64,000 bases of DNA, taken from positions 368,523 through 432,522 of the forward strand of contig CAYHBZ010000001.1 of assembly GCA_964355175.1 (NCBI GenBank), in the 5' to 3' direction. A model generated the notes under the pieces. That model made no database searches, was not told the DNA's origin, and worked only from the letters and a program-made list of their open reading frames with translations. Source of the DNA: an uncultured Gammaproteobacteria bacterium. Lineage in GTDB: Bacteria > Patescibacteriota > Patescibacteriia > Magasanikbacterales > GWA2-37-8. The position numbers were made by a program, and so were the translations under genes. This document shows, one piece after another, positions 1 through 64,000 of the stretch. The number at the start of each line of letters is the position of its first letter. The stretch's first letter is position 1.

Positions 1-72
1 CAACGTATGTTCGGTGGCATGAACTAGAGTTTCATCTAAATCTAATACTAATAATTTTTTAAACCTAGGCAT
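1..72 (-). CDS. HAD-superfamily FCP1/NIF-like phosphatase, N-terminal 24 codons only (gene runs off window start)
   Basis: Reverse-complement of 1-72 translates MPRFKKLLVLDLDETLVHATEHTL. The DLDETLVH motif is the catalytic DxDx(T/V) signature of FCP1/NIF-type HAD phosphatases. The start codon is at 70-72. Confidence 0.35.
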   Translation of the reverse strand, partial: MPRFKKLLVLDLDETLVHATEHTL

Positions 73-97
73 ACTGCTTATCAAAATATATAAATTA

Positions 98-604
98 CTA
101 TACCCCCAAAACCCACAGGTCTTGTTTGGTATTTAAGCAACTTTTAGCAATATTAATTAACCCACTATTTATATCTTTAAGTTGCACCAACACTTCTTTC
201 CAATCGTTATCCCAATTAATATTAAAGAAATCACCGACTACATCCATAAACTTAGATTGAGGGGAGGAAATACTATATACATTTGATAAACTAACAAAAT
301 CGTCATATGTATTCACTAAATTTAAATTATTTAAATTTATATTTAATAACTCAATTAAACTAACAATATCTCTTTGTTCATATTTTGTCGGTCCAAAATA
401 ATTAAATTTCGCGTTACTCTTTTCAAAACTATTAGAAAACACATAGCCGTAAATAATATCGTCTAAAAACACAGAATCGCTGTTCCAATGTTGACTTATT
501 TTAGACCAATCTCCGACAAAAAATTCAACATAAGCAGACCCTTTTCTTTCATTATTTTTTACCAATCTTACAGAATTCTTACTCATAAATTTTATTCTCC
601 CCAT
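98..604 (-). CDS. hypothetical protein (168 aa), last gene of the toxin-like locus
   Basis: Intact ORF co-oriented with and 11 nt overlapping the upstream paralog gene. I recognise no family. Confidence 0.45.
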   Translation of the reverse strand: MGRIKFMSKNSVRLVKNNERKGSAYVEFFVGDWSKISQHWNSDSVFLDDIIYGYVFSNSFEKSNAKFNYFGPTKYEQRDIVSLIELLNINLNNLNLVNTYDDFVSLSNVYSISSPQSKFMDVVGDFFNINWDNDWKEVLVQLKDINSGLINIAKSCLNTKQDLWVLGV

Positions 605-1314
605 TTTTTTGGTTCTTTACCAGTTTTATCTTTCCACTCTTTTTCCAATCTTTTCTCCACCAATTCCCAATTCATCTTGTTTGAGCCTCCATTTTCCACA
701 TCTCTGAAATACCATATGCTTGGACCAATTGAAGCGCCATAATACAAAGAATTTTTTGGTGCCTCTTGCCACCGCCACCAATCTCTAATCAATAATTTTT
801 GAATCTCCTCTATTGTAATTATTTTTTCTTCTATAAATGGGTCAAGAAAATTTCTAGCGAACTGTTCATCAATACCAGGAAATATTTTTGCCTGATGCTC
901 CCAAAATACTTCAAAAAGTCGACGAGTTCTAAAACCTTTTGGTAAAATAAATATTAATAAATAAGCAAACTGAATAAAATAAGAAGGATACGGTTTGTAT
1001 GTTTTATAATTTTCTACGGTGTCCGTATTCTCATACCTATTATCATGTTCAAGTAAATAAATAATAAGATCTTCAACTCCTTCTTTACCAAATTCATTAA
1101 GCAAAGTATCAAATAACTCTTGGTGGTTGTCTATAGATATTAAATTTGGGGATATAGAGTCTTCTTTATGAGAACTAATTACTTTGCGATTGCGCATCAA
1201 TGTCCACCTATAAAAATTACCCGTAAAACTCTCTATTTTTTCAGGATCTTCAGTCATCCAATTCAATAAAATATCAAAGGCTTTTTGTAAATCTAATTTT
1301 TTTTGATTAATCAT
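592..1314 (-). CDS. hypothetical protein, tandem paralog A (240 aa); candidate immunity-like protein
   Basis: Shares a ~100-aa identical core (…IDNHQELFDTLLNEFGKEGVEDLIIYLLEHDNRYENTDTVENYKTYKPYPSYFIQFAYLLIFILPKGFRTRRLFEVFWEHQ) with the adjacent ORF at 1307-2002. The termini are divergent. Confidence 0.55.
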   Translation of the reverse strand: MINQKKLDLQKAFDILLNWMTEDPEKIESFTGNFYRWTLMRNRKVISSHKEDSISPNLISIDNHQELFDTLLNEFGKEGVEDLIIYLLEHDNRYENTDTVENYKTYKPYPSYFIQFAYLLIFILPKGFRTRRLFEVFWEHQAKIFPGIDEQFARNFLDPFIEEKIITIEEIQKLLIRDWWRWQEAPKNSLYYGASIGPSIWYFRDVENGGSNKMNWELVEKRLEKEWKDKTGKEPKKWGE

Positions 1315-2002
1315 ATAAAACTAATTTTAAGTAATCGTCACTCCTTGGTTGTTTTTTATATTTGCGATACCAATCTTCAACCAATTGTTTTTCGACTTTT
1401 TTCCATTCGTCAAAACCATAATAAGTTACTATTAGCCAAGGCGAAATCCTACTATCAGCTTCTCCACTACTCTGCCATTTTTGCCACTGTTTTATAATAA
1501 GAGCTTGAATCTCTTCCTTACTAGTTACACCTTCATCTATAAAGGGGTCAAAATACCTACGAACATAGAGCTCATCTACCCCACGACCAATCCTTTCCTG
1601 ATGCTCCCAAAATACTTCAAAAAGTCGACGAGTTCTAAAACCTTTTGGTAAAATAAATATTAATAAATAAGCAAACTGAATAAAATAAGAAGGATACGGT
1701 TTGTATGTTTTATAATTTTCTACGGTGTCCGTATTCTCATACCTATTATCATGTTCAAGTAAATAAATAATAAGATCTTCAACTCCTTCTTTACCAAATT
1801 CATTAAGCAAAGTATCAAATAACTCTTGGTGGTTGTCTATAACAGTGAAACGCGGACTTATTGAATCGCTTTTTCTATCATTTGGCCATTTTCTAAGGTA
1901 ATTTACCCAATTATAAAATTTTTTCCTAAATAATTCTACATAACTAGAATTATTAGTTTTCCAATCCAATAAAATACTGAAGGCTTTTTGTAAATCTAAC
2001 AT
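1307..2002 (-). CDS. hypothetical protein, tandem paralog B (231 aa); candidate immunity-like protein
   Basis: Paralog of 592-1314 with an identical core and divergent N- and C-termini. It lies immediately downstream of the large secreted protein. Confidence 0.55.
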   Translation of the reverse strand: MLDLQKAFSILLDWKTNNSSYVELFRKKFYNWVNYLRKWPNDRKSDSISPRFTVIDNHQELFDTLLNEFGKEGVEDLIIYLLEHDNRYENTDTVENYKTYKPYPSYFIQFAYLLIFILPKGFRTRRLFEVFWEHQERIGRGVDELYVRRYFDPFIDEGVTSKEEIQALIIKQWQKWQSSGEADSRISPWLIVTYYGFDEWKKVEKQLVEDWYRKYKKQPRSDDYLKLVLYD

Positions 2003-2014
2003 AGAAAATAAATA

Positions 2015-5000
2015 CTATTCAAATTTTTTAATCACATCAATTTTAACGCCAGGATATGCACTTTGGATAGTTGATTTAACATCTTCTAAACTCTCGGCAC
2101 TAGGATAAAAATGTCCAGAACTATTATCTATTTCGATCAGATCCTTAGCTTTAAATTTGATAGTACCCGCCGACCTAACATCAGCTCCACCGCTTAATAT
2201 CGGGTGAGGAAACGGCTTATAATTACCGCGCGGAGATATAACCACTTCACCATTTTGTTTTAAAACATATATAATTTCGTCACCTTTTTGTGTTAAACTC
2301 AATAAATAATCATCATTTATTGCTTTCTTCAAACTATAAAATCCATACTGCAAATCGCCTTTTAAATACCCGTCCACTACGGCATTTTTAAGCTGGAAAC
2401 CAGGATAATCAAACGCTTTATTATACCAACTAGCCTCACCGCTACTAATATATTTTTCAAGCACACCAAATATTGGTTTGCCTTCAAATTTTCCTACTTT
2501 AGCAACACCGTTAAGAGTTTCTACGGTATTTTCCGTTACATCACTCAGCTTAGAAATTACTTTCACATCCTCCCCTAATTTATCCATTAATTTTACTTTA
2601 CTAACAGCTTTTAATTTACTCGCTGGAACATAAATTAACAAAATCTCACCTGCTATTTTTCCTCCAACATAGTTTGCTCTTGCCTGGCAACCATTTGGAC
2701 CAATCGAGGTATTATATTCATCTACTAGAGAATTATACGCCGCATTGCCAGAAGATTTTAAGAAATCTATAACATCCTTTTTGCTTATTCCGCTAGCTTT
2801 TTTGGCAATCTCATAGGCCTTATCAGAAGTTTCACCAATATTTATCACCCCTTTTATCAACGGCATTACTAACGAAAAAATATCATCAACTGTTTTTACA
2901 CCAGTATCAAATATACCTTGAACCATTATTAATTCTAAAATAATCGGATTTTTTAGATCTTTATACAACTCACAGCGATACTTCTTGAAAGTCTCAATTA
3001 CAGTAGCACCCGTAGATAAATTCCAACCCACCTCCTGATCATTCTCAAACTCTTGATAAATAACCCCGTTGCGTTTATTTGGATCACCTTCTGGAAAACC
3101 TAAATTTCCACCTGTACCACCATTGGCATTATGCACTTCGGTCAGTTTGCCATAAGTATAATAAATCCACGGCCAAGCCCAGCGTTTATAATAATACATC
3201 TGCCCGTTAACAAAATTTTGGTAAACACCGCTAGTGCCATATTTACTACTAGCCGCACTCGATTCGTCACTTGTAGGAAAACCTACAATTTTTATAATTT
3301 CATTATCATTTTTACCAGCTTTATCCAAAAATCCAGCTTTAAGTCTGTACGCCTGTCCGCTGTTACCATCTGGCACAAAATACACGGTCTCGTAATTACT
3401 GTTGTCACAATTATTCCAACCATTACCAGTACAAATTGGCTGGCGATAAGTACCCAATACACTAGAAAATTTTAAAGTATATTTATTGGTCACGGAACCT
3501 ATATTGTTAATATAAGAACTAAGTTTGTTTTGAACTTCAACTTTAGAGTACCACTTATTATATTTATTTGGACTAAAAAATTTAGCGCCATTGGAAGCTA
3601 ATATATACACATGCTGAACCGAACCAAAATTTACCGTGTCTTTCCAACAAGGAAAACCGTAGGATGAATCCCATCCAGAATTATTTTTAATATAATCATA
3701 CTGCGCCTTGGTTGGGACGCATTGAATAGAATCTACCGAACGCCCGTCTTCATAAGCATAATATTGAGTTGCTTGATCAAATACATAATAATATTTTAAC
3801 ATCTGTGTGATAGTGTCGGTATAAGCCAAATATTGTCCGACCTCTGTAGTATTTCCACCATTCATCTGAGCCTGCTCCCCGATAGCATAGGTACCAGTAC
3901 CGTCAGAAGAGAGCGAGACATACAATATACCCGTCCATACTCCATCGGTGATAGCTTTGTCTGGAGTGACCACTGTATTGCCGGCTTGCACATCTGTGTG
4001 CATATTTTGTTTGGTGTTGGCCGTCAAATTTAACGTGTCAATAATATTTTCATTTGTTTTGGTAATATTATGCACGATATAATCGCTAAGATGCGCGTAA
4101 GCATATTGCAAACCTTTCACTGTAGAAATACCTTTCAGACCAGTAATATCATTAAAAATTTGTCCTTCATAATATGACGCGTCCAAACCCCAGAGCAAAC
4201 GAAAATCTTTGCGATGATTATTAAAAATACCGCGATTGGACCAGTCATTGATATACGATGAAGCATCTATAGTGAGACCTTTGAAATCAAAAGTGGTAGG
4301 CGTACCGTCTATGGAAGATAAAATTCTGTTTTGAGTCACTACCGCGCGTGTGAACACGGTATTGCGACGATAGTCCAATGCTTTTTCCAGAGTATCACCG
4401 GTCTCTTCCAGATGTTGTAAATATTTACTGGCCAAGACGCTGTTGCCTTGCAATAATATTTTAGAATTGGTATCCAAGTTTGGATCTACCTGTACTCTAG
4501 ACAGAGAAACCGCTATGCCTTCGCTATTGCCGGCAATGGAAAACTTTTCATCGGAATATATTTTGGTACCATTTTGAATATAATCAAAACGCAATATCAA
4601 TTGATCGCCTATCTTTATATTATTATCGGTATCATAGTGCGCGTATCCAGCCAACATGTACGGCTTAATATTAACCAAAGCCGCTGGCGTAGCGTGAATA
4701 CCACCATAACTATCTATTACTTGTTTATCGACATCGGTAGCGCCTTCATAGGACAGACTAATCTCCGCGTTGTTTATTTCACTGCCAAAAAATTCATGTT
4801 CAAATACTACACTGTTATCACTTTCTTTAAGTAAAGAAATTTTTACTTGAGCACGATAATTATCCGGAACAGAAGACCAAGCTACTGGCTGAATCAAACT
4901 ACCACCCACATTACCGGTGTGAGTATAATATGGCAAAGTTGGCGGCAATATTTGGAATTCATCAATGACACCAACATTAGCGGATTGAAAACCGGCATTA

Positions 5001-6520
5001 GCTATATCTTTACCAGTAGAATTTTTTAAATCCTGAGAATATTTTTGCAATGGAGACAGCGTTCCGGAATATTGCAAAAATCCATCCCAAAAAATTTGAG
5101 TATTGAAATTGGCGGTATCGTGTACTATTTCATTTTTAGTACGGTTATAAGTTTTCACGACCGCATCAATAGGAATCCACTGTTTTTTGCCATACCCCTG
5201 CAATAGATTTTGGACATCGGCCGTGGTAGTAGCGTTGGCAAAAGATAAAATATTATCAATATTTGCTCCACGTTCATCATAATCATAATACGCTTCCACA
5301 AATACCCATTCCAGACCTAGAGCGGTTTCGTTGGAAAAATCATAGTCCTCGGCTTTGCCATTAAATGTGCCGGCGGATAAAGTGTATACCGGCACTTTAT
5401 TCATAGCCCAAGCCAAATAAGCGGTCTTGAGCTCATCAACACCCAATAAATTTTTTATCTGCTCCACATTCATTTGTACCACACTTTTTTTATAGCGAGC
5501 GGGAATGCCGGCGGCGCGCAACAAAGAAATTGTAAGTGAGCTGGCGTCAAAATCATTACAGACTTTTTCTCTTAGACAACCTAGACTACCTTTTTTCGCG
5601 CCAAAATATGGCTCGTAAGAAATATTCTGACGAACAAAATTTAAAATTTTGACTGGATTATTATTTAGTGAGTTGGCCAAATCCTGAATTTCGCTGTTCA
5701 CCACTACCTCATTATCGGCTTTCACATCGCTGATAGTCGGTAAATATTGGCTATCGGCAGAAACTTGGTCTATTTTAAAGGCCTTATTAAAAATATCTAA
5801 AAGTTTCGGAGCGGGCGGTTCATTTATAGCCCCTTGCAGAGTCTGAATCTTTACTTCATCGGTATTAAATTTAAACTCTGCCGGCTGGGCAGGAATACGA
5901 AATGTTTCACGATCATTAATGTTTGATTTGGAATCTAACCCCAAAATTTCTTTAGTTCTACCCAAGACTCTTTCTATGAAAGTAGGTGTTTCATTCTTTA
6001 ATTTTTTTAATTGTTTATTGAGTAAATCAAAATAGGCTGATTGGTTGCCACTATCCAAATCCAGTTTATCCAAACGATCTTTTTCTGACTGAACAAAACG
6101 CTCAAAATCAGAACTGGAAATTTCTTTGCTTTTATCCAGACCATTCAAACGGCGCATCAAGACAGAATATTCCGGTAATCTTTCTACGACTGGCGTAGAG
6201 GTAACAGCGACCACAGTTTCAGGTGTGACCACGACACTATCAGAAACCGCTTCGGTGTCTATATGGCGCGATTCAACAACCGACTCCGTATCACTAGCCA
6301 CGGTAGTGGAAACAACGAAACTCACATCGCCTATATGGGCTATGGTTGTATCTGAAGATGGAATCTCGACACTTGAAGAAACGGTAGGCTCGATTACATC
6401 CACCAAGCTCAAAGTAGAAGATTCTAGCTCTTGAGCCAAAACCGGAGCAACCGGCATTAAAACCAATTGTAATATTATCAATGAGATGACAGGTTTTAAT
6501 AAGTATTTGGCAATGGACAT
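2015..6520 (-). CDS. large secreted multidomain protein (1501 aa) with a transglutaminase-like cysteine-protease core, an LGFP-type repeat and a C-terminal module of unknown function
   Basis: N-terminal signal peptide (MSIAKYLLKPVISLIILQLVLMPVAPVLAQE) followed by an S/T/V-rich linker. The motif GCLREKVCNDFDASSLTISLLRAAGIPARY matches the transglutaminase-like core signature (C..[FY]A..L...LRA.GIPAR). GNLGFPEGD…GVIYQEF resembles an LGFP repeat. The C-terminal ~120 aa (…HPILSGGADVRSAGTIKF…IDNSSGHFYPS…) is unassigned. Confidence 0.7.
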   Translation of the reverse strand: MSIAKYLLKPVISLIILQLVLMPVAPVLAQELESSTLSLVDVIEPTVSSSVEIPSSDTTIAHIGDVSFVVSTTVASDTESVVESRHIDTEAVSDSVVVTPETVVAVTSTPVVERLPEYSVLMRRLNGLDKSKEISSSDFERFVQSEKDRLDKLDLDSGNQSAYFDLLNKQLKKLKNETPTFIERVLGRTKEILGLDSKSNINDRETFRIPAQPAEFKFNTDEVKIQTLQGAINEPPAPKLLDIFNKAFKIDQVSADSQYLPTISDVKADNEVVVNSEIQDLANSLNNNPVKILNFVRQNISYEPYFGAKKGSLGCLREKVCNDFDASSLTISLLRAAGIPARYKKSVVQMNVEQIKNLLGVDELKTAYLAWAMNKVPVYTLSAGTFNGKAEDYDFSNETALGLEWVFVEAYYDYDERGANIDNILSFANATTTADVQNLLQGYGKKQWIPIDAVVKTYNRTKNEIVHDTANFNTQIFWDGFLQYSGTLSPLQKYSQDLKNSTGKDIANAGFQSANVGVIDEFQILPPTLPYYTHTGNVGGSLIQPVAWSSVPDNYRAQVKISLLKESDNSVVFEHEFFGSEINNAEISLSYEGATDVDKQVIDSYGGIHATPAALVNIKPYMLAGYAHYDTDNNIKIGDQLILRFDYIQNGTKIYSDEKFSIAGNSEGIAVSLSRVQVDPNLDTNSKILLQGNSVLASKYLQHLEETGDTLEKALDYRRNTVFTRAVVTQNRILSSIDGTPTTFDFKGLTIDASSYINDWSNRGIFNNHRKDFRLLWGLDASYYEGQIFNDITGLKGISTVKGLQYAYAHLSDYIVHNITKTNENIIDTLNLTANTKQNMHTDVQAGNTVVTPDKAITDGVWTGILYVSLSSDGTGTYAIGEQAQMNGGNTTEVGQYLAYTDTITQMLKYYYVFDQATQYYAYEDGRSVDSIQCVPTKAQYDYIKNNSGWDSSYGFPCWKDTVNFGSVQHVYILASNGAKFFSPNKYNKWYSKVEVQNKLSSYINNIGSVTNKYTLKFSSVLGTYRQPICTGNGWNNCDNSNYETVYFVPDGNSGQAYRLKAGFLDKAGKNDNEIIKIVGFPTSDESSAASSKYGTSGVYQNFVNGQMYYYKRWAWPWIYYTYGKLTEVHNANGGTGGNLGFPEGDPNKRNGVIYQEFENDQEVGWNLSTGATVIETFKKYRCELYKDLKNPIILELIMVQGIFDTGVKTVDDIFSLVMPLIKGVINIGETSDKAYEIAKKASGISKKDVIDFLKSSGNAAYNSLVDEYNTSIGPNGCQARANYVGGKIAGEILLIYVPASKLKAVSKVKLMDKLGEDVKVISKLSDVTENTVETLNGVAKVGKFEGKPIFGVLEKYISSGEASWYNKAFDYPGFQLKNAVVDGYLKGDLQYGFYSLKKAINDDYLLSLTQKGDEIIYVLKQNGEVVISPRGNYKPFPHPILSGGADVRSAGTIKFKAKDLIEIDNSSGHFYPSAESLEDVKSTIQSAYPGVKIDVIKKFE

Positions 6521-6713
6521 AATATTTAAAAACTTTATTTAAACAAAAAACTCCTCAAACATGAGGAGTTACAAACAAAAATAAACTGAGCCAAAGGCTA
6601 TAATTGGGCAAGTTTTTTCTCTAATTACAGGCATAAATGCCAAAAAATGATTAAAACTATTGCCTATAGCCAACCATATTTTGGCATTGTTGTCAAATAA
6701 AGGCTGAGTAGAG

Positions 6714-6752
6714 GTAAAAAAAACAGTCCTGACTGAGTCAGGACTGTTTTCA
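6714..6752 (-). terminator. rho-independent terminator of groEL
   Basis: Perfect 11-bp stem acagtcctgac/gtcaggactgt with a 3-nt loop. On the minus strand it is followed by a T8 run, 25 nt after the groEL stop. Confidence 0.65.
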
Positions 6753-6776
6753 TAAACAATAATTACAGGACTAGAT

Positions 6777-8426
<1,650 letters not shown>

Positions 8427-8440
8427 TTAATATATTAATT

Positions 8441-8498
8441 GTCATCCCGAACGCAGTGAGGGATCTTGGTAAAGATTCCTCGTTTCACTCGGAATGAC
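8441..8498. repeat. palindromic repeat pair (two 25-nt units, GTCATCCCGAACGCAGTGAGGGATC and GATTCCTCGTTTCACTCGGAATGAC) in the groES-groEL spacer
   Basis: Each unit is a hairpin, and the two units are imperfect inverted copies of each other. Related units occur at 42916-42980, and an exact 25-mer copy at 42411-42435. Confidence 0.6.
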
Positions 8499-8508
8499 AT
8501 TCGTTCAT

Positions 8509-8814
8509 TTATTCAAAAGTGGCTACAATATCGTTTTTATCTTCACCGGATCCTACATATAAAATTTTATAAGTTTCTTCATTGCTACCTTGACCTACTT
8601 TTATTTCTTCGCCTCCCCATTTTTTAAACAATACCTTATCTCCTACCTTCAAACCTAGTCTGACAATCGCTTCACCGTTGCCTACTGCCACTATACTACC
8701 TTCCGCTTTTTTCTCTTTATCGACGGCGGATGGTAACAAAATACCAGAGGCGGTGACTTCCTCTTCTTTGGCTGGTTTTACCACCACTCGATCGCCCAAT
8801 GGCTTGATATTCAT
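8509..8814 (-). CDS. groS: co-chaperonin GroES (10 kDa)
   Basis: 101 aa, MNIKPLGDRVVVKP…, the canonical GroES sequence. Located immediately upstream of groEL. Confidence 0.95.
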   Translation of the reverse strand: MNIKPLGDRVVVKPAKEEEVTASGILLPSAVDKEKKAEGSIVAVGNGEAIVRLGLKVGDKVLFKKWGGEEIKVGQGSNEETYKILYVGSGEDKNDIVATFE

Positions 8815-8836
8815 ACTATGAAATTAAAATATTAAT

Positions 8837-8863
8837 TTTTATCACTCAAATTGTTTGAGTGAT
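8837..8863 (-). promoter_or_regulatory. CIRCE (HrcA operator) inverted repeat upstream of groES
   Basis: TTATCACTC-N9-GAGTGATAA against the consensus TTAGCACTC-N9-GAGTGCTAA. The 9-nt spacer is exact, and the two half-sites carry one symmetric mismatch each. It lies 23 nt upstream of the groES start. Confidence 0.7.
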
Positions 8864-9111
8864 AATTATCATTATTTTAATGGATTTTTATTAAGTTTGT
8901 CAAGATTTAGCAGTTCAAATTTCCACATTTTTTCCACAGTAAAATTTGGCTTACTTAAAACAAAAATCCAGAGTTGGAGACGAACTCTTAGCGCCGTCCA
9001 TATATTGTCCGGACTATGCCTGTCTATGGTGTAGCCCGAAGCTATGGCGAACGCAAGGGTCTGTCCCCAATTCTGGGTTCTTATCTCAGTTCTATAGTTT
9101 GTGTATGGAGT

Positions 9112-10386
9112 TTACTCCTTTGGAACAGAAGTGTCAATGTAGCGAATTTTGATAGCCAGAGCAAAAATCAGACCAAAAAAAATCCAACCGGTAAACATAC
9201 TCAGCACCCAGTGATCAAAAAAACCACTAGCCAGAATCGGCACTATCAGGGCTATTTGCGACTCTCGTCTTTTATACAAGAGACGCAGACCAAATATTAC
9301 AAGCACGGCTCCAGCCAGACCAAATTGTCCAATAAAAAGCAAATAGATATTGTGAATTGGAGAAAAATAATTGGCCGAATACCCGGGATGAATAGCTTCT
9401 AGAGCTACTGGGTAATTGCCTGGCCCTACCCCAAATAATGGATCCTCTAAGAAAATAATTTTAAAATCTTGCCACTGGGTAAGGCGCTCAGAAATGGATT
9501 TACTTTCTAGACGATTATTAAAATTGGCGCGAGTAAATAATAAGTTATAAAAAGAAAAAGATAAAATCAACGCTACCAAGACATAAATCACTGCCTGTTT
9601 TATGAGCCAAATATTTTTTTTATTCTCCCAGGCTAAAACCAACGCTCCCGCCAATAGACCTAAATAGGCGCCGCGGGAAAAAGAAAAAAATAAAGCAGCC
9701 AGAATTATCGACTGACCAACCAACAAACCAACCCGCCAACGAAAATTTTTGGTTTTTAAAATTAAAATTATTCCCAAGACAAAAACGGTGGCCAAATATA
9801 TTCCCAAAGCATTGGGAGAACCAAAAGTGCCGTACGCCCTCAGCCAGCGCTCGTCGCCCAGCTGAATTACGGAGGCACCGATGTCGGCTGGATTATGCGC
9901 GGCCATCCCTAGCCACTTATTGGCTGATACCGACTGAGAAAAAAACTGATAAATTCCCAAAATTGACGGGACTAAACTACCAAACCAAACAAATAAACTA
10001 ATTTTATAAAAACTAAATTCACTTTCCAAAATAATAACCGACAAACAAGCGCCATAAATAATCCAATTGATATATTGCCAGCCCAGATCGCGATTGTCGC
10101 CAACTAAAAAGTAAAAAGCGAATATAGCATAAATCCCCAAGATAGCCACCACACGCTTTATATTGGGCAATTGTAATCGAGCGCGAAAGTTTTTATCTCT
10201 GAGCCGGTCTATTATCCAAAATAATATCACTATCCCCGTCAAAATTTCACTACCATACAAAGACAAACTACCATATTCCCAAAATTTTTCCTGGATATAA
10301 ACGCTCTTATATATTAGTCTGGTCTGCCACGGTAGTACCAAAAGCAAGGCAAGTAGTAAATAATTTTTAATTTTAGAAATAGTCAT
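9112..10386 (-). CDS. O-antigen ligase (Wzy_C)-like polytopic membrane protein
   Basis: 424 aa with ~10 predicted TM helices. It has the LPWQTRLIY N-terminal motif and the overall architecture typical of O-antigen ligase family proteins. Confidence 0.5.
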   Translation of the reverse strand: MTISKIKNYLLLALLLVLPWQTRLIYKSVYIQEKFWEYGSLSLYGSEILTGIVILFWIIDRLRDKNFRARLQLPNIKRVVAILGIYAIFAFYFLVGDNRDLGWQYINWIIYGACLSVIILESEFSFYKISLFVWFGSLVPSILGIYQFFSQSVSANKWLGMAAHNPADIGASVIQLGDERWLRAYGTFGSPNALGIYLATVFVLGIILILKTKNFRWRVGLLVGQSIILAALFFSFSRGAYLGLLAGALVLAWENKKNIWLIKQAVIYVLVALILSFSFYNLLFTRANFNNRLESKSISERLTQWQDFKIIFLEDPLFGVGPGNYPVALEAIHPGYSANYFSPIHNIYLLFIGQFGLAGAVLVIFGLRLLYKRRESQIALIVPILASGFFDHWVLSMFTGWIFFGLIFALAIKIRYIDTSVPKE

Positions 10387-10392
10387 ATAATT

Positions 10393-11337
10393 TTACAAAC
10401 CAAACTCCACTATTTTATCTTTCCAGCTGTCATAAATCGCACCGCGGGTGTCATACTCATGCAATTTTACCACACCCTGATTTACCACCACACCATTGTC
10501 GCCTAATTTAGATTTTTCCTTTACGCTTAGTGACATCTTTAACAGCTGCCATTCTCTGGCTTGAGTTTCTATTAAATTGCCATACGGTCCTTGCCACATA
10601 GTTTGCCAAATTTTTTGCCAGATACTCATGACAATATTTGGCTTCACCAAATTATTATATTGAGTCTGCATATTAAAATTTGGCACATATTTTTTTATCC
10701 AAAAATTGGCCGACAAAAATCTTTTAAAATAATTTTGCGGATCATAAATCGGCACCATCTGCAAAGCCCAATAAGAAAAATGAATATCTTCAGGCAAAGC
10801 TTTGAGTTTTTCCAAACTTAAATTCTGATCATCCACAAAAAAAGATAGGCATATCCTATCGGCCATTTTATCGCCATAAGTACGCAAACCAAAAATACGC
10901 AAAATTAAATTGGTAAAAAACCGCACAATATACAGACGATTTTTTTCGGCAATGATAAAAAAATCAATATCGCTTTCTTCAAAAGCCGTGCCGGCGGCCA
11001 CCGTATTACAGACAAAAACCGCTTTTAAAAATGGCACCCCTCTGATAAATTTCACCGCCCGACGCGCTTTTTTTAATTTTAATTCTGAAATAACCAGCTG
11101 AGAGCGTCTCTTTTCTACCAAATCATCTTTGCCAAATAAATAATAATATCCATACTTTTCAGCAATGATACTATTATTTTTTAAATCTTCCAAGGCTGAT
11201 AATATTGGTTTAAAATCATCCGCTATTTCCTTATACAAAAATTGCCAAATCTCATTGGCGGTCAAAGGATACGCGACCAGATCAAAATAAACCAGTGTGC
11301 GTAAAATGGATTTTGCCAAATACGATTGGTTTGGCAT
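10393..11337 (-). CDS. nucleotidyltransferase-fold protein (hypothetical)
   Basis: GTAFEESDIDFFII resembles the GS…DxD motif of the Pol-beta-like nucleotidyltransferase superfamily. 314 aa. Confidence 0.4.
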   Translation of the reverse strand: MPNQSYLAKSILRTLVYFDLVAYPLTANEIWQFLYKEIADDFKPILSALEDLKNNSIIAEKYGYYYLFGKDDLVEKRRSQLVISELKLKKARRAVKFIRGVPFLKAVFVCNTVAAGTAFEESDIDFFIIAEKNRLYIVRFFTNLILRIFGLRTYGDKMADRICLSFFVDDQNLSLEKLKALPEDIHFSYWALQMVPIYDPQNYFKRFLSANFWIKKYVPNFNMQTQYNNLVKPNIVMSIWQKIWQTMWQGPYGNLIETQAREWQLLKMSLSVKEKSKLGDNGVVVNQGVVKLHEYDTRGAIYDSWKDKIVEFGL

Positions 11338-11355
11338 ACAAAAAATTTGTTAAAA

Positions 11356-11382
11356 AAATGCGACCGTAAAACGGCCGCATTT
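11356..11382 (-). terminator. terminator-like hairpin downstream of yidC
   Basis: Stem tgcgaccgt/acggccgca with one mismatch. On the minus strand it is followed by a T7 run. Confidence 0.4.
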
Positions 11383-11386
11383 AAAT

Positions 11387-12154
11387 TTATTTTTTTATTA
11401 CTTCACCTTCAAGCGGCGCGTTCTTATCTGTTTCTTTCTTATCTTTATGTAGCATGTAATATTGTTGAGCGGCCATTAATATCGTGCTCCAGAACCAGTA
11501 CAGGGTCAAACCGGCCGGCAAACTAAAACCAATCACAACGGTCATCACCGGCATCATATAGAGCATTTGTTTATTCATCATCGCGGCCATGCTTTCATCC
11601 TTACTGCCTTCACCGGCATTCTTTGGCGGCATCTGACGAGTCATTGTTTTGGCTTGCAAAAATTGAGCGCCGCCGGCGAGAATTGCCAGGGCGATACTTG
11701 GATTCAAAAGATTGAAACGGCCAAGACTCAGAGGATTGATAGTGCCTGGATTAGCGACAAATGAATATAATTGAGGGCCAATGTTAGTAGAGCTAAGACC
11801 ATCACGCATTACCCAGTACAATGCCAACAAAATTGGCAACTGAACCAGAAGCGGCAAACAGGAAGTGATCGGATTGACTTTATGATTGCGATAAAGCTCC
11901 ATAGTTGCTTGCGCCAATTTCTGTTGATCATCTTTATATTGTTTTTTGATTTCTTCCAATTTTGGCTGAAGAGCCTGCATGGAACGCTGAGCTTTTATAG
12001 AAGAAGATGTGAGCGGATAAACTACCAAACGCAATAGGATGGTAATAACCACGATCACAAGACCGACATCATGGCCAGGCAAAATATTATAAAGTTCTAC
12101 AAAAAAATTGAAGAGCGGGCGATATAAAATTGCATCAAAGATAGATGATATCAT
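11387..12154 (-). CDS. yidC: membrane protein insertase YidC/Oxa1 (short form)
   Basis: 255 aa. Conserved YidC core (…YPLTSSSIKAQRSMQALQPKLEEIKKQYKDDQQKLAQATMELYRNHKVNP…) with five TM segments. Confidence 0.85.
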   Translation of the reverse strand: MISSIFDAILYRPLFNFFVELYNILPGHDVGLVIVVITILLRLVVYPLTSSSIKAQRSMQALQPKLEEIKKQYKDDQQKLAQATMELYRNHKVNPITSCLPLLVQLPILLALYWVMRDGLSSTNIGPQLYSFVANPGTINPLSLGRFNLLNPSIALAILAGGAQFLQAKTMTRQMPPKNAGEGSKDESMAAMMNKQMLYMMPVMTVVIGFSLPAGLTLYWFWSTILMAAQQYYMLHKDKKETDKNAPLEGEVIKK

Positions 12155-12157
12155 ACT

Positions 12158-13399
12158 TTAAACATTTTCTGTTTTAGTTTCTTCAACAACTTCTTCTTTT
12201 GCTTCAGCTGCTTCGGCGATTTCCGGAGTTACTTCACCGACTGCTTCTTCCAGAGTTTGACCGCCACTGAGGTCAATCAAATTAATTTTCCAACTAGTGA
12301 GCTCGGAAGCCAAACGGACATTTTGTCCGCCACGGCCGATAGCCAAAGAAAATTGATCGGAAGTTACCGATACATTGGCAGTTTTTTCCACTTCATTTAA
12401 TTCCACTTCAGAAACTTTGGCTGGTGAAAGGGCTTTACTGATATAAGAAACCGGATCACTGCTAAAATCAATGATATCGATTTTTTCTCCGCCCAACTCT
12501 TCGATAATAGTATTAATACGACTACCGCGCTGACCAATACAAGCGCCGACCGGATCGATAGCTTCATCTTCGGTAAACACCGCTACTTTGGAGCGATAGC
12601 CGGCGTCACGAGCGACACCTTTGATTTGCACCACACCACTTTCGATTTCTGGAATTTCTTGTTTAAAAATTTCTTCTACGAGTTTACTGGAAGAGCGGGA
12701 CAACAAAATTTCTGGTCCACGCTGACCCATATTTACGGAAACCACATAAAATTTCATACGAGCGCCAGGGCGATAATTTTCACGTTCGATCTGTTGTTCG
12801 CCAAACAATACACCGCTGACTTTGCCCAAATCTACCAAGACTTTGCGGCCTTCAGCGCGCTGAATAGTACCCATGATTACCTGACCTTCTTGGCCTTTAA
12901 AGTCACCAAATACCATGTTGCGTTCGGCTTCACGGACTTTTTGAATGATCACTTGTTTGGCAGTCTGAGCGGCCATACGTCCAAAAGCGCCGGAAATTTC
13001 CAAAGGAATTTCGAGCACATCACCAACTTTGGTTTTTTTATTTACTTCTTTAGCCGCGGTCAACATTAATTCGGTTTTTGGATTGAAGCGTGGTAAATCG
13101 GCAGTTTCTTCTTCGGTCAACTCTCTGCCTTCTTCGCGAGCCTGCTCACGACGAGCAGCCAATTCTTCCTGGGCTTTGAGCAACACTTCTTCCTCCACAT
13201 CTTCTACTACGGTTTTGACATCCCAAGCCTGCATATCAGCAGTTTCAGGATCAAATTTTACTTTAATATTCTGTTGCTTATTGCCAAAATCTTTGCGATA
13301 AGCGGCCGCCAAAGCGGTCTCAATAGTTTCGAGCACTGCTTCGTAAGACAAACCCTTTTCGTCACAGAGCAATTGCATGGCCTTGGTAATTTCCGACAT
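12158..13399 (-). CDS. nusA: transcription termination/antitermination factor NusA
   Basis: 413 aa. N-terminal domain, S1 domain and two KH domains (…GACIGQRGSRINTIIEELGGEKIDII…). Confidence 0.92.
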   Translation of the reverse strand: MSEITKAMQLLCDEKGLSYEAVLETIETALAAAYRKDFGNKQQNIKVKFDPETADMQAWDVKTVVEDVEEEVLLKAQEELAARREQAREEGRELTEEETADLPRFNPKTELMLTAAKEVNKKTKVGDVLEIPLEISGAFGRMAAQTAKQVIIQKVREAERNMVFGDFKGQEGQVIMGTIQRAEGRKVLVDLGKVSGVLFGEQQIERENYRPGARMKFYVVSVNMGQRGPEILLSRSSSKLVEEIFKQEIPEIESGVVQIKGVARDAGYRSKVAVFTEDEAIDPVGACIGQRGSRINTIIEELGGEKIDIIDFSSDPVSYISKALSPAKVSEVELNEVEKTANVSVTSDQFSLAIGRGGQNVRLASELTSWKINLIDLSGGQTLEEAVGEVTPEIAEAAEAKEEVVEETKTENV

Positions 13400-13425
13400 A
13401 GTTTTTTTAAATTAAATTAGTGATT

Positions 13426-13456
13426 AAAAAAAGCACCTTCTACAGAAGTGCTTTTA
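13426..13456 (-). terminator. hairpin + U-run in the nusA leader (terminator of the upstream LDT gene and/or nusA attenuator)
   Basis: gcaccttctacagaagtgc hairpin (13433-13451) followed on the minus strand by a T7 run. It lies between the predicted promoter (13470-13498) and the nusA start (13399). Confidence 0.5.
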
Positions 13457-13469
13457 TATTCTGTAGTCA

Positions 13470-13498
13470 AGTATAGCACAAAAATACATTTTTGTCAA
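13470..13498 (-). promoter_or_regulatory. sigma70-like promoter upstream of nusA
   Basis: Minus strand reads TTGACA-17 nt-TATACT. Confidence 0.45.
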
Positions 13499-13552
13499 GC
13501 CTGATTTTTGGCCACTTTTTTAGCCACAACCTCAATCCGATTCATAAAATTA

Positions 13553-14170
13553 TTATTTTTTTGTTAAAGCTTTTGTCGGGGTTTTACCTACAACTTTGAC
13601 ACTATCCCCCACCTTTAAGAATTTATAAATTTTTTCCGCGTCCGCGTAGCCAATATTTACACAACCATGACTCATCGGACGAATGCCAAACTGCTTATGC
13701 CAATAAGCACCGTGCAAATAATAAGTTTTTTTGAATTCCAAATTCCATTTGGTGTTTGGCAAATCATAGCCCGGTCCTTTGTAATGTACCACCGGCACTT
13801 TTCGTAAAATTTTGAATTCACCATTTGGAGTGTCCGTACCTCTTTTACCACTAGATACCGGCACTTTGCCAACTTCTACCCCGTTAAAAAAATACTTCAT
13901 CTGCTGGGTATTGAGATCCACTTCTACGCTACGCTTCGCATCTTTATTCCTATCTCCAACCAAAGGATTAAAACCATTAGCCACCTCGATACCATCGGGA
14001 TAGCCATCTTTATCGGTATCAACACTAGCGAGATCAGTTTCTAATTTTAGTTCGATCTCATCCGACAAACCATCGCTGTCGGTATCAATAATTTCAGCTG
14101 CCCTGACTTGAGAAGCTGAAAATAAAAGTATAAAGAATATTAAGGAGAAAATTTCTTTTCTATAAAGCAT
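13553..14170 (-). CDS. L,D-transpeptidase (YkuD-domain) with N-terminal calcium-binding DxDxDG repeats and a signal peptide
   Basis: Catalytic motif …LHGAYWHKQFGIRPMSHGCVNIG…. Two DTDSDGLSDEIE / DTDKDGYPDGIE thrombospondin-type-3-like repeats. Signal peptide present. Confidence 0.8.
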   Translation of the reverse strand: MLYRKEIFSLIFFILLFSASQVRAAEIIDTDSDGLSDEIELKLETDLASVDTDKDGYPDGIEVANGFNPLVGDRNKDAKRSVEVDLNTQQMKYFFNGVEVGKVPVSSGKRGTDTPNGEFKILRKVPVVHYKGPGYDLPNTKWNLEFKKTYYLHGAYWHKQFGIRPMSHGCVNIGYADAEKIYKFLKVGDSVKVVGKTPTKALTKK

Positions 14171-14192
14171 ATGTCAAAAACAGGAGTAATTT

Positions 14193-15056
14193 TTACCTTA
14201 TTATTATATCACCTTTTAGGTCGGTTCGCCAAATCTCGACTTGAGCGCGTTGTAGTTTGCGTAAAACCCTTTGTGTGGGATGACCATATCGATTTTTGGC
14301 TCCGGACGATATTATCGCGTAGCGGGCCGAAACCGCTTTGAGAAAACTTACTCCGGTAGAAGAGTCGCTACCATGGTGACCAACTTTGAGATAATCAGCC
14401 TGTAACGCCGGACACGGCAACAGATCTTTGTCGCAATATTTTTCCAAAATAGCCTCTTCAAGCGGCATTTCCATATCGCCGGTAAACAAAAATCTGCCTA
14501 AATTATTTTTTAATAAAAATACTATGGAATGATTATTGGCCGTATCGGCATCTTTTTTTAGGAACAAGCCGACACTATCGGGAGAAAAAAATTCCAGACT
14601 GCTACTACCAATAGTGATAATTTCATGCCCATTAATAAATTTCCAATTGGAATTTTCCGCCGCGCTATATTTGGTCCAGGCGCGCCAAAATGGATCATTG
14701 GATTTTTTAAAATCATCAAAAATAATATTTTTAACATCATAACGCGCGAGCACTGCCGGACAACCACCATAGTGATCGCCGTCGGGGTGCGTGACCAACA
14801 TATAATCGATAGAACGGTCAAAAAATGATAGGCGCTTGCCAAGTTTGCTCAAAACTTTTTTATCCGGCCCGCAATCTACAAGCATCTTTTGACCGTTGCC
14901 GAATTTAATAAGCGCCGAATCTCCTTGGCCAATATCGAAAAAAATTATTTCCACTTTTTTATCGGCCTCAATAGTCCAAAGCAAATAAAAAAGTAGCAAA
15001 AAAATTGCTACCAAAAAAAATATTATTCCAATTAAAAAATTTCTTTTCCCCTCCAT
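14193..15056 (-). CDS. ComEC-type metallo-beta-lactamase-fold domain protein (membrane-anchored)
   Basis: HxHxDH-type motif YMLVTHPDGDHYGG and an overall ComEC C-terminal MBL-like sequence. N-terminal TM helix. Encoded separately from the ComEC channel gene. Confidence 0.65.
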   Translation of the reverse strand: MEGKRNFLIGIIFFLVAIFLLLFYLLWTIEADKKVEIIFFDIGQGDSALIKFGNGQKMLVDCGPDKKVLSKLGKRLSFFDRSIDYMLVTHPDGDHYGGCPAVLARYDVKNIIFDDFKKSNDPFWRAWTKYSAAENSNWKFINGHEIITIGSSSLEFFSPDSVGLFLKKDADTANNHSIVFLLKNNLGRFLFTGDMEMPLEEAILEKYCDKDLLPCPALQADYLKVGHHGSDSSTGVSFLKAVSARYAIISSGAKNRYGHPTQRVLRKLQRAQVEIWRTDLKGDIIIR

Positions 15057-15077
15057 ATGACTGTTCTAAGAACTAAA

Positions 15078-15177
15078 GCCTGGACAAATTACTTTTGAGC
15101 GGGTTATGAGGCCCACGGCCGATTCCTAGATCCCGACTTAGTCGGGAGAGGAAAGCGAAAAAGTCATTTGTCCAGGC
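15078..15177. repeat. 100-bp palindromic element in the MBL-methyltransferase spacer
   Basis: 12-bp terminal inverted repeats GCCTGGACAAAT / ATTTGTCCAGGC enclose a perfect 7-bp-stem hairpin TCCCGAC-tta-GTCGGGA. It carries GATTCC/GTCAT motifs reminiscent of the GTCATTCC repeat family. Confidence 0.45.
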
Positions 15178-15190
15178 GTCTATTTCCAAG

Positions 15191-15796
15191 CTATTTTCTT
15201 GCAATAATGAGTTGATTAATCCAAATATCTTTTTCGTAAACTAAGACATTTTTTTCTACCTGGAAGGCTAAACTTTCTAGTTCTTCAACAATTTTTTCTG
15301 GACGATGATAAAAAGATTCAATTTTTATTTTTCCTTCTTGGGTCTGCACTTCCGGTGGTTCTTTTTGATTGATATTGGAAACCGCCAAAATTCCTCCGTC
15401 TTTTAATACCCTGCAAGCTTCATCAAAAAAAGTTTTTGGATCTCTCAGATGCACTATCAAAAATGCAGCGGTAACAATATCAAAAGTACTGTCAGCAAAC
15501 GGCAAATTTTCGGCATCACCAATAGTGGTTTCAATTTTTTTATCTTTATTTTTCAAAACTTTCAACATCTGCTCCGACACATCCAAAGCTGTCACTTGCG
15601 CTCCCGACTTGGACAATAGCACCGATAGCCGACCTGTCCCCGCTCCCACATCAAGCACTTTTTTACTTTTTAAATCGCCTAAAAGCGGCAAAAATTTATT
15701 TTGTTCAAAACTATTTAAATACTTTTCTTTTTTATCGTATGAAGCCGCGGCCAAATCATAGCCCGGAGCGGATTTTAAAATTTTTATTTTTGACAT
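15191..15796 (-). CDS. class I SAM-dependent methyltransferase (Methyltransf_11-like)
   Basis: Motif I VLDVGAGTGRLS, and a post-I acidic residue. 201 aa. Overlaps the 3' end of the ComEC gene by 41 nt. Confidence 0.75.
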   Translation of the reverse strand: MSKIKILKSAPGYDLAAASYDKKEKYLNSFEQNKFLPLLGDLKSKKVLDVGAGTGRLSVLLSKSGAQVTALDVSEQMLKVLKNKDKKIETTIGDAENLPFADSTFDIVTAAFLIVHLRDPKTFFDEACRVLKDGGILAVSNINQKEPPEVQTQEGKIKIESFYHRPEKIVEELESLAFQVEKNVLVYEKDIWINQLIIARK

Positions 15797-17279
15797 ATAT
15801 AACTAATAAAACATAGGTAACCACCAATGCCCAAAGCGGCAGGGCAAACTCCACACTCGCCCACGGCCAGGAGGCCAAATAATGCGCGGTTATTATAACA
15901 TACTTTAAACCAAAATAAGTAGGGAAAGCCATTAACAAGCCCAATGGAAAAAATATATAGCTGAGCAGAATGGATAAAAAAGAAAACAACATCAAAAAAG
16001 GCACGATCCACAAAATTAAGATATTGGCCAGCGGAGCTATCAGTGATAGCTGACCAAACTGAAATAAAATTAAAGGCAAAGTGGCAATAATGGCCGACAA
16101 AGTAGTGGATAATGATTCCAATATAATATACAAAAATTTATTATCGGTTTCTATTCCAAAGTTATTTAAAATTGGCGAGATATATATCAGGCCTAGGGTG
16201 GACAAAAATGACAGCTGAAAACCGGCATCCCAAATTAACACAAACGGATTCATAAGCATCATCACCGCGGCGGTAAATACCAAAACATTTCCCACTCGCG
16301 ATTGTCGGCCTAGCTGAGTGGCCAACAAAACAATAATACCCATAATCCCCGCTCTCACTACCGAAGCGGAAGCGCCGGTAAAAAATACAAACAAAATTAT
16401 TCCACCTATTACCACAAAAAATGCTTTGCGTCGATCTAGGCTCAGCCGGATCAAAATATTCATCAGCACGCAGGCAATGATACTAATATTATATCCAGAA
16501 ACCGCCACGATGTGAGTGAGACCAACTCGACTAAAATCCTCGGTCACTTCCGGCGTAAATCCTGACCGCGCGCCGTATAGTAATCCGGCGGCCAAAGAAC
16601 TTTGCGGTTCCGACCATAATTCATTGACCCGATACTGCAATCTCTGCTTTAGATCAAAAAAATTTATATATAATTTATGTAACACGGGCATATCAGTTTC
16701 CAATTTTTCTATCCGGACGCGCGTACCGCATAGCGACCACACCCCGTTGCGCGCCAAATATTTATCATAATTTAAAAAACCATCTTTCCCCTCAGGTGTT
16801 TTCAAATCACAGCCCACTCTCACCGCATCACCAAATTTAAAATCCTCATAAAGCGGTAAATTTATCAACACACCGCCGGAAACTTTTTTTGCTCCCAGCT
16901 GGGTGACATTTACAATCGCCTGCTTGCTGGATATTTTTTCATTTATCTCCTGCGATATAGTACCGGTGAAAATTTCATACTGACCGTTATAATAACTCAG
17001 CTCATTCATTGTGACGGACGGCACGGCCAGATAAAAACGCAACCCGCCCAAGATAAAAAACAACGCACACAACAAAACAAAACGAAATTTTAAATTCGCC
17101 CAATAAAAAAATAATAAAATAACCACCGACAAAAAACCGCAGTAAATAAAAAACTGCCAATCTTTATTGATAGTTTGAGACGAAAAAATTCCTACTCCCA
17201 AAATAAAACAAAAACAGAACGCCAAAAATGTTCTGCTTCTAGAATAATAAATTTTTTCTTCCCCTCCTAACATATACAC
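15756..17279 (-). CDS. comEC: ComEC/Rec2 DNA-uptake channel protein (DUF4131 + competence domain), lacking the MBL domain
   Basis: 507 aa polytopic membrane protein with ComEC competence-domain sequence (…GLTHIVAVSGYNISII…). The start codon overlaps the response-regulator stop by 1 nt. Confidence 0.75.
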   Translation of the reverse strand: MYMLGGEEKIYYSRSRTFLAFCFCFILGVGIFSSQTINKDWQFFIYCGFLSVVILLFFYWANLKFRFVLLCALFFILGGLRFYLAVPSVTMNELSYYNGQYEIFTGTISQEINEKISSKQAIVNVTQLGAKKVSGGVLINLPLYEDFKFGDAVRVGCDLKTPEGKDGFLNYDKYLARNGVWSLCGTRVRIEKLETDMPVLHKLYINFFDLKQRLQYRVNELWSEPQSSLAAGLLYGARSGFTPEVTEDFSRVGLTHIVAVSGYNISIIACVLMNILIRLSLDRRKAFFVVIGGIILFVFFTGASASVVRAGIMGIIVLLATQLGRQSRVGNVLVFTAAVMMLMNPFVLIWDAGFQLSFLSTLGLIYISPILNNFGIETDNKFLYIILESLSTTLSAIIATLPLILFQFGQLSLIAPLANILILWIVPFLMLFSFLSILLSYIFFPLGLLMAFPTYFGLKYVIITAHYLASWPWASVEFALPLWALVVTYVLLVIYVKNKNFKIRSGL

Positions 17280-17656
17280 TAACTGCCGAGTTTGGCTTTA
17301 ATTTTGGCTACTATGGAAGAAAGATTATGATTGGTTTTGATGAGATAGTCATAATTACCGTGCTTAATCAATTTCAGAATTTCATGATCATCATTTATAT
17401 TACTAAGCACGATTACCGGCACGTTCTTGCCCCACTTATTTTTGTGCAGGGCGTTGAGCACCTCCGTACCGTTCATTTTTGGCATAAATATATCAAGCAG
17501 AATCAAATCTGGCTTCTCTTCTAAGGCCATTTTCAATCCGTCTTCCCCGTTGGCGGCTTGCAATACAGTGAATTTTTCACGGGTCAATTTATCGGCCAAA
17601 ATTTTACGCGTCGCGATTTCATTTTCAATAATTAAAATTTTTTTATTGTCTATCAT
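17279..17656 (-). CDS. response regulator, stand-alone receiver (CheY-like) domain
   Basis: 125 aa, …ILIIENEIATRKIL…DLILLDIFMPKMNGTEVL…. 4-nt overlap with the kinase gene. Confidence 0.8.
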   Translation of the reverse strand: MIDNKKILIIENEIATRKILADKLTREKFTVLQAANGEDGLKMALEEKPDLILLDIFMPKMNGTEVLNALHKNKWGKNVPVIVLSNINDDHEILKLIKHGNYDYLIKTNHNLSSIVAKIKAKLGS

Positions 17657-18885
17657 ATAATGATAGTTTTCTTTTTAATCACCGGTTTAATTGGAAAAGA
17701 TACAAAAAAAGTAGTGCCTTTGTCCACCTCGGACTCAAACCAGATTTTGCCTTGTAATTTTTCTACTATTGATTTCACCATATACAAACCCAGACCAGTA
17801 CCGGTAATTTCTTTGGCCATCACATTTTCCGCGCGATATAGTTTGGTAAAAATTTTCTCTTGAGAGGCTTTGGGAATACCGTAACCATTGTCGGCCACAC
17901 TCAGAGTAAATTCCTTTTTACCGCTTGGAATTACTTTGATATCAACTTTTCCTCCCGACGGGGTATATTTTATAGCGTTGGTTATAAGATTTTGCAATAA
18001 CATCTTGAGCATTTTGATATCGGTTTCTACACCTTTTAGTCCATCACTGACTGTAGAATTAATTATCATCTTTTTATCTTCAATCGTCGGCAAGTTGGCT
18101 TTTAATTCATCTTCTATGAAACTTTTTAAATCCACCGGTACCAACTGTACCGCCAAAGTACCCAAATCCAAACGAGAAACATTCAACAAATCATTGACCA
18201 TTTCTACCATGCGCTGATTACCCTGATAAACTTCTTTAAGATAATTTTTCTGATCTTCATTAATAGGACCAGCATCACCGGACATCAACATTTCCACATA
18301 CCAATTGATGGTGGACAGCGGCGTACGCAATTGATGAGAAGCTAAAAATACAAATTCGCTTTTTATTCTGTCAATTTCTTTTTCCTGAGTAATATCACGA
18401 AAAACTTCTATCGCGCCGATGATTTCGTCTTTCAAAAAGATTGGCATCGCGCTGATATATACCGCGAAATCCATTTTGTCTTTTTTTACAAAATGATAAT
18501 TGGTGCTAATAATTTTTTTACGCTTGGTGAGACACAGATGCAGAGGATGCTTTTCTATTGGCACATGTTTACCGGTTTCATCTGACAACAGTGAAATATC
18601 GCCCAATCTTTGACCAATCATACTATCGTCCCAGGCAATCATTTCCTGCGCGGCTTTATTTACAAAAATAATCGCTCCGTTTTTATCCGTAGCCACTACC
18701 CCATCGCCAATACTACCAAGCATAGCCTCTTCACGCGCTTTGTCTATTTTAGCGATTAATTCTTTTTTCTTTAATTCTTTAAGCAACGCGCGTGAGCGTC
18801 GGCCAAAATAAAAATATAAGGCTAAAATCAAAACTATAAATAGCCATTCTATAAACATCATTGAATTTACAGTGGTGAAAAACAT
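17653..18885 (-). CDS. sensor histidine kinase (TM - PAS - HisKA - HATPase_c)
   Basis: H-box FLASHQLRTPLSTI. PAS-like GDGVVATDKNGAIIFVNKAA. ATPase G-boxes GTGLGLYMV. Confidence 0.85.
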   Translation of the reverse strand: MFFTTVNSMMFIEWLFIVLILALYFYFGRRSRALLKELKKKELIAKIDKAREEAMLGSIGDGVVATDKNGAIIFVNKAAQEMIAWDDSMIGQRLGDISLLSDETGKHVPIEKHPLHLCLTKRKKIISTNYHFVKKDKMDFAVYISAMPIFLKDEIIGAIEVFRDITQEKEIDRIKSEFVFLASHQLRTPLSTINWYVEMLMSGDAGPINEDQKNYLKEVYQGNQRMVEMVNDLLNVSRLDLGTLAVQLVPVDLKSFIEDELKANLPTIEDKKMIINSTVSDGLKGVETDIKMLKMLLQNLITNAIKYTPSGGKVDIKVIPSGKKEFTLSVADNGYGIPKASQEKIFTKLYRAENVMAKEITGTGLGLYMVKSIVEKLQGKIWFESEVDKGTTFFVSFPIKPVIKKKTIII

Positions 18886-18891
18886 AATTTT

Positions 18892-20520
18892 TTATCTGGT
18901 AATACTAATTGCTTCAGCGTTTTCCGCACTACAAGCCTGAACATTTATTCTACCACCGGCTGTTTTTTGAATGGCGTAATATGTCTGGCTGTTACTGCCA
19001 GTTTTAGGATCAAACGGTAGAGAGGTGATATAAGTCGGAGCTAGCGCGGACGAAAGATCCAAACAAGCGGCGGCAGTGGTGGATGATGGAGAAGATCCGC
19101 CGCTTGAACCACTAGTACTCCCACTAATTATAGCACTTTTTAGCTCAGGAGTTAAGGCGGAATCGACGGTGTCTAGAAATGCTTTGTATTGGAAATATCG
19201 ATTATTAGAAATATTGGCGAGGGATACTGATGGAGTCGAATTGGAAGTATTGGAAGCTTCAGAATAATAGGTGTTGGCAGTGCCATCAGGACCAAAAAAT
19301 GTACCGTCAGAACAGTTGGCTTGAGCGCAGGATCTTGCTTGATATTTCAAACTAAGGGCGCCGCGTTTATACATATCACTAACTTCTGTGACAGAAAGAG
19401 CGCGAGAAAATACTGCTACCTCATCAATTAAACCTTGAAAAAAACGATTACTACTGTAGGTCGATCCAATTCTAGGATTGTGTAAAATTATATTATAATT
19501 ATTCGAAGTGGTTTCAGATTCTTTGACACCGTTTACATACACTGTAGCTTTACTGGTAGCATTATTTAAAGTATAAACTAAATGATACCACTGATTGAGA
19601 CTAACAGCCGTAGTAGAAAATACAAACGCACCGTTATTTAAAGCACACTGGACCAAATTGCTAGTATTATTTAATTGACAATGTAAATCACCGCCTGCCC
19701 AACCTTGGCTACCAAACAAACCGCGCATTTCACCTGATACTCCAGTGGATTTAAACCACATGGCAACAGAAAAATTAGTAAAATTACTATTATTTAAAGG
19801 AATTCCAATAAAATCTCCCGACCCGTCAAAACTTCCGCCGGTTCCAAACTTTGCACTGGCCGCCATAGCAGGACAACCATTGCCGCTACAGGTACCATTA
19901 TTATTGTTTCCGGAATTGTCGACAAAACTAGTCGCACCGCTGCTTTCGTCCAAATGCATCAATAAGACATTGCCATTCATACTCACATTCCCCGTTGGAT
20001 AGCCGGTCTCTGCAGCACCGCTGTTTGACAAGGCTTTACCTGTCGGCCTATTTGGCACCCAGGCAAGCGTGGACCAAGCGGCGCTGGCAGCAGCATCTTT
20101 AATGTCTGAGGTATAGGAACCACCAGTCTGTCCAACCGAAAGATTTAATAAAGAATTATTTGTGTTGTAAGTAGTATTACTATATGTACCGGCGAAAGTT
20201 GATTGACTATTATCAGTCATGGATACAGGACCGCCACTGCTGGTAGCACTACTGCCACCACAAACAACATCACATCCGGAATTGGCAGTGCCCAGCATTC
20301 TGAGATTGGTGTCGATGTTATTCGGAAACAAACCATCATTATCGAGAGAGTACTGATAAATAGCATTCAATATAGTACTGAGATCGCTTTTTCTGGCGGC
20401 GTTTCTCACTTGTGCCAATTGTTTTCCAGGATTAATGGCAACAATAACTATGCCGGCTAATATCGCAATAGCGGCTACGACTAACAGAATTTCTAATAAT
20501 GTAAAAGCTTTTTTATTCAC
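18892..20520 (-). CDS. type IV pilin-like protein with central LamG_3 (concanavalin-A-like) domain, paralog 1
   Basis: Class III signal peptide and conserved pilin helix (KKAFTLLEILLVVAAIAILAGIVIVAINP). Central region with the LamG_3 signature (…NQWYHLVYT…YVNGV…GLIDEVAVFSRALSVTEV). C-terminal module shared with the other paralogs. Confidence 0.75.
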   Translation of the reverse strand: MNKKAFTLLEILLVVAAIAILAGIVIVAINPGKQLAQVRNAARKSDLSTILNAIYQYSLDNDGLFPNNIDTNLRMLGTANSGCDVVCGGSSATSSGGPVSMTDNSQSTFAGTYSNTTYNTNNSLLNLSVGQTGGSYTSDIKDAAASAAWSTLAWVPNRPTGKALSNSGAAETGYPTGNVSMNGNVLLMHLDESSGATSFVDNSGNNNNGTCSGNGCPAMAASAKFGTGGSFDGSGDFIGIPLNNSNFTNFSVAMWFKSTGVSGEMRGLFGSQGWAGGDLHCQLNNTSNLVQCALNNGAFVFSTTAVSLNQWYHLVYTLNNATSKATVYVNGVKESETTSNNYNIILHNPRIGSTYSSNRFFQGLIDEVAVFSRALSVTEVSDMYKRGALSLKYQARSCAQANCSDGTFFGPDGTANTYYSEASNTSNSTPSVSLANISNNRYFQYKAFLDTVDSALTPELKSAIISGSTSGSSGGSSPSSTTAAACLDLSSALAPTYITSLPFDPKTGSNSQTYYAIQKTAGGRINVQACSAENAEAISITR

Positions 20521-20528
20521 ACAAAAAA

Positions 20529-22172
20529 TTATTTTGTTACAGTTATTGCTTCTCCGTTTTCAGGAGAACACGACTGCACATTAATACGACCGGCGGCGGT
20601 TTTTTTCACAGCGTAATAAGTTTTGGCACTATCGCCCACCTTTGGATCAAACGGAATAGAAGTGATATAGGTTGGCGCCAGCGCGGAAGAAATATCCAAA
20701 CAAGCGGCCGCTGTAGACGACGAAGCACCCACACTGCCTTGCACCACAGTCTGCGTACCGGCCAGATCCACACTCTTTAATTCCGGCGTCATTGATGTAG
20801 CAGGAGAATCAAAAAAAGTTTTATACTGAAAATATTGATTACTACCAATATTACTAAGTGATAAGGACGGAGTGGAAATAGATGTATTACTACTTTCTGA
20901 ATAATAAGTATTGACTGTATTGTCCGGACCAATAAATGTACCGTCTGAACAATTGGCTTGAGCGCAGCTTCGGACTTGGTATTTCAATGATAGGGCGCCG
21001 CGTTTGTACATATCAGTTACTTCTGTAGCTGACATAGAACGATTAAAAATAATTGCCTCATCCACCAAGCCATTATATTGGCCAAATCCCAACTGAATTG
21101 GGGTAGTGTTATTCCTAATACTAGTAAAGGCAAAATTCTTTGTAGACAACAAAACTCCGTTTAAATAAATTTTTCCTACACCATTATCAAAAGTAAAAAT
21201 TATATGTTGCCAGGCATTATCACCTATCCAAGTACCGTCCTGATATTCATAAGTAGTGCCAGCTGGATTAACTAAAAATACTCGCCAATAAACATTGCCG
21301 CTAATAGAGAAAGATCCATTACTAGGATTAAAACCAGCACCTTTTCCAATAATATGTCCGTAGCTTGGCCAACTGCTGGTAGCCACACTATTAAACCAAG
21401 CACCGAATGTAAGTTGATTAGAAAAAGTTAAGCTGGTACTATTTGGAACTGTTATTGGATTAGTACCGGCTTTAAAATTAGCGGCATTACCGAACTTACC
21501 AGATATCATGCTTGGACAGTTTGGATTAACACAATTTCCATTATTATTTTTACCTGAAGTATCTAAAAAAGCGGTGGCACCACTGCTTTCATCTAAATGC
21601 AATAATAATAAATTACCGCTCATATTGGCATTACCGGTGGGATAACCAGTTTCGGCAGCACTATTATTTGGCAAGGACTTTCCTGTAGGACGATTTGGCA
21701 CCCACGCCAAGGTCGTCCAACTAGTGACACCGGCTGAATCTTTTATGTTTGAAGTATATGTACCGGAAGTCTTATTAACCGAAAGGCTCAGCAAACTTGT
21801 ACCATTATTATAATTAGTGTTGGAAAATGTTCCGGAAAAAGTGGATTGGCTATTGTCGGTAATAGCGACTGGCACGGTTTGAGAAGTAGAACTACCGGCT
21901 ACTGGACCACAACTCACTCCACATCCTGATCCACTGGTACCAAGCATTCTCAAATTGGTATCGATAGATCCAGGAAAGGCCCCACTATTATCGAGCGAAT
22001 ACTGATAGATGGAATTTAAAATAGCACTAGCGTCTGATTGCCTAGCGGCATTCCTAGAGGCCGCTAATTGCTTACCTGGATTTATGGCAACAATCACAAT
22101 ACCAGCCAACACCGCAATTGCGGCCACGACTAAAAGAATTTCTAATAATGTAAACCCAGAATTTTTTTTCAT
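20529..22172 (-). CDS. type IV pilin-like protein with LamG_3 domain, paralog 2
   Basis: GFTLLEILLVVAAIAVLAGIVIVAINP N-terminus. Divergent LamG-like middle. Conserved C-terminal ~130 aa. Confidence 0.75.
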   Translation of the reverse strand: MKKNSGFTLLEILLVVAAIAVLAGIVIVAINPGKQLAASRNAARQSDASAILNSIYQYSLDNSGAFPGSIDTNLRMLGTSGSGCGVSCGPVAGSSTSQTVPVAITDNSQSTFSGTFSNTNYNNGTSLLSLSVNKTSGTYTSNIKDSAGVTSWTTLAWVPNRPTGKSLPNNSAAETGYPTGNANMSGNLLLLHLDESSGATAFLDTSGKNNNGNCVNPNCPSMISGKFGNAANFKAGTNPITVPNSTSLTFSNQLTFGAWFNSVATSSWPSYGHIIGKGAGFNPSNGSFSISGNVYWRVFLVNPAGTTYEYQDGTWIGDNAWQHIIFTFDNGVGKIYLNGVLLSTKNFAFTSIRNNTTPIQLGFGQYNGLVDEAIIFNRSMSATEVTDMYKRGALSLKYQVRSCAQANCSDGTFIGPDNTVNTYYSESSNTSISTPSLSLSNIGSNQYFQYKTFFDSPATSMTPELKSVDLAGTQTVVQGSVGASSSTAAACLDISSALAPTYITSIPFDPKVGDSAKTYYAVKKTAAGRINVQSCSPENGEAITVTK

Positions 22173-22175
22173 CTT

Positions 22176-23810
22176 CTATTTTGTTAGACTAATGGCCTCG
22201 CCATTCTCCACTGAACAAGCTTGAACATTTATTCTACCGCCAGCTGTTTTTTTTGCAGCATAATATGTTTGGCTGTTGCTACCGGTTTTGGGATCAAATG
22301 GCAGGGATGTAATATAGGTTGGTGCAAGAGCTGACGAAAGATCTAAACAAGCGGCTGCGGTGGTGGATGAAGATCCTCCGCCAGAACCACTAGTACTCCC
22401 ACTAATTACAGCACTTTTTAGCTCAGGAGTTAAGGCAGAATCAGTGGTGTCTAGAAATGCTTTGTATTGGAAATATCGATTGTTGGAAATATTGGTGAGA
22501 GATAGTGATGGAGTGGCGTTGGAAGTGTTGGAAGCTTCGGAATAATAGGTGTTGGTAGTGCCATCAGGACCAAAAAATGTACCGTCAGAACAGTTGGCTT
22601 GAGCGCAGGATCTAGTTTGAAATTTTAGACTTAGAACACCGCGTTTGTAAATGTCTGAGATTTCTGTGGCGGATAGGGATCGGTTGAAGACAGACGCTTC
22701 ATCGATGGTGCCGGTAAAATTATATGCCAAAACACCTGATTCCCCACCACTAAAATCCGTTCCGATATGGGCTACCGCGTTATTAATTCTAGGTTGACCG
22801 GTCTGAGAAGAACTGCCATCCAACACCCCGTTAATATAATATTTTACTGTTGCGCCATCCCAGGTAGCACTAATTAAAGACCATTGATTTAAATTTACTG
22901 CTCCGGTTCCAATATTGGCCGCTCCACCTACCCACAGTTGTATTCTACCGGTATTATTATACAACCCAAACCAATAGGCGGTGGCATGAGCTTTGGCTAT
23001 TACTGTATGATAGGTATGATCAGAAAAAGATGTTGGATAAATCCAAGCACTCCATGTGCCTTGACCCACATCCAAACTATTACTGTCAGCAACATTTAAA
23101 TAGGTGTTATTAAAATTACCAGCTGTACCAAATTTTCCAATTTGACCCATCGTAGGACAGGCGTTACCACTACAAGTCGCATTATTACCACTCCCCGAAC
23201 TATCGGAAAATGTAGTTGCTCCAAGAGCTTCGTTCAAATGTAGAAGTAAAACATTGCCGTTCATATTGATATTGCCGGCTGGATAACCACTTTCAGTAGC
23301 GCTATTATTTGGCAAGGCTTTGTTGGTAGGACGATTTGGGGTCCAAGCAAGAGAAGACCAAGTCGCGCTAGCAGTAGTGTCTTTAATGTCTGAGGTATAG
23401 GTGCCTGAGGTTTGGGACGAAGAAAGGTTTATTAAACTAGTATTGGTGTTGTAAATGGTGTTGGCATATATACCAGCAAAGGTTGATTGGCTATTGTCGG
23501 TGATGGTGAGAGTGTTACCACTCGAGGAACTACTGCTTGCCCCACCGCAGGATACATTACAACCGGAGGCGGCGGTGCCAATCATTTTTAGATTAGTATC
23601 TATATTATTTGGAAATTGTCCATTGTTATCCAAAGAATATTGATAAATTGAATTTAAAATTGCACTAACATCTGATCTTCTAGCAGTGTTCCTGGTAGCC
23701 GCCAGCTGTCTGGCCGGATTTATTGCCACAATCACAATACCGGCCAACACCGCGATCGCGGCCACGACCAAAAGAATTTCTAATAATGTAAAAGCTTTTG
23801 CTTTTTTCAT
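22176..23810 (-). CDS. type IV pilin-like protein with LamG_3 domain, paralog 3
   Basis: KAFTLLEILLVVAAIAVLAGIVIVAINP N-terminus. Divergent middle. C-terminus ~90% identical to paralogs 1 and 5. Confidence 0.75.
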   Translation of the reverse strand: MKKAKAFTLLEILLVVAAIAVLAGIVIVAINPARQLAATRNTARRSDVSAILNSIYQYSLDNNGQFPNNIDTNLKMIGTAASGCNVSCGGASSSSSSGNTLTITDNSQSTFAGIYANTIYNTNTSLINLSSSQTSGTYTSDIKDTTASATWSSLAWTPNRPTNKALPNNSATESGYPAGNINMNGNVLLLHLNEALGATTFSDSSGSGNNATCSGNACPTMGQIGKFGTAGNFNNTYLNVADSNSLDVGQGTWSAWIYPTSFSDHTYHTVIAKAHATAYWFGLYNNTGRIQLWVGGAANIGTGAVNLNQWSLISATWDGATVKYYINGVLDGSSSQTGQPRINNAVAHIGTDFSGGESGVLAYNFTGTIDEASVFNRSLSATEISDIYKRGVLSLKFQTRSCAQANCSDGTFFGPDGTTNTYYSEASNTSNATPSLSLTNISNNRYFQYKAFLDTTDSALTPELKSAVISGSTSGSGGGSSSTTAAACLDLSSALAPTYITSLPFDPKTGSNSQTYYAAKKTAGGRINVQACSVENGEAISLTK

Positions 23811-23821
23811 TATTTTTTTTA

Positions 23822-24268
23822 TTATCTAGTAACACTGATAGATGCGCTATTTTCGGCAGATGGAGCGCTGACAGTAATGCGTCCATTGGCAGTCTGTAAA
23901 ATTTTATAACCGGTACCATTGGTACTGGCGGCGGTTGGATCGGTTGGAATAGCCGTCAAATAAACTTCGTTTAAAGTAAGTGCGGACAAATCCACTAGGC
24001 CAGCACAACTACCACCGGTCTTACAAACTTCTACCGCGTTCTGAGTAATACCAGATGGCAATGCGCCTTTATTATCAATTGAATATTGATAAACAGCGTT
24101 TAAAATCGTGTTCACATTTACTCTTCTTTGCGCGTTACGAGTATCGGCCAATTGTTTGCCTGGATTGATAGCAATAATTACGATACCGGCCAAAATGGCG
24201 ATAGCGGCCACCACCAATAAAATTTCTAAAAGGGTAAAACCCTTTTTATTTAAATTTTCCATATTCAT
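23822..24268 (-). CDS. short type IV pilin (148 aa) lacking the LamG insert
   Basis: KKGFTLLEILLVVAAIAILAGIVIIAINP prepilin N-terminus. Its C-terminal beta-domain (…TANGRITVSAPSAENSASISVTR) is homologous to the C-terminal module of the large paralogs. Confidence 0.75.
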   Translation of the reverse strand: MNMENLNKKGFTLLEILLVVAAIAILAGIVIIAINPGKQLADTRNAQRRVNVNTILNAVYQYSIDNKGALPSGITQNAVEVCKTGGSCAGLVDLSALTLNEVYLTAIPTDPTAASTNGTGYKILQTANGRITVSAPSAENSASISVTR

Positions 24269-24310
24269 ATTATGAATAATTAATAAATTAATTTTTTAAA
24301 TTAGATATAT

Positions 24311-25996
24311 TTATCTTGTCACACTTATAACTTCAGAATTTTCCGCGCTACAGGCCTGAACATTTATTCTGCCACCAGCGGTCTTTTGAATGGCATAATA
24401 TGTCTGGCTGTTACTACCAGTTTTGGGATCAAATGGTAATGAAGTGATATAAGTTGGAGTCAATGCCGAAGAAAGATTCAAACAAGCGGCAGCGGTGGTG
24501 GACGAAGAAGATCCTCCACTAGAACCACTGGTACTCCCGCTAATTATAACACTTTTTAACTCCGGAGTTAAGGCGGAATCGACGGTATCTAGAAATCCTT
24601 TATATTGGAAATATCGATTATTGGAAATATTAGCGAGAGACAGTGACGGAATAGTATTGGAGGTGTTGGAAGCTTCGGAATAATAGGTATTGGCAGTGCC
24701 GTCGGGGCCGGCGAATGTACCGTCGGAGCAGTTGGCTTGGACACAACTGCGGACTTGGTATTTTAGACTAAGGGCGCCGCGTTTGTAATGGTCGGCAACT
24801 TCGGTTGCAGAAAGGGCGCGGTTATAAAGAGCAAATTCATCCAATGTACCACTAAAAAAATAATTTGTTCCGGCTCCGCGGTCGCCAAAATAAATTGGCT
24901 GATTACCAAAATTATTGGTATTATTGGCATTCAGACCACTGTTTGTGCCGGTAGTTTTTGATCCATTTATATAGGTAGAGACTTCGTTGGTTGGCAAACT
25001 TTTATCAAACACTACCACCACATGATACCAAACATTGGTCTGTAAAATATTATCAGCCACCCAAACAGAATAATACACATTGCCTCGTACGCCGGCTCCA
25101 ATTTTACCGTTAGGATTGATCGATACAACGTAACCATCGGAAACATTATTATAATTTGTAGAAGCTTCAAAAATTTGTTCACCGACAGCTGGTGTCAAGG
25201 AAGCAGGTTTAAACCAAAAAGATACCGATATTTTGTTGGTAGCCGAGACATCTACCGGACCAGTCTTGGCATAGTCATCTACCCCATCAAACTTTACACC
25301 TGTGCCAAAAATTCCACTTGATTGATAAGTTAATCCATTAAAAGTAGCGGCATTATTACCACTGCCAGATAAATCTTGCCAAGCTCCGCTCGCTTCATCC
25401 AGGTGATACAAAAGTACATCCCCACTCATGTTAGCATTCCCACTTGGATAACCGGTTTCAGTGGCACCAGAGTTTGGCAATGGTTTATTGGTAGGACGAT
25501 TTGGTATCCAAGCCAATGTAGACCAAGTGGCACTGGCGGTGGCGTCTTTAATGTCTGAAGTATACGTACCAGGGGTTTGGTTGGCAGAGAGATTTAAGAG
25601 ATTATTATTTGTATTGTAAGTGGTGTTGCTGTAAGTACCGGCAAAAGTGGATTGACTATTATCGGTAATGGATACAGGACCACCACTGCTGGTGGCACTA
25701 CTGGCACCACAAGAAACATTACAACCGGAATTTGATGTACCGAGCATCCTTAGGTTAGTATCGATGGTGTTTGGGACCAACCCAGTATTATCTATCGCGT
25801 ATTGATAAATTGCGTTTAAAATTGCGCTCACATCACTACGACGAGCAGCATTTCTTGTTTGGGCTAATTGTTTGGCCGGATTTATTGCAACCACAACTAT
25901 ACCGGCTAAAATGGCAATAGCGGCCACTACCAGAAGAATTTCTAGCAAAGTGAAACCAGTTTTAATTTTATAACATTTATGCTCCATAATTACCAA
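24311..25996 (-). CDS. type IV pilin-like protein with LamG_3 domain, paralog 4 (561 aa)
   Basis: TGFTLLEILLVVAAIAILAGIVVVAINP N-terminus. LamG-like middle (…FDGVDDY…WYHVVVVFD…YINGS…). Conserved C-terminus. Confidence 0.75.
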   Translation of the reverse strand: MVIMEHKCYKIKTGFTLLEILLVVAAIAILAGIVVVAINPAKQLAQTRNAARRSDVSAILNAIYQYAIDNTGLVPNTIDTNLRMLGTSNSGCNVSCGASSATSSGGPVSITDNSQSTFAGTYSNTTYNTNNNLLNLSANQTPGTYTSDIKDATASATWSTLAWIPNRPTNKPLPNSGATETGYPSGNANMSGDVLLYHLDEASGAWQDLSGSGNNAATFNGLTYQSSGIFGTGVKFDGVDDYAKTGPVDVSATNKISVSFWFKPASLTPAVGEQIFEASTNYNNVSDGYVVSINPNGKIGAGVRGNVYYSVWVADNILQTNVWYHVVVVFDKSLPTNEVSTYINGSKTTGTNSGLNANNTNNFGNQPIYFGDRGAGTNYFFSGTLDEFALYNRALSATEVADHYKRGALSLKYQVRSCVQANCSDGTFAGPDGTANTYYSEASNTSNTIPSLSLANISNNRYFQYKGFLDTVDSALTPELKSVIISGSTSGSSGGSSSSTTAAACLNLSSALTPTYITSLPFDPKTGSNSQTYYAIQKTAGGRINVQACSAENSEVISVTR

Positions 25997-26025
25997 ATAT
26001 TATAACACACTTTTGGACCATAAAA

Positions 26026-26442
26026 TTAAAAATTTGAAACTTCCTGCCAAGAATCCACTACTATGACCGGCGCAATCTGACTCACAGATACTTTTACCTT
26101 ACGAACTACCGATCCAATAGTAGCGCTAGATTGGATCACGCGACTTTGTTCTGAATTTATTATAATTTCATAACTACAGGTATCGCCGTCAATCTGTACA
26201 CTCCCTGCTCCGTTAATTATGGAGCAAAGTTGAACATGGTTGAGCGCCGATTCTGCGCAAGCATTAGCCAAAGTTTTGGCACGCGCGGACTGCTCAAGCA
26301 AAAAACTATTTTGATAGGAATATAGACCGGACAAAATCAAATACAAGGCCACGGCCACACCAAAAGCACCGACGATTAATACGCCGATAAGTACCGCGAA
26401 TCCGGAATTATTTTTTGTACTAGCGGATATTGGCAGTCGCAT
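26026..26442 (-). CDS. pilus-associated small membrane protein (minor-pilin-like / PilX-like)
   Basis: N-terminal hydrophobic segment after NNSGFAVLIGVLIVGA. Lacks the E5. Sits in the minor pilin block. Confidence 0.4.
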   Translation of the reverse strand: MRLPISASTKNNSGFAVLIGVLIVGAFGVAVALYLILSGLYSYQNSFLLEQSARAKTLANACAESALNHVQLCSIINGAGSVQIDGDTCSYEIIINSEQSRVIQSSATIGSVVRKVKVSVSQIAPVIVVDSWQEVSNF

Positions 26443-27004
26443 AAAAAGTTTGGGTATAGCTATATTGATTTAGCCCAGATGAATTTTTATAATTTAGATC
26501 AAATTGAATTTTAATGGAATCGTGAGAGGCAGCTCCTAAATTTTTTACCTGCCAGTTGGAAATTTGAATCTTGGAGGGATTTAAAAAATAATCTTTACTA
26601 TTTTTATTCAAAAATAAAGTGGTGCTGACTACGCTGAGCTGTTCAGACTGGCCATTGATATCCTGAAACTGCAATACGACGGCGGTATTGCCTACGGCCG
26701 GAGCCGTAATAATTTTCGCGTTATTAATCTCTTGGGTAATAATCTGAATAATCTGGGCACCTTGTTGCTCTACCATACTCATACTCTGATTTTTTACGCG
26801 TGATTGAATAAGCAGAGCCACCAAAGCCACAATGGACAACAAAATAACACTGGCTACAAAAACATACAGTAGTAACTCCAGCAATGTAAATCCTTGATTG
26901 TCATTTTGAATGCTCTGCATAAATATTTTATGGACAAAACTCCGTGCTGGTACCGGTACTGGTAGCAGTACGCCAATCAGTAAATAAAGTGGAAAAAGAT
27001 ACAT
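26420..27004 (-). CDS. prepilin-type N-terminal cleavage/methylation domain protein (minor pilin)
   Basis: QGFTLLELLLYVFVASVILLSIVAL class III signal peptide. Confidence 0.6.
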   Translation of the reverse strand: MYLFPLYLLIGVLLPVPVPARSFVHKIFMQSIQNDNQGFTLLELLLYVFVASVILLSIVALVALLIQSRVKNQSMSMVEQQGAQIIQIITQEINNAKIITAPAVGNTAVVLQFQDINGQSEQLSVVSTTLFLNKNSKDYFLNPSKIQISNWQVKNLGAASHDSIKIQFDLNYKNSSGLNQYSYTQTFYATANIR

Positions 27005-27386
27005 TAATAGTATTGGAACCGGTTTGCTTCCATTCTACTTGAGATGTTACTTTTTTTATTTGAGAATTCACATCGGCAATACTAATAGTGCGCTTAAAAA
27101 TATCCGTGACATCCGGCTGAGCCGCCAGTGTCCACTGACCACTACTTGCCAGACCAAAATTCCCTGGTGTTAAATTCGCAAAATTATGATCACGAATACT
27201 GCGCGCCGCTTCGAGCCCTTCCTGAGCCAGCGAAATAGCATGGTTTCTTTGTCCGGCACGGATGGTACTTTGCTGACCATAAGTCAAAATACCCAAAAAA
27301 ATCAAAGACAACAACGCTAGAAGTCCGCTGGCCAGGACTATTTCCACCAGAGAAAAACCTTGATAATTTTTTATATTTTTTATCAT
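26928..27386 (-). CDS. prepilin-type minor pilin
   Basis: QGFSLVEIVLASGLLALLSL class III signal peptide. Confidence 0.6.
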   Translation of the reverse strand: MIKNIKNYQGFSLVEIVLASGLLALLSLIFLGILTYGQQSTIRAGQRNHAISLAQEGLEAARSIRDHNFANLTPGNFGLASSGQWTLAAQPDVTDIFKRTISIADVNSQIKKVTSQVEWKQTGSNTINVSFSTLFTDWRTATSTGTSTEFCP

Positions 27387-27865
27387 AGGCCAATAATACC
27401 AAGTTCGCTAACAGAAACATTCTTTTTACGACCATCCTGGTGAGTTATAATTATAGTACCAGACGAGGTAGTCCATCCGAAAAATTTACTAAACACGACT
27501 TCATTTAAACCGGATAATTTTATAGTGGCGGTCATTTTATAATTTTCATCAAAATTTTGATCGCGTCCGGCAAAGTTATTTCCTTTAAAAAGAGTAGCCG
27601 TACTACTCACCATCTCCACTCCCCAATCAGAATCCCCATCCACGGCCTGGGCGCGAATTTGTCCGCGATGCAAAACATCCGATACGGTAGTAGCCGCAAT
27701 TGACACCTCATTCTCTGCCTGCAAAGACAGATACATAGGAGCGGCAATGCCCGCCAATAGGCTTATCAAAGCCACTGATAACAATAATTCCAAAAGTGTA
27801 AAGCCATTTTTTTGTGAAAATGGCTTTGGAGCATATATGATTTTTTTTACCAAAAAAAATTTCAT
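27383..27865 (-). CDS. prepilin-type minor pilin (GspH/FimT-like)
   Basis: NGFTLLELLLSVALISLLAGIAAPMY class III signal peptide. Confidence 0.6.
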   Translation of the reverse strand: MKFFLVKKIIYAPKPFSQKNGFTLLELLLSVALISLLAGIAAPMYLSLQAENEVSIAATTVSDVLHRGQIRAQAVDGDSDWGVEMVSSTATLFKGNNFAGRDQNFDENYKMTATIKLSGLNEVVFSKFFGWTTSSGTIIITHQDGRKKNVSVSELGIIGL

Positions 27866-27866
27866 A

Positions 27867-29435
27867 TTACGGACTAAGAGTAGAGCCGGTTTTTACATAT
27901 TGAGCACTGACCCACCCAAATTGATCCGGGCCTAAAATTATTTGATACCAACCGTCTTGTCGCTGTAAAAATTTAAATTGTTCGCCTACCAGTGCTTTGC
28001 GTATAAGCTCAGATTTAGAGGAAGAAGCCATGCGAATATTTACATATCCCAAAGAAGTGGAAGCCACCTCAAGCATATCCGGACCAAGCAAACTAACTTC
28101 GGGTGGAGGTAACATCGGAGAAGGGACGGTGGAACTGGTCGATACTGATGTACTGGAAACTGTGCTAGTAGGAGCTCCTTTAGGTCCAATAATTATTACT
28201 GAGCTGGTAGACATGGTGCTAGTGCTAATAATGGCACCAGCAACTACCGGAGACACAGCGCTAACCGGAGCAGACTGGGAAGAAGAACCGGACTGGCTAG
28301 GACCCTCATCATTTTTATTACTCAAACCACCCACCAAGCTATATATTGGCAAAATTACTGCCAAGGCTACTGCCACCACACCAAGCCAAACTATCACGAG
28401 CAACAAAGGCTCCAAAATGACGCTGAGATTTTTGGTTGTTAATTCGGTTTTAGCTTCAAAAGTTTCGCTAATATTTATAAATATTTTGGAAAGCGCACCC
28501 GATCTCTCGCCCGCCCCGATTAAACTCTGAATCGGAGTAGGGATATATTTTTTTATTTTTTTGTTGGAAGCAAAACTTTGTTCAAAAGACTTTCCCTCTT
28601 CTATCTGATCGTGCAAATAATTATAAATTTTCCCGTAAGACCTCAAGGTGCTGGAATCTTTTAGGGATGACAGAGCTTGCAACACGGGCAAACCAGAATT
28701 TAGCAATGTGCCCATGATATATCCAAATCTGGCCAACTCCGCTTCGCGGATTAAATTTTTGATACCGGGAATTAAAAACAGTAGCCACTGACCGATGAAT
28801 TTGGTTTTGGAAAAAACAAATAAAAAATATAGTATTAAACACAAACCAACCAAAAAAGACGGTACAACTATTGCTCCATATTCAGACAAAAAGGCACCAA
28901 AGCTCATCAACAGCCTGGTGACCAAAGGTAATTTGAGATTCAGCTGACCAAAAACACTGGCCAGGCGCGGCAAAATAAACCAAGCAATACCAATACCCAC
29001 CACCATCGCTATGGCCATCACAAATACCGGATACATCATGGCGGCGCGAATTTTGGATTGAAATGATCGGCTCTTGGATTGTTGCGTCACCACGACAGCC
29101 AAACTCTCATGCAATCTACCACTGTCTTCACCGATCTTAACTAGTGCAATAATATGGGCCGGTAAAATTTCAGTTTTACCAAGCGCGATAGACAGGCTAA
29201 AACCAGCACTGATATCTTCTACCAAATTATCAATGATATTTAGTAACTTGGTAGATTTTACTTCGGTTTTTATCGCTTGCAAGGACTCAATAATATCCAT
29301 GCCGGAAGCCAAAAGCATGGCCAAATTTTCAATAAAATATTCTTTTTCTTCATTAAAACCAAAACTAAAAGCCAGAATTGATGGTTTTTTAGGTTTCTCA
29401 TCTTTTTGATTGTCTATTTTTTTATCCTCGCTCAT
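27867..29435 (-). CDS. pilC: type IV pilus platform protein PilC/GspF fused to a C-terminal S/T/P-rich linker and SH3b-like domain
   Basis: Two T2SSF repeats with three TM helices. After the last TM comes a ~90-aa Ser/Thr/Pro low-complexity tract, then GYVNIRMASSSKSELIRKALVGEQFKFLQRQDGWYQIILGPDQFGWVSAQYV, which matches the bacterial SH3 pattern. Confidence 0.85.
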   Translation of the reverse strand: MSEDKKIDNQKDEKPKKPSILAFSFGFNEEKEYFIENLAMLLASGMDIIESLQAIKTEVKSTKLLNIIDNLVEDISAGFSLSIALGKTEILPAHIIALVKIGEDSGRLHESLAVVVTQQSKSRSFQSKIRAAMMYPVFVMAIAMVVGIGIAWFILPRLASVFGQLNLKLPLVTRLLMSFGAFLSEYGAIVVPSFLVGLCLILYFLFVFSKTKFIGQWLLFLIPGIKNLIREAELARFGYIMGTLLNSGLPVLQALSSLKDSSTLRSYGKIYNYLHDQIEEGKSFEQSFASNKKIKKYIPTPIQSLIGAGERSGALSKIFINISETFEAKTELTTKNLSVILEPLLLVIVWLGVVAVALAVILPIYSLVGGLSNKNDEGPSQSGSSSQSAPVSAVSPVVAGAIISTSTMSTSSVIIIGPKGAPTSTVSSTSVSTSSTVPSPMLPPPEVSLLGPDMLEVASTSLGYVNIRMASSSKSELIRKALVGEQFKFLQRQDGWYQIILGPDQFGWVSAQYVKTGSTLSP

Positions 29436-29445
29436 GGGTAAAAAA

Positions 29446-31098
29446 TTAAAATTTTGGCGCCTCCGCTACACGCAATAATTCTTCCAGAGTAGTAACACCA
29501 CTTTTTACTTTATCAATACCATCTTCAAATAAAGTGACTGAACCTTGCGCGCGGGCCACTTTCCAAATCTGGGCGGTGGAAGGATTTTTCAAAATAAGTT
29601 CCTCTAGCTCGGGAGTGACTTCAATAAATTCATAAATAGCAGTACGCCCCTTAAAACCGGTATGACCACAGCTGTCACATCCTTTTCCTTGATAGAGCAC
29701 GATATGTTTTCCGGTAAAATATTTAGAAGCATCTTCGGAAATATTTTTCTTGATTTCTTCCTTGGATGAGTTCACGCTATAGCGACATTTATCACAAATC
29801 TTGCGCACCAAACGCTGAGCAATAAGTACCTCAAGAGTAGAGGCCAATAAAAATGGCTCAATACCCATATCCAACAAACGCGGCACCGCCGTAGCGGCAT
29901 CATTGGCGTGAAAGGTAGACAATAATAAATGTCCGGTCAAAGCCGCGTTCACCGCAGTCTCGGCCGTTTCCTGATCACGAATTTCACCTACCAAAATAAT
30001 ATCCGGATCCTGACGCACAATCGAGCGCAAACCTTTGGCAAAAGTAAGATTTGTCTGGGCATTTACCTGGATCTGATTGATGCCCGGCATTTTATATTCT
30101 ACCGGATCTTCAATGGTGGTAATATTTACATCCGGACTATTTAATAATTTTAGCAAAGCGTAGAGCGAAGTAGTTTTACCGGAACCGGTCGGACCGGTCA
30201 CCAGAATCATACCAAACGGTTTGTTGGAAGCGGTGAGCAATAATTTTTGATCATGTTCAGACAAACCCAAATCAGCAAAAGAAAAACTGCGTACATATTG
30301 AGACAACAAACGAATTACCACCTTTTCACCATTTAAGGTAGGCAAAATGGAAATACGCATATCAAGCGAATTATCCCCTTTTACCTGACGAATAGCGCCG
30401 TCTTGCGCGGAAAAATGCTCATCAATAGGCAACATAGCCTGCACTTTAATACGATTCAAAATATTTCCATAGTATTCTTTTGGAATACGACCAGCTTCTT
30501 GCATTACACCATCAATACGAAAACGGACAATTACTTCTTTGTCCTGAGGCTCAATATGAATATCGGACGCGCGATAAGCCGAAGCATCGTCTACAATCTG
30601 CTCAATAATCTCCGGCGCGATGCGTTTTTGTTGTTTGATAATATCGCCAAAACGAGTGGCTAGAGTTTTGAGATAATGAATAAAGGTCGCTTCAACATCT
30701 TCGGCAAAAGCAAAGGCCAAAGATATTTTTTTACCTTTAAAAATTGTTTTTAATTTTTTGGTTAATTCAGGATTGGTGGGATTATCGGTCGCGATAATTA
30801 AGTCATCGCCATTTTGTTGAAATACTACGGCTGTAAATTCTTTGGCCGTGTCTTCCGGTAATAACTTCACCTGCTCAGCCGAAGGCTGATTGGTAGTCAG
30901 ATTGGCGTAGCTTATTTTATCGGATTCAGCAATGGCTTGACCCAACAAATCTTTATTGATAATTTCCTGCGACAATAAATAATCCAAAAATTTACCTTCC
31001 TCCCCTTTGGTGGCGGCCTCCGCTTTTTTGACATCCTCATCGGTTATATAATTACCATCCAGCAAAACTTGTTTTATTTTTTTGTCTTCAATTTTCAT
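29446..31098 (-). CDS. pilB: type IV pilus assembly ATPase PilB/GspE
   Basis: Walker A GPTGSGKTT. Asp/His boxes. Tetracysteine motif CDKC…CDSCGHTG. 550 aa. Confidence 0.9.
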   Translation of the reverse strand: MKIEDKKIKQVLLDGNYITDEDVKKAEAATKGEEGKFLDYLLSQEIINKDLLGQAIAESDKISYANLTTNQPSAEQVKLLPEDTAKEFTAVVFQQNGDDLIIATDNPTNPELTKKLKTIFKGKKISLAFAFAEDVEATFIHYLKTLATRFGDIIKQQKRIAPEIIEQIVDDASAYRASDIHIEPQDKEVIVRFRIDGVMQEAGRIPKEYYGNILNRIKVQAMLPIDEHFSAQDGAIRQVKGDNSLDMRISILPTLNGEKVVIRLLSQYVRSFSFADLGLSEHDQKLLLTASNKPFGMILVTGPTGSGKTTSLYALLKLLNSPDVNITTIEDPVEYKMPGINQIQVNAQTNLTFAKGLRSIVRQDPDIILVGEIRDQETAETAVNAALTGHLLLSTFHANDAATAVPRLLDMGIEPFLLASTLEVLIAQRLVRKICDKCRYSVNSSKEEIKKNISEDASKYFTGKHIVLYQGKGCDSCGHTGFKGRTAIYEFIEVTPELEELILKNPSTAQIWKVARAQGSVTLFEDGIDKVKSGVTTLEELLRVAEAPKF

Positions 31099-31104
31099 AC
31101 TTAC

Positions 31105-31488
31105 TTAATCGGCTATCAAAGTAGCCACGACATAATCCACTATTTTATTTATAGATGTGTCGGATTTTACAAAATACCATTTGGCTCCAAGCAACTTCGC
31201 TTTCTGAGCATCGTCGTCTTGGCCCAAATTGGACGCGATAATTACCGGTGTATTATCTTTTTTTTCTTTTAAAGATTTCAAAACTTCAAAGCCATCCATC
31301 TTTGGCATCATCAAATCAAGTAAAATCAGATCAAATTTTTCTTTTTTAATCGCTTCCCACGCGGCCAGACCATCGTTTACTACTTTGGTTTCAAATCCGC
31401 TGTGATTTAATTTGAGCTCCAGCGCTCTGGCCATTGGTTTTTCGTCTTCGGCAATTAAAATTTTCTTTAATTTCTTTTCAGCTACCAT
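31105..31488 (-). CDS. response regulator, stand-alone receiver domain (first gene of the pilus cluster)
   Basis: 127 aa, …KILIAEDEKPMARAL…DLILLDLMMPKMDGFEVL…. Confidence 0.8.
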   Translation of the reverse strand: MVAEKKLKKILIAEDEKPMARALELKLNHSGFETKVVNDGLAAWEAIKKEKFDLILLDLMMPKMDGFEVLKSLKEKKDNTPVIIASNLGQDDDAQKAKLLGAKWYFVKSDTSINKIVDYVVATLIAD

Positions 31489-31510
31489 AATAGTTATTTT
31501 GATTGCTTAT

Positions 31511-31539
31511 ATTATAGCATATTTTGGATTTTTTAACAA
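31511..31539 (-). promoter_or_regulatory. sigma70-like promoter for the pilus/competence cluster
   Basis: Minus strand reads TTGTTA-17 nt-TATAAT, about 20 nt upstream of the receiver gene start. Confidence 0.45.
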
Positions 31540-31547
31540 AATGGTCA

Positions 31548-31580
31548 AAATAAAATCCCCCAAATTGGGGGATTTTTTTA
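31548..31580 (-). terminator. rho-independent terminator of leuS
   Basis: Stem atccccc/gggggat (31555-31573) starts right after the leuS stop. It is followed on the minus strand by TTTTATTTT, and a T7 run follows on the plus strand too. Confidence 0.6.
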
Positions 31581-33992
31581 GAGAACGATACTTAGTAATT
31601 TGCCTTTAATATAAATTACTTTTTTCGGTTCTTTACCTTCTAGCCATTTTTGGATTTTCTCACTAGCCAGCACAGCCACTTTCGCGTCTTCTTCGCTAAT
31701 ATCCGCGCTGACCACCAATGTATCACGCAATTTACCATTTACCTGCACGGCCAAGGTGATTTCTTCGTCCTTGGCGAGCTCGGCATCATATTTAGGCCAA
31801 ACGGATTCAAAGATACTTTCTTTATTGCCAACTTCATTCCATATTTCCTCAGTCATGTGCGGTGCAAATGGAGATAATAATTTTAATAATACACAAAAAT
31901 CTTCTTTGCTAATACTTTCGGCTTTGCCCATTTCATTGGACAATTGCATCATGCAAGAAATAGCGGTATTGAAACGCATCTCTTCAATATCCTCAGAAAC
32001 TTTTTTAATAGTTTGATGAAGTTGAGCAATTAATTTTTTGTCCCTGATTGCGGCATCGGAAACTTTTTCATTGAGCGCCCATACTCTTTCCAAAAATCTG
32101 CGTACACCCACCACACCTTTGGTGCTCCAGGCACAAGGTTGATCAAATGGACCCATGAACATTTCATATAGACGCATAGCATCAGCACCATATTCGGCCA
32201 CTACTTCATCCGGATTAATTACATTATTCCAGCGCTTACTCATCTTGCGACCGTCTTCAGCCAAAATCAAACCAACATTTTGTAGGCGAGTAAACGGCTC
32301 TTCGTTGGCGACTGCACCAATATCAAATAAAAATTTATGCCAAAAACGAGCGTAGATCAAATGGCGGGTCGCGTGTTCAGCGCCGCCAACATAGAGATCG
32401 ATCGGATTCCAATAACTTATTTTCTTTTTATCCCAATCATAATTTCCATCGGCATCTTTTGGCATTGTGTATGCCAAATAATACCAACAGCTTCCCGCCC
32501 ACTGCGGCATGGTGTTGGTTTCACGTTTGGCTGGACCACCACAGGTAGGACAAGTAGTATTTACCCAATCGGTAATAGTGGCCAGAGGAGATTCTCCCGT
32601 GCCACTTGGTTCGTAATTTTTTACTTTTGGTAATTCAAGCGGGAGCTGGTCTTCCGGTACTGCTACCCAACCATCTTTTTCACAATGAATCAAAGGCATT
32701 GGCTCACCCCAATAACGCTGACGAGAAAATACCCAGTCGCGCAATTTATATTGTACTTTTTTCTCACCCAAACCTTTTTCTTGCAAGCACTCAATCATTT
32801 TTGATTTGGCTTCTTTGGTTGGCAAGTTATTTATAAAATCAGAATTAATAGCAACACCGTCATCGGTAAATGGTTTTTCATTTACATCTCCATCGCATAA
32901 TACTACAGGCAAAATCGGCAATTTATATTTCTTCGCAAATTCCCAATCACGCTCATCGTGACCTGGCACAGCCATAATAGCGCCAGTACCATATCCATAT
33001 AAAACATAGTCGGCCACAAAAACTGGCAGCTCAGATCCGTTCAAAGGATTAATGGCTTTGACACCTTTTAACTCCACGCCATTTTTTTCTTTTTGTAATT
33101 CAGTACGCTCTAGATCACTTTTACTCTTGGCTTGATCCAAATATTCTTTCACTTCTTTTTTATTGGAAATTTTTTCCAAATTTTGCGCGACCAGTGGATG
33201 CTCTGGAGCCACCACCATATAGGTAGCGCCAAATAAAGTATCCGGACGAGTAGTAAAGATTTTTAAAATTTCCTCGCTGTCTTTTATTTTAAAATCTACC
33301 AATGCGCCTTCACTTCTTCCAATCCAATCGCTTTGCATTTTTTTGATATGCTCTGGCCAGAACGGTAACTTTTCCAAACCATCCAACAATTTTTCAGCGT
33401 AATCAGTAATTTTCAAAACCCACTGACGCATTGGCTTGCGCTCAATCTCGCTGCCACAGCGTTCACATTTTCCATCATCCAAATCTTCATTAGCCAAACC
33501 GGTCTGACAAGACGGACACCAATTTATTGGCGCGAAAGATTCATAGGCCAAACCTTTTTTAAATAACTGCAAAAAAATCCACTGCGTCCATTTGTAATAT
33601 TTTGGATCTGTCGTATTCACTTCCCTATCCCAATCATAGGTGAAACCAAGCAGGCCTAATTGTTTTTTAAAAGTGGCTACATTTTCCGCGGTGGCTTCGG
33701 CCGGATGGACTTTATTTTTTATCGCGTAATTTTCAGCCGGCAAACCAAAAGCATCCCAACCCATTGGGTGGAGAACATTGAAACCCCGCATCATTTTCAT
33801 GCGGCCAACGATATCGGTGGCAATATATCCCTTAGGATGACCGACGTGTAAGCCGGCGCCAGACGGATACGGAAACATATCCAAAACATAATATTTTGGC
33901 TTTCCAGCCTCTTCTTTGGTTTTATAAATTCCACTTTTTTCCCAGTTCTTCTTCCACTTTTTCTCTATATCTTTATGATTATATTGGTGCAT
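31578..33992 (-). CDS. leuS: leucine--tRNA ligase
   Basis: 804 aa. HIGH-type motif (PYPSGAGLHVGHP), KMSKS motif (KMSKRWNN), and CP1 editing domain sequence. Confidence 0.95.
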   Translation of the reverse strand: MHQYNHKDIEKKWKKNWEKSGIYKTKEEAGKPKYYVLDMFPYPSGAGLHVGHPKGYIATDIVGRMKMMRGFNVLHPMGWDAFGLPAENYAIKNKVHPAEATAENVATFKKQLGLLGFTYDWDREVNTTDPKYYKWTQWIFLQLFKKGLAYESFAPINWCPSCQTGLANEDLDDGKCERCGSEIERKPMRQWVLKITDYAEKLLDGLEKLPFWPEHIKKMQSDWIGRSEGALVDFKIKDSEEILKIFTTRPDTLFGATYMVVAPEHPLVAQNLEKISNKKEVKEYLDQAKSKSDLERTELQKEKNGVELKGVKAINPLNGSELPVFVADYVLYGYGTGAIMAVPGHDERDWEFAKKYKLPILPVVLCDGDVNEKPFTDDGVAINSDFINNLPTKEAKSKMIECLQEKGLGEKKVQYKLRDWVFSRQRYWGEPMPLIHCEKDGWVAVPEDQLPLELPKVKNYEPSGTGESPLATITDWVNTTCPTCGGPAKRETNTMPQWAGSCWYYLAYTMPKDADGNYDWDKKKISYWNPIDLYVGGAEHATRHLIYARFWHKFLFDIGAVANEEPFTRLQNVGLILAEDGRKMSKRWNNVINPDEVVAEYGADAMRLYEMFMGPFDQPCAWSTKGVVGVRRFLERVWALNEKVSDAAIRDKKLIAQLHQTIKKVSEDIEEMRFNTAISCMMQLSNEMGKAESISKEDFCVLLKLLSPFAPHMTEEIWNEVGNKESIFESVWPKYDAELAKDEEITLAVQVNGKLRDTLVVSADISEEDAKVAVLASEKIQKWLEGKEPKKVIYIKGKLLSIVL

Positions 33993-34049
33993 AAATTATT
34001 CAAAAATATACAGATAATTTACAGTAAAAGCTCAAAAAATGCAAGATAA

Positions 34050-34082
34050 ATAAAACACCACGGGTTTACGCCCGTGGTGTCA
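34050..34082 (-). terminator. rho-independent terminator of the 34095-35015 gene
   Basis: Perfect 10-bp stem acaccacggg/cccgtggtgt with a 6-nt loop. The minus strand follows with TTTTATTTAT. Confidence 0.5.
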
Positions 34083-34094
34083 GAACAGTTGTGG

Positions 34095-35015
34095 TTATTT
34101 ATTATCTAGATCAACTGACCAAGATTTATAACACCAATCTTGACCGTCTAAAGGCTCAAATTTTGCGGAAAAATCCGTACCGGCCGTACGGCAAAGCTGG
34201 CCGACAGCACCATCAAAATTCTTTAATGGAGGGGTTTCCGGTATGTGCTTTTTAACAAGCAGCGCCTCTTTTTCTGTTTTAAATCCTAAAAAATAAACAA
34301 CTTCTCCATACTTAACAAGAAATTTCGCACCAAGACCATCTTTACCGGTTGATCTAACAACCTGTTGGGTTGCGTCGTAATCATATACATCATCAAAACC
34401 ATCGACTTTTTTAAGTCCAACTTTATACATTGCCACAAATGTATTTGGCAAAGCCTTTTCCGAATCAACATCAGCGTCAACGACTTCTACAGGCATAAGC
34501 ACGTCTGTTGATTTATATAACTCAACCGACCAAGATTTATGACACCAATTTTGACCATCTAGGGGCTGAAACTTCGCAGAAAAATCAGTACCGGCAGTAT
34601 TACAAAGCTTTCCCTTTATCCCGTCAATTTTAGAAAAATTTTTAAGCGGCGGAGTTTCAGGTGTAAACTTCTTAACAAGTAACGCCTCTTTTTTTGTTTT
34701 AAAACCTAAAAAGTAAACGACTTCATCTGGCTTAACGACAAATATAGCCGAGTTACCTTTGCTACCCGTTGACTTTATTGTTTGTTGAATTGCTTCATAG
34801 TCATATACATTATCATAACCAGCAACTGGTTTAAGTTTTACCTTATACATTGCCACAAATGTATTTTTTAGAACCTTGGCTGGTTCAACATTTGCGTCAA
34901 CCACCTTAACAGGAAAATTCACATTAGTGCCTTTGGCTGCCAAAACAGAATCTGGAGAAAATAGCGCCATCGCCATCATTGCTATTAGCGAAAAAACCAA
35001 TCTTGGTAATCTCAT
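34095..35015 (-). CDS. secreted protein with internal tandem duplication of a ~140-aa domain (hypothetical)
   Basis: Signal peptide. Two repeats share …NTFVAMYKV.LK.V.G.D.VYDY.A.QQ…VVYFLGFKT.KEALLVKK..PETPPLKNF…C.TAGTDFSAKF.PLDGQ.WC.KSWSV.L. Confidence 0.55.
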   Translation of the reverse strand: MRLPRLVFSLIAMMAMALFSPDSVLAAKGTNVNFPVKVVDANVEPAKVLKNTFVAMYKVKLKPVAGYDNVYDYEAIQQTIKSTGSKGNSAIFVVKPDEVVYFLGFKTKKEALLVKKFTPETPPLKNFSKIDGIKGKLCNTAGTDFSAKFQPLDGQNWCHKSWSVELYKSTDVLMPVEVVDADVDSEKALPNTFVAMYKVGLKKVDGFDDVYDYDATQQVVRSTGKDGLGAKFLVKYGEVVYFLGFKTEKEALLVKKHIPETPPLKNFDGAVGQLCRTAGTDFSAKFEPLDGQDWCYKSWSVDLDNK

Positions 35016-35083
35016 AAAAATAATTAATTAAAAACTTAATGTCTAAATTATAGCATTATCCCTAAAATACAACAAGTAAAGTC

Positions 35084-35953
35084 TTATTTCTGACACTTCA
35101 GACAATAGTGCGTCCCCCGCCCCGCATGCTTTATCTTCAAAATCACATTTTTACACTGCTTACACTTTTCACCATTGCGCCCGTAGACTTTGAGAAAGTT
35201 TATGTGGCTACCGGTACGCCCATCGCTATCTACATAGTTATTAAAAGTAGTGCCACGGTTTTCTATGGAAACTTTTAAAACTTGAGCCACCATCTCAAAA
35301 AGTTTCTTGAGTTCAATCTTAGAGACTTCCGAAGCTTTTCTCATCGGCAAAATTTTTGCTTCAAAACAGGCTTCGTCGGCATAGATATTGCCAATGCCGG
35401 AAATTAATTTCTGATTGAGTAAAATCGCTTTGACATTAGTTTGACGCTTTTGAAATAATTTGACGAAATCTTCAAAAATATAATCCTGTGTGAGAGGTTC
35501 GATACCAAAATTATTTTTTACAATCTTTTCTTTTTCTTCTGTAGAAACCAATTTTATATATCCAAAGCGACGTAAATCATTAAAAAACAGCTGCCCACCG
35601 TCGTTAAAGGTAAATACCACGCGAGTAAATTTGTTGGGAACGTTAGTATCCATCGCTGTCTGACTATGCCCACCGACCAAAATCTGTTTTTTATTGCGAT
35701 AAATCAGTTGGCCAGTCATTTTCAAATGCACCAACATATAGCCATATTTACCCGCCTTATCCAACGCAAACATGAGCAACTTCCCTCGGCGCTCAATATG
35801 GTTAAAATTATTACCCTGTAGAACTTTCAAAAATTCAGTCGTTTTATTATGAACACTTTTGCCTGCCAAAATATCAATACTCTTTATTTTTTTGGCGGCA
35901 ATTTTTTTCTCCAGATCACGACGAATAGTTTCTACTTCGGGTAACTCCGGCAT
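35084..35953 (-). CDS. formamidopyrimidine-DNA glycosylase / endonuclease VIII family (Fpg/Nei) DNA glycosylase
   Basis: MPELPEVETIRRDL N-terminus with the catalytic Pro2, and a C-terminal Cys4 zinc finger (CKQCK…CLKCQ). I place the start at the MPELPEVE methionine, 11 codons inside the longest ORF. Confidence 0.85.
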   Translation of the reverse strand: MPELPEVETIRRDLEKKIAAKKIKSIDILAGKSVHNKTTEFLKVLQGNNFNHIERRGKLLMFALDKAGKYGYMLVHLKMTGQLIYRNKKQILVGGHSQTAMDTNVPNKFTRVVFTFNDGGQLFFNDLRRFGYIKLVSTEEKEKIVKNNFGIEPLTQDYIFEDFVKLFQKRQTNVKAILLNQKLISGIGNIYADEACFEAKILPMRKASEVSKIELKKLFEMVAQVLKVSIENRGTTFNNYVDSDGRTGSHINFLKVYGRNGEKCKQCKNVILKIKHAGRGTHYCLKCQK

Positions 35954-35954
35954 A

Positions 35955-37181
35955 TTAAATTTTAATCTTGCTTGCCACTCTCTCAACTGCCTTCACAAAG
36001 GCGGCCGTGCGCATTGGCACATTATATTTTTCTTTTGTTTCCCACACTTCATTGAAAGCATCCACCATAATTGGTTTTAATTTCGCCAATACTTCGTCTT
36101 CACTCCATTTGAGATTTTTTACATTTTGTTCCCATTCAAAACAGCTCACGGTCACACCGCCAGCATTAGCCAACACATCCGGCACTACTATCACACCTTG
36201 CTTACTCAACATTTCATCAGCTTCCGGAGTAGTTGGACCGTTGGCCATTTCTACAATTGCTTTAGCTTTAATATTGGCGGCATTGTCCGCAGTGATTTGG
36301 TTTTCCATCGCGGATGGCACCAAAATATCTACTGGCAATTCTAGCAATTCCGCGTTGGATACTTTTTGTACTCCGTCAATTCCGGTGAGGGTTCCGGTTT
36401 TTTCTTTATGAGCAAAAATTGTATCCAGGTCCAAACCATCTGGATTATATACACCACCTTTACTGTCACTGAGAGCTACAATTTTAAATCCATCTTTGGC
36501 CAAAAGCTTGGCCATAAATCCACCAACATTGCCCATTCCCTGGATAGCCACTTTGGTATCAGCGGCGCGCCAGTTCATTTTACTCATTAATTCACGAGTA
36601 ACATAGACACCACCTTGGGCAGTAGCTTGTTCACGGCCTTCACTACCACCGTCGGCAATGGCCTTGCCGGTGATCACACCTGGATCACTGTGACCAACGA
36701 GTTTTTCGTATTCATCACGCATCCAGCCCATTATTTGAGGAGTCGTGTACATATCCGGTGCTGGAACATCCTTATCCGAACCAATCTCACGCCAAATTTT
36801 GCGAATATATTCACGCGACATTCTTTCGAGCTCGCCTTCAGACAATTTTTTGGAATCTACAATAATACCGCCTTTACCACCACCCATCGGAATATTTACA
36901 GTGGCACATTTTACCATCATCCAAAATGACAAAGCTTTTACTTCATCTATGGAAACATTTTCATGATAACGAATACCACCTTTGTATGGACCAAGAGCAT
37001 CATTATATTGACTGCGGAAACCGGTGAACACCTTTACTTCGCCATTGTCCATTCTTACCGGGACCGACACGGTCAGCACACGATCTGGTTGTTTTAATAT
37101 GTTATGGATATTTTTATCCAAATTCATTATATTGGCGGCCTTTTCCAATTGTTTGAGCGCATTCTCAAAAGGATTTTGCAT
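35955..37181 (-). CDS. gdhA: NAD(P)-dependent glutamate dehydrogenase
   Basis: 408 aa. Glu/Leu/Phe/Val dehydrogenase signature NIPMGGGKGGI and a Rossmann dinucleotide fold (AIQGMGNVG). Confidence 0.9.
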   Translation of the reverse strand: MQNPFENALKQLEKAANIMNLDKNIHNILKQPDRVLTVSVPVRMDNGEVKVFTGFRSQYNDALGPYKGGIRYHENVSIDEVKALSFWMMVKCATVNIPMGGGKGGIIVDSKKLSEGELERMSREYIRKIWREIGSDKDVPAPDMYTTPQIMGWMRDEYEKLVGHSDPGVITGKAIADGGSEGREQATAQGGVYVTRELMSKMNWRAADTKVAIQGMGNVGGFMAKLLAKDGFKIVALSDSKGGVYNPDGLDLDTIFAHKEKTGTLTGIDGVQKVSNAELLELPVDILVPSAMENQITADNAANIKAKAIVEMANGPTTPEADEMLSKQGVIVVPDVLANAGGVTVSCFEWEQNVKNLKWSEDEVLAKLKPIMVDAFNEVWETKEKYNVPMRTAAFVKAVERVASKIKI

Positions 37182-37230
37182 ATCTTATATATTAAAATTA
37201 TTGGATTAATAATACACCTATATATAAATA

Positions 37231-37259
37231 TTGACAAATCCCCTTATTCCAGGTATTAT
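37231..37259 (+). promoter_or_regulatory. sigma70-like promoter upstream of the helicase gene
   Basis: TTGACA-17 nt-TATTAT on the plus strand, about 100 nt upstream of the start at 37359. Confidence 0.45.
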
Positions 37260-37358
37260 ATTAATATCATTATGGTATACTATTTAAAACAATTTAGTAA
37301 CCTAACAATTTATAATTGCCCAAAAACTGCTTAAAAGCGGTTTTTTTAATTAAAACAT

Positions 37359-39140
37359 ATGAATCAAGAAGCTAAAAATAACTTACTAAACGGTGCCAAA
37401 GAGCATTTAGCCGGTATTCAACAAAAAATTACTGATAAAATTACTTACCGCGAAAAACGAGCACGGTCGTCTCAAAGATCTGACGTTACTCTTAGCGACG
37501 CAGTGGCCGAACAGATCCTTACAGCTCACAACCACGAACAGATAGAAAATTTGAAACAACTATACCCTTCCCCCTATTTTACCAGGTGTGATTTTACTAC
37601 CAATGGGGAACAAAAAATGATGTACTTTAGTAAATTTTCTTTTAGTGATGAAAATATTTATTCTTGGATTACACCAGCCGCCGCGCTTCGTTTTGAAAAC
37701 CCCGGAATAGCTTCGTATACTCGCCCGGACGGTATCAGCCACAGTGGAATAATCGATAGAAAAGACAATTACATGATAGTAGATGGAAAAATATTATTTT
37801 TTTCCACCGAAAGCACAAATCACCTGCGTGAATTAATTTATCAAGAAAATTTCACTCAACAAAAAACCGGCTTTATTTTGCCAGAAGTAGTAGAAAGAAT
37901 GGAAAAGAGCCAAGACCAAGTTATTCGCGCTCACCATGACGGACCGTTTATCATTGCCGGGCCAGCCGGATCCGGCAAGACCACACTGGCTCTACACCGC
38001 GTAGCTTATTTGGTTCAGTCTCCAGAAACCACTGAATTCTTTCGACCGGAATCAATCTTGGTTTTAGTCCAAGACAGCGGTAGTAAAAAATATTTTTCTC
38101 AACTACTTCCAGACTTGGGAATTAAAGGCGTGATGATTGTGACTTTCTTTGAGTGGGCACAGATGATCTTAAAATTGAATGACTGTTCTGCTCTAGCAGA
38201 CTATGAAGTTAGCGATAAAGAAAAAATAGAATACGAATATGTTAAATTAAAGGCACTGAAGACAATAGCCGCTATTCCTTATAACAAAAATATTTATAGT
38301 CTTCTGGATAAAGTATACGCCCCTTATTTAAATAACAGCCAAAAGACTACTCTGGCCTGGCAAAAAAATAAAAAACTACTGGACCGTTTTGATATCACCA
38401 TATTATTAATGTGCTATCAAAAACAATACGGCCAATTTAATATCGAAAAAGATTATTACGAACAACTATCCAACGGCCAATATCGCCGTCGCAAAAGCGC
38501 GTTTGAAGCTAAATATAACCTAATAGTAGTAGATGAATTTCAAAATTATTTACCAGAACAGTTAAAAATATTAAATTCTTGCATCAACGAACGACTAAAA
38601 TCTATGGTATACGTCGGGGATTTATCCCAACAAACACAACTTGGCACAGTACGCGATCTGGCAAGTTTAGGATTTGATACGACCCCAGAACGATTGGTAA
38701 AACTGGAAAAAGTTTACCGAAATACTAAAGAAATTCTGAATTACATTAAAAATATTGGGTATAAAATTGAGATACCGGAGCAGATAAAAAACGGAGAACC
38801 GGTAATAGAAGTGAAATTAGATAATATAGAATCCGAGATAGATTTCGTAAAAAAACAAAATAAAGGTAAAAATGAAACTGTCGGCATACTGTCGCGACAT
38901 AAAAATTACTTGGATAAATTCAAAGAAGAATTTAAAAACGATTCTCAAATTTATTGTCTAAATTTTTATGAAGCTCAGGGAGTAGAATTTGATTCAGTAT
39001 TTATCGTAGGACCCACCCATAATGAATCAAACTATGAAGACCTAAACGAAGATCTGGCTAAAGAAATAAAGGCTATAGAAAAAGATCTACTATATGTGGC
39101 TTTAACCAGAGCAATTTCAAAATTATATATCTTCTCCTGA
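37359..39140 (+). CDS. SF1 UvrD/HelD-like helicase ATPase
   Basis: Walker A GPAGSGKTT, Walker B VVDEFQN, motif VI LYVALTRA, and a long N-terminal domain as in HelD/helicase IV-type proteins. 593 aa. Confidence 0.7.
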   Translation: MNQEAKNNLLNGAKEHLAGIQQKITDKITYREKRARSSQRSDVTLSDAVAEQILTAHNHEQIENLKQLYPSPYFTRCDFTTNGEQKMMYFSKFSFSDENIYSWITPAAALRFENPGIASYTRPDGISHSGIIDRKDNYMIVDGKILFFSTESTNHLRELIYQENFTQQKTGFILPEVVERMEKSQDQVIRAHHDGPFIIAGPAGSGKTTLALHRVAYLVQSPETTEFFRPESILVLVQDSGSKKYFSQLLPDLGIKGVMIVTFFEWAQMILKLNDCSALADYEVSDKEKIEYEYVKLKALKTIAAIPYNKNIYSLLDKVYAPYLNNSQKTTLAWQKNKKLLDRFDITILLMCYQKQYGQFNIEKDYYEQLSNGQYRRRKSAFEAKYNLIVVDEFQNYLPEQLKILNSCINERLKSMVYVGDLSQQTQLGTVRDLASLGFDTTPERLVKLEKVYRNTKEILNYIKNIGYKIEIPEQIKNGEPVIEVKLDNIESEIDFVKKQNKGKNETVGILSRHKNYLDKFKEEFKNDSQIYCLNFYEAQGVEFDSVFIVGPTHNESNYEDLNEDLAKEIKAIEKDLLYVALTRAISKLYIFS

Positions 39141-39155
39141 AGAAAAATTATCAAA

Positions 39156-39188
39156 TAAAAAGAGACCGTTTTGGCGGTCTCTTTTTAT
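39156..39188. terminator. bidirectional terminator between convergent genes
   Basis: Stem agagaccg/cggtctct, flanked by an A-run and a T-run. Confidence 0.55.
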
Positions 39189-39196
39189 TTGATTGG

Positions 39197-39943
39197 CTAA
39201 GGATTCTCCACTGGCATTACCTGTCCTTTATCCACTATCCAAAAACTTCCACCAGATTCCACCAAATCACCGTTTGGGGCTTTGATGGCAAAGGAAAAAG
39301 TATGTTCACCGATATCGGCTTTCTTAAAGGCCGGCAATAATCTACCGGAAGAAGCGGTCTTCGCACCTGGATTTAAACCAGCGTCAAAAATGCTCATATC
39401 CATAAGCTCTTCATTATCAACAGCCACATCCATATAGTAGACTTGATTCTTATAATCGATGGATTTGCCGTTGGCAATATATACTAAAATATTTTGTTTT
39501 TTACCAATTTCCAATTGATAAGCGTAAGTACGCACACGAATCTTATCAAACCAAGCGCCGTATTGATTTTTATCTCCATCAATTACTTCAAATTTACCCC
39601 ACGGTTCGGAAGTAGCCCCATTTTTACCGGTAATCAAAAAAGAAAAAGAATGCTCACCAATTTGATCATCGGAAAAAGGACCAATTTCTCCACTACAGGT
39701 AGTGACTGTGCCGCAAGTTTTTACCAAAACACCATCCCTTTTTATTTGCGTCTTCTTGATAGTGCTAGCATTGGACAGATTTATACTGACAAAAAATTTA
39801 CCATTTTTCATCACTTGAGGATTGCCGGTTGTAATATTCTGATACTTAGGCGGCACTTTTTTAGGAGCGGCCAAAGCATTTTGTCCAATGAATAAAGTTA
39901 GTACAGCTAATACCCCCAAAATACTTTTCAAATATTTTTTCAT
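39197..39943 (-). CDS. secreted protein with two IGEHxFSF repeats (hypothetical)
   Basis: Signal peptide MKKYLKSILGVLAVLTLFIGQNALA. Internal repeat IGEHSFSFLITGKNGA / IGEHTFSFAIKAPNGD. Confidence 0.5.
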   Translation of the reverse strand: MKKYLKSILGVLAVLTLFIGQNALAAPKKVPPKYQNITTGNPQVMKNGKFFVSINLSNASTIKKTQIKRDGVLVKTCGTVTTCSGEIGPFSDDQIGEHSFSFLITGKNGATSEPWGKFEVIDGDKNQYGAWFDKIRVRTYAYQLEIGKKQNILVYIANGKSIDYKNQVYYMDVAVDNEELMDMSIFDAGLNPGAKTASSGRLLPAFKKADIGEHTFSFAIKAPNGDLVESGGSFWIVDKGQVMPVENP

Positions 39944-39953
39944 ATTAATAAAA

Positions 39954-40340
39954 TTATCTTTTCATCGCTTTAGTTGCCTTCTTCATTTTCCTGGCTGTTT
40001 CTTCTACCGCTTTGGCGACTGCTTCTTTGGCGCTGTTATTAAATTTCTCCGAACTGTCATCAAGCCAATCGGCGGCCTTTTTGGTGATTATTTTTTTGGC
40101 CAATCCGCCGGCACCACCGCTGAACAAAGTCATAATATTGGACAGCGACTCTACCTTGGAGCGAATATGATTCACGGTATCCAACAGAGTCTGTAATCGC
40201 ACACGGAATTCTTCTGTAATCTCATTGGCATTGCGCAACAAACGCATGAGATAATAAAACATCCAGCAAATGAAAAAAGTGACCCACAATACACAAAATG
40301 AAATCACCAAAAATAAAATATCTTTTGAATTTGCAAACAT
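39954..40340 (-). CDS. small N-terminally membrane-anchored protein (hypothetical)
   Basis: 128 aa. One TM helix followed by a helical charged domain. Confidence 0.45.
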   Translation of the reverse strand: MFANSKDILFLVISFCVLWVTFFICWMFYYLMRLLRNANEITEEFRVRLQTLLDTVNHIRSKVESLSNIMTLFSGGAGGLAKKIITKKAADWLDDSSEKFNNSAKEAVAKAVEETARKMKKATKAMKR

Positions 40341-40393
40341 ATTTCCCTCTTTTAAAAATTACCTTTATATTATACCACAAAATTGTAAAAAAT

Positions 40394-40425
40394 AAAAAAA
40401 TCCCCGACCGTAACCGGGGATTTAT
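40394..40425 (-). terminator. rho-independent terminator of pheT
   Basis: Stem atccccg/cggggat with an 8-nt loop. The minus strand follows with TTTTTTTATTTTTT. Confidence 0.5.
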
Positions 40426-40428
40426 TGC

Positions 40429-42903
40429 CTATCTTACTTCCGCGTTAAATTCTTTTTTTAGTTCTTCTTGCGCTTTTTTTACAGCGTTTTCTATTTCTTC
40501 TGTGGTGAGCGTGCGATCACTGTGCGCGTAAGTGAGGCGATAGGCCATACTCTTATAGCCTTCGCCAATTTTGTTTCCCTCGTAAACATCGAATAGTTCT
40601 ATATTTTTTAGCAGAGCATTGGTTTTTTTCAATGCTTTCAAAATATCAGCGTGGGTAAATTCTTTTTTTACCAAAAAGCCGAGATCGCGGGTCACTGCTG
40701 GATACACGGAAGCGGTGTGATAATTTGTCTTATCACCTTGTCTAGACAGCATTTCTACCAATATTGACAAATTCAACTGCAACACACCGACGCGCTGTTC
40801 AATACCCAAATTCTGAGCTATCAGTGGGCTAATTTCACATACTACACCAAGCACTTCGCCATGCGCCCGAACCAAAGCTAATCTGGCCGGATGTTCCCAA
40901 GGTTGTACCATATCGGCTGGCACAATTTCAAAATCGGTTTTAAGCGCGGCAAAAATATTTTCCAAAGCGCGGCGGGCCTGCCAAAATGGCGTGGCTTCTT
41001 TTTTCCCAGCATATACCGCGGCCACCCAAGTATCTTGTTTTGGCAACAAACTATCACCGTTGCTATCCAGACGCAAACCGCTTTGTTTGGTAGAAAAAAC
41101 TTTTCCAATTTCAAAAATTTTTACTTCCGAATAATTTTCAATATTATTTTTTACATTCTCCAACAAATTTGGCAATAAATTGCGACGCAAAAACGGACGC
41201 TCTTTGGAGAGTGGATTATCCAATTCCAAATATTTTTTCAGATCATCCCCCATTTTTATCACCTGAGCGTCACTGACAAAAGAATAATTATACACTTCAT
41301 TATATCCCAAACTTTTTACCAAAGTCTCAGCGACATTTCTTTCCAAATCACGCAAAGCATTTTTCTCCGGCGGATTAATTGAAAAAGACGGTAAGCTTGA
41401 AGGAATATTTTCATAACCAAAAAATCTAGCCACTTCTTCCACAATATCTTCGGAAATGGAAATATCTTTGGTAGCACGCCAGGTTGGAATCGTTACCAGC
41501 AAACTCTTTTTCTTGGTTTTCACTTCAAAACCCAAACGCGTCAAAATATTTAAAATATCTTTCTGCGGAATTTCCGTGCCTAATTTTTTAGCAAAAATTT
41601 CATTTGGCAATTCTATTGGCCCGACCGAAAGGTGAAATTTCTTTTCATCCACTACTTTGCTGGCGACCTTGGCGTCCGGACAAAATTCCAATGCCAATTC
41701 CACGGCTTTAAGCAATGCCACTTCACAGAGATTTGGATCCAAACTCTTTTCAAAACGCATGGCCGAATCGGTACGCAAACCCAAACGAGTAGAAGTTTTA
41801 CGCACAGCTGAAGCATTGAAATTGGCTGATTCAAAAATTACCGTAGTAGTGTCGTCGTAAGTACCGCTCTCCAGACCACCTTTTACACCCGCGATGCCTA
41901 GAGATTTATTTTCAGCGACAATCATGAGATCGTTTTCCGACAAAACATATTCAGCTTCGTCCAAAGCCACAAATTTTTCCCCTTCTTTGGCACTACGCAC
42001 GCCGATATTATGACCGACTTTAGCCGCGTCAAAAGCATGCATTGGCTGGCCAAGTTCCAACATTATATAATTGGTAATATCCACGATATTATTAATCGGG
42101 TTGGACCCCACGGCCAACAATTTTTCTTGAAGCCATTTTGGCGACGGACCAACTTTTATACCCGATACGGCCACTGCCATATAGCGTGGACAAAGTTTAA
42201 AATTCTCCACTTCCACTTTTAATTTAAAATCTTTACCTGGTTTTATTTTTGGTGTTTCGTATTTTTTTAAATCACGATTAAATAGCACGGCCACTTCACG
42301 GGCAATACCATAATGACCCCAGAGATCCGGGCGATTGGAAAGAGATTTGTTATCTATTTCCAAAATTGTATCATTGAGACCAAGTACTTGGGACAATGGA
42401 AGACCGATAAGATTCCTCGTTTCACTCGGAATGACGGCGCCACTTGCAATGACAGCGGTGAGATCCAAAATTTCTTTTTCTTCTTTGGACGTAAACATTT
42501 CTCCCAAACCAATTTCATCCGCCGCACAGATCATACCAAAAGATTCCTCACCGCGAATTTTGGTAGGTACCAATTCAATCAATTCCCCTTCTCCATGCCA
42601 CTGCACTTTGGCTCCGACTTGGGCAATCGCGGCCAGCATTCCCTCTGCCACATTACTGCCACCACAGACTATCTGTAATTCTTCCGAACCCACATCCACG
42701 CGGCATAATTTTAATTTATCGGCATTAGGATGCTTAGTAGCGGAAACAACTTTACCAACTACCACATTATTCAAAAGCTCACCTTGTTTTTTTATACCTT
42801 CCACTTCTACCGTAGTGGCTTTCAAGCGAGCGGCCACTTCTTCCACGGTAATAGTATCGGACAAATTCACGAATTTTTTTAACCAATTATAGGAAATTAA
42901 CAT
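40429..42903 (-). CDS. pheT: phenylalanine--tRNA ligase beta subunit
   Basis: Canonical MLISYNWLKKF start (Met18 of the longest ORF), tRNA-binding, B3/4, B5 and FDX-ACB domains. The 17-codon upstream extension of the longest ORF is just the translation of the palindromic repeat. Confidence 0.92.
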   Translation of the reverse strand: MLISYNWLKKFVNLSDTITVEEVAARLKATTVEVEGIKKQGELLNNVVVGKVVSATKHPNADKLKLCRVDVGSEELQIVCGGSNVAEGMLAAIAQVGAKVQWHGEGELIELVPTKIRGEESFGMICAADEIGLGEMFTSKEEKEILDLTAVIASGAVIPSETRNLIGLPLSQVLGLNDTILEIDNKSLSNRPDLWGHYGIAREVAVLFNRDLKKYETPKIKPGKDFKLKVEVENFKLCPRYMAVAVSGIKVGPSPKWLQEKLLAVGSNPINNIVDITNYIMLELGQPMHAFDAAKVGHNIGVRSAKEGEKFVALDEAEYVLSENDLMIVAENKSLGIAGVKGGLESGTYDDTTTVIFESANFNASAVRKTSTRLGLRTDSAMRFEKSLDPNLCEVALLKAVELALEFCPDAKVASKVVDEKKFHLSVGPIELPNEIFAKKLGTEIPQKDILNILTRLGFEVKTKKKSLLVTIPTWRATKDISISEDIVEEVARFFGYENIPSSLPSFSINPPEKNALRDLERNVAETLVKSLGYNEVYNYSFVSDAQVIKMGDDLKKYLELDNPLSKERPFLRRNLLPNLLENVKNNIENYSEVKIFEIGKVFSTKQSGLRLDSNGDSLLPKQDTWVAAVYAGKKEATPFWQARRALENIFAALKTDFEIVPADMVQPWEHPARLALVRAHGEVLGVVCEISPLIAQNLGIEQRVGVLQLNLSILVEMLSRQGDKTNYHTASVYPAVTRDLGFLVKKEFTHADILKALKKTNALLKNIELFDVYEGNKIGEGYKSMAYRLTYAHSDRTLTTEEIENAVKKAQEELKKEFNAEVR

Positions 42904-42915
42904 AATATTTTTATT

Positions 42916-42980
42916 GTCATTCCCGTGAAAACGGGAATCTATTACTTCAAACACTTGATTCCCGCTTTCGCGGGAATGAC
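42916..42980. repeat. palindromic repeat pair (GTCATTCCCGTGAAAACGGGAATC … GATTCCCGCTTTCGCGGGAATGAC) in the pheS-pheT spacer
   Basis: Same unit architecture as 8441-8498: each unit is a hairpin, and the two units are inverted copies of each other. Confidence 0.6.
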
Positions 42981-42982
42981 AG

Positions 42983-44014
42983 TTAGAACTGTTTTAGAAA
43001 TTTTAAATCACCGCTTTCGAGATGGCGGATGTCTTCAATGCCATACTTCAACATAGCTAAGCGTGTAAGCCCCAATCCAAAAGCAAACCCCTGATATTTA
43101 TTAGGATCTACTTTCCCTTCCTTTAAAACATTGGGATGAATCATGCCGGCGCCAAAAATTTCTAACCAACCGGTATTTTTACAAACTCTACAGCCTTTGC
43201 CTTTGCAAATAAAACAAGTTACTTCCCCATTTACACCCGGCTCTACAAATGGATAATATTTTGGACGCAAACGCACTTGCGTATCGACGCCGTACAAATG
43301 TTTAGCGACCGCCTCAAGCACGCCCTTCATGTGAGCAAAAGTAATATTTTCATCAATCACAAAACCTTCCAATTGATAAAAAGTGTGTTCGTGGCGCGGG
43401 TCGGTAGCTTCGTTTCTATAACATTTACCTGGCACAATCGCGCGTAGTGGCGCCCCCTGCTTAAGCATAGAGCGTACCTGCATCGAAGAAGTGTGCGTAC
43501 GCATCACCATACCAGGATGATTTTTGATATAAAAAGTATCCTGCATATCACGCGCCGGATGATTCTCAGGCACATTCACTGCGGAAAAATTAAAATAATC
43601 ACTTTCCAACTCCGGACCATCAAGCACCATAAAACCCATGGAAACAAAAAAATCTTCCAAGTCTTTTTGGATAATAGTGTTCGGATGAAAAGTGCCTGGT
43701 TCAATATGTGGTAAAGCAGGCTGAGTAATATCCACCCGCTCTTTTTCTACCGCTTTGTTCCAATCCGCATTCATTAATTCATTTTTCTTTATTTCAAACG
43801 CCGCTTCAATATCTTTTTTTACTTCATTGGCTATCACACCCACTACTTTACGAGCCTCATCGGTGAGATCTTTGAGCCCTTTCATCAAATTAGTAAGCTC
43901 CCCGCTTTTGCGACCAAGAAATTTATTTTCCAAATCTTCGAGCTGGATTTTATCACTCACGGATTTGATGGCAAGCAAGGCTTCAGTTTTGAGTTGTTCA
44001 AATTTTGATTGCAT
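42983..44014 (-). CDS. pheS: phenylalanine--tRNA ligase alpha subunit
   Basis: 343 aa. Class II motifs (…FRPKYYPFVEPG…, …GFAFGLGLTRLAML…). Confidence 0.93.
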   Translation of the reverse strand: MQSKFEQLKTEALLAIKSVSDKIQLEDLENKFLGRKSGELTNLMKGLKDLTDEARKVVGVIANEVKKDIEAAFEIKKNELMNADWNKAVEKERVDITQPALPHIEPGTFHPNTIIQKDLEDFFVSMGFMVLDGPELESDYFNFSAVNVPENHPARDMQDTFYIKNHPGMVMRTHTSSMQVRSMLKQGAPLRAIVPGKCYRNEATDPRHEHTFYQLEGFVIDENITFAHMKGVLEAVAKHLYGVDTQVRLRPKYYPFVEPGVNGEVTCFICKGKGCRVCKNTGWLEIFGAGMIHPNVLKEGKVDPNKYQGFAFGLGLTRLAMLKYGIEDIRHLESGDLKFLKQF

Positions 44015-44021
44015 ATTATTT

Positions 44022-44789
44022 TTATTCAGATTCTTTTTCTTTTGGTTTGTCTATTTTAACAACGCTATTTTTATCATCATGTTCTATAAAAATAATTTTT
44101 ACTCCACATTTTTTTTCTAATCCAGCAAACATATCCATTTTTTCCTCAGCACCGTGAGCAATTTTACCCACATACTCTATGCTTGCATGACCGCCTGGCA
44201 AAAGCTTACTAGCCACGGCATTAAAATATTTGGCAGCATCATCCAAAGTAGCACCCTTTTTAAAAGACAGACTATACAGGGCTTCTCCAGCAGTATCAAT
44301 CATTAAATCAAATTCTGGAAAATCATGGAGTTCCAAAACCGAACGCCATTTTAAATCATTTTTATTTAATTTTATGGATTCGCCTACTCTCTCCATCTCT
44401 TTTTTTACAGCTTTCTTTTTTAAACCAGTGGTAAACACTTCTACTTTATCTCCAAATGATTCCCTTATTTGTTTAGCGAACATGCCGATACCGCCACCTA
44501 TGTCTAAAATTTTAATTTTTCTATTAGGATTTTCTTCAATTAATCTCGGTATAGTTTCATTTATAAAACTTTCTTCATGACGACCAGCAATACTATCAGG
44601 AATTTCATCGCTCTCAACTCTATAGACCCTATAATTAAACGGCTTGTCCAATGGCGTATCCCCTGAAGCTGGCTCATTTTTGGCCGCAAAAACCTTCCAA
44701 CTTTCTACAGCCTTATCTTTTTCTTCTGTACTCAAAAAAGCCTCTCCTTTTCTCACTGCTTTTGGAATATATCTTTCACCTTCTCCCAT
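44022..44789 (-). CDS. putative SAM-dependent methyltransferase (hypothetical)
   Basis: ILDIGGGIGMFAKQI glycine-rich motif I, with an acidic residue about 20 aa downstream. Confidence 0.5.
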   Translation of the reverse strand: MGEGERYIPKAVRKGEAFLSTEEKDKAVESWKVFAAKNEPASGDTPLDKPFNYRVYRVESDEIPDSIAGRHEESFINETIPRLIEENPNRKIKILDIGGGIGMFAKQIRESFGDKVEVFTTGLKKKAVKKEMERVGESIKLNKNDLKWRSVLELHDFPEFDLMIDTAGEALYSLSFKKGATLDDAAKYFNAVASKLLPGGHASIEYVGKIAHGAEEKMDMFAGLEKKCGVKIIFIEHDDKNSVVKIDKPKEKESE

Positions 44790-44790
44790 A

Positions 44791-45963
44791 TTACAACAGA
44801 TTTTTTATAAAACTCCAGATCACTACTCTAAAATTGGCAAGATCGCGGATAGTTACTACTATTATTAGCAACATCAATAGCGCAAATCCAACCGTATGAA
44901 AAATTTGTTCTAATTTTTGAGAAACGGCTTTACCGCGTAATTTAGCAATTATTAAAAATAATTGGCGGCCACCATCGAGTGCTGGGATTGGCAAAATATT
45001 AAATATCGCTAAATTTAGGGACAACATTGCCGCAAATTGTATCAAATAAATCCAGCCGAGCTTGGCGACCTGTCCAGTCATCACTGCCACTCCCACCGGG
45101 CCAGAGACAGCTTCACCCACACCATTGCCGGTAAACAATCCTTTGAGTAATAGATAGAAAGCTATAAGAATTTCTTTGAGATACCATAGAGTAGTTTTGG
45201 CACCTTCCCAAATAGCGGAAAAAAATGGATAGCGTACTGTACCAATTTCGGCGATGGCAATACCAAGACCACCTTTGCCGGTATCATTATATACCATTGG
45301 TTGAATTTTTTTCTCAATTATTTGATCATTTCTTTTTACCCGCAAAAGCAGTTGTTCATTTTTATGATCATTCACATATTCCTGCATTTGTTTCAGGCGT
45401 GGATTTTGCAAATCACCTATTTGCACCACCACATCACCGGCCAAAATTCCGGCCGCTTCGGCTGGCTTACCGGGTAGAGTTTGCAAAATTTCAATACGAC
45501 GATCGCTCACATGCGATACATCAGTCATATTATCCACATTTTGTGGTAGACCAACCAAGTATCCGGTAGTAAGCAGGACAAAAGCCAAAATGACATTCAT
45601 CATCACACCAGCACAGAGCACCAAAGATTTTTGCCAAAACTTTTTGCTGGCAAAACTATCCGGATCATTGGCTTCTTCCCCATTCTCACCTTTTATTTTT
45701 ACAAAACCACCAAGCGGCAACCAATTCAAAGAATAGACTGTCCCATATTCTTCGTCCTTTTCATCCAAATCACGATTGCCCCAGACCAAGCGCCACTGTT
45801 TTTTATTATTTTTTTTGAATTGAATACCCAAAAATCTCGGCGGAAAACCAAACCCAAATTCATATACTCCCATGCCGGTTTTTTTGGCAAAAATAAAATG
45901 GCCAAACTCGTGCGATACTACCAAAATGGCTAAGACTGCAAGAAAATATAATATAGAAGCCAT
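44791..45963 (-). CDS. rseP: RIP metalloprotease RseP (site-2 protease, M50) with PDZ domain
   Basis: HEFGH zinc motif near the N-terminus, a PDZ-like middle, and a C-terminal LDGG motif. Confidence 0.8.
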   Translation of the reverse strand: MASILYFLAVLAILVVSHEFGHFIFAKKTGMGVYEFGFGFPPRFLGIQFKKNNKKQWRLVWGNRDLDEKDEEYGTVYSLNWLPLGGFVKIKGENGEEANDPDSFASKKFWQKSLVLCAGVMMNVILAFVLLTTGYLVGLPQNVDNMTDVSHVSDRRIEILQTLPGKPAEAAGILAGDVVVQIGDLQNPRLKQMQEYVNDHKNEQLLLRVKRNDQIIEKKIQPMVYNDTGKGGLGIAIAEIGTVRYPFFSAIWEGAKTTLWYLKEILIAFYLLLKGLFTGNGVGEAVSGPVGVAVMTGQVAKLGWIYLIQFAAMLSLNLAIFNILPIPALDGGRQLFLIIAKLRGKAVSQKLEQIFHTVGFALLMLLIIVVTIRDLANFRVVIWSFIKNLL

Positions 45964-46042
45964 AGGGCTTGATTTGATTAGATAAAAAAGCTAAAATACA
46001 TTCACAAAGCCGTATAAGGCTTAATGAAATAACTGTATATTT

Positions 46043-46600
46043 ATGAACCTATTTTATATTATTCTAGCGGTTCTGGCAATAGTAATCCTTTGGGTCATTG
46101 CCACCTTTAATGGCTTAATCCGCACAAAAAATCGTGTAGATGAAGCCTTTAGTGATATCGACGTCCAGCTCAAACGCCGCTATGATCTGATCCCAAATCT
46201 GGTGGAAACCGTAAAAGGCTATATGACCCACGAGCGTGAGACCTTGGTAAAATTGACCGAAGCTCGTACTGCGGCCATGGCTCAACAAAGCGGATCGCTG
46301 GCCGAGCGTGAACAAGCTGAAAACGCCCTATCCTCCACTCTAAAATCTTTATTTGCTGTCACTGAAAACTATCCAGACCTTAAAGCTAGCCAAAATTTCA
46401 TGCAATTGCAGGATGAAATTTCCGACACAGAAAATAAAATCCAAGCCAGTCGCCGTTTTTATAACAGCAATGTCCGTGATTTCAATACCGCAATCCAGAC
46501 TTTCCCACAGAATACAATTGCCAATCTGCTCAATTTTCATAAATATGAATTCTTCCAAGCCGCTGAAAATGAGCGCCAAAATGTGCAAGTGAAATTTTAA
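46043..46600 (+). CDS. lemA: LemA family protein
   Basis: 185 aa. N-terminal TM plus the conserved LemA core (…RRYDLIPNLVETVKGY…ENYPDLKA…). Confidence 0.8.
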   Translation: MNLFYIILAVLAIVILWVIATFNGLIRTKNRVDEAFSDIDVQLKRRYDLIPNLVETVKGYMTHERETLVKLTEARTAAMAQQSGSLAEREQAENALSSTLKSLFAVTENYPDLKASQNFMQLQDEISDTENKIQASRRFYNSNVRDFNTAIQTFPQNTIANLLNFHKYEFFQAAENERQNVQVKF

Positions 46601-46611
46601 ACCCACCAACA

Positions 46612-47496
46612 ATGTATAATCAAATAGACGCTAACAAGCGTAAATCAGTTTTCCTTTTAATTTTCGCCACTGCCCTCGTGCTCGCCCTGGGATATGTTTT
46701 TGATCGCGCCTATGGCGGCGATGGGTATGGCGGACTATTTATTGGGATTATCATTTCACTGATTAGCACTTCAGTATCATATTTCCACGGAGATAAAATT
46801 GCCCTCTCGGTATCGGGCGCGCAACCAATTTCCAAGGAAGAAAATCGTTATATATATAATATGGTAGAAAATCTGTGCATCAGCGCCGGATTACCCACAC
46901 CAAAAGTATATATAATGAACGATCCGTCCATCAATGCTTTTGCCACTGGACGCAAACCGGAGTTGGCCTCTATCGCTATCACTACCGGTGCGATAGAAAA
47001 ACTGAAAAATGAAGAACTCGAAGGCGTAATCGCCCATGAACTTTCTCATGTACAAAATTACGACATCCGCTTTATGATGCTCGTGGCTGTGGTGGTAGGA
47101 TCTATCTCTATCATGGCAAATATGTTTTTACATGGCGGACTGTTTCGTCGTCATAGCAATAACCGCGAAGGCGGCAATGCTTTGGCCATATTCGCAATTA
47201 TTGGCGTGGTGCTAGCAATACTATCTCCTATCATCGCCCAACTAATCAAATTGGCAGTATCGCGTAAACGCGAATACCTAGCTGATGCTTCAGGCGCTTT
47301 GCTGACCCGCTATCCGGCGGGGTTGGCCTCGGCGCTAGAAAAAATTCAAGCCGAGCATATACCGCTGCAGAATGCGGTACCGTCCACGGCTCATCTGTTC
47401 TTCTCCAATCCCTTTACCGGGAAAAATCTCGCTGGATTATTCTCCACTCATCCGCCAATTGAGGATAGAATAAAAAAATTAAAAGAAATGGCTTAA
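46612..47496 (+). CDS. htpX: M48-family zinc metalloprotease HtpX
   Basis: HELSHV zinc motif. Four TM helices. 294 aa. Confidence 0.85.
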   Translation: MYNQIDANKRKSVFLLIFATALVLALGYVFDRAYGGDGYGGLFIGIIISLISTSVSYFHGDKIALSVSGAQPISKEENRYIYNMVENLCISAGLPTPKVYIMNDPSINAFATGRKPELASIAITTGAIEKLKNEELEGVIAHELSHVQNYDIRFMMLVAVVVGSISIMANMFLHGGLFRRHSNNREGGNALAIFAIIGVVLAILSPIIAQLIKLAVSRKREYLADASGALLTRYPAGLASALEKIQAEHIPLQNAVPSTAHLFFSNPFTGKNLAGLFSTHPPIEDRIKKLKEMA

Positions 47497-47519
47497 ATTT
47501 TAAATATAAATATTAAAAA

Positions 47520-48923
47520 ATGAAGAACAAAATAAAGTCCTCCGCTCTTTTAGTATCCTTATTAATTATTTCGCTCTTTATAGCCGGCGGAAACGCAACT
47601 CCAGCTTCCGCCAAACAAACAAAAAAACATAAAAAATACCGACATAGTTGGTCGGCTACAAAAGGCCATAAAAAAACAAAGGTGGAGGGGAAAAAGGTAA
47701 TAAAAATTCCTGAGGTTAAACCAAACCCAGTCACCGCCACCAGCACTGCCACACCCACCACAACTACTCCGGCTGTGAGCACACCTACTTCTTCCGCTTT
47801 AGAAATAATTAAACAATTTGAAACAACCACTCCTGTCACCGTAGTTAAAGCTTCCACACCTGAAACCAAGGTAAACCTTGAAAGTTCGGATTTATTCCCT
47901 CCGCTACCAGATGTTTCTAATTTCCTTTCCAAACCGGTCGCTTCCAGTGTAGCACCTGCTATAGTGACAGTCGCTGCTCCAACTACACCAGTGACTCCAA
48001 CACAGACACCTACACCCATAGCACCACCGACAACTGCCGCGCCTACCTTAAAAAATATTCAAGCAATGTGGGTGTGGGGTGAATCTTATGGAATTGCCAC
48101 TGACGCCAAAAAACAAGCTGACTTCTTTACTTTCGTCAAAGCGCCGCATGGAAATTCAGCGACTGCTATTAATCGCATCTACTTAAATGGTGACAGTTTT
48201 GATTACAACAGCACTTCCAACAAAACCGCTCTACGCGCCTTTTTGAAAAAGGCTCACCAAAATGGTGTGGCTGTAGAATATCTTACTGGTGACTCCAAGT
48301 GGGCAATACCTGGAAATGAAAGCTCGGCACTAGCCAGAGCTGACAAAATGATTGCCTTCAACAAAGAAACTTCTGATACACAAGAGAGATATGACGGTTT
48401 ACATTTAGATATCGAACCTTATCTACTTCCAGATTGGTCGTCCAACTCATCGGCTGGTACAGACAAATACAATGACGCTATCCAAACCAACTATTTAAAT
48501 ATTTTAGCAACCGCTAAAAGTAAATTAAAAAATAGCGATTCTCGTTTGACTCTGAGTGCTGATATTCCAACTTGGTTTTCAAAAGTTACCGACATTTGGC
48601 CTACCATCACCTCTGATTCCTCACCGCTTGATTACATCACCTTCATGAATTACTTCGACAAAGAGTCCACTTTCTTGTACGGTTATGACGGCGCCAATAA
48701 AGTGGGTGGTATTGGTCCAAACTTAACCAACGGCGGAAAAATACCAATGGTCTTTGGCGCTGAAACTATTCATCTTGATCCAACCTCGATTACCTTTTAT
48801 GAGGAAGGGTTCAACTCTTTGGCAAATGTTTTTTCTAAAGCCAAAGAAGTGTACGGCACCAACTCTCATTTTGCCGGAACCGCGATTCATCATTATAGAA
48901 CTTTAGTGGAATTAAAAGATTAA
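47520..48923 (+). CDS. secreted protein with a Thr/Pro-rich linker and a C-terminal putative glycoside-hydrolase-like domain (hypothetical)
   Basis: Signal peptide, long T/P/A-rich tract, then a ~300-aa domain (…AMWVWGE…LHLDIEPY…). The family call is weak. Confidence 0.45.
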   Translation: MKNKIKSSALLVSLLIISLFIAGGNATPASAKQTKKHKKYRHSWSATKGHKKTKVEGKKVIKIPEVKPNPVTATSTATPTTTTPAVSTPTSSALEIIKQFETTTPVTVVKASTPETKVNLESSDLFPPLPDVSNFLSKPVASSVAPAIVTVAAPTTPVTPTQTPTPIAPPTTAAPTLKNIQAMWVWGESYGIATDAKKQADFFTFVKAPHGNSATAINRIYLNGDSFDYNSTSNKTALRAFLKKAHQNGVAVEYLTGDSKWAIPGNESSALARADKMIAFNKETSDTQERYDGLHLDIEPYLLPDWSSNSSAGTDKYNDAIQTNYLNILATAKSKLKNSDSRLTLSADIPTWFSKVTDIWPTITSDSSPLDYITFMNYFDKESTFLYGYDGANKVGGIGPNLTNGGKIPMVFGAETIHLDPTSITFYEEGFNSLANVFSKAKEVYGTNSHFAGTAIHHYRTLVELKD

Positions 48924-48935
48924 GATTGTTTAAAT

Positions 48936-48967
48936 TAAAAAAGTCGGCTTGAGAGCCGACTTTTTTA
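48936..48967. terminator. bidirectional terminator between convergent genes
   Basis: Stem gtcggct/agccgac, flanked by A6 and T6 runs. Confidence 0.55.
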
Positions 48968-48972
48968 ATTGA

Positions 48973-50076
48973 TTATTCTTGACAATCATCTTGTTGACTT
49001 ATTTGCACACTATCACCAACTGCACCATCATAAAATTTACCATCAACATTCACTCCAACGATATTTTTACTTTTTTGCATAAAAGCAAAATGGTCGCCGG
49101 TTAAACTAAAGCTATGAGCACCAAAAGCGCCACTTGTATAAATATTCTTGAACACCTTATTATTATAAACAAAGGATTGTGATGTTTGAGCTGATCTTAG
49201 AAATGCGACATTTTTACCTTCTATACGCGGACGATAACCTTTTCCAATATTCTTACCTTTGAAAACAACCGACGGAGAATAAATTAGGCCTTTATCATAA
49301 GACAGCATACCCTTTTTTAATTCCAAATTACCCCAAGCACCAATATTAGTTACTTTTTTACCATTAAAATATAAATTATAATTTTCTTTTACCAAGGCAA
49401 TGTTTTTACCATCATAATCTCCATGATAACCAACGCCTAAATCTTTATCATTGGCAAATATATGATATTGACCTTTGATGAGTTTTTTGAATATTACATA
49501 GTTTCCATTTAATCTGAAGTCTGTATCGCCAGTAGCAATCTCACCAAAATCTTGATTATCAAAAATCACATGAAATATTGGCGTACCCTTATACCCGGCC
49601 GCGGCTTTAGCCGCACTAATTTCGCTTAGTCCCACCATTCTTAAATAAACAACATGCTCTTGATTAATCTTTAATTTAAAATCGGCATTAGATACCATTT
49701 GAAAATCAATAGATTGCGGATTATATTGTGCCCAATCAATTACCGAACCGAAACTTTTGCCGTCCACCAACACTTCACCCTTTCCACCATTAAGAGGACT
49801 TTTCCAAGCGATATATCCCATTCTATCACCAGCTATTTGTGCCTGACTAATAGATATATAGTCGTTTGGAATATCCACTACTTCACCATTATAATAAAAC
49901 TCTTGAACTCCTTGGACATTACCGGTGTCAACCAAAATATTAAGACATTTATCAGTGGAGAGATCGTTCAAAGCACTATAATCAGATGCGGCACTCGCCA
50001 AATTAGGCAGAGATAATGTCAAAGAAAATATTGCTAAAACGACTAGACTAGACTCATATTTTTTAATAAAAAACAT
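48973..50076 (-). CDS. secreted hypothetical protein with repetitive G/K/Y-rich beta-strand-like repeats
   Basis: Signal peptide. Repeated GK..Y/GKN motifs. 367 aa. Confidence 0.45.
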   Translation of the reverse strand: MFFIKKYESSLVVLAIFSLTLSLPNLASAASDYSALNDLSTDKCLNILVDTGNVQGVQEFYYNGEVVDIPNDYISISQAQIAGDRMGYIAWKSPLNGGKGEVLVDGKSFGSVIDWAQYNPQSIDFQMVSNADFKLKINQEHVVYLRMVGLSEISAAKAAAGYKGTPIFHVIFDNQDFGEIATGDTDFRLNGNYVIFKKLIKGQYHIFANDKDLGVGYHGDYDGKNIALVKENYNLYFNGKKVTNIGAWGNLELKKGMLSYDKGLIYSPSVVFKGKNIGKGYRPRIEGKNVAFLRSAQTSQSFVYNNKVFKNIYTSGAFGAHSFSLTGDHFAFMQKSKNIVGVNVDGKFYDGAVGDSVQISQQDDCQE

Positions 50077-50144
50077 AAAAATATTTATAAATTAATAACA
50101 CTATTATAACAACCCTATAGTTGAGTGTCAAAATTTCCGATATA

Positions 50145-51266
50145 TTATCCGACCCATCTTAAATTTACAAACTGAGATACACTAAAAATTAGCAAAGAAA
50201 AACTAAAAACCAAATATAAATAATAAACAAACTTTTTTTGCATTGCCACTACTATAAATACAGGTAACAACATCAAAGCAAAACGCTGCACGCTGGTAAA
50301 AGTATTACTAAAAAAAGATGGAACAAAATTTAACAGTACAAAAAAAACATAGGCCGGATTTAGACGATATACTTTAGGCAAAGAGACCCCGACAAATACC
50401 ATAGTCAGAATTTCAAAAAAATAACGCCACTGATTTTCACCACCAATAATTATATATTTTATATAAGAAAATACCAGCCTAAACGGCGAGACTCCCAAAC
50501 TACGTCCATACTCGACCTGTGCCCGAAACCAGGCAAATGGATCCCCTACTTGATACCAAAGATAAAATGAAAAAAATATCAGGCCTAGAGGCGGTAAAAC
50601 CAAAAGACCAAAAAAATCTGCCCATTTACGAATTCCACTTTTTTTGGTCTGCACATACCATAGCCAAAGCAGTAATGGAAACAAAAATATCCCAGGCGGG
50701 CGGGCAACACTGGCCAAAGCGGCCACTACAGCCGCCCATATCCATTTTTCTTTATGAGCCAATAAAAACACCAGGGCTACTAGAATCAAAAGAGTAGATT
50801 CACTATACACGCTGATCAAGAAAAAAGAGGTTGGAAACACCGCTAATGCTAAAAGTGCGCGCCAAGCAATATTTTTATTAAATGCAACCAGCACCCAATA
50901 ATAAAAAATAATAAAACTGCCGAGCGCCAAAAAATTGGATATAATTTGTGCGCATACAGCGCTCTGCCAAGTAGTCAAAGAAAGCAATCCACGCCATAAC
51001 AAAGGAAACAAAGGGAAAAAAGTAACATTTGATTGCGTTCCTTTGTGCCAGCTATAGCCATGATGCACGATACTGGCATACCAATTGCTATCCCACCGCC
51101 ACCAAATGGTCTCATTCTGTGACCACATCAGAGCGGCAGATGGCGATGATTGCCCGATAATTTCCACAATTAGTCGCCAGACTAAAAATATAAAAATCGG
51201 AGTCAACCACCAATATTTTTTAAATAAATTACTAAGATAATTTTTGAGATTGGAATATTTTAGCAT
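50145..51266 (-). CDS. polytopic membrane protein, GT-C-fold glycosyltransferase-like (DUF2029-like)
   Basis: 373 aa, ~10 TM helices, aromatic-rich loops. Confidence 0.4.
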   Translation of the reverse strand: MLKYSNLKNYLSNLFKKYWWLTPIFIFLVWRLIVEIIGQSSPSAALMWSQNETIWWRWDSNWYASIVHHGYSWHKGTQSNVTFFPLFPLLWRGLLSLTTWQSAVCAQIISNFLALGSFIIFYYWVLVAFNKNIAWRALLALAVFPTSFFLISVYSESTLLILVALVFLLAHKEKWIWAAVVAALASVARPPGIFLFPLLLWLWYVQTKKSGIRKWADFFGLLVLPPLGLIFFSFYLWYQVGDPFAWFRAQVEYGRSLGVSPFRLVFSYIKYIIIGGENQWRYFFEILTMVFVGVSLPKVYRLNPAYVFFVLLNFVPSFFSNTFTSVQRFALMLLPVFIVVAMQKKFVYYLYLVFSFSLLIFSVSQFVNLRWVG

Positions 51267-51366
51267 AGAGGATATTATATCACCTATAAATAAAATGACA
51301 CAAATCCAAAAAAATGGTAAAATAATAACTACTATTCTCGTGAAAATGAGAATCTAATAGAATATT

Positions 51367-53466
51367 ATGAAACTAGACGCAATTTTTTATCCCAAATCTA
51401 TCGCCATCATCGGCGCCTCCACCGAAGTCGGTCATGTCGGCAATGATATTGTGAAAAATTTAGTGAAGCAAGGTTATAAAGGAAAAATTTATCCGGTAAA
51501 TCCAAAAACGACTGAACTTTACAATCTCAAATGCTACCCAAATATTTCCGCGATCAAATCGGGTGTGGATCTAGCTGTAATAGTAGTGCCTTCCGGCATT
51601 GTGCCAGCGGTATTGCAAGAAGCGGCAAAGAAAAAAATTAAAGGAGCAATTGTTATTTCCGCCGGCTTTAAAGAAGTCGGCAATTTTGATCTGGAAAAAC
51701 AAGTAAAAGAAATTTGTCAAAAAAATAATATCGCGCTAGTGGGGCCAAACTGTCTGGGTGTAATTAATCCGGAAAATAAAATGAACGCCTCGTTTGCCAA
51801 TATTATGCCGCCCGCTGGCAATATCGCTTTTATCTCCCAAAGTGGCGCGCTTTGCACCGCCATTTTGGATTATGCCCAAAAATTAGATATTGGATTTTCT
51901 AAGTTTGTCAGTGTGGGCAACAAAGCCCTGATGTCCGAAGCCGATCTATTTGATTACCTGGCCAAAGATAAAAAAACCAAAGTAGTAGCAATGTATGCCG
52001 AACAACTTACCAACGCTCCCGCTCTTATCGCCGCCGCTAAAAAATTGACCCACGGCAAAAATCCAAAACCGGTAATTGCGATAAAATCCGGCCGCACCTC
52101 TGCTGGCGCCTCGGCCTCAGCTTCACACACTGGTGCTCTAGCCGGCAATGACGCGGCCTACGAAGCTTTATTTGCCCAGAGCGGCATCATTCGTGTGGAA
52201 ACCATCCAAGAGCTTTTCGATTACCTCCGCGTCTTCACCCACAATGAATTACCAAAAGGCGACCGTGTAGCCATAGTCACCAATGCCGGCGGCCCAGGCG
52301 TGCTCACTACCGATACTGTGGTTCTGACCGGTCTCAAATTAGCGCCAATTTCCGAAGCTACCAAAGCCCAATTAAAAAAACATTTACCACCTTTTGCTAA
52401 TTTCAAAAATCCAATTGATGTGCTTGGCGATGCCCGCGCGGATAGATATGAAGCGGCCATAAATATTTTGGAGAAGGATAAAAATGTCGACAGTATTATC
52501 GTAATTCTCACCCCCCAATCCGTCACCGAATTTAGTAAAACCGCCCAAGCGATAGTACACGCCAAAAAGAAAAGCAAAAAACCAATTGTGGCCAGCTTTA
52601 TGGGCGGACATCTCGTAAATTTAGGAATTAAAATTTTGCGCAGTCACGGCGTGTCCACTTTTAATTTCCCCGAAAGTGCCGCTATGGCGCTAGGCGCTTT
52701 GACAGATTTTAAATTTATTGAAAAAGAAAAAAATAATTCTCATTTTAAATTTAAAAATACTAATAAAAATATAATTGGGAAAATTTTTGACGAAGCCAAA
52801 GCGCGCAAACAAGTATTTTTCCCGGAAGTTGATTCTCTGCCAATTCTACATCACTACGGCTTCCCTACTTTACCGTCCTACACCGCTTCCAGCGCTGAGG
52901 AAGCGCATGAAATAGCGAAAAGAATTGGCAAAAAAGTAGCAATGAAAATCGTATCACCAGATATTTTACACAAAACTGATTCTGGCGGTGTGATGCTGGG
53001 CGTCACTCCGGAAAATGCGGCCAGCAGTTTTAGAGAAATGATGAAAAAAGTAAAAAAGAATGTACCGACCGCAAAAATTGAAGGCGTGCTAATCAATGAA
53101 ATGATCAAAGAAAAAGGGGTAGAAATGATTCTAGGTGCCGTAAAAGACGCGGGCCTGGGACACACTATCATGGTTGGTCTAGGCGGTGTGTATGTAGAAG
53201 TGTTCAAAGATGTGGCGTTTGGCCTGGCCCCATTGACCAAAGGTGATGCCCAGAAAATGCTTTCTAAATTAAAATCCAAAAATATTTTGGACGGCGCGCG
53301 CGGACAAACGGTGCTCGACAGTGAGGCGCTAATTGATTGTATCGGCCGACTTTCACAATTACTAATGGATTTTCCAAATATTAAAGAATTGGATATCAAT
53401 CCCCTGTTGGTTTTACCAAAAGGAAAAGGGGTGCGCGTGTTGGACGCCAGAATTGTTGTTGAATAA
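51367..53466 (+). CDS. ADP-forming acetyl-CoA synthetase (acetate--CoA ligase, fused alpha/beta)
   Basis: MKLDAIFYPKSIAIIGAS CoA-binding N-terminus, succinyl-CoA-synthetase-like ligase domain, and C-terminal ATP-grasp. 699 aa. Confidence 0.85.
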   Translation: MKLDAIFYPKSIAIIGASTEVGHVGNDIVKNLVKQGYKGKIYPVNPKTTELYNLKCYPNISAIKSGVDLAVIVVPSGIVPAVLQEAAKKKIKGAIVISAGFKEVGNFDLEKQVKEICQKNNIALVGPNCLGVINPENKMNASFANIMPPAGNIAFISQSGALCTAILDYAQKLDIGFSKFVSVGNKALMSEADLFDYLAKDKKTKVVAMYAEQLTNAPALIAAAKKLTHGKNPKPVIAIKSGRTSAGASASASHTGALAGNDAAYEALFAQSGIIRVETIQELFDYLRVFTHNELPKGDRVAIVTNAGGPGVLTTDTVVLTGLKLAPISEATKAQLKKHLPPFANFKNPIDVLGDARADRYEAAINILEKDKNVDSIIVILTPQSVTEFSKTAQAIVHAKKKSKKPIVASFMGGHLVNLGIKILRSHGVSTFNFPESAAMALGALTDFKFIEKEKNNSHFKFKNTNKNIIGKIFDEAKARKQVFFPEVDSLPILHHYGFPTLPSYTASSAEEAHEIAKRIGKKVAMKIVSPDILHKTDSGGVMLGVTPENAASSFREMMKKVKKNVPTAKIEGVLINEMIKEKGVEMILGAVKDAGLGHTIMVGLGGVYVEVFKDVAFGLAPLTKGDAQKMLSKLKSKNILDGARGQTVLDSEALIDCIGRLSQLLMDFPNIKELDINPLLVLPKGKGVRVLDARIVVE

Positions 53467-53481
53467 TTTTTGTATTCATAA

Positions 53482-53511
53482 GAAAAAATCCGCTTTACGC
53501 GGATTTTTTAT
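53482..53511. terminator. bidirectional terminator between convergent acd and mutase genes
   Basis: Stem atccgc/gcggat, flanked by A6 and T6 runs. Confidence 0.55.
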
Positions 53512-53522
53512 TTATAAAAATT

Positions 53523-54887
53523 TTATCCAAGAATAATTTTTTTGACTTCCTCCAGCCTCTGCTCCATTTCCTCTTTTGTATTCGCCTCCAAATTTAGACG
53601 CAACACCGGTTCGGTATTACTGACACGCACATTAAACCACCAAGTCGGATACTCCACATAAAAACCATCCATTTCTACTACTTTCCCATCGCTATATTTT
53701 TCTCTGAGCTTAGCAATAATTTCTGCTTTTTTGTCCGTATGAAAATTTATCTCACCGGAATGAAAATATTTATTCTGCAAAGGCATTATAAGATCGGTGA
53801 TTGTTTTGCCTGTACGCGAAACTAAACTTAAAAGATACAACAACGATAGATCTGACGATTCTACTCCATACATATTTTCAAAATAAAGATGTAAAGATAG
53901 CTCGCTACCAAACTTCACCTTTTCTTCTTTCATCTTCTTTTTTATAAGTGCATGACCAATTGGACACATGCCAGTTTTGGCACCAGCCGCTTCCCAGACA
54001 TCGCGTATAATTTTACTGCTACGCAAATCATAAAGCATGTGCGCTCCAGGATTATTTTTTATTACTTCGAGTCCAACCAATGCCCCTACAAACGAAGCCT
54101 CTACCACTTCACCTTTTTCATCTACCAATCCGATACGATCCGCATCGCCATCCAGCGCAAACCCAAAATCCGCGCCGGTTTCTTTTACCTTTGCCTGTAA
54201 ATCCTTTAGAGTTTCTGCTTTGAGAGGATTGGCTTCGTGATTTGGGAAAGTACCATCTGGTTCCAAATACATATATTCTACTTCTACTGGCAAACGCTTC
54301 AACATCTCCACAAAACTCACCTTACCCATACCATTGCCAGCATCCAATACAATTTTAAGCGGCTTAATTTCTTCAGGCTTTACCAAGGAAAATATTTTAG
54401 CAATATAATCCTCCAACACATTCATATTTTTTAGCTCACCCTTTGCGCCGACAGAAGCAAACTCCGCTTTTTCCGCCAAATCTCGAATTTGTTCCATGCC
54501 ATTTCCCCTGCCCACCGGCGTGCCATCTCCCAAAGTCATTTTAAAACCATTATACTCCGCTGGATTATGAGAAGCAGTGACCATGATACCAGCCAAATGA
54601 TCACTGTAATGAGCGCAGGCAAAATTAAAAAGTGGCGTGGTCACCAAGCCAACATCCATCACATTAAAACCCTCATCCCGCAAAGCAGTTCTGACTTGCT
54701 CTGAATACCCCACACTGCTGGGACGCATATCATAGCCGACCACCACCAATTTTTTATTATCAAAAAGTCCGCGCTCGCGCAAAAATACGCCATACGCGCG
54801 ACCAATTTTATAAGCCAAATCATCACTCAACTCCCCCGCTACCAAACCCCTAATATCATAGGCTTTAAATATCTGTTTTGGGAACAT
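53523..54887 (-). CDS. phosphoglucomutase/phosphomannomutase family protein
   Basis: Active-site TASHNP motif (GIMVTASHNPAEYNGFK), metal-binding DGDADR, and sugar-binding GEES-like region. Confidence 0.88.
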   Translation of the reverse strand: MFPKQIFKAYDIRGLVAGELSDDLAYKIGRAYGVFLRERGLFDNKKLVVVGYDMRPSSVGYSEQVRTALRDEGFNVMDVGLVTTPLFNFACAHYSDHLAGIMVTASHNPAEYNGFKMTLGDGTPVGRGNGMEQIRDLAEKAEFASVGAKGELKNMNVLEDYIAKIFSLVKPEEIKPLKIVLDAGNGMGKVSFVEMLKRLPVEVEYMYLEPDGTFPNHEANPLKAETLKDLQAKVKETGADFGFALDGDADRIGLVDEKGEVVEASFVGALVGLEVIKNNPGAHMLYDLRSSKIIRDVWEAAGAKTGMCPIGHALIKKKMKEEKVKFGSELSLHLYFENMYGVESSDLSLLYLLSLVSRTGKTITDLIMPLQNKYFHSGEINFHTDKKAEIIAKLREKYSDGKVVEMDGFYVEYPTWWFNVRVSNTEPVLRLNLEANTKEEMEQRLEEVKKIILG

Positions 54888-54957
54888 ATTTTTGTCTATT
54901 TTTAGCTTGTTAAAAAAGTGGTTTCATTATATAATATCCTTATACTAAAAGCAATCT

Positions 54958-57480
54958 ATGTCCATATTAGACAGGTTTTCCAGTCATCTCAAAGAGGTGC
55001 TGAGTAAAAGCATCCAACTGGCTACCAAGCTAGGCAATGCCGAGGTTTTACCCTTGCATATATTTTTTATTTTACAAAATCAAAAAGGGTCAGTAGCGGC
55101 CGAAATTCTCAATCGTCTAAAAATTGATTTGAAAAGCGTAGAAAACGCTATTTTGGAATTACCAATAGAAAATATTAAAAAAATTGGCCACACCCACCAA
55201 GCCACTATGGCTTCTATGTCCTCTGAATGCAAACGCGCCACTGAACGCGCGATGATAGTGGCTCAGGAAAATCTCCATAATTATATCGGCACCGAACATC
55301 TCCTCAAGGGATTGATTGAACTGCACGACCTGGAAATAGAAACGGTTTTAAAAGAAAATAAAATCAGTGCCACTGAGATTTCTAAACAGCTATCGACGGT
55401 TTTGACCAACGCTTCTCAGTTTCCACAAATCACCGAAGTTGTGGATGCTATCGAAAAACTCCAGGATAATATTTCAAACGGCGGCGACATGAATGAACTT
55501 CCGTCGACTCAGCCCGGCCATACCCATAAACATAAAGCCAAAGGAAAAAAAGATAGTGCTCTGGATTTTTTTGCTACCAATTTGACCGATGAAACTCTGC
55601 AAAAAGATATCGACCCTATTATCGGTCGTGAAGCGGAGATCGAAAGACTGATCCAGATCCTCTGTCGCCGCACCAAAAATAATCCGGTATTGCTCGGCGA
55701 TCCGGGGGTTGGCAAAACCGCGATCGTAGAAGGTCTAGCCAAACGTATTTTACACAATGAGGTTCCAGATATTTTATTGAACAAAAAAATCTTCTCACTC
55801 GACATGGGATTAATGATTGCCGGCACAATCTATCGCGGCGAATTTGAGGGTCGTTTGCGCCAAGTGATAGATGAAGTGGCCTCTAATCCAAATATTATTT
55901 TGTTTATTGACGAGCTCCATAATATCGTGGGCGCCGGCTCTAATCAGGGCACCATGGACGCCGCCAATATTCTCAAGCCTGCTCTGGCTCGCGGTCAAAT
56001 TCGCTGTATTGGTTCTACCACTCTTTCTGAATTTAAAAAACATATTGAAAACGATTCCGCTCTCGAACGCCGCTTCCAGCCGATAATGGTGAAAGAGCCG
56101 ACCCTAGAAGATGCTGTAAAAATCCTGGAGGGCATCAAACTAAATTACGAAAATTTTCATAACATCAAAATCAATAGTAGCGCGACAGAAGCGGCCGTGA
56201 GATTATCCGATCGCTATATTCATAATAAATTTTTACCGGATAAAGCTATTGATTTACTGGATGAAACCGCGGCGGCGGCTCGCATCGGCGGTAAAGGCTC
56301 GATCTGGACTGGCAAAATCGAACGCCTCAAACAAAAATTAGAAAAAGCCACTCTAGCCAAAGAAAACGCCGCGCTCAAAGATAAATTCAACGAAGCGGTA
56401 AAACTAAAAAATCAAGAAGAGAAATTACGCGCAGAAATAGAACAAGCTCTCAAAGACAGTAAGGAGAAAAAACAAAAATACTTTGGTGAGATCAGCGAAG
56501 CTGAAGTACTAGCACAAGTAGCCAAGATAATCGGCGCCAAACCAAGTGAATTGATGCTTGAAGAAAAAAATGAATTAATGAGTTTGGAAACCAAGCTCAA
56601 ACAAAATATTGTCGGCCAAGATCAAATCGTCTCCGAAGTGACCGCCGTGATAAATCGCGCCCGCTTAGGTCTAAGCCATCCAGACAGACCACTCGCCTCT
56701 TTTCTATTTGTAGGCGAAAGCGGTGTGGGCAAAACCGAGCTGGCCAAATCTATCGCCAAAACTTTGTATTCCAGCAAGGATGCTTTTGTAAAATTGGACA
56801 TGAGCGAATTTAATGAAAGTTTCGGCGTTTCCAAACTGCTCGGCTCACCGGCCGGTTATATTGGCTATAAAGAAAATAATAACTTCACCGATAGAATAAA
56901 AAATAATCCTCACTGTGTGGTGCTCTTTGATGAAATTGATAAAGCCCACAAAGATGTCACCAAAATATTACTCCAGATGCTGGAAAACGGTGAAGTGACC
57001 GACTCCACTGGCAAAAAAATCTCCCTCAAACATTCTATAATTATTCTCACTACCACCATGGGCGCCGACGCGGCCAAACGCGCGGTCTTCGGTTTTGGAT
57101 CCGCCGACACACAAGACAGCGCGCGTGATCAAAAAATTGTGGAAAAACTAAAAGAATATTTTTCACCGGAAATTATCAATCGCCTGGATAAAATTTGTTT
57201 ATTCAACAATCTCTCCAAAGAAGATCTATCCAAAATCGCCGCTTTGGAAATCGAAAGCCTAAATGAGCGTCTAAGCCAATATCATACTCAAATAAAATAC
57301 AAAGAATCCGCTCTACAAGAATATTTATCTTCCCTATCAAAAGATAGCCAGAATGCCCGCACTGTCCGTCGCCAACTCCGCACCCAGATTGAAAAATTAA
57401 TTGCCGAAATGATTATTGAAAAGAAAAGCAAAAAACAATATCAATTGGAAGTTAATGGACAACAATTGACTGTGAAATAA
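54958..57480 (+). CDS. clpC: AAA+ Clp/Hsp100 ATPase, ClpC-like (two AAA modules, Clp_N repeats, short M-domain)
   Basis: Two Walker A sites (GDPGVGKT; GESGVGKT), Clp_N repeats at the N-terminus, and a short middle domain. Confidence 0.88.
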   Translation: MSILDRFSSHLKEVLSKSIQLATKLGNAEVLPLHIFFILQNQKGSVAAEILNRLKIDLKSVENAILELPIENIKKIGHTHQATMASMSSECKRATERAMIVAQENLHNYIGTEHLLKGLIELHDLEIETVLKENKISATEISKQLSTVLTNASQFPQITEVVDAIEKLQDNISNGGDMNELPSTQPGHTHKHKAKGKKDSALDFFATNLTDETLQKDIDPIIGREAEIERLIQILCRRTKNNPVLLGDPGVGKTAIVEGLAKRILHNEVPDILLNKKIFSLDMGLMIAGTIYRGEFEGRLRQVIDEVASNPNIILFIDELHNIVGAGSNQGTMDAANILKPALARGQIRCIGSTTLSEFKKHIENDSALERRFQPIMVKEPTLEDAVKILEGIKLNYENFHNIKINSSATEAAVRLSDRYIHNKFLPDKAIDLLDETAAAARIGGKGSIWTGKIERLKQKLEKATLAKENAALKDKFNEAVKLKNQEEKLRAEIEQALKDSKEKKQKYFGEISEAEVLAQVAKIIGAKPSELMLEEKNELMSLETKLKQNIVGQDQIVSEVTAVINRARLGLSHPDRPLASFLFVGESGVGKTELAKSIAKTLYSSKDAFVKLDMSEFNESFGVSKLLGSPAGYIGYKENNNFTDRIKNNPHCVVLFDEIDKAHKDVTKILLQMLENGEVTDSTGKKISLKHSIIILTTTMGADAAKRAVFGFGSADTQDSARDQKIVEKLKEYFSPEIINRLDKICLFNNLSKEDLSKIAALEIESLNERLSQYHTQIKYKESALQEYLSSLSKDSQNARTVRRQLRTQIEKLIAEMIIEKKSKKQYQLEVNGQQLTVK

Positions 57481-57485
57481 TAATT

Positions 57486-59138
57486 ATGGCGGATAAAGAT
57501 GATAAAGTAAAAATAGAAAAAGAAGGTGACTTAAAAAACAGTGGCTCTGATATTGGGTCTTTATTAGGTTCTTCATCTGAAACAGTAGATTTGGAATTGG
57601 CCGATGTGAATTCTGCCGATGCCAAAAAGAAAGACAATAAAACTTTAGAAATAAATTTAAAAACAGCCGCTACCGATGCCGATGATGGCGGCGCTAGATT
57701 GGCCGCGGCTTTGGTGACAGATAGCGAAGAAGATGACTCTCCTCCTCCCGCACAACCTCCTCCAGATGAAGAGGCGGCGTTACAAACCGAACAGCCCACC
57801 GAACAACCCGAAGAAAATCAGGCACCAGAAAAAGATAACCCTCCGCTCGATCCTAGTCAACAAAAAAAACCAGACGACGAATCAGGACAAAAACAGCCGC
57901 AGCCTACCAACCAGCCAGTCCAAACACAACCTTCTGTCCAGCCACAGACAGAAGCCCCTCAGACAGCTTTACCCGACCAGTACGAACAATTTCAACAACC
58001 GGGACCTCAAGCGCCAGAGCAACCTCCGGTACATCCTAATGAACATCAACCAAGCGTTCCCCAACAAGCTCCAACCGCCAAAAATCCCCCCACAACCGGG
58101 CAAACACCACAATCTCAACCTCCTCATGCTTCCCCGACTTCTGCAACGACTCATGACCCAAAAAACCCTCCTAAATTAGACCCTGAAAAACCTACAGGAG
58201 AAAAACAACCCACGGCCAATTTACAACCGTCCACAGTTTCAAAAGAAGCTCTGAGAGATATCGGTCCGCATGGAAATTTAGAAAACTCCATGAGTCAAGC
58301 GGGCCAGCATACTGATCCAAATAAAAAAATACCTACCAATCAACAAAACCAGGTTGGCAATGATTTAAATTCACAAAAATTAATGCAGCCAGACGGGGAC
58401 CACGCCAAAACCAACAATCAGACTGCCAACAAACCTCTTCAGACAACTAATACATCTGGACTGTCTACAAATACTGAGGATAAAAATGCCTTAAATGCCT
58501 TATCTGATTTGGTAAAAAAATTTAAGGAAGAACAACAAAAAGAGGAAGAAGCTTACCAAAAAATGAATGCTTTACAAAAATTAAACCGGACCAAACAACA
58601 AAAAAAATTACTAAAGGAGCTAAATAAAAAAAATGATAAATTAATTGGCCTGATAGACAGAATGCTTTTAACAAAATACTTTCCAATAGTACTTTACAAA
58701 ATACTGAGATACCAAGAAGAAATAGGCAAGCTTATAAAACAGCTGTCCAAGAAAAAAACTATTCACCGTAATGACGGTCCGATGAATAAATTAGATAGTG
58801 AAATATTCTTTTTTGAAGCGCTAGTGATATACCCTATACTTAAAACTGGAGCAACAAAAGATGCTGTGAAAAGATTTAGAAAGTATTGGTTAAGTTGGTC
58901 AACAGGAATCTGGTGGGGGACATTCATTATGGCCGCATTTGATCTACTAATAATTTTCCCTTTTATTTTTTTACTTTTTGGATCCGTGTTTGATGGACCT
59001 GGCATTAGATTATTAAAAAAAATTAGAAAAAGAAATCGTGAATTAACAGAAATTTTAACAAAAATAGGAAAATTAGCCAAACCAAAAGGTGGCGATAATG
59101 AAAATTATATTTGGCATCAAAAAAGCTATGAGGATTAA
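57486..59138 (+). CDS. large intrinsically disordered Pro/Gln-rich protein with a C-terminal coiled-coil and TM hairpin (hypothetical)
   Basis: 550 aa. Acidic N-terminus, ~300 aa of P/Q/T-rich low complexity, and a lysine-rich coiled coil. Two hydrophobic helices sit near the C-terminus. Confidence 0.5.
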   Translation: MADKDDKVKIEKEGDLKNSGSDIGSLLGSSSETVDLELADVNSADAKKKDNKTLEINLKTAATDADDGGARLAAALVTDSEEDDSPPPAQPPPDEEAALQTEQPTEQPEENQAPEKDNPPLDPSQQKKPDDESGQKQPQPTNQPVQTQPSVQPQTEAPQTALPDQYEQFQQPGPQAPEQPPVHPNEHQPSVPQQAPTAKNPPTTGQTPQSQPPHASPTSATTHDPKNPPKLDPEKPTGEKQPTANLQPSTVSKEALRDIGPHGNLENSMSQAGQHTDPNKKIPTNQQNQVGNDLNSQKLMQPDGDHAKTNNQTANKPLQTTNTSGLSTNTEDKNALNALSDLVKKFKEEQQKEEEAYQKMNALQKLNRTKQQKKLLKELNKKNDKLIGLIDRMLLTKYFPIVLYKILRYQEEIGKLIKQLSKKKTIHRNDGPMNKLDSEIFFFEALVIYPILKTGATKDAVKRFRKYWLSWSTGIWWGTFIMAAFDLLIIFPFIFLLFGSVFDGPGIRLLKKIRKRNRELTEILTKIGKLAKPKGGDNENYIWHQKSYED

Positions 59139-59161
59139 TTTTTTATAAATAATTTATATTT

Positions 59162-60400
59162 ATGAACCCAATCACAAAAAAAATATTGTTGGCCCTAGGA
59201 TTGCTGGCAATAGCCGCGCTAATTGGTTTTGGATTTTATACTCTTTTCAAAAAAAATCAGACCGGCGGCACTCTGCAAACTCCCAAAGGTGAAGGCAGTG
59301 GATCACTCCCTACTGCCGGGGAAAGAACCAGCACCCTAGCTCAGACAGAAACCACTGACGGCGGACTACAGCGCGGTGAAATCACTACGCCTTTGCCTAT
59401 TCCTCAGATTGCCAACGGTGGCTATTACCAAAACGAAGCGGTGAAAGAAATAACCGACCAAGCGGCGGCCTTTCCATCCTTAAGCAAAGCCGGCGGCGGG
59501 TTACGTTATTATAATAATTCTGACGGAAAATTTTATCACTTGACCGCTGACGGGCAAATTAAAGCACTTTCCGATCAAACTTTTTATAATGTAAATAAAG
59601 TCACCTGGGCTGATAAAAATGACAAAGCGGTATTGGAATATCCGGATAGCTCCAAAATAATCTACAATTTTGAAAAAGAAAAACAAGTTACTTTACCCAA
59701 ACATTGGTCGGATTTTTCTTTCTCACCTGACAGCAGTCAGTTGGCCGCCAAAAGCATCGGCTTGGCTCCAGAAAATCGCTGGCTAGTCACCGTCAATGAT
59801 GATGGTACCGGCACCACTTTGGTAGAACCAATGGGAGAAAATGCCGACAAAGTCCAAATTGACTGGTCGCCATCCCGCCAAACTGTAGCTTTTTCACAAA
59901 CCGGTGAGCCGCTCGGGGCTGAAAGACAAGAAATATTGTTTGTCGGTTTAAATCATGAAAATTTTAAATCCGCCATCGTGGAAGGCCGTGGGTTTGAACC
60001 ATCCTGGTCACCTACCGGACAAAAATTGCTATACAGCGTCTATAGCTCTCGCAGTGATTTCAAGCCGGAACTTTGGATCACTGATTCGTATGGCGACAGT
60101 ATCGGCAATAATCGCCAACTTCTTCAGCTCAACACCTGGGCTGATAAATGTACTTTTTCTGACGACAACACTCTCTTCTGCGCGGTACCACGAGATCTAC
60201 CACAAGGGGCCGGAATTTTGCCGGAAGTAGCCTCAAACACCAATGATGATATGTATAAAATCGACCTCAAAACCGGCCTCAAAACCACCCTGCCTTTGGA
60301 TGGTACTTACAACATAAAAAATATCACTTACGATAAAACCAAAAATAAATTATACTTTACGAATGGCGATCAGGCAGGTGTATTTGAAATAAAATTGTAA
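59162..60400 (+). CDS. membrane-anchored TolB-like beta-propeller protein (PD40/WD40-like repeats)
   Basis: N-terminal TM. Repeated FSPDSSQLA / WSPSRQTVAF / WSPTGQKLLYS motifs. Confidence 0.5.
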   Translation: MNPITKKILLALGLLAIAALIGFGFYTLFKKNQTGGTLQTPKGEGSGSLPTAGERTSTLAQTETTDGGLQRGEITTPLPIPQIANGGYYQNEAVKEITDQAAAFPSLSKAGGGLRYYNNSDGKFYHLTADGQIKALSDQTFYNVNKVTWADKNDKAVLEYPDSSKIIYNFEKEKQVTLPKHWSDFSFSPDSSQLAAKSIGLAPENRWLVTVNDDGTGTTLVEPMGENADKVQIDWSPSRQTVAFSQTGEPLGAERQEILFVGLNHENFKSAIVEGRGFEPSWSPTGQKLLYSVYSSRSDFKPELWITDSYGDSIGNNRQLLQLNTWADKCTFSDDNTLFCAVPRDLPQGAGILPEVASNTNDDMYKIDLKTGLKTTLPLDGTYNIKNITYDKTKNKLYFTNGDQAGVFEIKL

Positions 60401-60412
60401 ATTTAAATAAAT

Positions 60413-61069
60413 ATGCACAAGATTACTAAATTTTACATTCTGCTTCTATCCGCTATAGTTATCGCTGGCGGCGCATTTGCTTGGACATTTTTAAAAACTA
60501 AAGAGATCACCGTAAAACCAAACGCCGCTCCTTTAATTAGCGAGGGCTACTACGAGATACCCACCAACGACGATCCGGTTTTTGGGAATCCAGGATCGCC
60601 TCTGACCATAATCATGTTTAGTGATTTTGCCTGTAGTGATTGCCAAAACAAATACACTATCATTAGTGACTTTGTAAAAGCTCATCCGCAAGCCGCGCGT
60701 TTATTTGTAAAATATTCACCTCAGCCAAGTTTATTTTTCAAATCCAATGATTTGGCGTACCGTGGAGCTATCTGTGCCAACAAACAAAATAAATTTTGGG
60801 AATATAATGACTTGCTAATTACTGCTAAAAATCCAAATAAACAAACCGAACTGGAAAAAAATATTCAGGATCTAAAAATAAACGAAGATGCCTGGAAAGA
60901 TTGTCTAAACGACCAAACCACCCAACAAAAAATCGCCGGAGCAGTGGCCCTAAGTCAAACTTTGGGCATTACCAAAGTGCCGGTAATATATGTAAATAAT
61001 AAAAGATTAAATTTGGAAACCGAACCAAACCTGGCCGATCTACTTTCTAAACTTATAGCCGCTAATTAA
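60413..61069 (+). CDS. DsbA-like thiol:disulfide oxidoreductase (membrane anchored)
   Basis: Thioredoxin-fold CxxC (FACSDCQ) after an N-terminal TM anchor. 218 aa. Confidence 0.7.
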   Translation: MHKITKFYILLLSAIVIAGGAFAWTFLKTKEITVKPNAAPLISEGYYEIPTNDDPVFGNPGSPLTIIMFSDFACSDCQNKYTIISDFVKAHPQAARLFVKYSPQPSLFFKSNDLAYRGAICANKQNKFWEYNDLLITAKNPNKQTELEKNIQDLKINEDAWKDCLNDQTTQQKIAGAVALSQTLGITKVPVIYVNNKRLNLETEPNLADLLSKLIAAN

Positions 61070-61076
61070 TTCCGCA

Positions 61077-62420
61077 ATGAAAACCAATATAATTTTCACT
61101 TGCTCAAACTGCAATGCCCAATTCCAAAAATGGACCGGGCGGTGTTTGGAATGTGGTAAATGGGGTACGGTGGAAAAAAATATGATAACTGCTAGTGCGG
61201 TTAAAAATAACGAAACAAATAATCATCCCATAGCTAAAACGATAAAACTTTCCGAAGTAAACCAACAAAATTTTGCCCGTTTAAAGACCAATATATCAGA
61301 ATTGGATAGAGTTCTTGGCGGCGGAATTGTGCCTGGAAGTCTAATTCTCCTTGGCGGCGATCCCGGCATTGGCAAATCCACTCTAGCCCTACAGCTATCG
61401 GCCATTTTTGCGGATGCATTATATTTTTCTGGTGAGGAGTCGGTAGAACAAATCAAACTACGCGCCAGCCGTCTGGAAATTTCATCCTCTACCCTGGGAT
61501 TGGCCAACGAAACCAACGTGGAAACTATTATTGCTACCGCGATTGCCCAAAAAACCAAGCTCACAATAGTAGACTCCATTCAAACCATGCGCTCAGCCGA
61601 AGTAGAAGGCGAAGCCGGCAATATAAATCAGGTCCGTGCTTGTACCGTAAAATTGATGGAAGCGGCCAAAAAAAATAATATTACTTTTATCCTGATTGGC
61701 CAAGTAACTAAAGACGGCAATGTAGCCGGACCAAAAACTTTGGAACATTTGGTAGATACCGTACTCTATTTGGAAGGTGATCGCTTTCATGATTTTCGTA
61801 TTTTAAGAGCCGCCAAAAATCGCTTTGGGCCAACTGACGAAGTCGGAATTTTTACAATGGAAAAAGACGGTCTACGCGAAGTAAAAAATCCTTCCGCTTC
61901 CCTGCTGGGAGAACGCACTGATTCAGTACCAGGCACAATTATCACTTGTGTGATGGAAGGTACTCGGCCAATGCTAATTGAAATACAAGCCCTAGTCACC
62001 AAAACTAATTTCGGTTTCCCTCAGCGCCGCTCATCAGGATTTGATCTCAACCGTCTACAGGTTTTAATTGGTGTATTATCTCGTCGTGCTGGACTACCAC
62101 TAGAAAGTTATGACGTCTTTTTAAATGTGGTTGGTGGGCTAGAGGTAGACGAACCAGCCGCAGACCTAGCTGTAATCATGGCAATAGCTTCAGGCCTCAA
62201 AGACAAAACTATCCCTATTGGCCTAGCCGCTTTTGGTGAAGTAGGTCTCAGCGGTGAAGTACGCTCAGTAAATAATACTGAGAAAAGATTAAATGAAATA
62301 AAAAATTTAGGACTTCAAATTGCTGTCTTACCAGCATCGGCCAAACTACCAAAAATTACTGGCCTAAAAATCGCTCCAATCAAAAACGTCCAGGAGGTGG
62401 TAGAAAAAATAATCCAATAA
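61077..62420 (+). CDS. radA: DNA repair protein RadA/Sms
   Basis: N-terminal C4 zinc finger (CSNCNAQF…CLECGKWG), RecA-like Walker A GGDPGIGKST, the KNRFG motif, and a C-terminal Lon-like domain. Confidence 0.92.
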   Translation: MKTNIIFTCSNCNAQFQKWTGRCLECGKWGTVEKNMITASAVKNNETNNHPIAKTIKLSEVNQQNFARLKTNISELDRVLGGGIVPGSLILLGGDPGIGKSTLALQLSAIFADALYFSGEESVEQIKLRASRLEISSSTLGLANETNVETIIATAIAQKTKLTIVDSIQTMRSAEVEGEAGNINQVRACTVKLMEAAKKNNITFILIGQVTKDGNVAGPKTLEHLVDTVLYLEGDRFHDFRILRAAKNRFGPTDEVGIFTMEKDGLREVKNPSASLLGERTDSVPGTIITCVMEGTRPMLIEIQALVTKTNFGFPQRRSSGFDLNRLQVLIGVLSRRAGLPLESYDVFLNVVGGLEVDEPAADLAVIMAIASGLKDKTIPIGLAAFGEVGLSGEVRSVNNTEKRLNEIKNLGLQIAVLPASAKLPKITGLKIAPIKNVQEVVEKIIQ

Positions 62421-62442
62421 ACAGAAGAAGTCTGACAGAATA

Positions 62443-62637
62443 AAAAATCTGGATATAATATAACAAAATAAGTGAGCGCTGAAAATCCGAGCAAATAATT
62501 TGTGAGCCGACGAAGCGTGGCTGGCCGTGCTGTATGAGGAGCCAAGCGACGAGTTCACGGCCAGAGCTTTGGCGGGTTGCAAATTATGCGAGGATTTTCA
62601 CAGCGAACGTTTTTGTTATATTATATCCAGATTTTTT
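62443..62637. repeat. ~195-bp nested palindromic element (possible structured ncRNA, MITE, or bidirectional terminator) between radA and recG
   Basis: Perfect 27-bp terminal inverted repeats AAAAAATCTGGATATAATATAACAAAA / TTTTGTTATATTATATCCAGATTTTTT. A GC-rich interior carries further inverted repeats (GCGCTGAAAATC/GATTTTCACAGCG; CTGGCCGTG/CACGGCCAG). The right arm overlaps the recG stop codon. Confidence 0.5.
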
Positions 62638-64000
62638 ATTCGAGATGCACCAACTTTTCGAAACTTTTTATCTTTTGTTTTAACAGTGGTAATTTATCCA
62701 AATTATCAGCCGCTTTTACCGCTGCTTCGCGCGCCATTTTTACGATAGTGTAATCGGTTAATTTAGCCAATTGCAACCCGGCAACACCGCTTTGAGCCGT
62801 GCCATATACTTCGCCTGGTCCCCTATCCTCTAGATCTTTTTGTGCCAATTTAAAACCACTCAAATTGCCTTCAAAGAATTTTAATCTATCTAAAGTTTTT
62901 TCACTAGCGCTGTCGGTAAATAAAAAACAATAAGATTGATGAATAGATCGCCCAACACGACCGCGGAATTGATGTAACTGTGCCAAACCAAAACGCTCCG
63001 CACCCTCGATCATCATCACCGAGGCATTAGGTATATCAATACCTACTTCTATCACCGAAGTAGCCACCAAAATATCAATCTCATGATTTTTAAATCTTCT
63101 CATAGTTGATTCTTTTTCAGCGGACTTTAGTTTGCCGTGGAGAAAATCTACTTTCAAATCCGGGAATATTTTCTTGGATAATTTTTCATATTCGGCCAAG
63201 ACGGATTTCTTATCACCGCTATCATTTTCAATAAGAGGACACACCACAAACGCCTGACGACCCTGCCGGATCTGCGCCCGAATAAAATCATAAGCTTTTT
63301 GTCGATTATACACTTCTACCAACCTACTCATAATTGGCTTGCGTCCGGCTGGCAATTCGTCAATCACCGACAGGTCCAGATCGCCATATAAAGTGAGCGC
63401 CAAAGAACGTGGAATCGGCGTGGCAGTCAAACTAAGAAAATGCACGCCTTTGCCTTTTTGTTTTATATCTTGGCGTTGTTCCACGCCAAATCTATGCTGC
63501 TCATCGACTATAGCCAAACCTAATTTTTTAAATTCAATTTTCTCCGATAATAAAGCGTGAGTACCAATTGCCAAAGCAATTTTACCGTTCTTTAAATCTT
63601 CTACTATTTCTTTTTTCAATTTTTTACTTTCAATATTTTCTTCACCAGCATTCTTGGCAAATTGCGAACGAGTAAATAAACAAATAGGAGTATCGAGGTG
63701 AAATAACAAACGACTCAAATTATCAAAATGTTGCTTGGCCAAAATTTCGGTTGGTGCTAGCAATACAGACTGAAAACCATTTAAGGTGGTATTATATAGT
63801 GCCATGGCGGCCACGACCGTTTTACCAGAGCCAACATCCCCAGATAACAAACGATTCATCGGAGTGGGCTTAGACAGATCTTTCAAAATTTCCCAAGCTG
63901 ATAATTTTTGTGGTTTAGTCAAAGCGAACGGCAATTTTCCCACAAATTCCTTGATTTCTTTTTCTTTGAAATCCAATGCGGGCGCCTTTTGCAAAGCCCG
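62636..64000 (-). CDS. recG: ATP-dependent DNA helicase RecG (C-terminal ~450 aa; N-terminus beyond window end)
   Basis: Walker A GDVGSGKT, DEQHRFGV (DEAH box), a helicase C-terminal domain, and a TRG motif region. No start codon within the window. Confidence 0.88.
   Translation of the reverse strand, partial: RALQKAPALDFKEKEIKEFVGKLPFALTKPQKLSAWEILKDLSKPTPMNRLLSGDVGSGKTVVAAMALYNTTLNGFQSVLLAPTEILAKQHFDNLSRLLFHLDTPICLFTRSQFAKNAGEENIESKKLKKEIVEDLKNGKIALAIGTHALLSEKIEFKKLGLAIVDEQHRFGVEQRQDIKQKGKGVHFLSLTATPIPRSLALTLYGDLDLSVIDELPAGRKPIMSRLVEVYNRQKAYDFIRAQIRQGRQAFVVCPLIENDSGDKKSVLAEYEKLSKKIFPDLKVDFLHGKLKSAEKESTMRRFKNHEIDILVATSVIEVGIDIPNASVMMIEGAERFGLAQLHQFRGRVGRSIHQSYCFLFTDSASEKTLDRLKFFEGNLSGFKLAQKDLEDRGPGEVYGTAQSGVAGLQLAKLTDYTIVKMAREAAVKAADNLDKLPLLKQKIKSFEKLVHLE

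Follow-up and report, generated by a model that had tools for sequence, protein, structure and literature searches.

Genes of the locus and scaffold of the large protein

The ORF list of the window, i.e., of the whole 64,000-nt stretch of DNA that was analysed, revealed five tightly packed genes, all on the minus strand. A sequence-only reading had described a large ORF followed by two paralogs of about 235 aa, a small ORF, and a phosphatase, and this gene set is present in full:

2015..6520 (including the stop codon), minus strand: candidate polymorphic toxin gene, 1501 aa; ORF with 57 full-length-type homologs and mapped homology break-points
1307..2002, minus strand: parA (paralog A), 231 aa, candidate cognate immunity gene; ORF
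592..1314, minus strand: parB (paralog B), 240 aa, candidate second or orphan immunity gene; tandem paralog
891..1135, minus strand: gene-conversion tract in parB, identical to 1597-1841 in parA
98..604, minus strand: ORF3, 168 aa; co-oriented ORF
start 72..70, minus strand, running off the start of the window: NIF/FCP1 phosphatase ORF (MPRFKKLLVLDLDETLVH...)

The stop codon of the toxin gene and the start of parA are separated by a gap of 12 nt, while parA and parB overlap by 8 nt and parB and ORF3 by 13 nt. A longer contig from this genome shows the phosphatase to be a 182-aa NIF protein (Pfam PF03031). The locus is neighboured by groES/groEL and small genes, and the longer contig also encodes giant PKD-repeat surface proteins near it. 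No dedicated secretion genes were seen flanking the toxin gene. Rfam gave no credible match on positions 1-9000, and PADLOC found no defence system among four proteins, including those of parA, parB, and ORF3. The small ORF and the phosphatase had been counted as part of the arrangement, for which the related loci provided no evidence: neither gene has a conserved counterpart there, ORF3 being without a homolog among the downstream genes, and we do not consider them cassette members.

The large protein can be divided as follows:

6434..6520, minus strand: Sec-type signal peptide, residues 1-29 (MSIAKYLLKPVISLIILQLVLMPVAPVLA followed by QE, with cleavage between ...VLA and QE); read by eye from the sequence
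6191..6433, minus strand: S/T/V-rich stalk of low conservation, residues ~30-110; composition, by inspection
5141..5662, minus strand: transglutaminase-like domain, probably inactive, residues 287-460; Pfam PF01841
3299..5140, minus strand: conserved scaffold body, residues 461-1074; identity profile, without a Pfam family
3071..3298, minus strand: two LGFP-type repeats closing the conserved scaffold, residues ~1075-1150; Pfam and family alignment
2417..3070, minus strand: linker or pre-toxin module (KKYRCE...DTG type), residues 1151-1368; family alignment
2018..2416, minus strand: putative toxin tip domain, residues 1369-1501 (133 residues); family alignment

Both the signal peptide and the S/T-rich stalk of the sequence-only reading are visible on inspection, the stalk displaying a mean identity to the family of 5-19%. 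Its transglutaminase-like Cys-protease core stood as a domain, with Transglut_core (PF01841) matching residues 287-388 above the curated cut-off (E 6e-7), but probably not as an active protease. Cys321 is kept in 52 of the 57 homologs and Asp452 in 51, while the inspected residues between them (401-416 and 445-456) show no majority-His position, and the PF01841 match stops short of the His-bearing strand. Lacking a conserved His in these stretches, the domain is probably without Cys-protease activity. Polymorphic toxins with an inactive transglutaminase domain at the N-terminus have been described before (PMC3482391). Mean identity of the scaffold body to 56 relatives, taken per 50 residues, amounts to 39-66% up to residue ~900 and to 22-40% thereafter. 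In place of the single LGFP-type repeat described before, which Pfam places at residues 1080-1112 above the cut-off (E 3.6e-5), the family alignment revealed two copies of LG[FY]P...YQxF. Pfam gave no match to RHS_repeat, TPS, or Fil_haemagg in the 1501-aa protein, and none at all for its last ~350 residues or for the small genes. Taken together, signal peptide, stalk, transglutaminase-like domain, body, and LGFP repeats would form a surface-display scaffold.

Exchangeable tails and the tip domain

The 57 full-length relatives of the large protein stem mostly from CPR metagenomes, and 54 of them extend to the end of the scaffold. Named hits include Magasanikbacteria, Peregrinibacteria, and Gracilibacteria, the family being mainly CPR. 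Some relatives carry a subtilase, and RHS is confined to P0059 and P0060, which are the most distant of the hits. The shared region covers residues ~110-1150 and is followed by divergence: similarity to the query stops at residue ~1150-1350 in 54 of the 57, and all tail types part from it just after the second LGFP repeat. The GC content falls at this very boundary: the scaffold has 0.38-0.40, linker and tip have 0.34-0.35 (0.343 in the linker), and parA, parB, and ORF3 have 0.29-0.31. The tails form 12 BLAST clusters with at least ten unrelated types, including EndoU (PF14436), AHH (PF14412), a restriction-endonuclease-like tail (EVKNY), and NAGPA (PF09992). The tip superfamily of the window is present on 14 of the 54 scaffolds. 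The earlier proposal of a secreted effector with a variable C-terminal tip thus agrees well with a family that keeps its scaffold and exchanges its tails. There are two alternative linker types, each pairing with several tip types. Beyond residue ~1150, the protein has two exchangeable modules, namely the linker or pre-toxin module (1151-1368) and the tip (1369-1501).

The C-terminal module had been given ~120 aa and left unassigned, and our searches likewise uncovered no Pfam model or solved relative for residues 1369-1501. Pfam and NCBIfam returned only sub-threshold noise on the isolated C-terminus (ArlS_N and DsbC_N), tip profiles A1 and A3 matched nothing meaningful among the PDB sequences, and the tip clusters bear only the name “hypothetical protein”. 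The literature searched contained no characterisation or mention of these tips, including their LXG and Rhs carriers and the sequence motifs. A word-index homolog search with the tip alone gave no matches, and an exhaustive profile search was needed because the domain is too divergent to share 5-mers. It retrieved 1813 cluster representatives at E<=1e-3, in which the domain mostly lies within 25 residues of the C-terminus. The superfamily motif reads H[HP][ST]xLxxGxxVxxAG ... NxSGH[YF]xP, and the invariant residues of the close subfamily include E1415, K1421, R1431, H1439, and H1470. The near-invariant His and the SGH motif suggest catalysis.

A match of the module to a structural or cell-wall-binding domain would have spoken against a toxin; instead, it is found at the end of proteins with Tox-PAAR-like, PT-TG, RHS, eCIS_core, PT-HINT, or TPS domains (some of 53 scanned carriers) and of LXG proteins, and it also occurs as short standalone proteins. 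It terminates, for example, an LXG protein of a Listeria innocua plasmid (WP_077915344.1) and an Rhs protein of Janthinobacterium lividum (WP_176386534.1), both with an HMM E of ~1e-20, and in each case a hypothetical gene of 133-137 aa follows within 20 nt or with a 4-nt overlap. In some giant TPS/FHA-type proteins, the superfamily appears as two to four tandem internal copies, and the SGH motif is degenerate in multi-copy tip proteins lacking a signal, which is an unusual pattern for a terminal enzymatic toxin. Genome and metagenome scans for further parA or tip loci led mostly to those already known. One locus (L021), labelled Pseudomonadales, was discarded as cross-phylum evidence, being a 2.1-kb contig with the LGFP-end motif of the CPR scaffold at the start of its ORF.

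The AF2 model of the tip (pLDDT 82.8) shows a predicted beta-beta-alpha-beta-beta-alpha-beta fold that resembles PHPT1, the likeness being structural only. On this predicted fold, H1439 would be situated at the N-terminus of helix 1 and the NxSGH(1470)[FY]xP loop ahead of helix 2. An hhalign comparison of a 160-sequence tip alignment with the single PHPT1 sequence, used for its alignment path only and not significant as a match (E 0.62), places H1439 on His53, the catalytic base of PHPT1 (PMC11277029), and SGHYxP on SMAYGP, while His102 of PHPT1 is left without an aligned counterpart. There is no detectable sequence relationship to PHPT1/Janus (PDB 2nmm, 2ai6; PF05005): PF05005 did not match any of 46 tip sequences searched against Pfam at E<=10, tip profile searches against the PDB sequences did not recover PHPT1, and Foldseek gave no match of the model to the PDB at E<0.02. 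A likeness to gelsolin/ADF (Foldseek TM ~0.3) was judged to be generic alpha/beta similarity.

Downstream genes and their co-variation with the tip

The two paralogs, with 231 and 240 aa, encode proteins of 60% identity (E 8e-86), confirming their earlier description, and share in addition a 245-nt block of perfect identity whose flanks are about 50% identical. This block is the same within a genome and different between genomes (window versus L013); it is probably a gene-conversion tract, reflecting concerted evolution inside the immunity array. The paralog pair with its identical tract explains why assemblies break at this locus. A tandem of parA-like and parB-like genes is conserved in two further loci (L013/L014). 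Neither of the paralogs nor ORF3 matched anything in Pfam (including the known immunity families Imm1-73, SUKH, and SuFu), NCBIfam, or PADLOC, and the candidate immunity proteins of the other loci are also without a known-family match. For parA, an all-alpha, HEAT-like model was predicted. It has no signal peptide and displays a hydrophobic stretch (SYFIQFAYLLIFIL), which may correspond to a buried helix or else point to an association with the membrane.

The sequence-only reading expected the C-terminal module and the downstream genes to co-vary in homologous loci, and the downstream gene does change with the tip. Each of four tip subtypes has a downstream gene family that recurs with it. Four loci with the closest tips have the parA/parB family: it comes directly after the tips of the window, P0002, L015/16, and P0008, which are mutually 45-96% identical, the loci of this tip subtype being, besides the window, L004, L008, and L015/16. 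A 167-aa Zn-ribbon family follows the tips of P0006 and L020, a family of 166-183 aa those of P0012 and L021 (E 2e-15 between both members), and a family of 237-247 aa those of P0005 and P0033 (E 1e-26). At the syntenic GroES-GroEL locus, an EndoU-tipped ortholog (P0003; 67% identical over the scaffold) is followed by an unrelated 133-aa gene. The correspondence has its limits: the P0005 tip is 54% and the P0008 tip 46% identical to that of the window, yet P0005 pairs with a different immunity family, so that tip similarity and immunity family are not strictly congruent. We also considered whether this second family (L006_5382 and L025_9919) is a distant relative of parA, and rejected this at an HMM E of 0.29 and an hhalign E of 0.14. 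In the P0033 locus (L025), a second copy of the immunity gene is fused to a degenerate tip and constitutes an orphan module. The window itself has a duplicated immunity candidate, parB, and tblastn of tip, linker, parA, parB, and ORF3 against its full length revealed no further copies or orphan tips.

A probable polymorphic toxin of CPR bacteria

With a probability of roughly 0.9, we interpret the locus as a polymorphic toxin/immunity system, as the sequence-only reading had proposed; the exchange of tails, the occurrence of the tip on other toxin scaffolds, and the co-varying downstream gene all support it, and the refuting conditions named in that reading all turned out in favour of a toxin/immunity cassette. 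Together with a trafficking signal (by inspection), these are features of polymorphic toxin systems in the sense of Zhang et al. (2012). The fuller account, a Sec-exported toxin with its immunity cassette in a bacterium of the CPR/Patescibacteria type acting in the manner outlined below, is likely as well. By release or delivery, the tip would enter a neighbouring cell, which may be a competitor or the bacterium that hosts the epibiont, and would act in the cytoplasm. The product of parA, probably translationally coupled to the toxin gene, would bind and neutralise the tip in the producer. parB would be a tandem duplicate, partly homogenised with parA by gene conversion, whose diverged N- and C-terminal thirds may cover a variant tip, or which may work jointly with parA. 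We know of no delivery mechanism for a CPR cell.

The architecture corresponds to that of the Sec-dependent polymorphic toxins (Zhang, de Souza, Anantharaman, Iyer & Aravind 2012, PMC3482391): a signal peptide and an apparently triad-incomplete transglutaminase-like domain come first, a long region for presentation leads on to a C-terminal toxin that varies, and a small immunity gene lies next to the toxin gene. The subtilase of some scaffold relatives is a processing protease listed for that group. The published examples carry an RHS-repeat filament, in place of which the family of the window, mainly CPR, has a conserved body of ~700 residues without a Pfam family, ending in two LGFP repeats. 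Rhs/YD-repeat toxins likewise possess RHS/YD repeats, and their Rhs core closes with DPxGL, in contrast to the 1501-aa protein with its lack of an RHS_repeat match. The LXG (type VIIb) and Rhs carriers share with it the tip superfamily and its C-terminal position, whereas their delivery modules (T7SS LXG or Rhs cage) are wholly different and their candidate immunity proteins unrelated to parA and parB. CdiA/CdiI offers a further parallel in the large surface exoprotein, the sharp demarcation after a conserved motif, the immunity gene directly downstream, and the orphan module seen in L025. Unlike CdiA/CdiB, the window locus has no TPS domain, FHA repeats, or CdiB partner; the demarcation comes after an LGFP repeat and not after VENN, and the window displays duplicated immunity genes only, without an orphan tip, as opposed to the orphan CT/immunity modules of CdiA/CdiI.

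Some traits of the large protein are adhesin-like, namely the S/T-rich stalk, the probably inactive transglutaminase domain, and the LGFP repeats. It might accordingly serve an epibiotic CPR cell as an adhesin on its surface or for attachment to the host, with a variable C-terminus that sets binding specificity instead of toxicity and small genes that are unrelated island genes or helpers of export and assembly. The giant PKD-repeat surface proteins encoded nearby, the weak scores of the tip fold against gelsolin/ADF-type binding domains, and the tandem internal repeats formed by the tip in some giant exoproteins would fit such a role. We find it hardly credible, as this scaffold also ends in toxin domains that are well established (EndoU, AHH), the tip comes after Rhs core, LXG, PAAR-like, and PT-HINT modules that precede toxins in known systems, the downstream genes co-vary with the tip and not with the scaffold, and a catalytic function is suggested by the SGH motif and the near-invariant His. 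Co-variation with the tip would, on the other hand, be expected just as well if parA and parB encoded tip-specific chaperones or adaptors for export competence, immunity lying elsewhere or being unneeded; the helical-repeat fold predicted here is a general-purpose platform for binding proteins. This explanation is highly unlikely, given that the toxin has an ordinary Sec signal peptide, that dedicated secretion genes are not seen in the flanks, and that the 3' position, the tandem duplication, and the L025 module of degenerate tip plus partner are the pattern described for immunity genes (PMC3482391).

The toxin/immunity reading leaves more than one option for the chemistry of the tip, and phosphatase-type chemistry, predicted from the model, is the weakest step of our account. 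The tip would be enzymatic, with an active site that is centred on His, binds an anion, and is carried by a PHPT1-like fold, and would act as a phosphoesterase or phosphoramidase on a phosphorylated protein, nucleotide, or nucleic acid. From the model, the chances that it is a His-dependent enzyme on such a fold appear about even, and we deem it unlikely to be specifically a phosphohistidine or phosphoramidate phosphatase. PHPT1 itself is a eukaryotic housekeeping enzyme and not a toxin, and nothing relevant on a PHPT1-like toxin was found in the literature searched. Possibly, if somewhat doubtfully, the tip of the polymorphic toxin is instead a metal-independent nuclease, most likely an RNase, in which the conserved H1439 and H1470 would be a general acid/base pair, any likeness to the PHPT1 fold being due to convergence or of no relevance. 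Nucleases are found among the other tips of this scaffold (EndoU, AHH, restriction-endonuclease-like), the invariant E, K, R, H, and H of the close subfamily are typical of RNase active sites, the immunity candidates have no signal peptide, fitting a cytoplasmic target, and nucleases are described as making up the majority of polymorphic toxin domains (PMC3482391).

The tip family, as yet unnamed and without a Pfam model, is among the more widespread toxin tips: LXG toxins encoded by Listeria plasmids belong to its 1813 cluster representatives. Its predicted likeness to a phosphohistidine phosphatase suggests a particular toxin chemistry that would be new and is open to direct testing. That it founds a new interbacterial toxin superfamily (at least 1800 clusters; Rhs, LXG, PAAR-like, CdiA-like, eCIS, and CPR) of PHPT1-like phosphohistidine/phosphoramidate phosphatases seems to us decidedly unlikely. 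If it were true, such tips would strip phosphoryl groups from His-phosphorylated proteins such as two-component kinases, EI/HPr of the PTS, NDK, and succinyl-CoA synthetase, killing or disarming their targets, and CPR epibionts could silence the signalling of their hosts. The paralog pair with its 245-nt tract represents a small, clear case of concerted evolution in an immunity array.

CPR/Patescibacteria, whose genomes are tiny, live in dependence on other cells. To our knowledge, little is known of how they antagonise competitors or hosts, and nothing relevant on CPR polymorphic toxins was found in the literature searched. Read as a toxin/immunity system, the locus shows that CPR bacteria keep a polymorphic-toxin scaffold which is dedicated to this use and recombines, at least ten warheads being exchanged on it together with the immunity genes that match them, and this scaffold arrangement could serve as a genomic mark of contact-dependent antagonism within the CPR radiation.

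Gene layout and surroundings of the locus

The genes behind the toxin/immunity cassette proposed in the sequence-only reading (a large ORF, two paralogs, a third ORF and a phosphatase gene, of which the window holds the start) were all recovered and lie on the minus strand:

2015..6520, minus strand, large ORF, 1501 aa
1307..2002, minus strand, ORF parA, 231 aa
592..1314, minus strand, ORF parB, 240 aa
98..604, minus strand, ORF3, 168 aa
running off the window start, minus strand, partial ORF, first 24 codons, protein start MPRFKKLLVLDLDETLVH

L001 is a longer contig from this genome; there, the last of these encodes a 182-aa PF03031 NIF/FCP1-like phosphatase, and the next genes encode a membrane protein of 219 aa and a PKD-repeat protein of >2283 aa. 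The packing is operon-like, with a gap of 12 nt between the toxin gene and parA and overlaps of 8 nt (parA/parB) and 13 nt (parB/ORF3). The GC content is 0.38-0.40 in the scaffold (conserved residues ~110-1150 of the large protein), 0.34-0.35 in the linker (residues 1151-1368) and tip (residues 1369-1501), and 0.29-0.31 in parA, parB and ORF3, against a mean of 0.40 elsewhere in the window. The step coincides with the scaffold end, and the stepwise fall (window 1-2416) from the ~0.40 of genome and scaffold is consistent with a 3' cassette imported by recombination. PADLOC revealed no match for the 1501-aa protein, parA, parB or ORF3.

In most related loci, a giant surface-protein gene (1500 to >2300 aa; PKD, CARDB or Laminin_G) is found just past the variable cassette (L001:10731-17563, L013:2734-9264, L011:13371-16650, L009:13376-20347), in many cases with a small RDD-domain membrane protein encoded ahead of it; groESL and a conserved surface-protein gene thus flank the toxin cassette. 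The intergenic leader of 256 nt that separates groEL from the toxin gene (6521-6776, minus strand) has a pronounced secondary structure (MFE -71 kcal/mol, z -6.0), with two terminator-like hairpins, one just past groEL and the other (6570-6549) only 28 nt upstream of the toxin start codon, ATG. Near-identical copies of the second hairpin and of a TTGACA box occur in L004 and L011, two related genomes with toxins 67-78% identical to that of the window. Rfam showed no match on 6521-6776; this region could be an attenuator, leader or small RNA controlling the toxin operon.

A conserved scaffold with exchanged tails

Pfam models above their curated cut-offs identified Transglut_core at residues 287-388 (E 6e-7) and LGFP at 1080-1112 (E 3.6e-5), with no match on the last ~350 residues. 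A search with the whole protein gave 60 hits, 57 of them full-length-type relatives; the named ones came from Magasanikbacteria, Peregrinibacteria, Gracilibacteria and similar CPR lineages, one being labelled Nitrospirota, and an N-terminal subtilase is an additional feature of three relatives. In the transglutaminase-like domain Cys321 is kept in 52/57 and Asp452 in 51/57, with no conserved His between them in the stretches inspected (residues 401-416 and 445-456). Sec-dependent polymorphic toxins with inactive transglutaminase anchoring domains at the N-terminus have already been described (PMC3482391), and the domain of our protein, probably inactive itself, fits this description. The published toxins use RHS repeats (PMC3482391), whereas Pfam found none in the 1501-aa protein; they are, nevertheless, the closest described relatives of the locus.

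By BLAST against the 1501-aa query, the alignable part of 54 relatives starts at about residue 110 and stops at ~1159-1207 or ~1304-1351, leaving 120-450 residues unaligned beyond either of these recurring end-points. Two LGFP-type repeats (LG[FY]P...YQxF) close the scaffold in the family alignment and are directly followed by one of two alternative linker types, each of which pairs with several tip types. The architecture is therefore scaffold, linker and tip, with recombination at both joints. The tails fell into 12 single-linkage clusters, including those with the C-terminal module of the window (10 proteins), EndoU (PF14436; 8 proteins) and NAGPA (PF09992; 4 proteins), one in which AHH (PF14412) and restriction-endonuclease-like EVKNY tails are joined solely via a common linker, and several types without precomputed Pfam annotation. 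The four tails of P0004/17/18/37, which form one cluster, belong to the window tip's superfamily as a divergent branch (E 5e-11 to 2.5e-7); this superfamily occurs on 14/54 scaffolds in all. These alignments show modular tip exchange on a predicted secreted scaffold.

Downstream genes and their co-variation with the tip

Loci of relatives were fetched and their downstream proteins compared with one another. The downstream gene family is predicted by the tip subtype:

Tip carriers and the product of the gene downstream
Window, P0002 (tip 96% identical), L015/16 fragment (65%), P0008 (46%): parA/parB family, immediately 3'
P0006, L020 (tips 90% identical to each other): 167-aa Zn-ribbon protein
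P0012, L021: 166-183-aa family (E 2e-15)
P0005, P0033: 237-247-aa family (E 1e-26)
P0030: 481-aa WG-repeat protein

Congruence is imperfect: the P0005 tip is nearer to that of the window than the P0008 tip, yet it is paired with a different immunity family. As a candidate relative of parA, the P0005/P0033 family was rejected, being unrelated by HMM and hhalign. P0003, the syntenic ortholog in a related genome (groES-groEL upstream; scaffold 67% identical), ends in an EndoU tip, and the gene that follows it, of 133 aa, is unrelated. Among 5.8 billion proteins the parA family had just 9 hits, which makes it rare, and Pfam gave no match on parA, parB or ORF3. Judged by these loci, the adjacent gene co-varies with the tip. 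Downstream of the toxin in the P0033 locus, an orphan module (L025:10997-12031 = P0135) has a degenerate tip, in which Gln stands in place of the conserved His and SGH is missing, joined in frame with a second copy from the local immunity family.

Between parA and parB, 60% identical overall, a block of 245 nt shows perfect nucleotide identity (1597-1841 = 891-1135) with flanks of ~50%. A related genome (L013/L014) keeps the parA-like/parB-like tandem, its central block being identical within the genome and different from that of the window; the block reflects concerted evolution by gene conversion. Because of the identical tract, several assemblies end inside parA/parB (contigs around it: L002-L005, L013/L014) and the database entry P0063, joining the N-terminal half of parA to the C-terminal half of parB, is chimeric; the locus is prone to mis-assembly.

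At four independent loci of this tip family, a Pol-beta-type nucleotidyltransferase and/or HD-domain gene lies one or two genes downstream (L006:4535-5341, L007:13211-13774, L015:1152-2597, fused, and L020:4828-5493). The window lacks such a gene and has ORF3 and the NIF/FCP1-like phosphatase in its place; the recurring gene could have an accessory or repair function or be an unrelated toxin-antitoxin-like module. L021 (JAGRJA010000252.1, 2.1 kb, labelled Pseudomonadales MAG) combines a CPR-type scaffold end (LGFP-end motif, linker, tip) with an immunity candidate, and its bin assignment is probably wrong.

The tip superfamily and its predicted activity

Queried by itself, the tip gave no hits in a word-index search. 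In A1, an alignment of ten scaffold relatives with the window-type tip, F, E1415, K1421, G, R1431, P, H1439, A, G, G and H1470 are invariant; an exhaustive profile search with A1 gave 1813 cluster representatives at E<=1e-3. The conserved core of ~85 residues, in most carriers <=25 residues from the C-terminus, has the motif [IV]x[FY]V[ML]DxxG ... H[HP][ST]xLxxGxxVxxAG ... IxNxSGH[YF]xP. Pfam on 53 carriers detected Tox-PAAR-like (3), PT-TG (3), RHS (2), eCIS_core (2), PT-HINT (2), TPS (1) and DUF6531 (1), and no model over the tip itself. By tblastn against plasmids, the domain forms the C-terminus of Listeria innocua LXG and Janthinobacterium lividum Rhs proteins, both directly followed by a hypothetical gene of 133-137 aa. 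Profile matching thus assigns the tip to a superfamily of domains in toxin position.

Among further carriers from the A1 profile search (P0075/P0227, P0079, P0094, P0086, P0088), 2-4 tandem copies with a period of 200-320 residues lie towards the C-terminal end of proteins as long as ~4000 aa, and signal-less 400-800-aa proteins have S[END]HY in place of SGH. P0075 carries filamentous-haemagglutinin repeats (Pfam); its units 2-4 retain the motif, unit 1 reading SDSY instead of SGHY. Tandem copies in some giant TPS/FHA-type proteins are unusual for a terminal toxin.

No common family emerged from 46 isolated tips against Pfam at E<=10, no NCBIfam family matched, and none of the profile searches recovered a relative of known structure. 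In an hhalign path that falls short of significance (E 0.62), H1439 is aligned with His53 of the phosphohistidine phosphatase PHPT1 and SGHYxP with SMAYGP. His53 is the catalytic base of PHPT1, which can dephosphorylate bacterial CheA (PMC11277029); a His-dependent phosphoesterase/phosphoramidase is therefore favoured over the main rival reading, a two-histidine RNase, which we regard as a tentative possibility. We give a PHPT1-like fold with a His active site about even odds (roughly 0.5); phosphohistidine phosphatase activity proper appears unlikely.

The toxin would be displayed on the surface via its probably inactive transglutaminase domain and LGFP repeats, and the tip delivered into a neighbouring cell to act in the cytoplasm. 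In the producer, parA may bind and neutralise it, parB being a putative second-specificity or orphan immunity gene. The locus does not fall under the definitions of Rhs, CdiA or LXG systems; by sequence-level criteria it is a polymorphic toxin system, and the earlier toxin/immunity inference is supported. In literature mostly outside subscription journals, we found no description of the tip domain or of any PHPT1-like toxin; this uncharacterised warhead family merits testing.

Follow-up and report, generated by a model that had tools for sequence, protein, structure and literature searches.

An identity island in tandem candidate immunity genes of a CPR lineage points to sustained gene conversion

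Two neighbouring genes whose ends have diverged strongly share, in their middle, a stretch of DNA without a single difference. What keeps the middle identical, and has it been so once or repeatedly? The genes lie in a 64,000-nt stretch of a CPR/Patescibacteria genome, here called the window, on its minus strand. Gene g2 (1307–2002, minus strand; 231 aa) directly follows a large predicted toxin gene, and g1 (592–1314, minus strand; 240 aa), which encodes a predicted immunity protein of a small, uncurated, all-helical family, comes next; the end of g2 and the beginning of g1 share 8 nt within ATGATTAA. Throughout, the g1-like form is called A-type and the g2-like form B-type.

The core copy inside g1 (891–1135, minus strand), which encodes g1 residues 61–141, matches that inside g2 (1597–1841, minus strand) base for base over 245 nt at an offset of 706. 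The tract is in frame in both ORFs, where it spans 81 codons, and both ORFs are intact. A preliminary description of this DNA had put the segments at about 893–1140 and 1597–1845, right to within a few bases, and the encoded residues that it quoted are indeed the 81 residues given by the tract in both ORFs. Its account of strong divergence in the outer thirds is borne out by pairwise nucleotide alignment of g1 with g2, which gives 58.6% identity for the 5′ third and 50.2% for the 3′ third; outside the tract, third codon positions are 48% identical. The two proteins are clearly homologous along their full length, flanks included (BLASTP 3e-91 overall). When the match/mismatch pattern was shuffled 10,000 times, no identical run exceeded 45 positions, compared with the 245 observed, and none exceeded 38 for third positions alone, compared with 83; a chance origin of the 245-nt run is therefore excluded. 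Core k-mers were found at no further site within the 64-kb window, and one database entry (P0005) is identical to g2.

Core and flanks across three lineages

Homologs of g1 and g2 were aligned and the contigs bearing them were fetched, revealing two more lineages with the same gene pair. In the window lineage, the window carries the end of the toxin gene, the B gene and the A gene, and a separate contig (L001) carries a chimera instead. Lineage B, from ENA, comprises a contig with the toxin end, a full B gene and the start of an A gene (L003), a contig in which the toxin end is followed by a chimera of B head, core and A tail (L002), and the protein records P0004, P0014 and P0020. Lineage C, from JGI, is represented in two samples by contigs L004 and L005, each with part of a B gene and then a complete A gene; the two are 99.98% identical over 11 kb and have the same arrangement. 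Both contigs terminate at the first core copy or inside it, as a real repeat would lead one to expect, with L005 taking in only the last 127 nt of that copy, and L004 represents the one other lineage in which both cores are assembled.

We divided the codon alignment into an N-terminal third, the core and a C-terminal third, and compared nucleotide identities in each. In the N-terminal third, orthologs from different lineages are 76–83% identical and paralogs within a genome 54–60%; the corresponding values in the C-terminal third are 67–80% and 46–51%. In the core the relationship is turned around, with 80–88% identity between lineages and 100% within the window. The segment phylogenies are accordingly incongruent, with flank sequences clustering according to gene type and core sequences according to genome. 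Silent sites, analysed by the Nei–Gojobori method, give the same picture, core dS being approximately 0.8–1.3 when lineages are compared and 0 when the two copies in the window are.

The other lineages reproduce the island with sequences of their own. In L004, the two copies share an exact tract of 242 nt whose boundaries fall within about 3 nt of those in the window, and the L004 core differs from the window core at 30 positions. In lineage B, the core proteins of an A-type and a B-type gene (P0004 and P0006), taken from separate records, are identical to each other and carry about 10 substitutions that are absent from the window's core; only 31 nt of a second core are visible as DNA, on one contig of this lineage, and these match exactly.

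The family to which both genes belong is small, with 17 homologs that mostly bear the A-type C-terminus ...GKEPKKWGE, and the alignment of these homologs identifies the core as its best-conserved part. A-type ends are common to outgroups in Magasanikiibacteriota and elsewhere, and B-type ends were found, among the 17 homologs, only in the three close lineages. The A-type ends are ancestral, and the N- and C-terminal thirds of the B-type derived. We also considered a chimera as the ancestral gene and rejected it, as the outgroups have A-type N- and C-termini. The duplication itself predates the divergence of at least three related CPR lineages.

Proposed repeated conversion of the core and its alternatives

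The data support conversion or recombination between the copies as the only explanation that fits them. The process seems to be long-running concerted evolution and not one recent event, because the tract in lineage C has the boundaries seen in the window but its own core sequence, and the lineages are separated by a dS of approximately 1. Recent conversion between the copies, as first suggested from the window, is accordingly upheld as to conversion, through the dS of 0 within the genome and the incongruent trees, and gives way as to a single recent event, given the 242-nt tract of L004. The reading that we prefer, with a probability of just under 0.8, is that g1 and g2 are tandem immunity paralogs for the C-terminal tip of the toxin encoded upstream, and that their central 81 codons are kept identical in each genome by repeated conversion.

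We propose that, after the duplication, the B copy altered its ends quickly and conversion went on wherever homology persisted, until the flanks fell past the identity required for strand exchange and the tracts became confined to the core. Conversion would start and resolve only at stretches that still match, and the flanks, at about 50% identity, would block its spread; tracts would end at the same two boundaries because conversion needs matching copies. An island of this kind would be self-perpetuating. We infer that the conversion is of the RecA type and homology-dependent. A benefit from homogenizing the core is also conceivable: homogenization would be harmless or useful because constraint on the protein is strongest in the core, and it may be useful if the core contacts the toxin, as a toxin-tracking change arising in the core would reach both copies. 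Crossing-over between the same 245-nt direct repeats, in turn, would remove one 706-nt unit and leave an in-frame chimera of g2 head, core and g1 tail.

Chimeras of this form are present in the data. L001, an ENA contig of 1,243 nt at 3.5x coverage, consists of window positions 2280–1597 joined through the repeat to 1135–332 at 100% identity; its junction is the exact loss of one 706-nt unit, and it encodes an in-frame chimera (P0001) of g2 head, core and g1 tail. In lineage B, L002 matches L003 at 100% over 498 nt before continuing into an A-type tail, and P0014 and P0020 are likewise chimeras of the g2-head/core/g1-tail type. P0014 shares its sequencing run with P0004, a normal A-type fragment. 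P0020 terminates in unrelated sequence, which indicates that misassembly is present in that data set. The status of the chimeras is ambiguous, because an assembler that skips a loop in the repeat graph yields the same contig; they reflect either true copy-number variation or collapse during assembly, and we treat them as putative real variants. The suggestion that the repeat is a hotspot for deletion is therefore plausible but unproven: an exact one-unit chimera occurs on short contigs in two lineages, and collapse by an assembler would give the same contig.

A further possibility, which we consider doubtful, is that the island is a selectively maintained recombination cassette and not a passive by-product. 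An AF2 model of g1 (pLDDT 85.9) has nine helices, and no solved fold resembling it was returned by Foldseek. On this model, the core comprises helices 64–89, 111–123 and 131–142 and the conserved loop 90–110, and the tract boundaries coincide with helix ends. If the cassette reading were true, a perfect repeat at helix boundaries would allow N- and C-terminal immunity modules to be shuffled, and the locus could switch at high frequency between a two-gene and a one-gene, chimeric state. Populations would then vary in their immunity repertoire against variants of the new toxin domain, and the four chimera records of the deletion type, which come from two lineages, would be real functional alleles.

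Also unlikely is one recent mosaic event per genome, in which a single overwriting of the core in one copy took place not long before sampling, for instance in a duplication–deletion cycle by unequal crossing-over. With zero differences in the tract, the last event alone is visible, and the array could be reset by re-duplication after a deletion-type chimera had formed, both of which suit such an account. It requires, however, that at least two lineages at a dS of approximately 1 underwent separate events ending at the same two boundaries. Events of that kind are likely only where an island of homology already exists, which leads back to the concerted-evolution model. The reciprocal product, with an A-type head and a B-type tail, is moreover absent among the 17 family members.

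The toxin gene and the candidate immunity role

The gene upstream of g2 (2015–6520, minus strand) encodes a predicted secreted polymorphic toxin of 1,501 aa with Pfam matches to Transglut_core and LGFP. The protein is laid out as a hydrophobic N-terminal leader that, read directly from the sequence, is signal-peptide-like, followed by a transglutaminase-like core, an LGFP repeat, a junction motif and a C-terminal tip. The junction motif DEYNTSIGPNGC (toxin residues 1267–1278; 2687–2722, minus strand) is conserved in L006, L007 and the tip-only ORF of L011 and is the point at which C-terminal tips are exchanged. The predicted C-terminal toxin domain, of about 72 aa (residues 1430–1501; 2018–2233, minus strand), is characterized by the invariant columns R..PHPxL.GG..V.SAG..KF...I.N.SGH.

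An exhaustive profile search with the last 253 residues of the toxin gave 203 matches of two kinds. Those to the junction region (profile positions 1–80) are trunks of about 1,450–1,550 aa without the window's tip. All six trunk homologs that were scanned have the transglutaminase trunk and three of the six have a known toxin tip, with EndoU_bacteria following the same junction on P0029 and P0031 and an AHH nuclease on P0036. Most of the matches listed are to the tip domain (profile positions ~165–255); these are found on many proteins of 59–4,667 aa, mostly near the C-termini among the matches listed. One of the proteins with the same tip is an RHS protein (P0065; RHS_repeat and DUF6531), which carries it at residues 1595–1675. 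The tip had no match in Pfam, NCBIfam or PDB sequences, and a profile search of the PDB gave chance-level matches only; a word-indexed homolog search with the tip returned only P0018. An AF2 model of the tip, built from two sequences, reached a pLDDT of 43 and is too poor for use.

The gene has the features of a polymorphic toxin: a conserved trunk with alternative C-terminal tips after a conserved junction, the same tip on an unrelated delivery trunk (RHS), and a small co-directional gene just downstream that is linked to the tip and not to the trunk. On these grounds we class it with the polymorphic toxin systems. In all loci with visible upstream DNA (the window, L001–3, L006, L007 and L010–15), a family member comes immediately after the tip. 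L011 contains an ORF made up of the tip alone, beginning 11 residues ahead of the junction motif, and a family member comes next. Because g1 and g2 occupy the immunity position behind the toxin tip, they most likely confer immunity to the C-terminal domain of the toxin, a function assigned here from gene position.

The same position could be held by proteins that assist the large protein as accessory factors, for example a chaperone, an export adaptor or an activator, with conversion still occurring between the copies; we judge this unlikely, to much the same degree as a single mosaic event. In its favour, neither protein shows homology to a known immunity family: g1 and g2 have no match at E ≤ 1 in Pfam or NCBIfam, these collections gave no sequence signal of EsaG (DUF600) or TipC in either protein, and a PDB sequence search with the immunity-family profile gave chance-level matches only. 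The conserved core and GKEPKKWGE tail extend across phyla, which is unusual for fast-evolving immunity proteins, and trunk and tip are conserved together in L006, where the whole 1,502-aa protein is 67% identical to the window's toxin. Against it, the family goes with the tip and not with the trunk, as in L011, where it follows the tip-only ORF, and the tip occurs on an RHS protein as well. No g1/g2 homolog was recovered away from this tip, in a comparison that covered the neighbourhoods of the recovered homologs. Neither g1 nor g2 has a signal peptide, as read directly from the sequence.

Assembly, constraint and known systems

The preliminary description had named an assembly artefact as the finding that would undo the identity. 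In this account, the cores truly differ and one consensus path was written into both genes, or a collapsed repeat was duplicated. All of the sequences come from metagenome assemblies, the contigs of a related lineage break at the repeat, collapsed-looking chimeras exist and the contig of P0020 is visibly chimeric. The flanks, however, are 46–60% identical, with 48% at third positions, and cores that had not been converted would be too different for an assembler to merge; because assemblers do not merge sequences of about 50% identity, the island itself is not an artefact. The same island, with the same boundaries and another sequence, is present in an independently assembled lineage (L004), the second sample of that lineage yielded a contig (L005) nearly identical to L004 that retains just the final 127 nt of the first copy of the core, and both ORFs in the window are intact and in frame. 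We therefore hold an artefact to be very improbable. De Bruijn-graph assemblers such as MEGAHIT can merge near-identical paths, and a recorded 100% may mean at least about 95%; a few true differences within the island could be masked by graph simplification of this kind.

Constraint on the core is strong. Its dN/dS is 0.03–0.05, and the values are 0.10–0.27 for orthologous flanks and 0.55–0.84 for the paralogous flanks of g2 and g1. Silent sites are nevertheless free to change: 20–29 of the 81 core codons show synonymous-only differences between lineages. Selection on the protein or on a nucleotide element is therefore excluded as the cause of the identity. We also rejected an embedded RNA or DNA element, as there is no Rfam match inside the repeat and silent sites vary freely between lineages. 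A tandem pair in Gracilibacteria (L007) is a natural control, displaying the pattern of constraint without conversion. Across the core region this pair has 90% amino-acid identity and 50–55% third-position identity; its third-position identity ranges over 0.30–0.70, and it has no identity tract, the longest exact match being 23 nt. Conversion is accordingly not a general property of the family. That purifying selection alone maintains the tract, through a protein or an embedded DNA or RNA element intolerant of change, draws on the core being the most conserved part of the family and on its low dN/dS, and is made extremely improbable by the synonymous differences between lineages at a dS of 0.8–1.3, the lack of an Rfam match in the repeat and the Gracilibacteria pair.

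With sustained conversion as the preferred reading, the process is one already known from other bacteria, and the window locus is a real and clear example of it. Tandem T7SS immunity genes, esaG in Staphylococcus aureus and tipC in Streptococcus, recombine through homology blocks (Garrett et al. 2022, PMC9484751), and recombination at these conserved blocks leads to gene loss and chimeric genes (PMC9484751). This is the closest precedent. In both settings, strings of non-identical immunity paralogs stand behind a polymorphic toxin gene, high-identity nucleotide blocks in otherwise variable genes are the substrates of recombination, gene loss and chimeras are the products (although the chimeras here could be assembler collapses), and trees of different gene segments disagree. 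The differences are as follows. The locus described here has two copies with one central, perfect 245-nt block, whereas esaG and tipC have two to three blocks and up to 12 copies; the g1/g2 protein family differs from DUF600/EsaG and from TipC; the host is a member of the CPR/Patescibacteria, unlike the esaG and tipC hosts; and the toxin, with its signal-peptide-like leader and transglutaminase/LGFP trunk, is not an LXG/T7SS substrate. Here, too, the block has been homogenized independently in lineages separated by a dS of approximately 1.

The duplicate tuf genes of Salmonella and E. coli and the rRNA operons undergo concerted evolution by gene conversion. As in the window, these paralogs are identical within a genome and diverged between species, and the process depends on homology; the whole gene is homogenized there, whereas here it is the middle third only, with sharp, conserved boundaries and flanks near saturation. 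For the functionally diverged tandem duplicates of ATP1A1 in frogs, partial and ongoing gene conversion that opposes divergence is reported (bioRxiv 10.1101/2020.08.04.234435). The likeness lies in a tandem pair with conversion working against divergence of the copies, and the difference in a eukaryote, another gene and another selective setting. Polymorphic toxins with orphan tip/immunity cassettes (CDI, Rhs and MafB) were reportedly described by Zhang, Aravind and co-workers in 2012, and the meningococcal tpsA cassettes are said to form an orphan tip/immunity cassette system too. The present locus resembles all of these in its conserved trunk, junction motif and exchangeable tips, with an immunity gene immediately downstream, and in the occurrence of a tip-only ORF with an immunity gene. 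The best-known recombination in CDI, Rhs and MafB swaps the tip together with the immunity gene, whereas here an internal segment of the immunity genes recombines. We also considered a diversity-generating retroelement, in which a template and a variable repeat of ~100–150 nt differ mainly at template adenines and a reverse transcriptase is close by, and ruled it out, since the two repeats here have 100% identity and are both part of coding sequence; among the neighbouring genes that we examined, none was recognized as a reverse transcriptase.

As an instance of concerted evolution, the locus is unusually clean, with a sharply bounded island of 81 codons that is identical within genomes and has a silent divergence of about one per site between lineages. 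It indicates that homology-dependent conversion operates and persists in small CPR genomes. The analysis also brings to the surface several uncurated items: in Patescibacteria, a polymorphic-toxin trunk of the transglutaminase/LGFP type; a C-terminal putative toxin domain of about 80 aa that is widespread; and an all-helical candidate immunity family. The repeat is a spot at which metagenome assemblers break or collapse, and public gene counts and ‘chimeric’ proteins at this locus should be read with caution.

On the far side of g1, an ORF of 168 aa (98–604, minus strand) overlaps the g1 stop by 13 nt. It has no family match in Pfam or NCBIfam and is possibly a further orphan immunity gene; it is kept at the same position on L001.

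Organization and site of the toxin locus

The 1,501-residue polymorphic toxin gene (2015-6520, minus strand) is followed by tightly packed small genes. Only 12 nt separate its stop from the start of g2, the B-type predicted immunity gene (1307-2002); g2 overlaps the A-type gene g1 (592-1314) by 8 nt (ATGATTAA, 1307-1314), and g1 in turn overlaps a 168-residue open reading frame (ORF; 98-604) by 13 nt (592-604). These overlaps, together with the 12-nt gap, suggest that the toxin gene, g2, g1 and the 168-residue ORF form a single, translationally coupled operon. Over the immunity genes (1-2000), the G+C content is 0.30, compared with about 0.40 in the remainder of the window, a drop of the kind usually seen in accessory or exchanged gene tails. 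GroEL (6777-8417) is the immediate upstream neighbour of the toxin gene, and in the Magasanikiibacteriota contig L006 this place is taken by a 544-residue ORF whose sequence looks GroEL-like by eye; the locus thus seems to occupy a conserved chromosomal site.

The toxin tip and a cassette array

The last approximately 80 residues of the toxin (2018-2233) constitute a widespread C-terminal domain, observed among database proteins P0032-P0169, for which no coverage was found in Pfam or NCBIfam, and its predicted secondary structure suggests a β-hairpin, an SGH motif and a helix in succession. The domain is also present on the RHS protein P0065 and occurs as short stand-alone ORFs. At a further locus, L011, a cassette array (54-2623) comprises, in order, a possible toxin end (118 residues), a 227-residue gene, a tip-only ORF of 255 residues resembling the tip protein P0018, and a member of the small all-helical g1/g2 family. 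The 227-residue gene resembles, by eye, a 222-residue gene (L004, 1471-2139) that in lineage C comes after the A-type gene; if this likeness holds, immunity-type genes are shuffled between loci.

Tail types, a chimera and a separate tandem pair

In an alignment of family members (A1), the C-terminal tail ...TGKEPKKWGE is kept in most full-length proteins, even the most distant (41-48% identical to g1), and all B-type copies carry ...DDYLKLVLYD in its place. P0020, encoded on an ENA contig of 1,167 nt, is a chimera with a B-type head, the core (the segment corresponding to the tract identical in g1 and g2) and an A-type tail, beyond which the sequence is unrelated and differs in amino-acid composition, providing evidence of misassembly at the core repeat in at least some contigs. 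In Gracilibacteria (L007, JAESSS010000077, 9991-11223), two further family members lie in tandem after a toxin homologue that is 38% identical. No identity tract was found when this pair was searched for one, so it provides a natural control in which selection acts in the absence of conversion.

Laminin-G-like paralogues beside type IV pilus genes

Elsewhere in the window, four tandem minus-strand paralogues of 542-561 residues with a laminin-G-like domain (18892-25996) adjoin the type IV pilus genes T2SSF (27867-29435) and T2SSE (29446-31098). Three of the four contain an N-terminal methylation (pilin) motif, which exceeds the Pfam threshold only in the copy at 20529-22172. Pairwise identity among copies 1, 3 and 4 is mosaic, at 83-86% within one 300-nt stretch versus 68-73% elsewhere, a pattern that hints at older conversion among these paralogues.

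Follow-up and report, generated by a model that had tools for sequence, protein, structure and literature searches.

Why should the junctions of two essential operons, groES–groEL and pheS–pheT, each hold a pair of short hairpins that face each other, and what kind of element are they? The question arises from a 64,000-nt stretch of DNA (the window) from a metagenome-assembled genome (MAG) of Candidatus Magasanikbacteria (CPR/Patescibacteria). The first-pass annotation of this DNA had described paired palindromic units at both junctions, and both pairs are present as claimed: two opposed 26-nt units between groES and groEL, and two opposed units of the same architecture between pheS and pheT. 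The placement inside operons, just past the upstream stop codon, is also borne out, at 9 nt from the groES stop and 1 nt from the pheS stop. The tally of units was incomplete, however; the dimers were listed correctly, but a further unit inside pheT, which a regex scan revealed, had been missed.

The window holds five (T/C)GTCAT-tagged hairpin units, which make up two head-to-head dimers and one single unit inside pheT (Table 1), and the genes around all of them lie on the minus strand. Every unit has (T/C)GTC at its 5′ side, a stem starting with AT and a C at its 3′ side, and two types can be distinguished. The type I units, s2A and s2B, share the consensus TGTC, ATTCCCGY, GAAA, RCGGGAAT, C, and the type II units, s1A, s1B and the one in pheT, share TGTC/CGTC, ATYCC-GA, 7 nt, GA-GGRAT, C. 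The stem of s1A, for example, consists of 5 bp (ATCCC/GGGAT) extended by G·A/A·G and closed by an 11-nt loop, with the C directly 3′ of the palindrome; s1A and s1B have the same length and opposite orientations. The core GTCAT...ATC of the pheT unit is identical to the s1B core on the minus strand at 25 of 25 nt.

Table 1. Positions of the hairpin units and of the other features discussed, numbered from the first nucleotide of the window.
Feature	Type	Position	Strand	Sequence or composition
groEL ATG		8415-8417		
groES-groEL spacer		8418-8508		91 nt
groES-groEL dimer		8440-8499		60 nt: s1A + 8-nt spacer + s1B, head-to-head, tags outward
s1A	II	8440-8465	+	TGTCATCCCGAACGCAGTGAGGGATC; TGTC tag
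s1B	II	8474-8499	-	GATTCCTCGTTTCACTCGGAATGACA on + strand, TGTCATTCCGAGTGAAACGAGGAATC on - strand
groES stop		8509-8511		
CIRCE-like operator		8839-8865		TTATCACTC-N9-GAGTGATAA
Promoter-like site		8874-8903	-	TTGACA-18-TAAAAT
Element between methyltransferase and MBL-fold genes		15078-15177		100 nt
comEC-methyltransferase gene pair		15191-17656		
Laminin_G_3 paralogues		18892-25996		four tandem genes
pheT intragenic unit	II, CGTC tag	42411-42436	-	CGTCATTCCGAGTGAAACGAGGAATC
Partial tandem copy of the 5′ half of the pheT unit		42437-42454	-	18 nt, TGTCATTGCAAGTGGCGC
pheT ATG (true start)		42901-42903		
pheS-pheT dimer		42915-42981		67 nt: s2A + 17-nt spacer + s2B, head-to-head
s2A	I	42915-42939	+	TGTCATTCCCGTGAAAACGGGAATC; TGTC, ATTCCCGT, GAAA, ACGGGAAT, C
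s2B	I	42957-42981	-	GATTCCCGCTTTCGCGGGAATGACA; TGTC, ATTCCCGC, GAAA, GCGGGAAT, C
pheS stop		42983-42985		
radA		61077-62420		
Element between radA and RecG-like helicase gene		62438-62641		204 nt, non-coding

G+C-rich hairpins after stop codons, in a genome of about 40% G+C, could be taken for intrinsic terminators or attenuators between cistrons, or simply for chance palindromes. However, the motif GTCATYCC occurs seven times in the window, while 1.97 occurrences are expected from dinucleotide-preserving shuffles, none of which (0/100) gets to seven; by the same measure, the type II pattern occurs three times against 0.04 expected and the type I pattern three times against 0.33. Chance is ruled out by the shuffles and by the recurrence of an identical 25-nt sequence at another locus. 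As to termination, neither dimer is followed by a T-run on the coding strand, and a terminator scan was negative at both sites, so that with no terminator signature in the sense direction read-through is to be expected. We give very little credence to either version of this explanation.

The anatomy is familiar from two bodies of published work. The first, by Di Nocera, De Gregorio and Rocco (BMC Genomics 2013), concerns the CGTC-tagged REPs, in which the tag is often altered to TGTC and can also be CCTC, the stems have 8–9 bp and begin with A-T, family 1 has 4-nt loops, and a short tail follows; head-to-head dimers with the tags outside predominate, the copies lie near the upstream stop between co-oriented genes, and intragenic copies are known, also in tRNA synthetase genes (PMC3733652). 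The family CGTC-1 goes under the names dRS3 in Neisseria and RPE-6 in Rickettsia as well (PMC3733652). The second is the study of Chenal et al. (Nat Commun 2025), who characterized the Neisseria repeat NTS, CGTCATTCCCGCGMAVGCGGGAATCYRG, and generalized it as “Ssn-related motifs”, or SRM (PMC11893778). The corresponding enzyme, SsnA, has 94 aa and belongs to the GIY-YIG proteins (cd10448); it binds the hairpin in single-stranded DNA only, and its cut falls a few nucleotides further upstream; cutting needs three bases 5′ of the palindrome and binding needs the C 3′ of it, and the enzyme is inactive on double-stranded DNA and on RNA (PMC11893778). Cleavage was demonstrated for the Neisseria and Wolbachia enzymes, and Neisseria SsnA restricts incoming transforming DNA (PMC11893778). 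The motif is found on both sides of 42% of the ssnA homologues, and the repeat-ssnA-repeat arrangement was likened to an insertion sequence, although mobilization by Ssn was only hypothesized by the authors (PMC11893778).

When the window units are compared with the 28-nt Neisseria NTS consensus, s2B agrees at 26 of 28 positions (2 mismatches) and s2A at 24 of 28 (4 mismatches). The published SRM search pattern, HGTCWYN(0-2)YYVSBRHN(0-5)WNVSBRGN(0-2)RNCYNB (PMC11893778), has a single match in the window, s2A, with a shuffle mean of 0.09; s2B fails the pattern and so do s1A, s1B and the pheT unit, the type II units because their loop is too long. What the window units share with the NTS/SRM repeats (PMC11893778) is the 5′ (C/T)GTC tag, the ATTCCCGCG-loop-CGCGGGAAT palindrome, the 3′ C and a YRG-like tail, and the oriented flanks that are vital for Ssn, the 5′ GTC and the 3′ C, are present in all five. 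They differ in their host, a MAG from the CPR/Patescibacteria (neither “Patescibacteria” nor “Candidatus” appears in the main text of PMC11893778), in that most tags are TGTC and not CGTC, and in that three of the five have a 5-bp stem and an 11-nt loop. The anatomy of CGTC-1 (PMC3733652) is found in s2A and s2B, which have the 8-bp stem from AT, the 4-nt loop and the TGTC variant of the tag; further CGTC-1 traits seen here are the 3-nt tail, the head-to-head dimers, their positions 1 and 9 nt past a stop, and an in-frame copy in a tRNA synthetase gene. The type II units share the tag and the AT start with CGTC-1, while their stem and loop lengths are beyond the stated ranges. Judged by sequence, the units are most likely NTS/SRM repeats, or CGTC-tagged REPs, and so belong to a known kind of element, in a new host and with a new variant. 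The pair of repeat and enzyme entered the literature only in 2025, where its behavior as an insertion sequence is speculative; the family is now seen in the Candidate Phyla Radiation, including a longer-loop variant that escapes the published search pattern.

The REP/BIME class suggested in the first-pass annotation is apt, given palindromic units and dimers placed just after stops inside operons. The RAYT or IS200-like partner suggested along with it is not. REPINs mobilized by a RAYT, or miniature elements derived from IS200/IS605, do have a similar architecture, in which short palindromes bearing an asymmetric tag form inverted pairs and occur between genes in multiple copies, and the GTAG REPs/REPINs with RAYT offer a further parallel in that a small enzyme gene sits between its own hairpin repeats while non-autonomous inverted doublets are scattered elsewhere. 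But the tag expected in that case is GTAG, the tag of RAYT-associated REPs, whereas the CGTC/TGTC REPs have no associated transposase genes (PMC3733652). No Y1_Tnp or IS200 domain was found in the Pfam-scanned proteins of the window, which take in all but a few of its ORFs, or among the precomputed hits on related contigs, no RAYT was found, and the genes flanked by the repeats in relatives are of the GIY-YIG type, a different enzyme superfamily from HUH Y1. It would be most surprising if a RAYT or an IS200/IS605 element were behind these units.

The evidence for an Ssn partner comes from the relatives. Pairs of outward-tagged units, 350–380 bp apart, enclose ORFs of about 100 aa that score as GIY-YIG (PF01541, 57 and 48 bits); the ssn calls in Patescibacteria rest on this Pfam family, on size and on context, and not on cd10448. 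A tblastn search over all fetched loci returned eight such GIY-YIG genes, five of them tightly flanked on both sides, and GIY-YIG ORFs lie between outward-tagged units in the loci L128, L157, L004, L047 and L109. Repeats flank ssn on both sides in L128, L157, L290 and L291, and on one side in L288/L289, which are one locus in two assemblies and carry three tandem type II copies on that side. Type II units take this position at four loci, on both sides in L157, L290 and L291 and on one side in L288/L289, and the window unit s1A, TGTCATCCCGAACGCAGTGAGGGATC, is near-identical to the ssn-flanking units of L157 (TGTCATCCCGAACGAATGTGAGGGATC) and L291 (TGTCATCCTGAACGCAGTGAAGGATC). The small single-domain GIY-YIG genes of about 95–100 aa flanked by repeats, together with the mostly intergenic position of the copies, are features shared with the NTS/SRM system. 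Within the window itself no ssn or other GIY-YIG gene was detected by tblastn and by a Pfam scan that covered all but a few ORFs, and none of the best 120 of 1292 protein-search matches to Ssn lies on the source contig of 953,736 bp, which carries the exact PheT of the window; among these best 120 of 1292, the Ssn genes are mostly on very short contigs. A search of the PDB gave no Ssn structure and nothing closer than the UPF0213 GIY-YIG protein 1zg2, which matched weakly (E 0.008), and NCBIfam has no specific model for the small Patescibacteria GIY-YIG proteins. At L291:3001-3665 two small GIY-YIG genes are adjacent, with type II units upstream and between them and a PIF1-type helicase gene beside them; they are possibly paralogous Ssn enzymes with different specificities.

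How widely the unit is spread was assessed with an unbiased census that took in every perfect hairpin with 7 or more bp in its stem, over 1.26 Mb of GroEL loci from Patescibacteria. No 5′ context was more frequent than TGTC+AT, which shared first place with poly-A contexts at 30 cases, and CTGG+AT, the reverse of the tail CCAG, was enriched too. Among 41 tagged Patescibacteria units, the base at −1 is T in 36 and a C follows the stem in 36, with a tail of the form C-Y-A-G, and all seven close unit pairs in these loci are head-to-head with the tags outside (7/7, with no tail-to-tail and no head-to-tail pair). When only GTCAT and a correctly spaced ATC were fixed, 21 of 74 matches paired at all six free stem positions, in a bimodal distribution; the matches paired at five or more of the six number 23 and cover 10 different stems, with loops that are mostly GAAA. 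Since the stems are many and yet the pairing is kept and the flanks are constant, both the hairpin and its oriented flanks are maintained. In IMG/VR, type I occurs in more than 120 contigs and type II in 83 stretches. The possibility that the family is limited to the window copies, with no conservation elsewhere, does not hold, as the unit is very widespread. In the closest relatives, however, the corresponding spacers contain no unit.

The groES–groEL junction illustrates this. The dimer begins 9 nt past the groES stop and finishes 22 nt ahead of the groEL ATG. The best matches of the window GroEL, at 94–95% identity, come from two MAGs of Candidatus Magasanikbacteria; Patescibacteria account for all of the next 80. 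In the five closest relatives (GroEL 84–95% identical), the spacer is a 14–16-nt A/T stretch that contains no element, and the coding DNA on either side aligns with the window base for base. In several more distant Patescibacteria (L131, L143, L149, L153, L161 and L180) the groES–groEL spacer is occupied by different TGTCAT...ATGACA dimers or by other long palindromes, which indicates that this spacer is a repeated insertion target.

The pheS–pheT junction differs as well. In the relatives L284, L285 and L287, whose PheT is 83–85% identical, the junction reads ...TTCTAG T ATG..., with a single base between the two genes, which suggests translational coupling there; the window has 76 nt more and has lost that junction. 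Its dimer begins 1 nt past the pheS stop and finishes 11 nt ahead of the true pheT ATG. The longest pheT ORF opens at a GTG inside the dimer and runs on through ...DSRFHGNDNKNI into the true Met, just as the first-pass annotation had said when it noted that the ORF reads through the element; gene callers here extend pheT too far, through the dimer, and repeats of this sort also interrupt the assembly of metagenomes.

With both sites empty in the closest relatives, the two dimers are insertions and not conserved regulatory structures, and by this comparison of filled and empty sites they are recent insertions in the window lineage. The polymorphism runs in the other direction as well: a type I unit stands at L285:3795, where the spacer of the window has none, and L157 has a dimer between comEC and the methyltransferase gene, whose orthologues overlap in the window. 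No target-site duplication is recognizable at the three filled/empty comparisons (groES–groEL, pheS–pheT and the pheT unit), nor is there a clean excision footprint. Both dimer insertions bring a few A/T-rich bases outside the tags, which would fit cutting in a variable flank. Filled and empty orthologous sites at 83–95% protein identity point to recent gain of dimers and support mobility.

The unit inside pheT is a somewhat different case. It is in frame and encodes (A)VIPSETRNL, and the 18-nt partial copy next to it gives the window pheT six codons more than L284. In PheT alignments the unit accounts for 11 extra residues relative to distant orthologues (from the metagenome scan with PheT, 57% identity at best) and for 8 relative to the 83–85% group, and its position is a variable segment, residues ~149–166, which differs in length among orthologues. 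The pheT of L284 carries a unit too (TGTCATTACGAGTGAAACGAGGAATC, with one stem mismatch), while L285 and L287 have unrelated sequence of almost equal length in its place. The event looks like a replacement of 26 to 32 nt rather than a simple insertion. A repeat translated within an essential protein, here in a variable PheT segment, is reminiscent of the Rickettsia palindromic elements (RPE), but unlike the RPE-1 type, which measures 100–150 nt, pheT has only a 25-nt unit and an 18-nt partial duplicate, 11 residues in all. A second case of translated repeats in a housekeeping gene was seen in an rsmA/ksgA-like ORF at L157:19024-20058, which holds two units in frame (...CHSRENGNPE... and ...PRFHGDDKY...).

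Could the dimers nevertheless be selected as cis-acting RNA structures that set the GroES:GroEL and PheS:PheT ratios, acting as barriers to 3′ exonucleases, as RNase III sites or as blocks to ribosome entry? Both are transcribed in the sense direction inside their operons, 1–9 nt past a stop codon. On the coding (minus) strand each is predicted to fold into one long hairpin, of −28.2 kcal/mol (z −4.3) for groES–groEL and −41.3 kcal/mol (z −8.1) for pheS–pheT, far better than the shuffles, and the tagged dimers or long palindromes in the groES–groEL spacers of the six distant Patescibacteria, as well as the related units in the Rfam models of two sRNAs (WsnRNA46, and FtrB with 34 bits against a gathering score of 66), could be read in the same sense. 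However, the dimers are missing from the closest relatives, so the structures are not conserved in these operons, and units are also found within the pheT coding sequence and beside unrelated genes. The two partners of a dimer often differ, and what is conserved is the hairpin of each single unit with its tag and 3′ C and not the long RNA helix. Ssn, moreover, is inactive on RNA (PMC11893778).

GroES/GroEL and PheS/PheT are fixed-ratio complexes, for which a new hairpin between the genes has no obvious benefit. This, together with the close relatives that do without the elements, leads us to read the effects on the operons as tolerated side effects and not as selected regulation. An incidental effect of the dimers on the RNA is likely; a selected one we consider improbable.

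With regard to the Rfam models, no family reaches its gathering threshold in the window, and permissive thresholds give only sub-threshold hairpin matches. Many of these are to miRNA precursors and reflect generic long hairpins. The match to the FtrB sRNA (RF02748) was likewise set aside, at 34.4 bits against a gathering score of 66 and with a likeness limited to the shared GUCAUUCCCGCG...CGGGAAUC unit. The models for Francisella FtrB and Wolbachia WsnRNA46 (RF02625) both contain this unit (window 42891-43004), and what was annotated there as an sRNA is probably in each case an SRM dimer that is transcribed.

Our preferred explanation, which we hold to be likely on the whole, is that the hairpins are Ssn-related motif units that spread mainly as head-to-head dimers in the Magasanikbacteria lineage. 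The unit would be a short DNA hairpin defined by its asymmetric 5′ (C/T)GTC tag, its AT-starting stem and the C directly 3′ of it. By analogy with the published enzymes, the single-stranded unit would be the binding site of Ssn, and this GIY-YIG nuclease of about 95 aa would cut a few nucleotides upstream of the tag. The units would spread in Magasanikbacteria as head-to-head dimers, and occasionally singly, in the manner of non-autonomous mobile DNA, with an Ssn encoded elsewhere in the genome, or formerly present, presumably generating or propagating the copies. The consequences for the host operons would be by-products and not the reason for the elements; these may include a stable hairpin on the polycistronic mRNA, located 11–22 nt ahead of the downstream start, a pheS/pheT junction that is no longer tight, and a PheT longer by 11 residues. 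In this reduced genome the insertions are tolerated between groES and groEL, between pheS and pheT, and in frame in PheT.

A bolder version of this explanation can be put forward, tentatively, and we doubt that it holds in full. The head-to-head SRM dimers may be truly mobile, non-autonomous elements and functional analogues of REPINs, driven by a GIY-YIG single-strand nuclease and not by a tyrosine transposase, and active now in CPR genomes of about 1 Mb, where they would land in the 1–16-nt junctions of essential operons and, in pheT, even within the reading frame; the system may also process imported single-stranded DNA. The latter role may be considered in view of the ssn cassette upstream of comEC in L157 and of the ComEC, type IV pilus and RadA genes of the window. 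CPR bacteria are thought to depend on DNA uptake. As for the genes concerned, the repeat-ssn-repeat cassette lies directly upstream of comEC in a related Magasanikbacteria MAG (L157:1-2600), and the 3′ end of the comEC ORF there is formed by an SRM dimer (...FPRKRESS...); the comEC-methyltransferase pair of the window has neither the cassette nor the dimer. The window also encodes ComEC, PilB, PilC, pilins, RadA and a RecG-like helicase, a DNA-uptake context for a system built on a single-strand DNA nuclease.

The third site that the first-pass annotation had assigned to the family, between the methyltransferase and MBL-fold genes, does not belong to it. The element there has 19-bp inverted ends and a predicted fold of −54.6 kcal/mol (z −6.2), and it lacks the GTCAT tag; its likeness to a unit is confined to the right side of the inner hairpin (GTCGGGATCTAG). 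This inner hairpin, CCTC-TCCCGAC-TAA-GTCGGGA-TCTAGG, resembles the SRM tail in its 3′ half. No second copy was present in any fetched locus or in IMG/VR, and there was no Rfam match.

Several other features of the window may be mentioned. The non-coding element between radA and the RecG-like helicase gene carries perfect terminal inverted repeats of 31 nt along with nested ones (I1, I7, I18), and resembles a miniature inverted-repeat element. It is also where two independent assemblies of this organism stop, L282 at 47 nt after radA and L283 just beyond the element, as a repeat present in multiple copies would suggest. Ahead of groES is a CIRCE-like operator, which agrees at 16 of 18 positions with the HrcA operator consensus TTAGCACTC-N9-GAGTGCTAA, and a strong promoter-like site lies just upstream of it. 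Finally, the four tandem paralogues of about 545 aa with Laminin_G_3 (concanavalin-like) domains are interleaved with pilin-like genes upstream of pilB/pilC, and are probably pilus-associated surface proteins.

What the first reader, a model, noticed from the sequence alone, without database searches (positions are those of the whole stretch)
14193..31539. 17-kb unidirectional type IV pilus - two-component - ComEC cluster (candidate DNA-uptake machine)
All on one strand with tiny or overlapping junctions: receiver - PilB - PilC - four minor pilins - five pilins - histidine kinase - receiver - ComEC channel - methyltransferase - ComEC-type MBL domain. The kinase/receiver overlap is 4 nt and the receiver/ComEC overlap is 1 nt, which implies translational coupling of the two-component system to the DNA channel.
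A predicted promoter (TTGTTA-17-TATAAT) sits in front of the first receiver. Pilus, regulator and DNA translocase look like a single transcriptional unit. That arrangement would suit an obligate DNA/nucleotide scavenger.
Basis: partly seen in the sequence, partly recalled or inferred. Interest (0 to 1): 0.6.

Follow-up and report, generated by a model that had tools for sequence, protein, structure and literature searches.

The report
Pilus cluster beside a split ComEC
In this tiny-genome (Candidate Phyla Radiation) bacterium, a type IV pilus gene cluster with its own sensor kinase sits directly in front of a DNA-import channel (ComEC) encoded in two pieces, but related genomes show that these are two separate modules that became neighbours only in this lineage.

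Summary
All 17 genes lie on the minus strand in the stated order, and the stated overlaps and promoter match are present.

The organism is a Candidatus Magasanikbacteria bacterium (Patescibacteria/CPR).

Comparison with 160 related loci shows two separately conserved modules.

- **Pilus module:** receiver, PilB, PilC, four minor pilins, pilin(s), PAS histidine kinase, receiver. It recurs as a unit in many Patescibacteria, without ComEC after it.
- **Backbone:** leuS, comEC N-part, SAM methyltransferase, comEC MBL part, ykuD, nusA, yidC. In most relatives leuS sits next to comEC.

Pilus genes lie between leuS and comEC only in relatives whose ComEC is at least 62% identical. The tiny gene junctions are normal for this genome.

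Three further points are worth noting:
- ComEC is split. A separately encoded, membrane-anchored ComEC-type nuclease gene lies downstream in 67 of 75 informative Patescibacteria loci.
- A highly conserved methyltransferase gene sits at the split point. It is fused to the channel in some relatives.
- Four paralogous roughly 545-aa pilins carry a hypervariable lectin-like LamG insert.

Type IV pili and ComEC are already well known in CPR bacteria. Interest is moderate.

The parts
31511..31572 (-). leuS terminator hairpin with T-run (31572-31557), followed by the promoter-like TTGTTA-17-(TG)TATAAT (31539-31511)
31105..31488 (-). RR1, a receiver-only (CheY-like) response regulator. It is the 5' member of the pilus module.
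   Evidence: Pfam Response_reg 2.4e-25. CheY active-site residues are present. The same position upstream of PilB is seen in about 18 related loci.
29446..31098 (-). PilB/GspE-type assembly ATPase with an MshEN N-domain and two CxxC motifs
   Evidence: T2SSE 1e-125. TIGR02538 scores 504 bits, below its cutoff. Sequence.
27867..29435 (-). PilC platform protein (three predicted TM segments) with a Ser/Thr/Pro-rich linker and a C-terminal SH3_3 domain (about 27891-28046)
26026..27865 (-). Four minor pilin genes (27383-27865, 26928-27386, about 26420-26923, 26026-26442). The last one lacks Glu5.
   Evidence: N_methyl hits. Sequences. A conserved set of four is seen in related loci.
25999..26007 (-). 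Extended -10 element TGTTATAAT in the spacer before the first large pilin gene; a candidate internal promoter
   Evidence: Read directly. No -35 match. Not tested.
24311..25996 (-). Large pilin A with a LamG insert
   Evidence: Laminin_G_3 5e-26 plus N_methyl; alignment A2
23822..24268 (-). Small 148-aa pilin, the probable major pilin. It shares the N- and C-terminal parts of the large pilins but has no insert.
   Evidence: It is the pilin present in most related modules.
18892..23810 (-). Large pilins B, C and D (22176-23810, 20529-22172, 18892-20520) with LamG inserts
   Evidence: Pfam. AF2 model pLDDT 89.3. Lectin-like fold matches. Core DNA identity is 24-47% against 46-96% in the flanks.
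17653..18885 (-). Histidine kinase: one N-terminal TM segment, a cytoplasmic PAS domain, HisKA and HATPase_c
   Evidence: It follows the last pilin gene in about 17 related loci.
17279..17656 (-). RR2, a receiver-only regulator with Asn at the CheY Asp13 position
15756..17279 (-). ComEC N-part: OB fold (DUF4131) plus the competence channel domain, with 10 predicted TM segments. The deposited start is at 17273.
   Evidence: Residues 35-492 align to residues 49-486 of the solved ComEC 30bt_A.
15191..15796 (-). Class I SAM-dependent methyltransferase, predicted cytoplasmic. Its gene sits at the ComEC split point.
   Evidence: It is fused to the ComEC N-part in P0019, P0023, P0069, P0087 and L013.
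15078..15177 (-). Structured 100-nt element in the methyltransferase-MBL spacer, closed by a perfect 12-bp inverted repeat
   Evidence: Fold energy -55.1 kcal/mol, z = -3.9. Inverted repeat. No Rfam match. Absent in L162.
14193..15056 (-). ComEC C-part: one N-terminal TM anchor plus a metallo-beta-lactamase nuclease domain
   Evidence: TIGR00361 positions 423-663, E=1.5e-33. Residues 10-286 align to 30bt_A 512-784, with the HxDxDH, HHGS and GHP motifs kept. TM segment.
13553..14170 (-). YkuD-type L,D-transpeptidase with a TSP3 repeat; the probable last gene of the unit (22-nt gap)
   Evidence: Synteny ComEC-(MT)-MBL-YkuD in many loci.

Best explanation
The region holds two independently conserved modules that lie end to end in one Magasanikbacteria lineage.

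**Module 1: a monoderm-type type IV pilus system.** A PilB ATPase and a PilC platform assemble a filament from a small major pilin, primed by four minor pilins. Four alternative large pilins display a variable lectin-like LamG domain and most likely act as host or surface adhesins. A membrane-anchored PAS kinase and two CheY-like receivers with no output domain belong to this module. They most likely tune pilus activity after translation and do not control transcription.

**Module 2: a ComEC DNA channel made from two polypeptides.** The N-part carries the OB fold and the channel, and ends in the cytoplasm. A separate protein supplies the last transmembrane helix and the extracellular Mn-type nuclease domain that degrades the non-imported strand. 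A highly conserved SAM methyltransferase of unknown substrate is encoded exactly at the split.

**Relationship between the modules.** They may be co-transcribed here, and pili and ComEC may cooperate in DNA uptake as they do in other bacteria. The adjacency itself is a lineage-specific juxtaposition, not a conserved DNA-uptake operon.

**Shown:** gene identities, the clean split of ComEC, and the synteny patterns. **Inferred:** adhesin role, regulation, co-transcription, and cooperation in uptake.
For: - **Domains:**
- **Clean split of ComEC:** the two window proteins tile the solved ComEC 30bt_A at residues 49-486 and 512-784. Ten plus one predicted TM segments match the break between TM10 and TM11, where a cytoplasmic helix sits in the cryo-EM structure (PMC13539106).
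- **The split is general:** among 80 species-level loci, none has ComEC and MBL in one reading frame. 24 are ComEC-MT-MBL, 32 are ComEC-MBL adjacent, and 11 have the MBL gene 0.8-5.7 kb downstream. This agrees with the report that the fused form is nearly absent in CPR (PMC6744442).
- **The backbone is conserved:** leuS-comEC-(MT)-MBL-ykuD-nusA-yidC, with LeuRS upstream in 34 loci and abutting in 16.
- **The pilus module is conserved with its kinase and receivers, without ComEC:** L082-L090, L097, L151, L153, L159, L161.
- **The large pilins are lectin-like:** the LamG core resembles carbohydrate- or receptor-binding domains. Modular lectin pilins are adhesins in S. sanguinis and in Saccharibacteria (PMC9934059, PMC11623550).
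Against: - The kinase-receiver-ComEC junction is kept in relatives down to 55% ComEC identity (L162, the P0015 contig and L004).
- In L164, L004 and L016 a different kinase and receiver sit at the same place. Chance juxtaposition does not obviously predict this.
- Receiver-only genes also follow ComEC-MBL in six distant loci, and a PilM-receiver-pilin-PilD set follows it in three.
- No expression data exist.
- PilD, PilT, PilM/N/O and ComEA were not found in the 64-kb window. Completeness of either machine is therefore unverified.
Confidence: 0.7

Rival explanations
1. This is one dedicated DNA-uptake operon, in which the pilus captures DNA, the two-component system senses a cue, and its receiver is translationally coupled to the ComEC channel and controls it. 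The purpose would be nucleotide scavenging.
For: - The region is a contiguous same-strand block with no terminator-like site in any internal spacer.
- The junctions are 4 nt and 1 nt.
- The receiver-ComEC junction recurs in L002, L003, L162, L163, the P0015 contig, L004, L016 and L164, with a 1-nt overlap in L164.
- Receiver genes lie beside ComEC/MBL in about 17 of 80 loci, in three different arrangements.
- ComEC-MBL-receiver-Ndk in distant Patescibacteria hints at a link to nucleotides.
Against: - Most relatives have leuS next to comEC with no kinase or pilus genes.
- The same kinase and receivers stay with the pilus module where ComEC is absent.
- Only about 8 of 80 ComEC loci have any pilus gene within 10 kb. 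By my rough, uncomputed estimate that is about what chance would give in pilus-rich CPR genomes.
- Tight junctions are the genome norm.
- The receivers in L164 and L004 are not orthologues of RR2 (63 bits).
- In Saccharibacteria comEC is dispensable for growth, and T4P-2 mutants stay competent.
Confidence: 0.2
2. The filament system is a type II secretion-like pseudopilus. It would export proteins across the envelope and would not build an extended pilus.
For: The best NCBIfam matches of PilC and the pilins are GspF, GspG and GspH, and PilB also matches GspE strongly.
Against: - All of those matches are far below the family cutoffs.
- No secretin or GspC/L/M was found in the window.
- Roughly 545-aa pilins with surface lectin domains fit an exposed filament.
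- CPR pili have been seen by microscopy (PMC11623550).
Confidence: 0.05

Closest known systems
Type IV pilus loci of Patescibacteria/CPR (Meheust 2019, PMC6744442; Saccharibacteria T4P-1 and T4P-2, PMC11623550, PMC10633639)
   Same: PilB, PilC, several minor pilins and a small major pilin, no secretin, and lectin-like large pilins proposed to bind host glycans.
   Different: - There are four tandem paralogues, and the LamG domain is inserted inside the pilin fold, not appended at the end.
- PilC carries an SH3 domain.
- The module is bracketed by a receiver at one end and a kinase plus receiver at the other. The terms 'response regulator' and 'ComEC' both gave zero hits in a text search of the Saccharibacteria pilus paper.
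ComEC/Rec2 of Bacillus subtilis and the solved ComEC structures (PMC8579336, PMC12455585, PMC13539106; PDB 30bt, 9vc6)
   Same: OB fold, competence channel and MBL nuclease with its metal-binding motifs. The two window proteins cover the whole reference sequence.
   Different: The protein is encoded as two genes, broken between the channel and the last TM helix. A methyltransferase gene lies between them and is fused to the channel part in some relatives.
Modular pilins of Streptococcus sanguinis (PilC lectin module, PilB vWA module; PMC9934059, PMC8179133)
   Same: A class III signal peptide pilin carrying a concanavalin A-like lectin module for adhesion.
   Different: The module here is an internal insert flanked by conserved pilin N- and C-terminal parts. 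The family is confined to Patescibacteria (164 hits).
Pil-Chp system of Pseudomonas (ChpA with the CheY-like PilG and PilH); comparison from my own knowledge
   Same: One kinase plus two single-domain CheY-like regulators encoded with pilus genes, suggesting post-translational control of pilus dynamics.
   Different: The kinase here is an ordinary PAS-HisKA kinase, not a CheA type. No MCP, CheW or PilT was found in the window.

Membership tests
Type IV pilus / type IV filament system | PilB/GspE-family assembly ATPase | tested here: met
   T2SSE E=1e-125. Walker box and CxxC pairs are visible in the sequence.
Type IV pilus / type IV filament system | Polytopic platform protein PilC/GspF | tested here: met
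   T2SSF, two stretches, 3.8e-45. Three TM segments.
Type IV pilus / type IV filament system | Pilins with a class III signal peptide (G/FxxxE plus a hydrophobic helix) | tested here: met
   N_methyl hits in 8 of 9 pilin genes. The GFTLLE motif is visible.
Type IV pilus / type IV filament system | Prepilin peptidase PilD | tested here: not met
   No Peptidase_A24 hit in the window ORFs scanned, and no match to the L027 PilD. The rest of the 954-kb genome could not be searched.
Type IV pilus / type IV filament system | PilM/N/O alignment proteins and the PilT retraction ATPase | tested here: not met
   Not in the window. The whole genome is not testable with these tools.
ComEC/Rec2 (TIGR00361 equivalog) | Competence (channel) domain | tested here: met
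   PF03772, 180 bits against a cutoff of 23.
ComEC/Rec2 (TIGR00361 equivalog) | N-terminal OB fold (DUF4131) | tested here: met
   PF13567, 52 bits against a cutoff of 31.6.
ComEC/Rec2 (TIGR00361 equivalog) | MBL nuclease domain on the same polypeptide, with a full-length score above the curated cutoff | tested here: not met
   The MBL domain is a separate gene. The halves score 80.6 and 115.9 bits against a cutoff of 190.
ComEC/Rec2 (TIGR00361 equivalog) | Metal-binding motifs of the nuclease domain | tested here: met
   THPDGDH, FTGD, GHHGS and YGHP align with solved ComEC C-terminal domains.
Classical two-component system | HisKA with a phospho-acceptor His, plus HATPase_c | tested here: met
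   HisKA 2.6e-15 and HATPase_c 4e-28. The SHQLRTPL box is visible.
Classical two-component system | Receiver with the full acidic pocket (CheY D12, D13, D57) and an output domain | tested here: not met
   Both receivers lack any output domain. RR2 has Asn at the D13 position; RR1 is canonical.
Pil-Chp chemosensory pilus control | CheA-type kinase with MCP and CheW | tested here: not met
   The kinase is a PAS-HisKA type. No MCP or CheW was found in the window.
Gram-positive Com pseudopilus (ComGA/GB/GC) | Equivalog-level matches to ComGA, ComGB and ComGC | tested here: not met
   ComGA 253.6 against 300, ComGB 127 against 240, ComGC 21 against 75.
Modular (lectin) pilin | Pilin moiety plus a ConA-like lectin module | tested here: met
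   Laminin_G_3 with E between 1e-18 and 1e-26. AF2 model plus Foldseek matches to lectin-like domains. Glycan binding itself was not tested.

The most novel reading that the evidence does not exclude
The split of ComEC may be functional. Under this reading the highly conserved SAM methyltransferase, encoded exactly at the cytoplasmic break and physically fused to the channel in some relatives, is a dedicated partner at the channel exit. It would act on incoming single-stranded DNA or on a channel-associated factor. The CheY-like receiver coupled to comEC would gate uptake. Together these would make a regulated, enzyme-coupled DNA import device particular to Magasanikbacteria-like CPR bacteria.
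Probability: 0.1. Interest if true: 0.75.

Novelty: new variant of a known kind. Interest (0 to 1): 0.4.

Why it matters
- **The "missing" ComEC nuclease.** Pili and ComEC are among the few recognisable host-interaction and DNA-uptake systems in CPR bacteria. About half of all ComEC proteins lack the nuclease domain, and how they dispose of the second DNA strand is an open question (PMC8579336). CPR ComEC has been described as the unfused form (PMC6744442). Here the nuclease is not missing. It is a separate membrane-anchored gene next to comEC in roughly nine of ten Patescibacteria loci examined. That gives a testable answer for this large group.
- **Limits of gene adjacency.** In compact, strand-biased genomes, tight same-strand gene strings are weak evidence of a functional operon.
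- **Host recognition.** The four variable lectin pilins are candidates for host recognition by an uncultured episymbiont.

Tried and rejected
- **Whole window:** Rfam at gathering thresholds gave no match, and no tRNA was found.
- **Structured spacer:** Rfam at E-value thresholds gave only a chance miRNA hit.
- **Methyltransferase substrate:** NCBIfam and PDB searches gave only generic class I matches, such as BioC/UbiE below cutoff and phosphoethanolamine N-methyltransferases. No substrate could be assigned. A DNA methyltransferase role was considered, but nothing supports it.
- **Recent gene conversion among the four large pilin genes:** rejected. The longest exact shared run is 57 nt, and the flanks are only 46-96% identical.
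- **Intrinsic terminator at 15012-14992:** set aside. It lies inside the codons for the MBL membrane anchor.
- **Source names:** the exact-sequence look-up gave no names for any of these proteins except 'response regulator' and 'OmpR family regulator' on members of the RR1 cluster.


Full report
**1. What is there**

Every gene from 13553 to 33992 is on the minus strand.
- a receiver-only regulator, RR1 (31105-31488);
- PilB (29446-31098);
- PilC with an unexpected C-terminal SH3_3 domain (27867-29435);
- four small pilin-like genes (26026-27865);
- five pilins (18892-25996);
- a kinase with one membrane segment, PAS, HisKA and HATPase_c (17653-18885);
- a second receiver-only regulator, RR2 (17279-17656);
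- a 505/507-aa ComEC with DUF4131 and Competence domains (15756-17279);
- a 201-aa class I SAM methyltransferase (15191-15796);
- a 287-aa MBL protein (14193-15056).

The ten of these products that I looked up exist as deposited gene calls on a 953,736-bp contig. Close homologues are named Candidatus Magasanikbacteria, a Patescibacteria/CPR lineage.

**2. Boundaries and signals**

- leuS ends at 31578. It is followed by a GC-rich hairpin plus T-run (31572-31557) and then by TTGTTA-17-TGCTATAAT (31539-31511). This is a credible operon start.
- Individual promoter matches are weak evidence, because 74 were found against 54.7 expected.
- All other terminator-like hits lie inside coding sequence and are not enriched: 24 found against 18.3 expected.
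- Internal spacers are short, with a median of 6 nt. So are the other same-strand junctions in the window, with a median of 12 nt. Tight packing is therefore a property of the genome, not of this cluster.
- The exception is the 134-nt spacer between the methyltransferase and MBL genes. It folds into a very stable structure (-55.1 kcal/mol, z = -3.9) closed by a perfect 12-bp inverted repeat. It has no Rfam match and is missing in a 69%-identity relative.
- A perfect extended -10 (TGTTATAAT, 26007-25999) lies 11 nt before the ATG of the first large pilin gene. Internal transcription starts therefore cannot be excluded.
- ykuD (13553-14170) follows the MBL gene after 22 nt. The next strong promoter-like site is at 13498, before nusA. 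The co-directional block probably extends to 13553.

**3. ComEC is split, cleanly**

- The MBL protein matches the C-terminal third of the ComEC/Rec2 model (TIGR00361 positions 423-663, E=1.5e-33).
- Its residues 10-286 match residues 512-784 of the solved ComEC 30bt_A. The THPDGDH, FTGD, GHHGS and YGHP motifs are retained.
- The N-part, residues 35-492, matches residues 49-486 of the same chain.
- Hydropathy gives 10 membrane segments in the N-part and one at the start of the MBL protein.
- The cryo-EM structure has a short cytoplasmic helix between TM10 and TM11, and a flexibly linked, extracytoplasmic nuclease domain positioned by the OB fold (PMC13539106; PMC8579336).
- I infer that the break falls in that cytoplasmic loop. 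The second protein would bring TM11 and place the nuclease outside the cell.

**4. The split is general in Patescibacteria**

I scanned one genome per species for ComEC relatives and obtained 80 loci. I then mapped the window's proteins onto them.
- No locus has ComEC and MBL in one reading frame.
- 24 loci have ComEC-methyltransferase-MBL.
- 32 loci have ComEC and MBL adjacent.
- 11 loci have the MBL gene 0.8-5.7 kb downstream on the same strand.
- 8 loci have no MBL gene in the locus.
- 5 loci are uninformative.

Meheust et al. noted that CPR ComEC is the unfused form (PMC6744442). The papers I read do not mention a separately encoded partner. Silale et al. call the fate of the second DNA strand in ComEC proteins without the C-terminal domain an open question.

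**5. The methyltransferase**

- It sits between the two ComEC genes in relatives whose ComEC is 40-82% identical.
- It is much better conserved than ComEC. In the L016 genome it is 66% identical, where ComEC is 42%.
- In P0019, P0023, P0069, P0087 and L013 it forms one reading frame with the ComEC N-part. The junction runs straight from the last membrane helix into the methyltransferase, and the methyltransferase's own Met is retained.
- The fusion fits a cytoplasmic location at the channel exit. It is weak evidence of a shared function, because the retained Met would also allow separate translation and because the whole neighbourhood is syntenically stable.
- Its nearest characterised relatives are generic small-molecule or lipid methyltransferases. 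The substrate is unknown.

**6. Is the pilus-kinase-ComEC string conserved?**

*Backbone.* The backbone leuS-comEC-(MT)-MBL-ykuD-nusA-yidC is widespread. LeuRS lies upstream of ComEC in 34 loci and abuts it in 16.

*Pilus genes between leuS and comEC.* These occur only in the window, L002 (82% ComEC identity), L003 (77%) and the P0015 contig (62%).

*Scan anchored on the large pilin.* This metagenome scan shows that receiver-PilB-PilC-four minor pilins-pilin(s)-kinase-receiver is itself a conserved unit in many Patescibacteria.
- About 18 loci have the receiver upstream of PilB.
- About 17 loci have a kinase after the last pilin.
- None of these is followed by ComEC.
- L086 and L090 carry the complete module, and nothing else from this window lies within 8 kb.
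- The kinase and both receivers therefore belong to the pilus module.

- A kinase and receiver directly precede comEC in L162 (69%), L004 (55%), L164 (59%) and L016 (42%).
- In L164, L004 and L016 the kinase has a different or longer sensor region (dCache plus PAS in L164).
- In L164 and L004 the receiver is not an RR2 orthologue, and L164 keeps a 1-nt overlap.
- ComEC-MBL is followed by a receiver and Ndk in six distant loci.
- It is followed by PilM-receiver-pilin-PilD-LigA in three loci.
- Receiver genes thus recur next to ComEC more often than I would expect. Pilus genes do so in about 8 of 80 loci, which by my rough estimate is not clearly above chance in pilus-rich CPR genomes.

**7. The pilins**

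- The 148-aa pilin shares its N-terminal helix and its C-terminal 25-55 residues with the four 542-561-aa pilins. The large pilins carry an insert of about 400 residues.
- Within the insert, a stretch of about 200 residues (the LamG core) is essentially unalignable between paralogues. DNA identity there is 24-47%, against 46-96% in the flanks.
- An AlphaFold model of pilin B is confident (pLDDT 89.3).
- Its core matches lectin-like jelly-roll domains: clostridial toxin HCN, the arabinan-binding domain 4 of AbnA (TM-score 0.74), and trans-sialidase lectin domains.
- The family is rare and confined to Patescibacteria, with 164 hits in 5.8 billion proteins.
- Copy number rises from one or two in relatives to four here.
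- Lectin-module pilins are adhesins in S. sanguinis (PMC9934059) and are implicated in host binding in Saccharibacteria (PMC11623550).
- The most likely primary role of this pilus is therefore host or surface attachment.

**8. Regulators**

- Both receivers keep Asp57, Ser/Thr87, Tyr106 and Lys109 (CheY numbering).
- RR2 has Asn at the Mg-binding Asp13 position. The same is true in L002, L003, L083 and L086, but not in more distant orthologues.
- Neither receiver has an output domain. Any control is therefore likely to act through protein contacts, as with PilG and PilH in Pseudomonas (comparison from my own knowledge). The kinase is not a CheA type.

**9. What is missing**

No PilD, PilT, PilM/N/O, ComEA or Ndk is encoded in the 64-kb window. 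The rest of the genome could not be searched.

**10. Verdict**

The reading of it as a conserved, integrated DNA-uptake operon is not supported. It is a pilus module with its own signalling genes, placed in front of a split comEC in one lineage.

Functional cooperation in DNA uptake remains plausible on general grounds. In the only CPR bacteria tested, comEC serves transformation and not growth, and one pilus type is dispensable for competence.

The most useful new points are the trans-encoded ComEC nuclease, the methyltransferase at the split, and the variable lectin pilins.

Noticed in passing
window 13415-13498 (minus strand): The nusA leader has a near-consensus promoter (TTGACA-17-TATACT with TG). 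It is followed by a bulged hairpin and a T-run about 20 nt before the nusA ATG. This could be an attenuator or the terminator of the upstream unit.
   Followed up: no
window 15078-15177: A 100-nt element with perfect 12-bp terminal inverted repeats lies in the methyltransferase-MBL spacer. It folds very stably (z = -3.9), has no Rfam match, occurs once in the window, and is absent in a 69%-identity relative.
   Followed up: partly
window 17279-17656; L002, L003, L083, L086: RR2 carries Asn in place of the Mg-binding Asp (CheY D13). The change is shared by close relatives whether or not ComEC follows. More distant orthologues keep Asp.
   Followed up: partly
window 27867-28320: PilC ends in a Ser/Thr/Pro-rich linker and an SH3_3 domain. 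With three TM segments this tail should lie outside the cell, so it may anchor to the cell wall. PilC proteins of about 490-545 aa occur in the closest relatives, against about 360-390 aa elsewhere.
   Followed up: partly
L035, L036, L039, L040, L056, L066 (and Ndk further downstream in 9 more loci): Distant Patescibacteria have comEC-MBL-receiver-ndk on one strand, which links the DNA channel to a nucleotide kinase gene.
   Followed up: partly
L027, L028, L049: ComEC-MBL-YkuD is followed by PilM, a receiver-only regulator, a GspG-like pilin and the prepilin peptidase PilD (then LigA in L027 and L049). This is a second, different way in which pilus genes neighbour comEC.
   Followed up: partly
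L164 1-10001: In a relative with a fused ComEC-methyltransferase, comEC is preceded by a giant protein of more than 4677 aa, a 1024-aa dCache/PAS kinase and a receiver that overlaps comEC by 1 nt.
   Followed up: no
window 19127-19155 and 24543-24571: The same promoter-like motif (TTAACT-17-TATAAT with TG) lies inside the conserved 3' part of large pilin genes D and A. These are the two copies followed by a different kind of gene (the kinase and the small pilin). Copies B and C have it degraded.
   Followed up: partly
window 60413-63994: A DsbA/thioredoxin-like protein is followed by RadA, with RecG on the opposite strand. CPR-enriched thiol oxidoreductases have been proposed to fold pilins (PMC6744442).
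   Followed up: no
window 1-37181: There is strong strand bias: almost every gene up to 37 kb is on the minus strand. GC skew is negative in all but two of the 2-kb windows (22-26 kb). A 1501-aa transglutaminase-like protein (2015-6520) is followed by three small ORFs with no family match.
   Followed up: no
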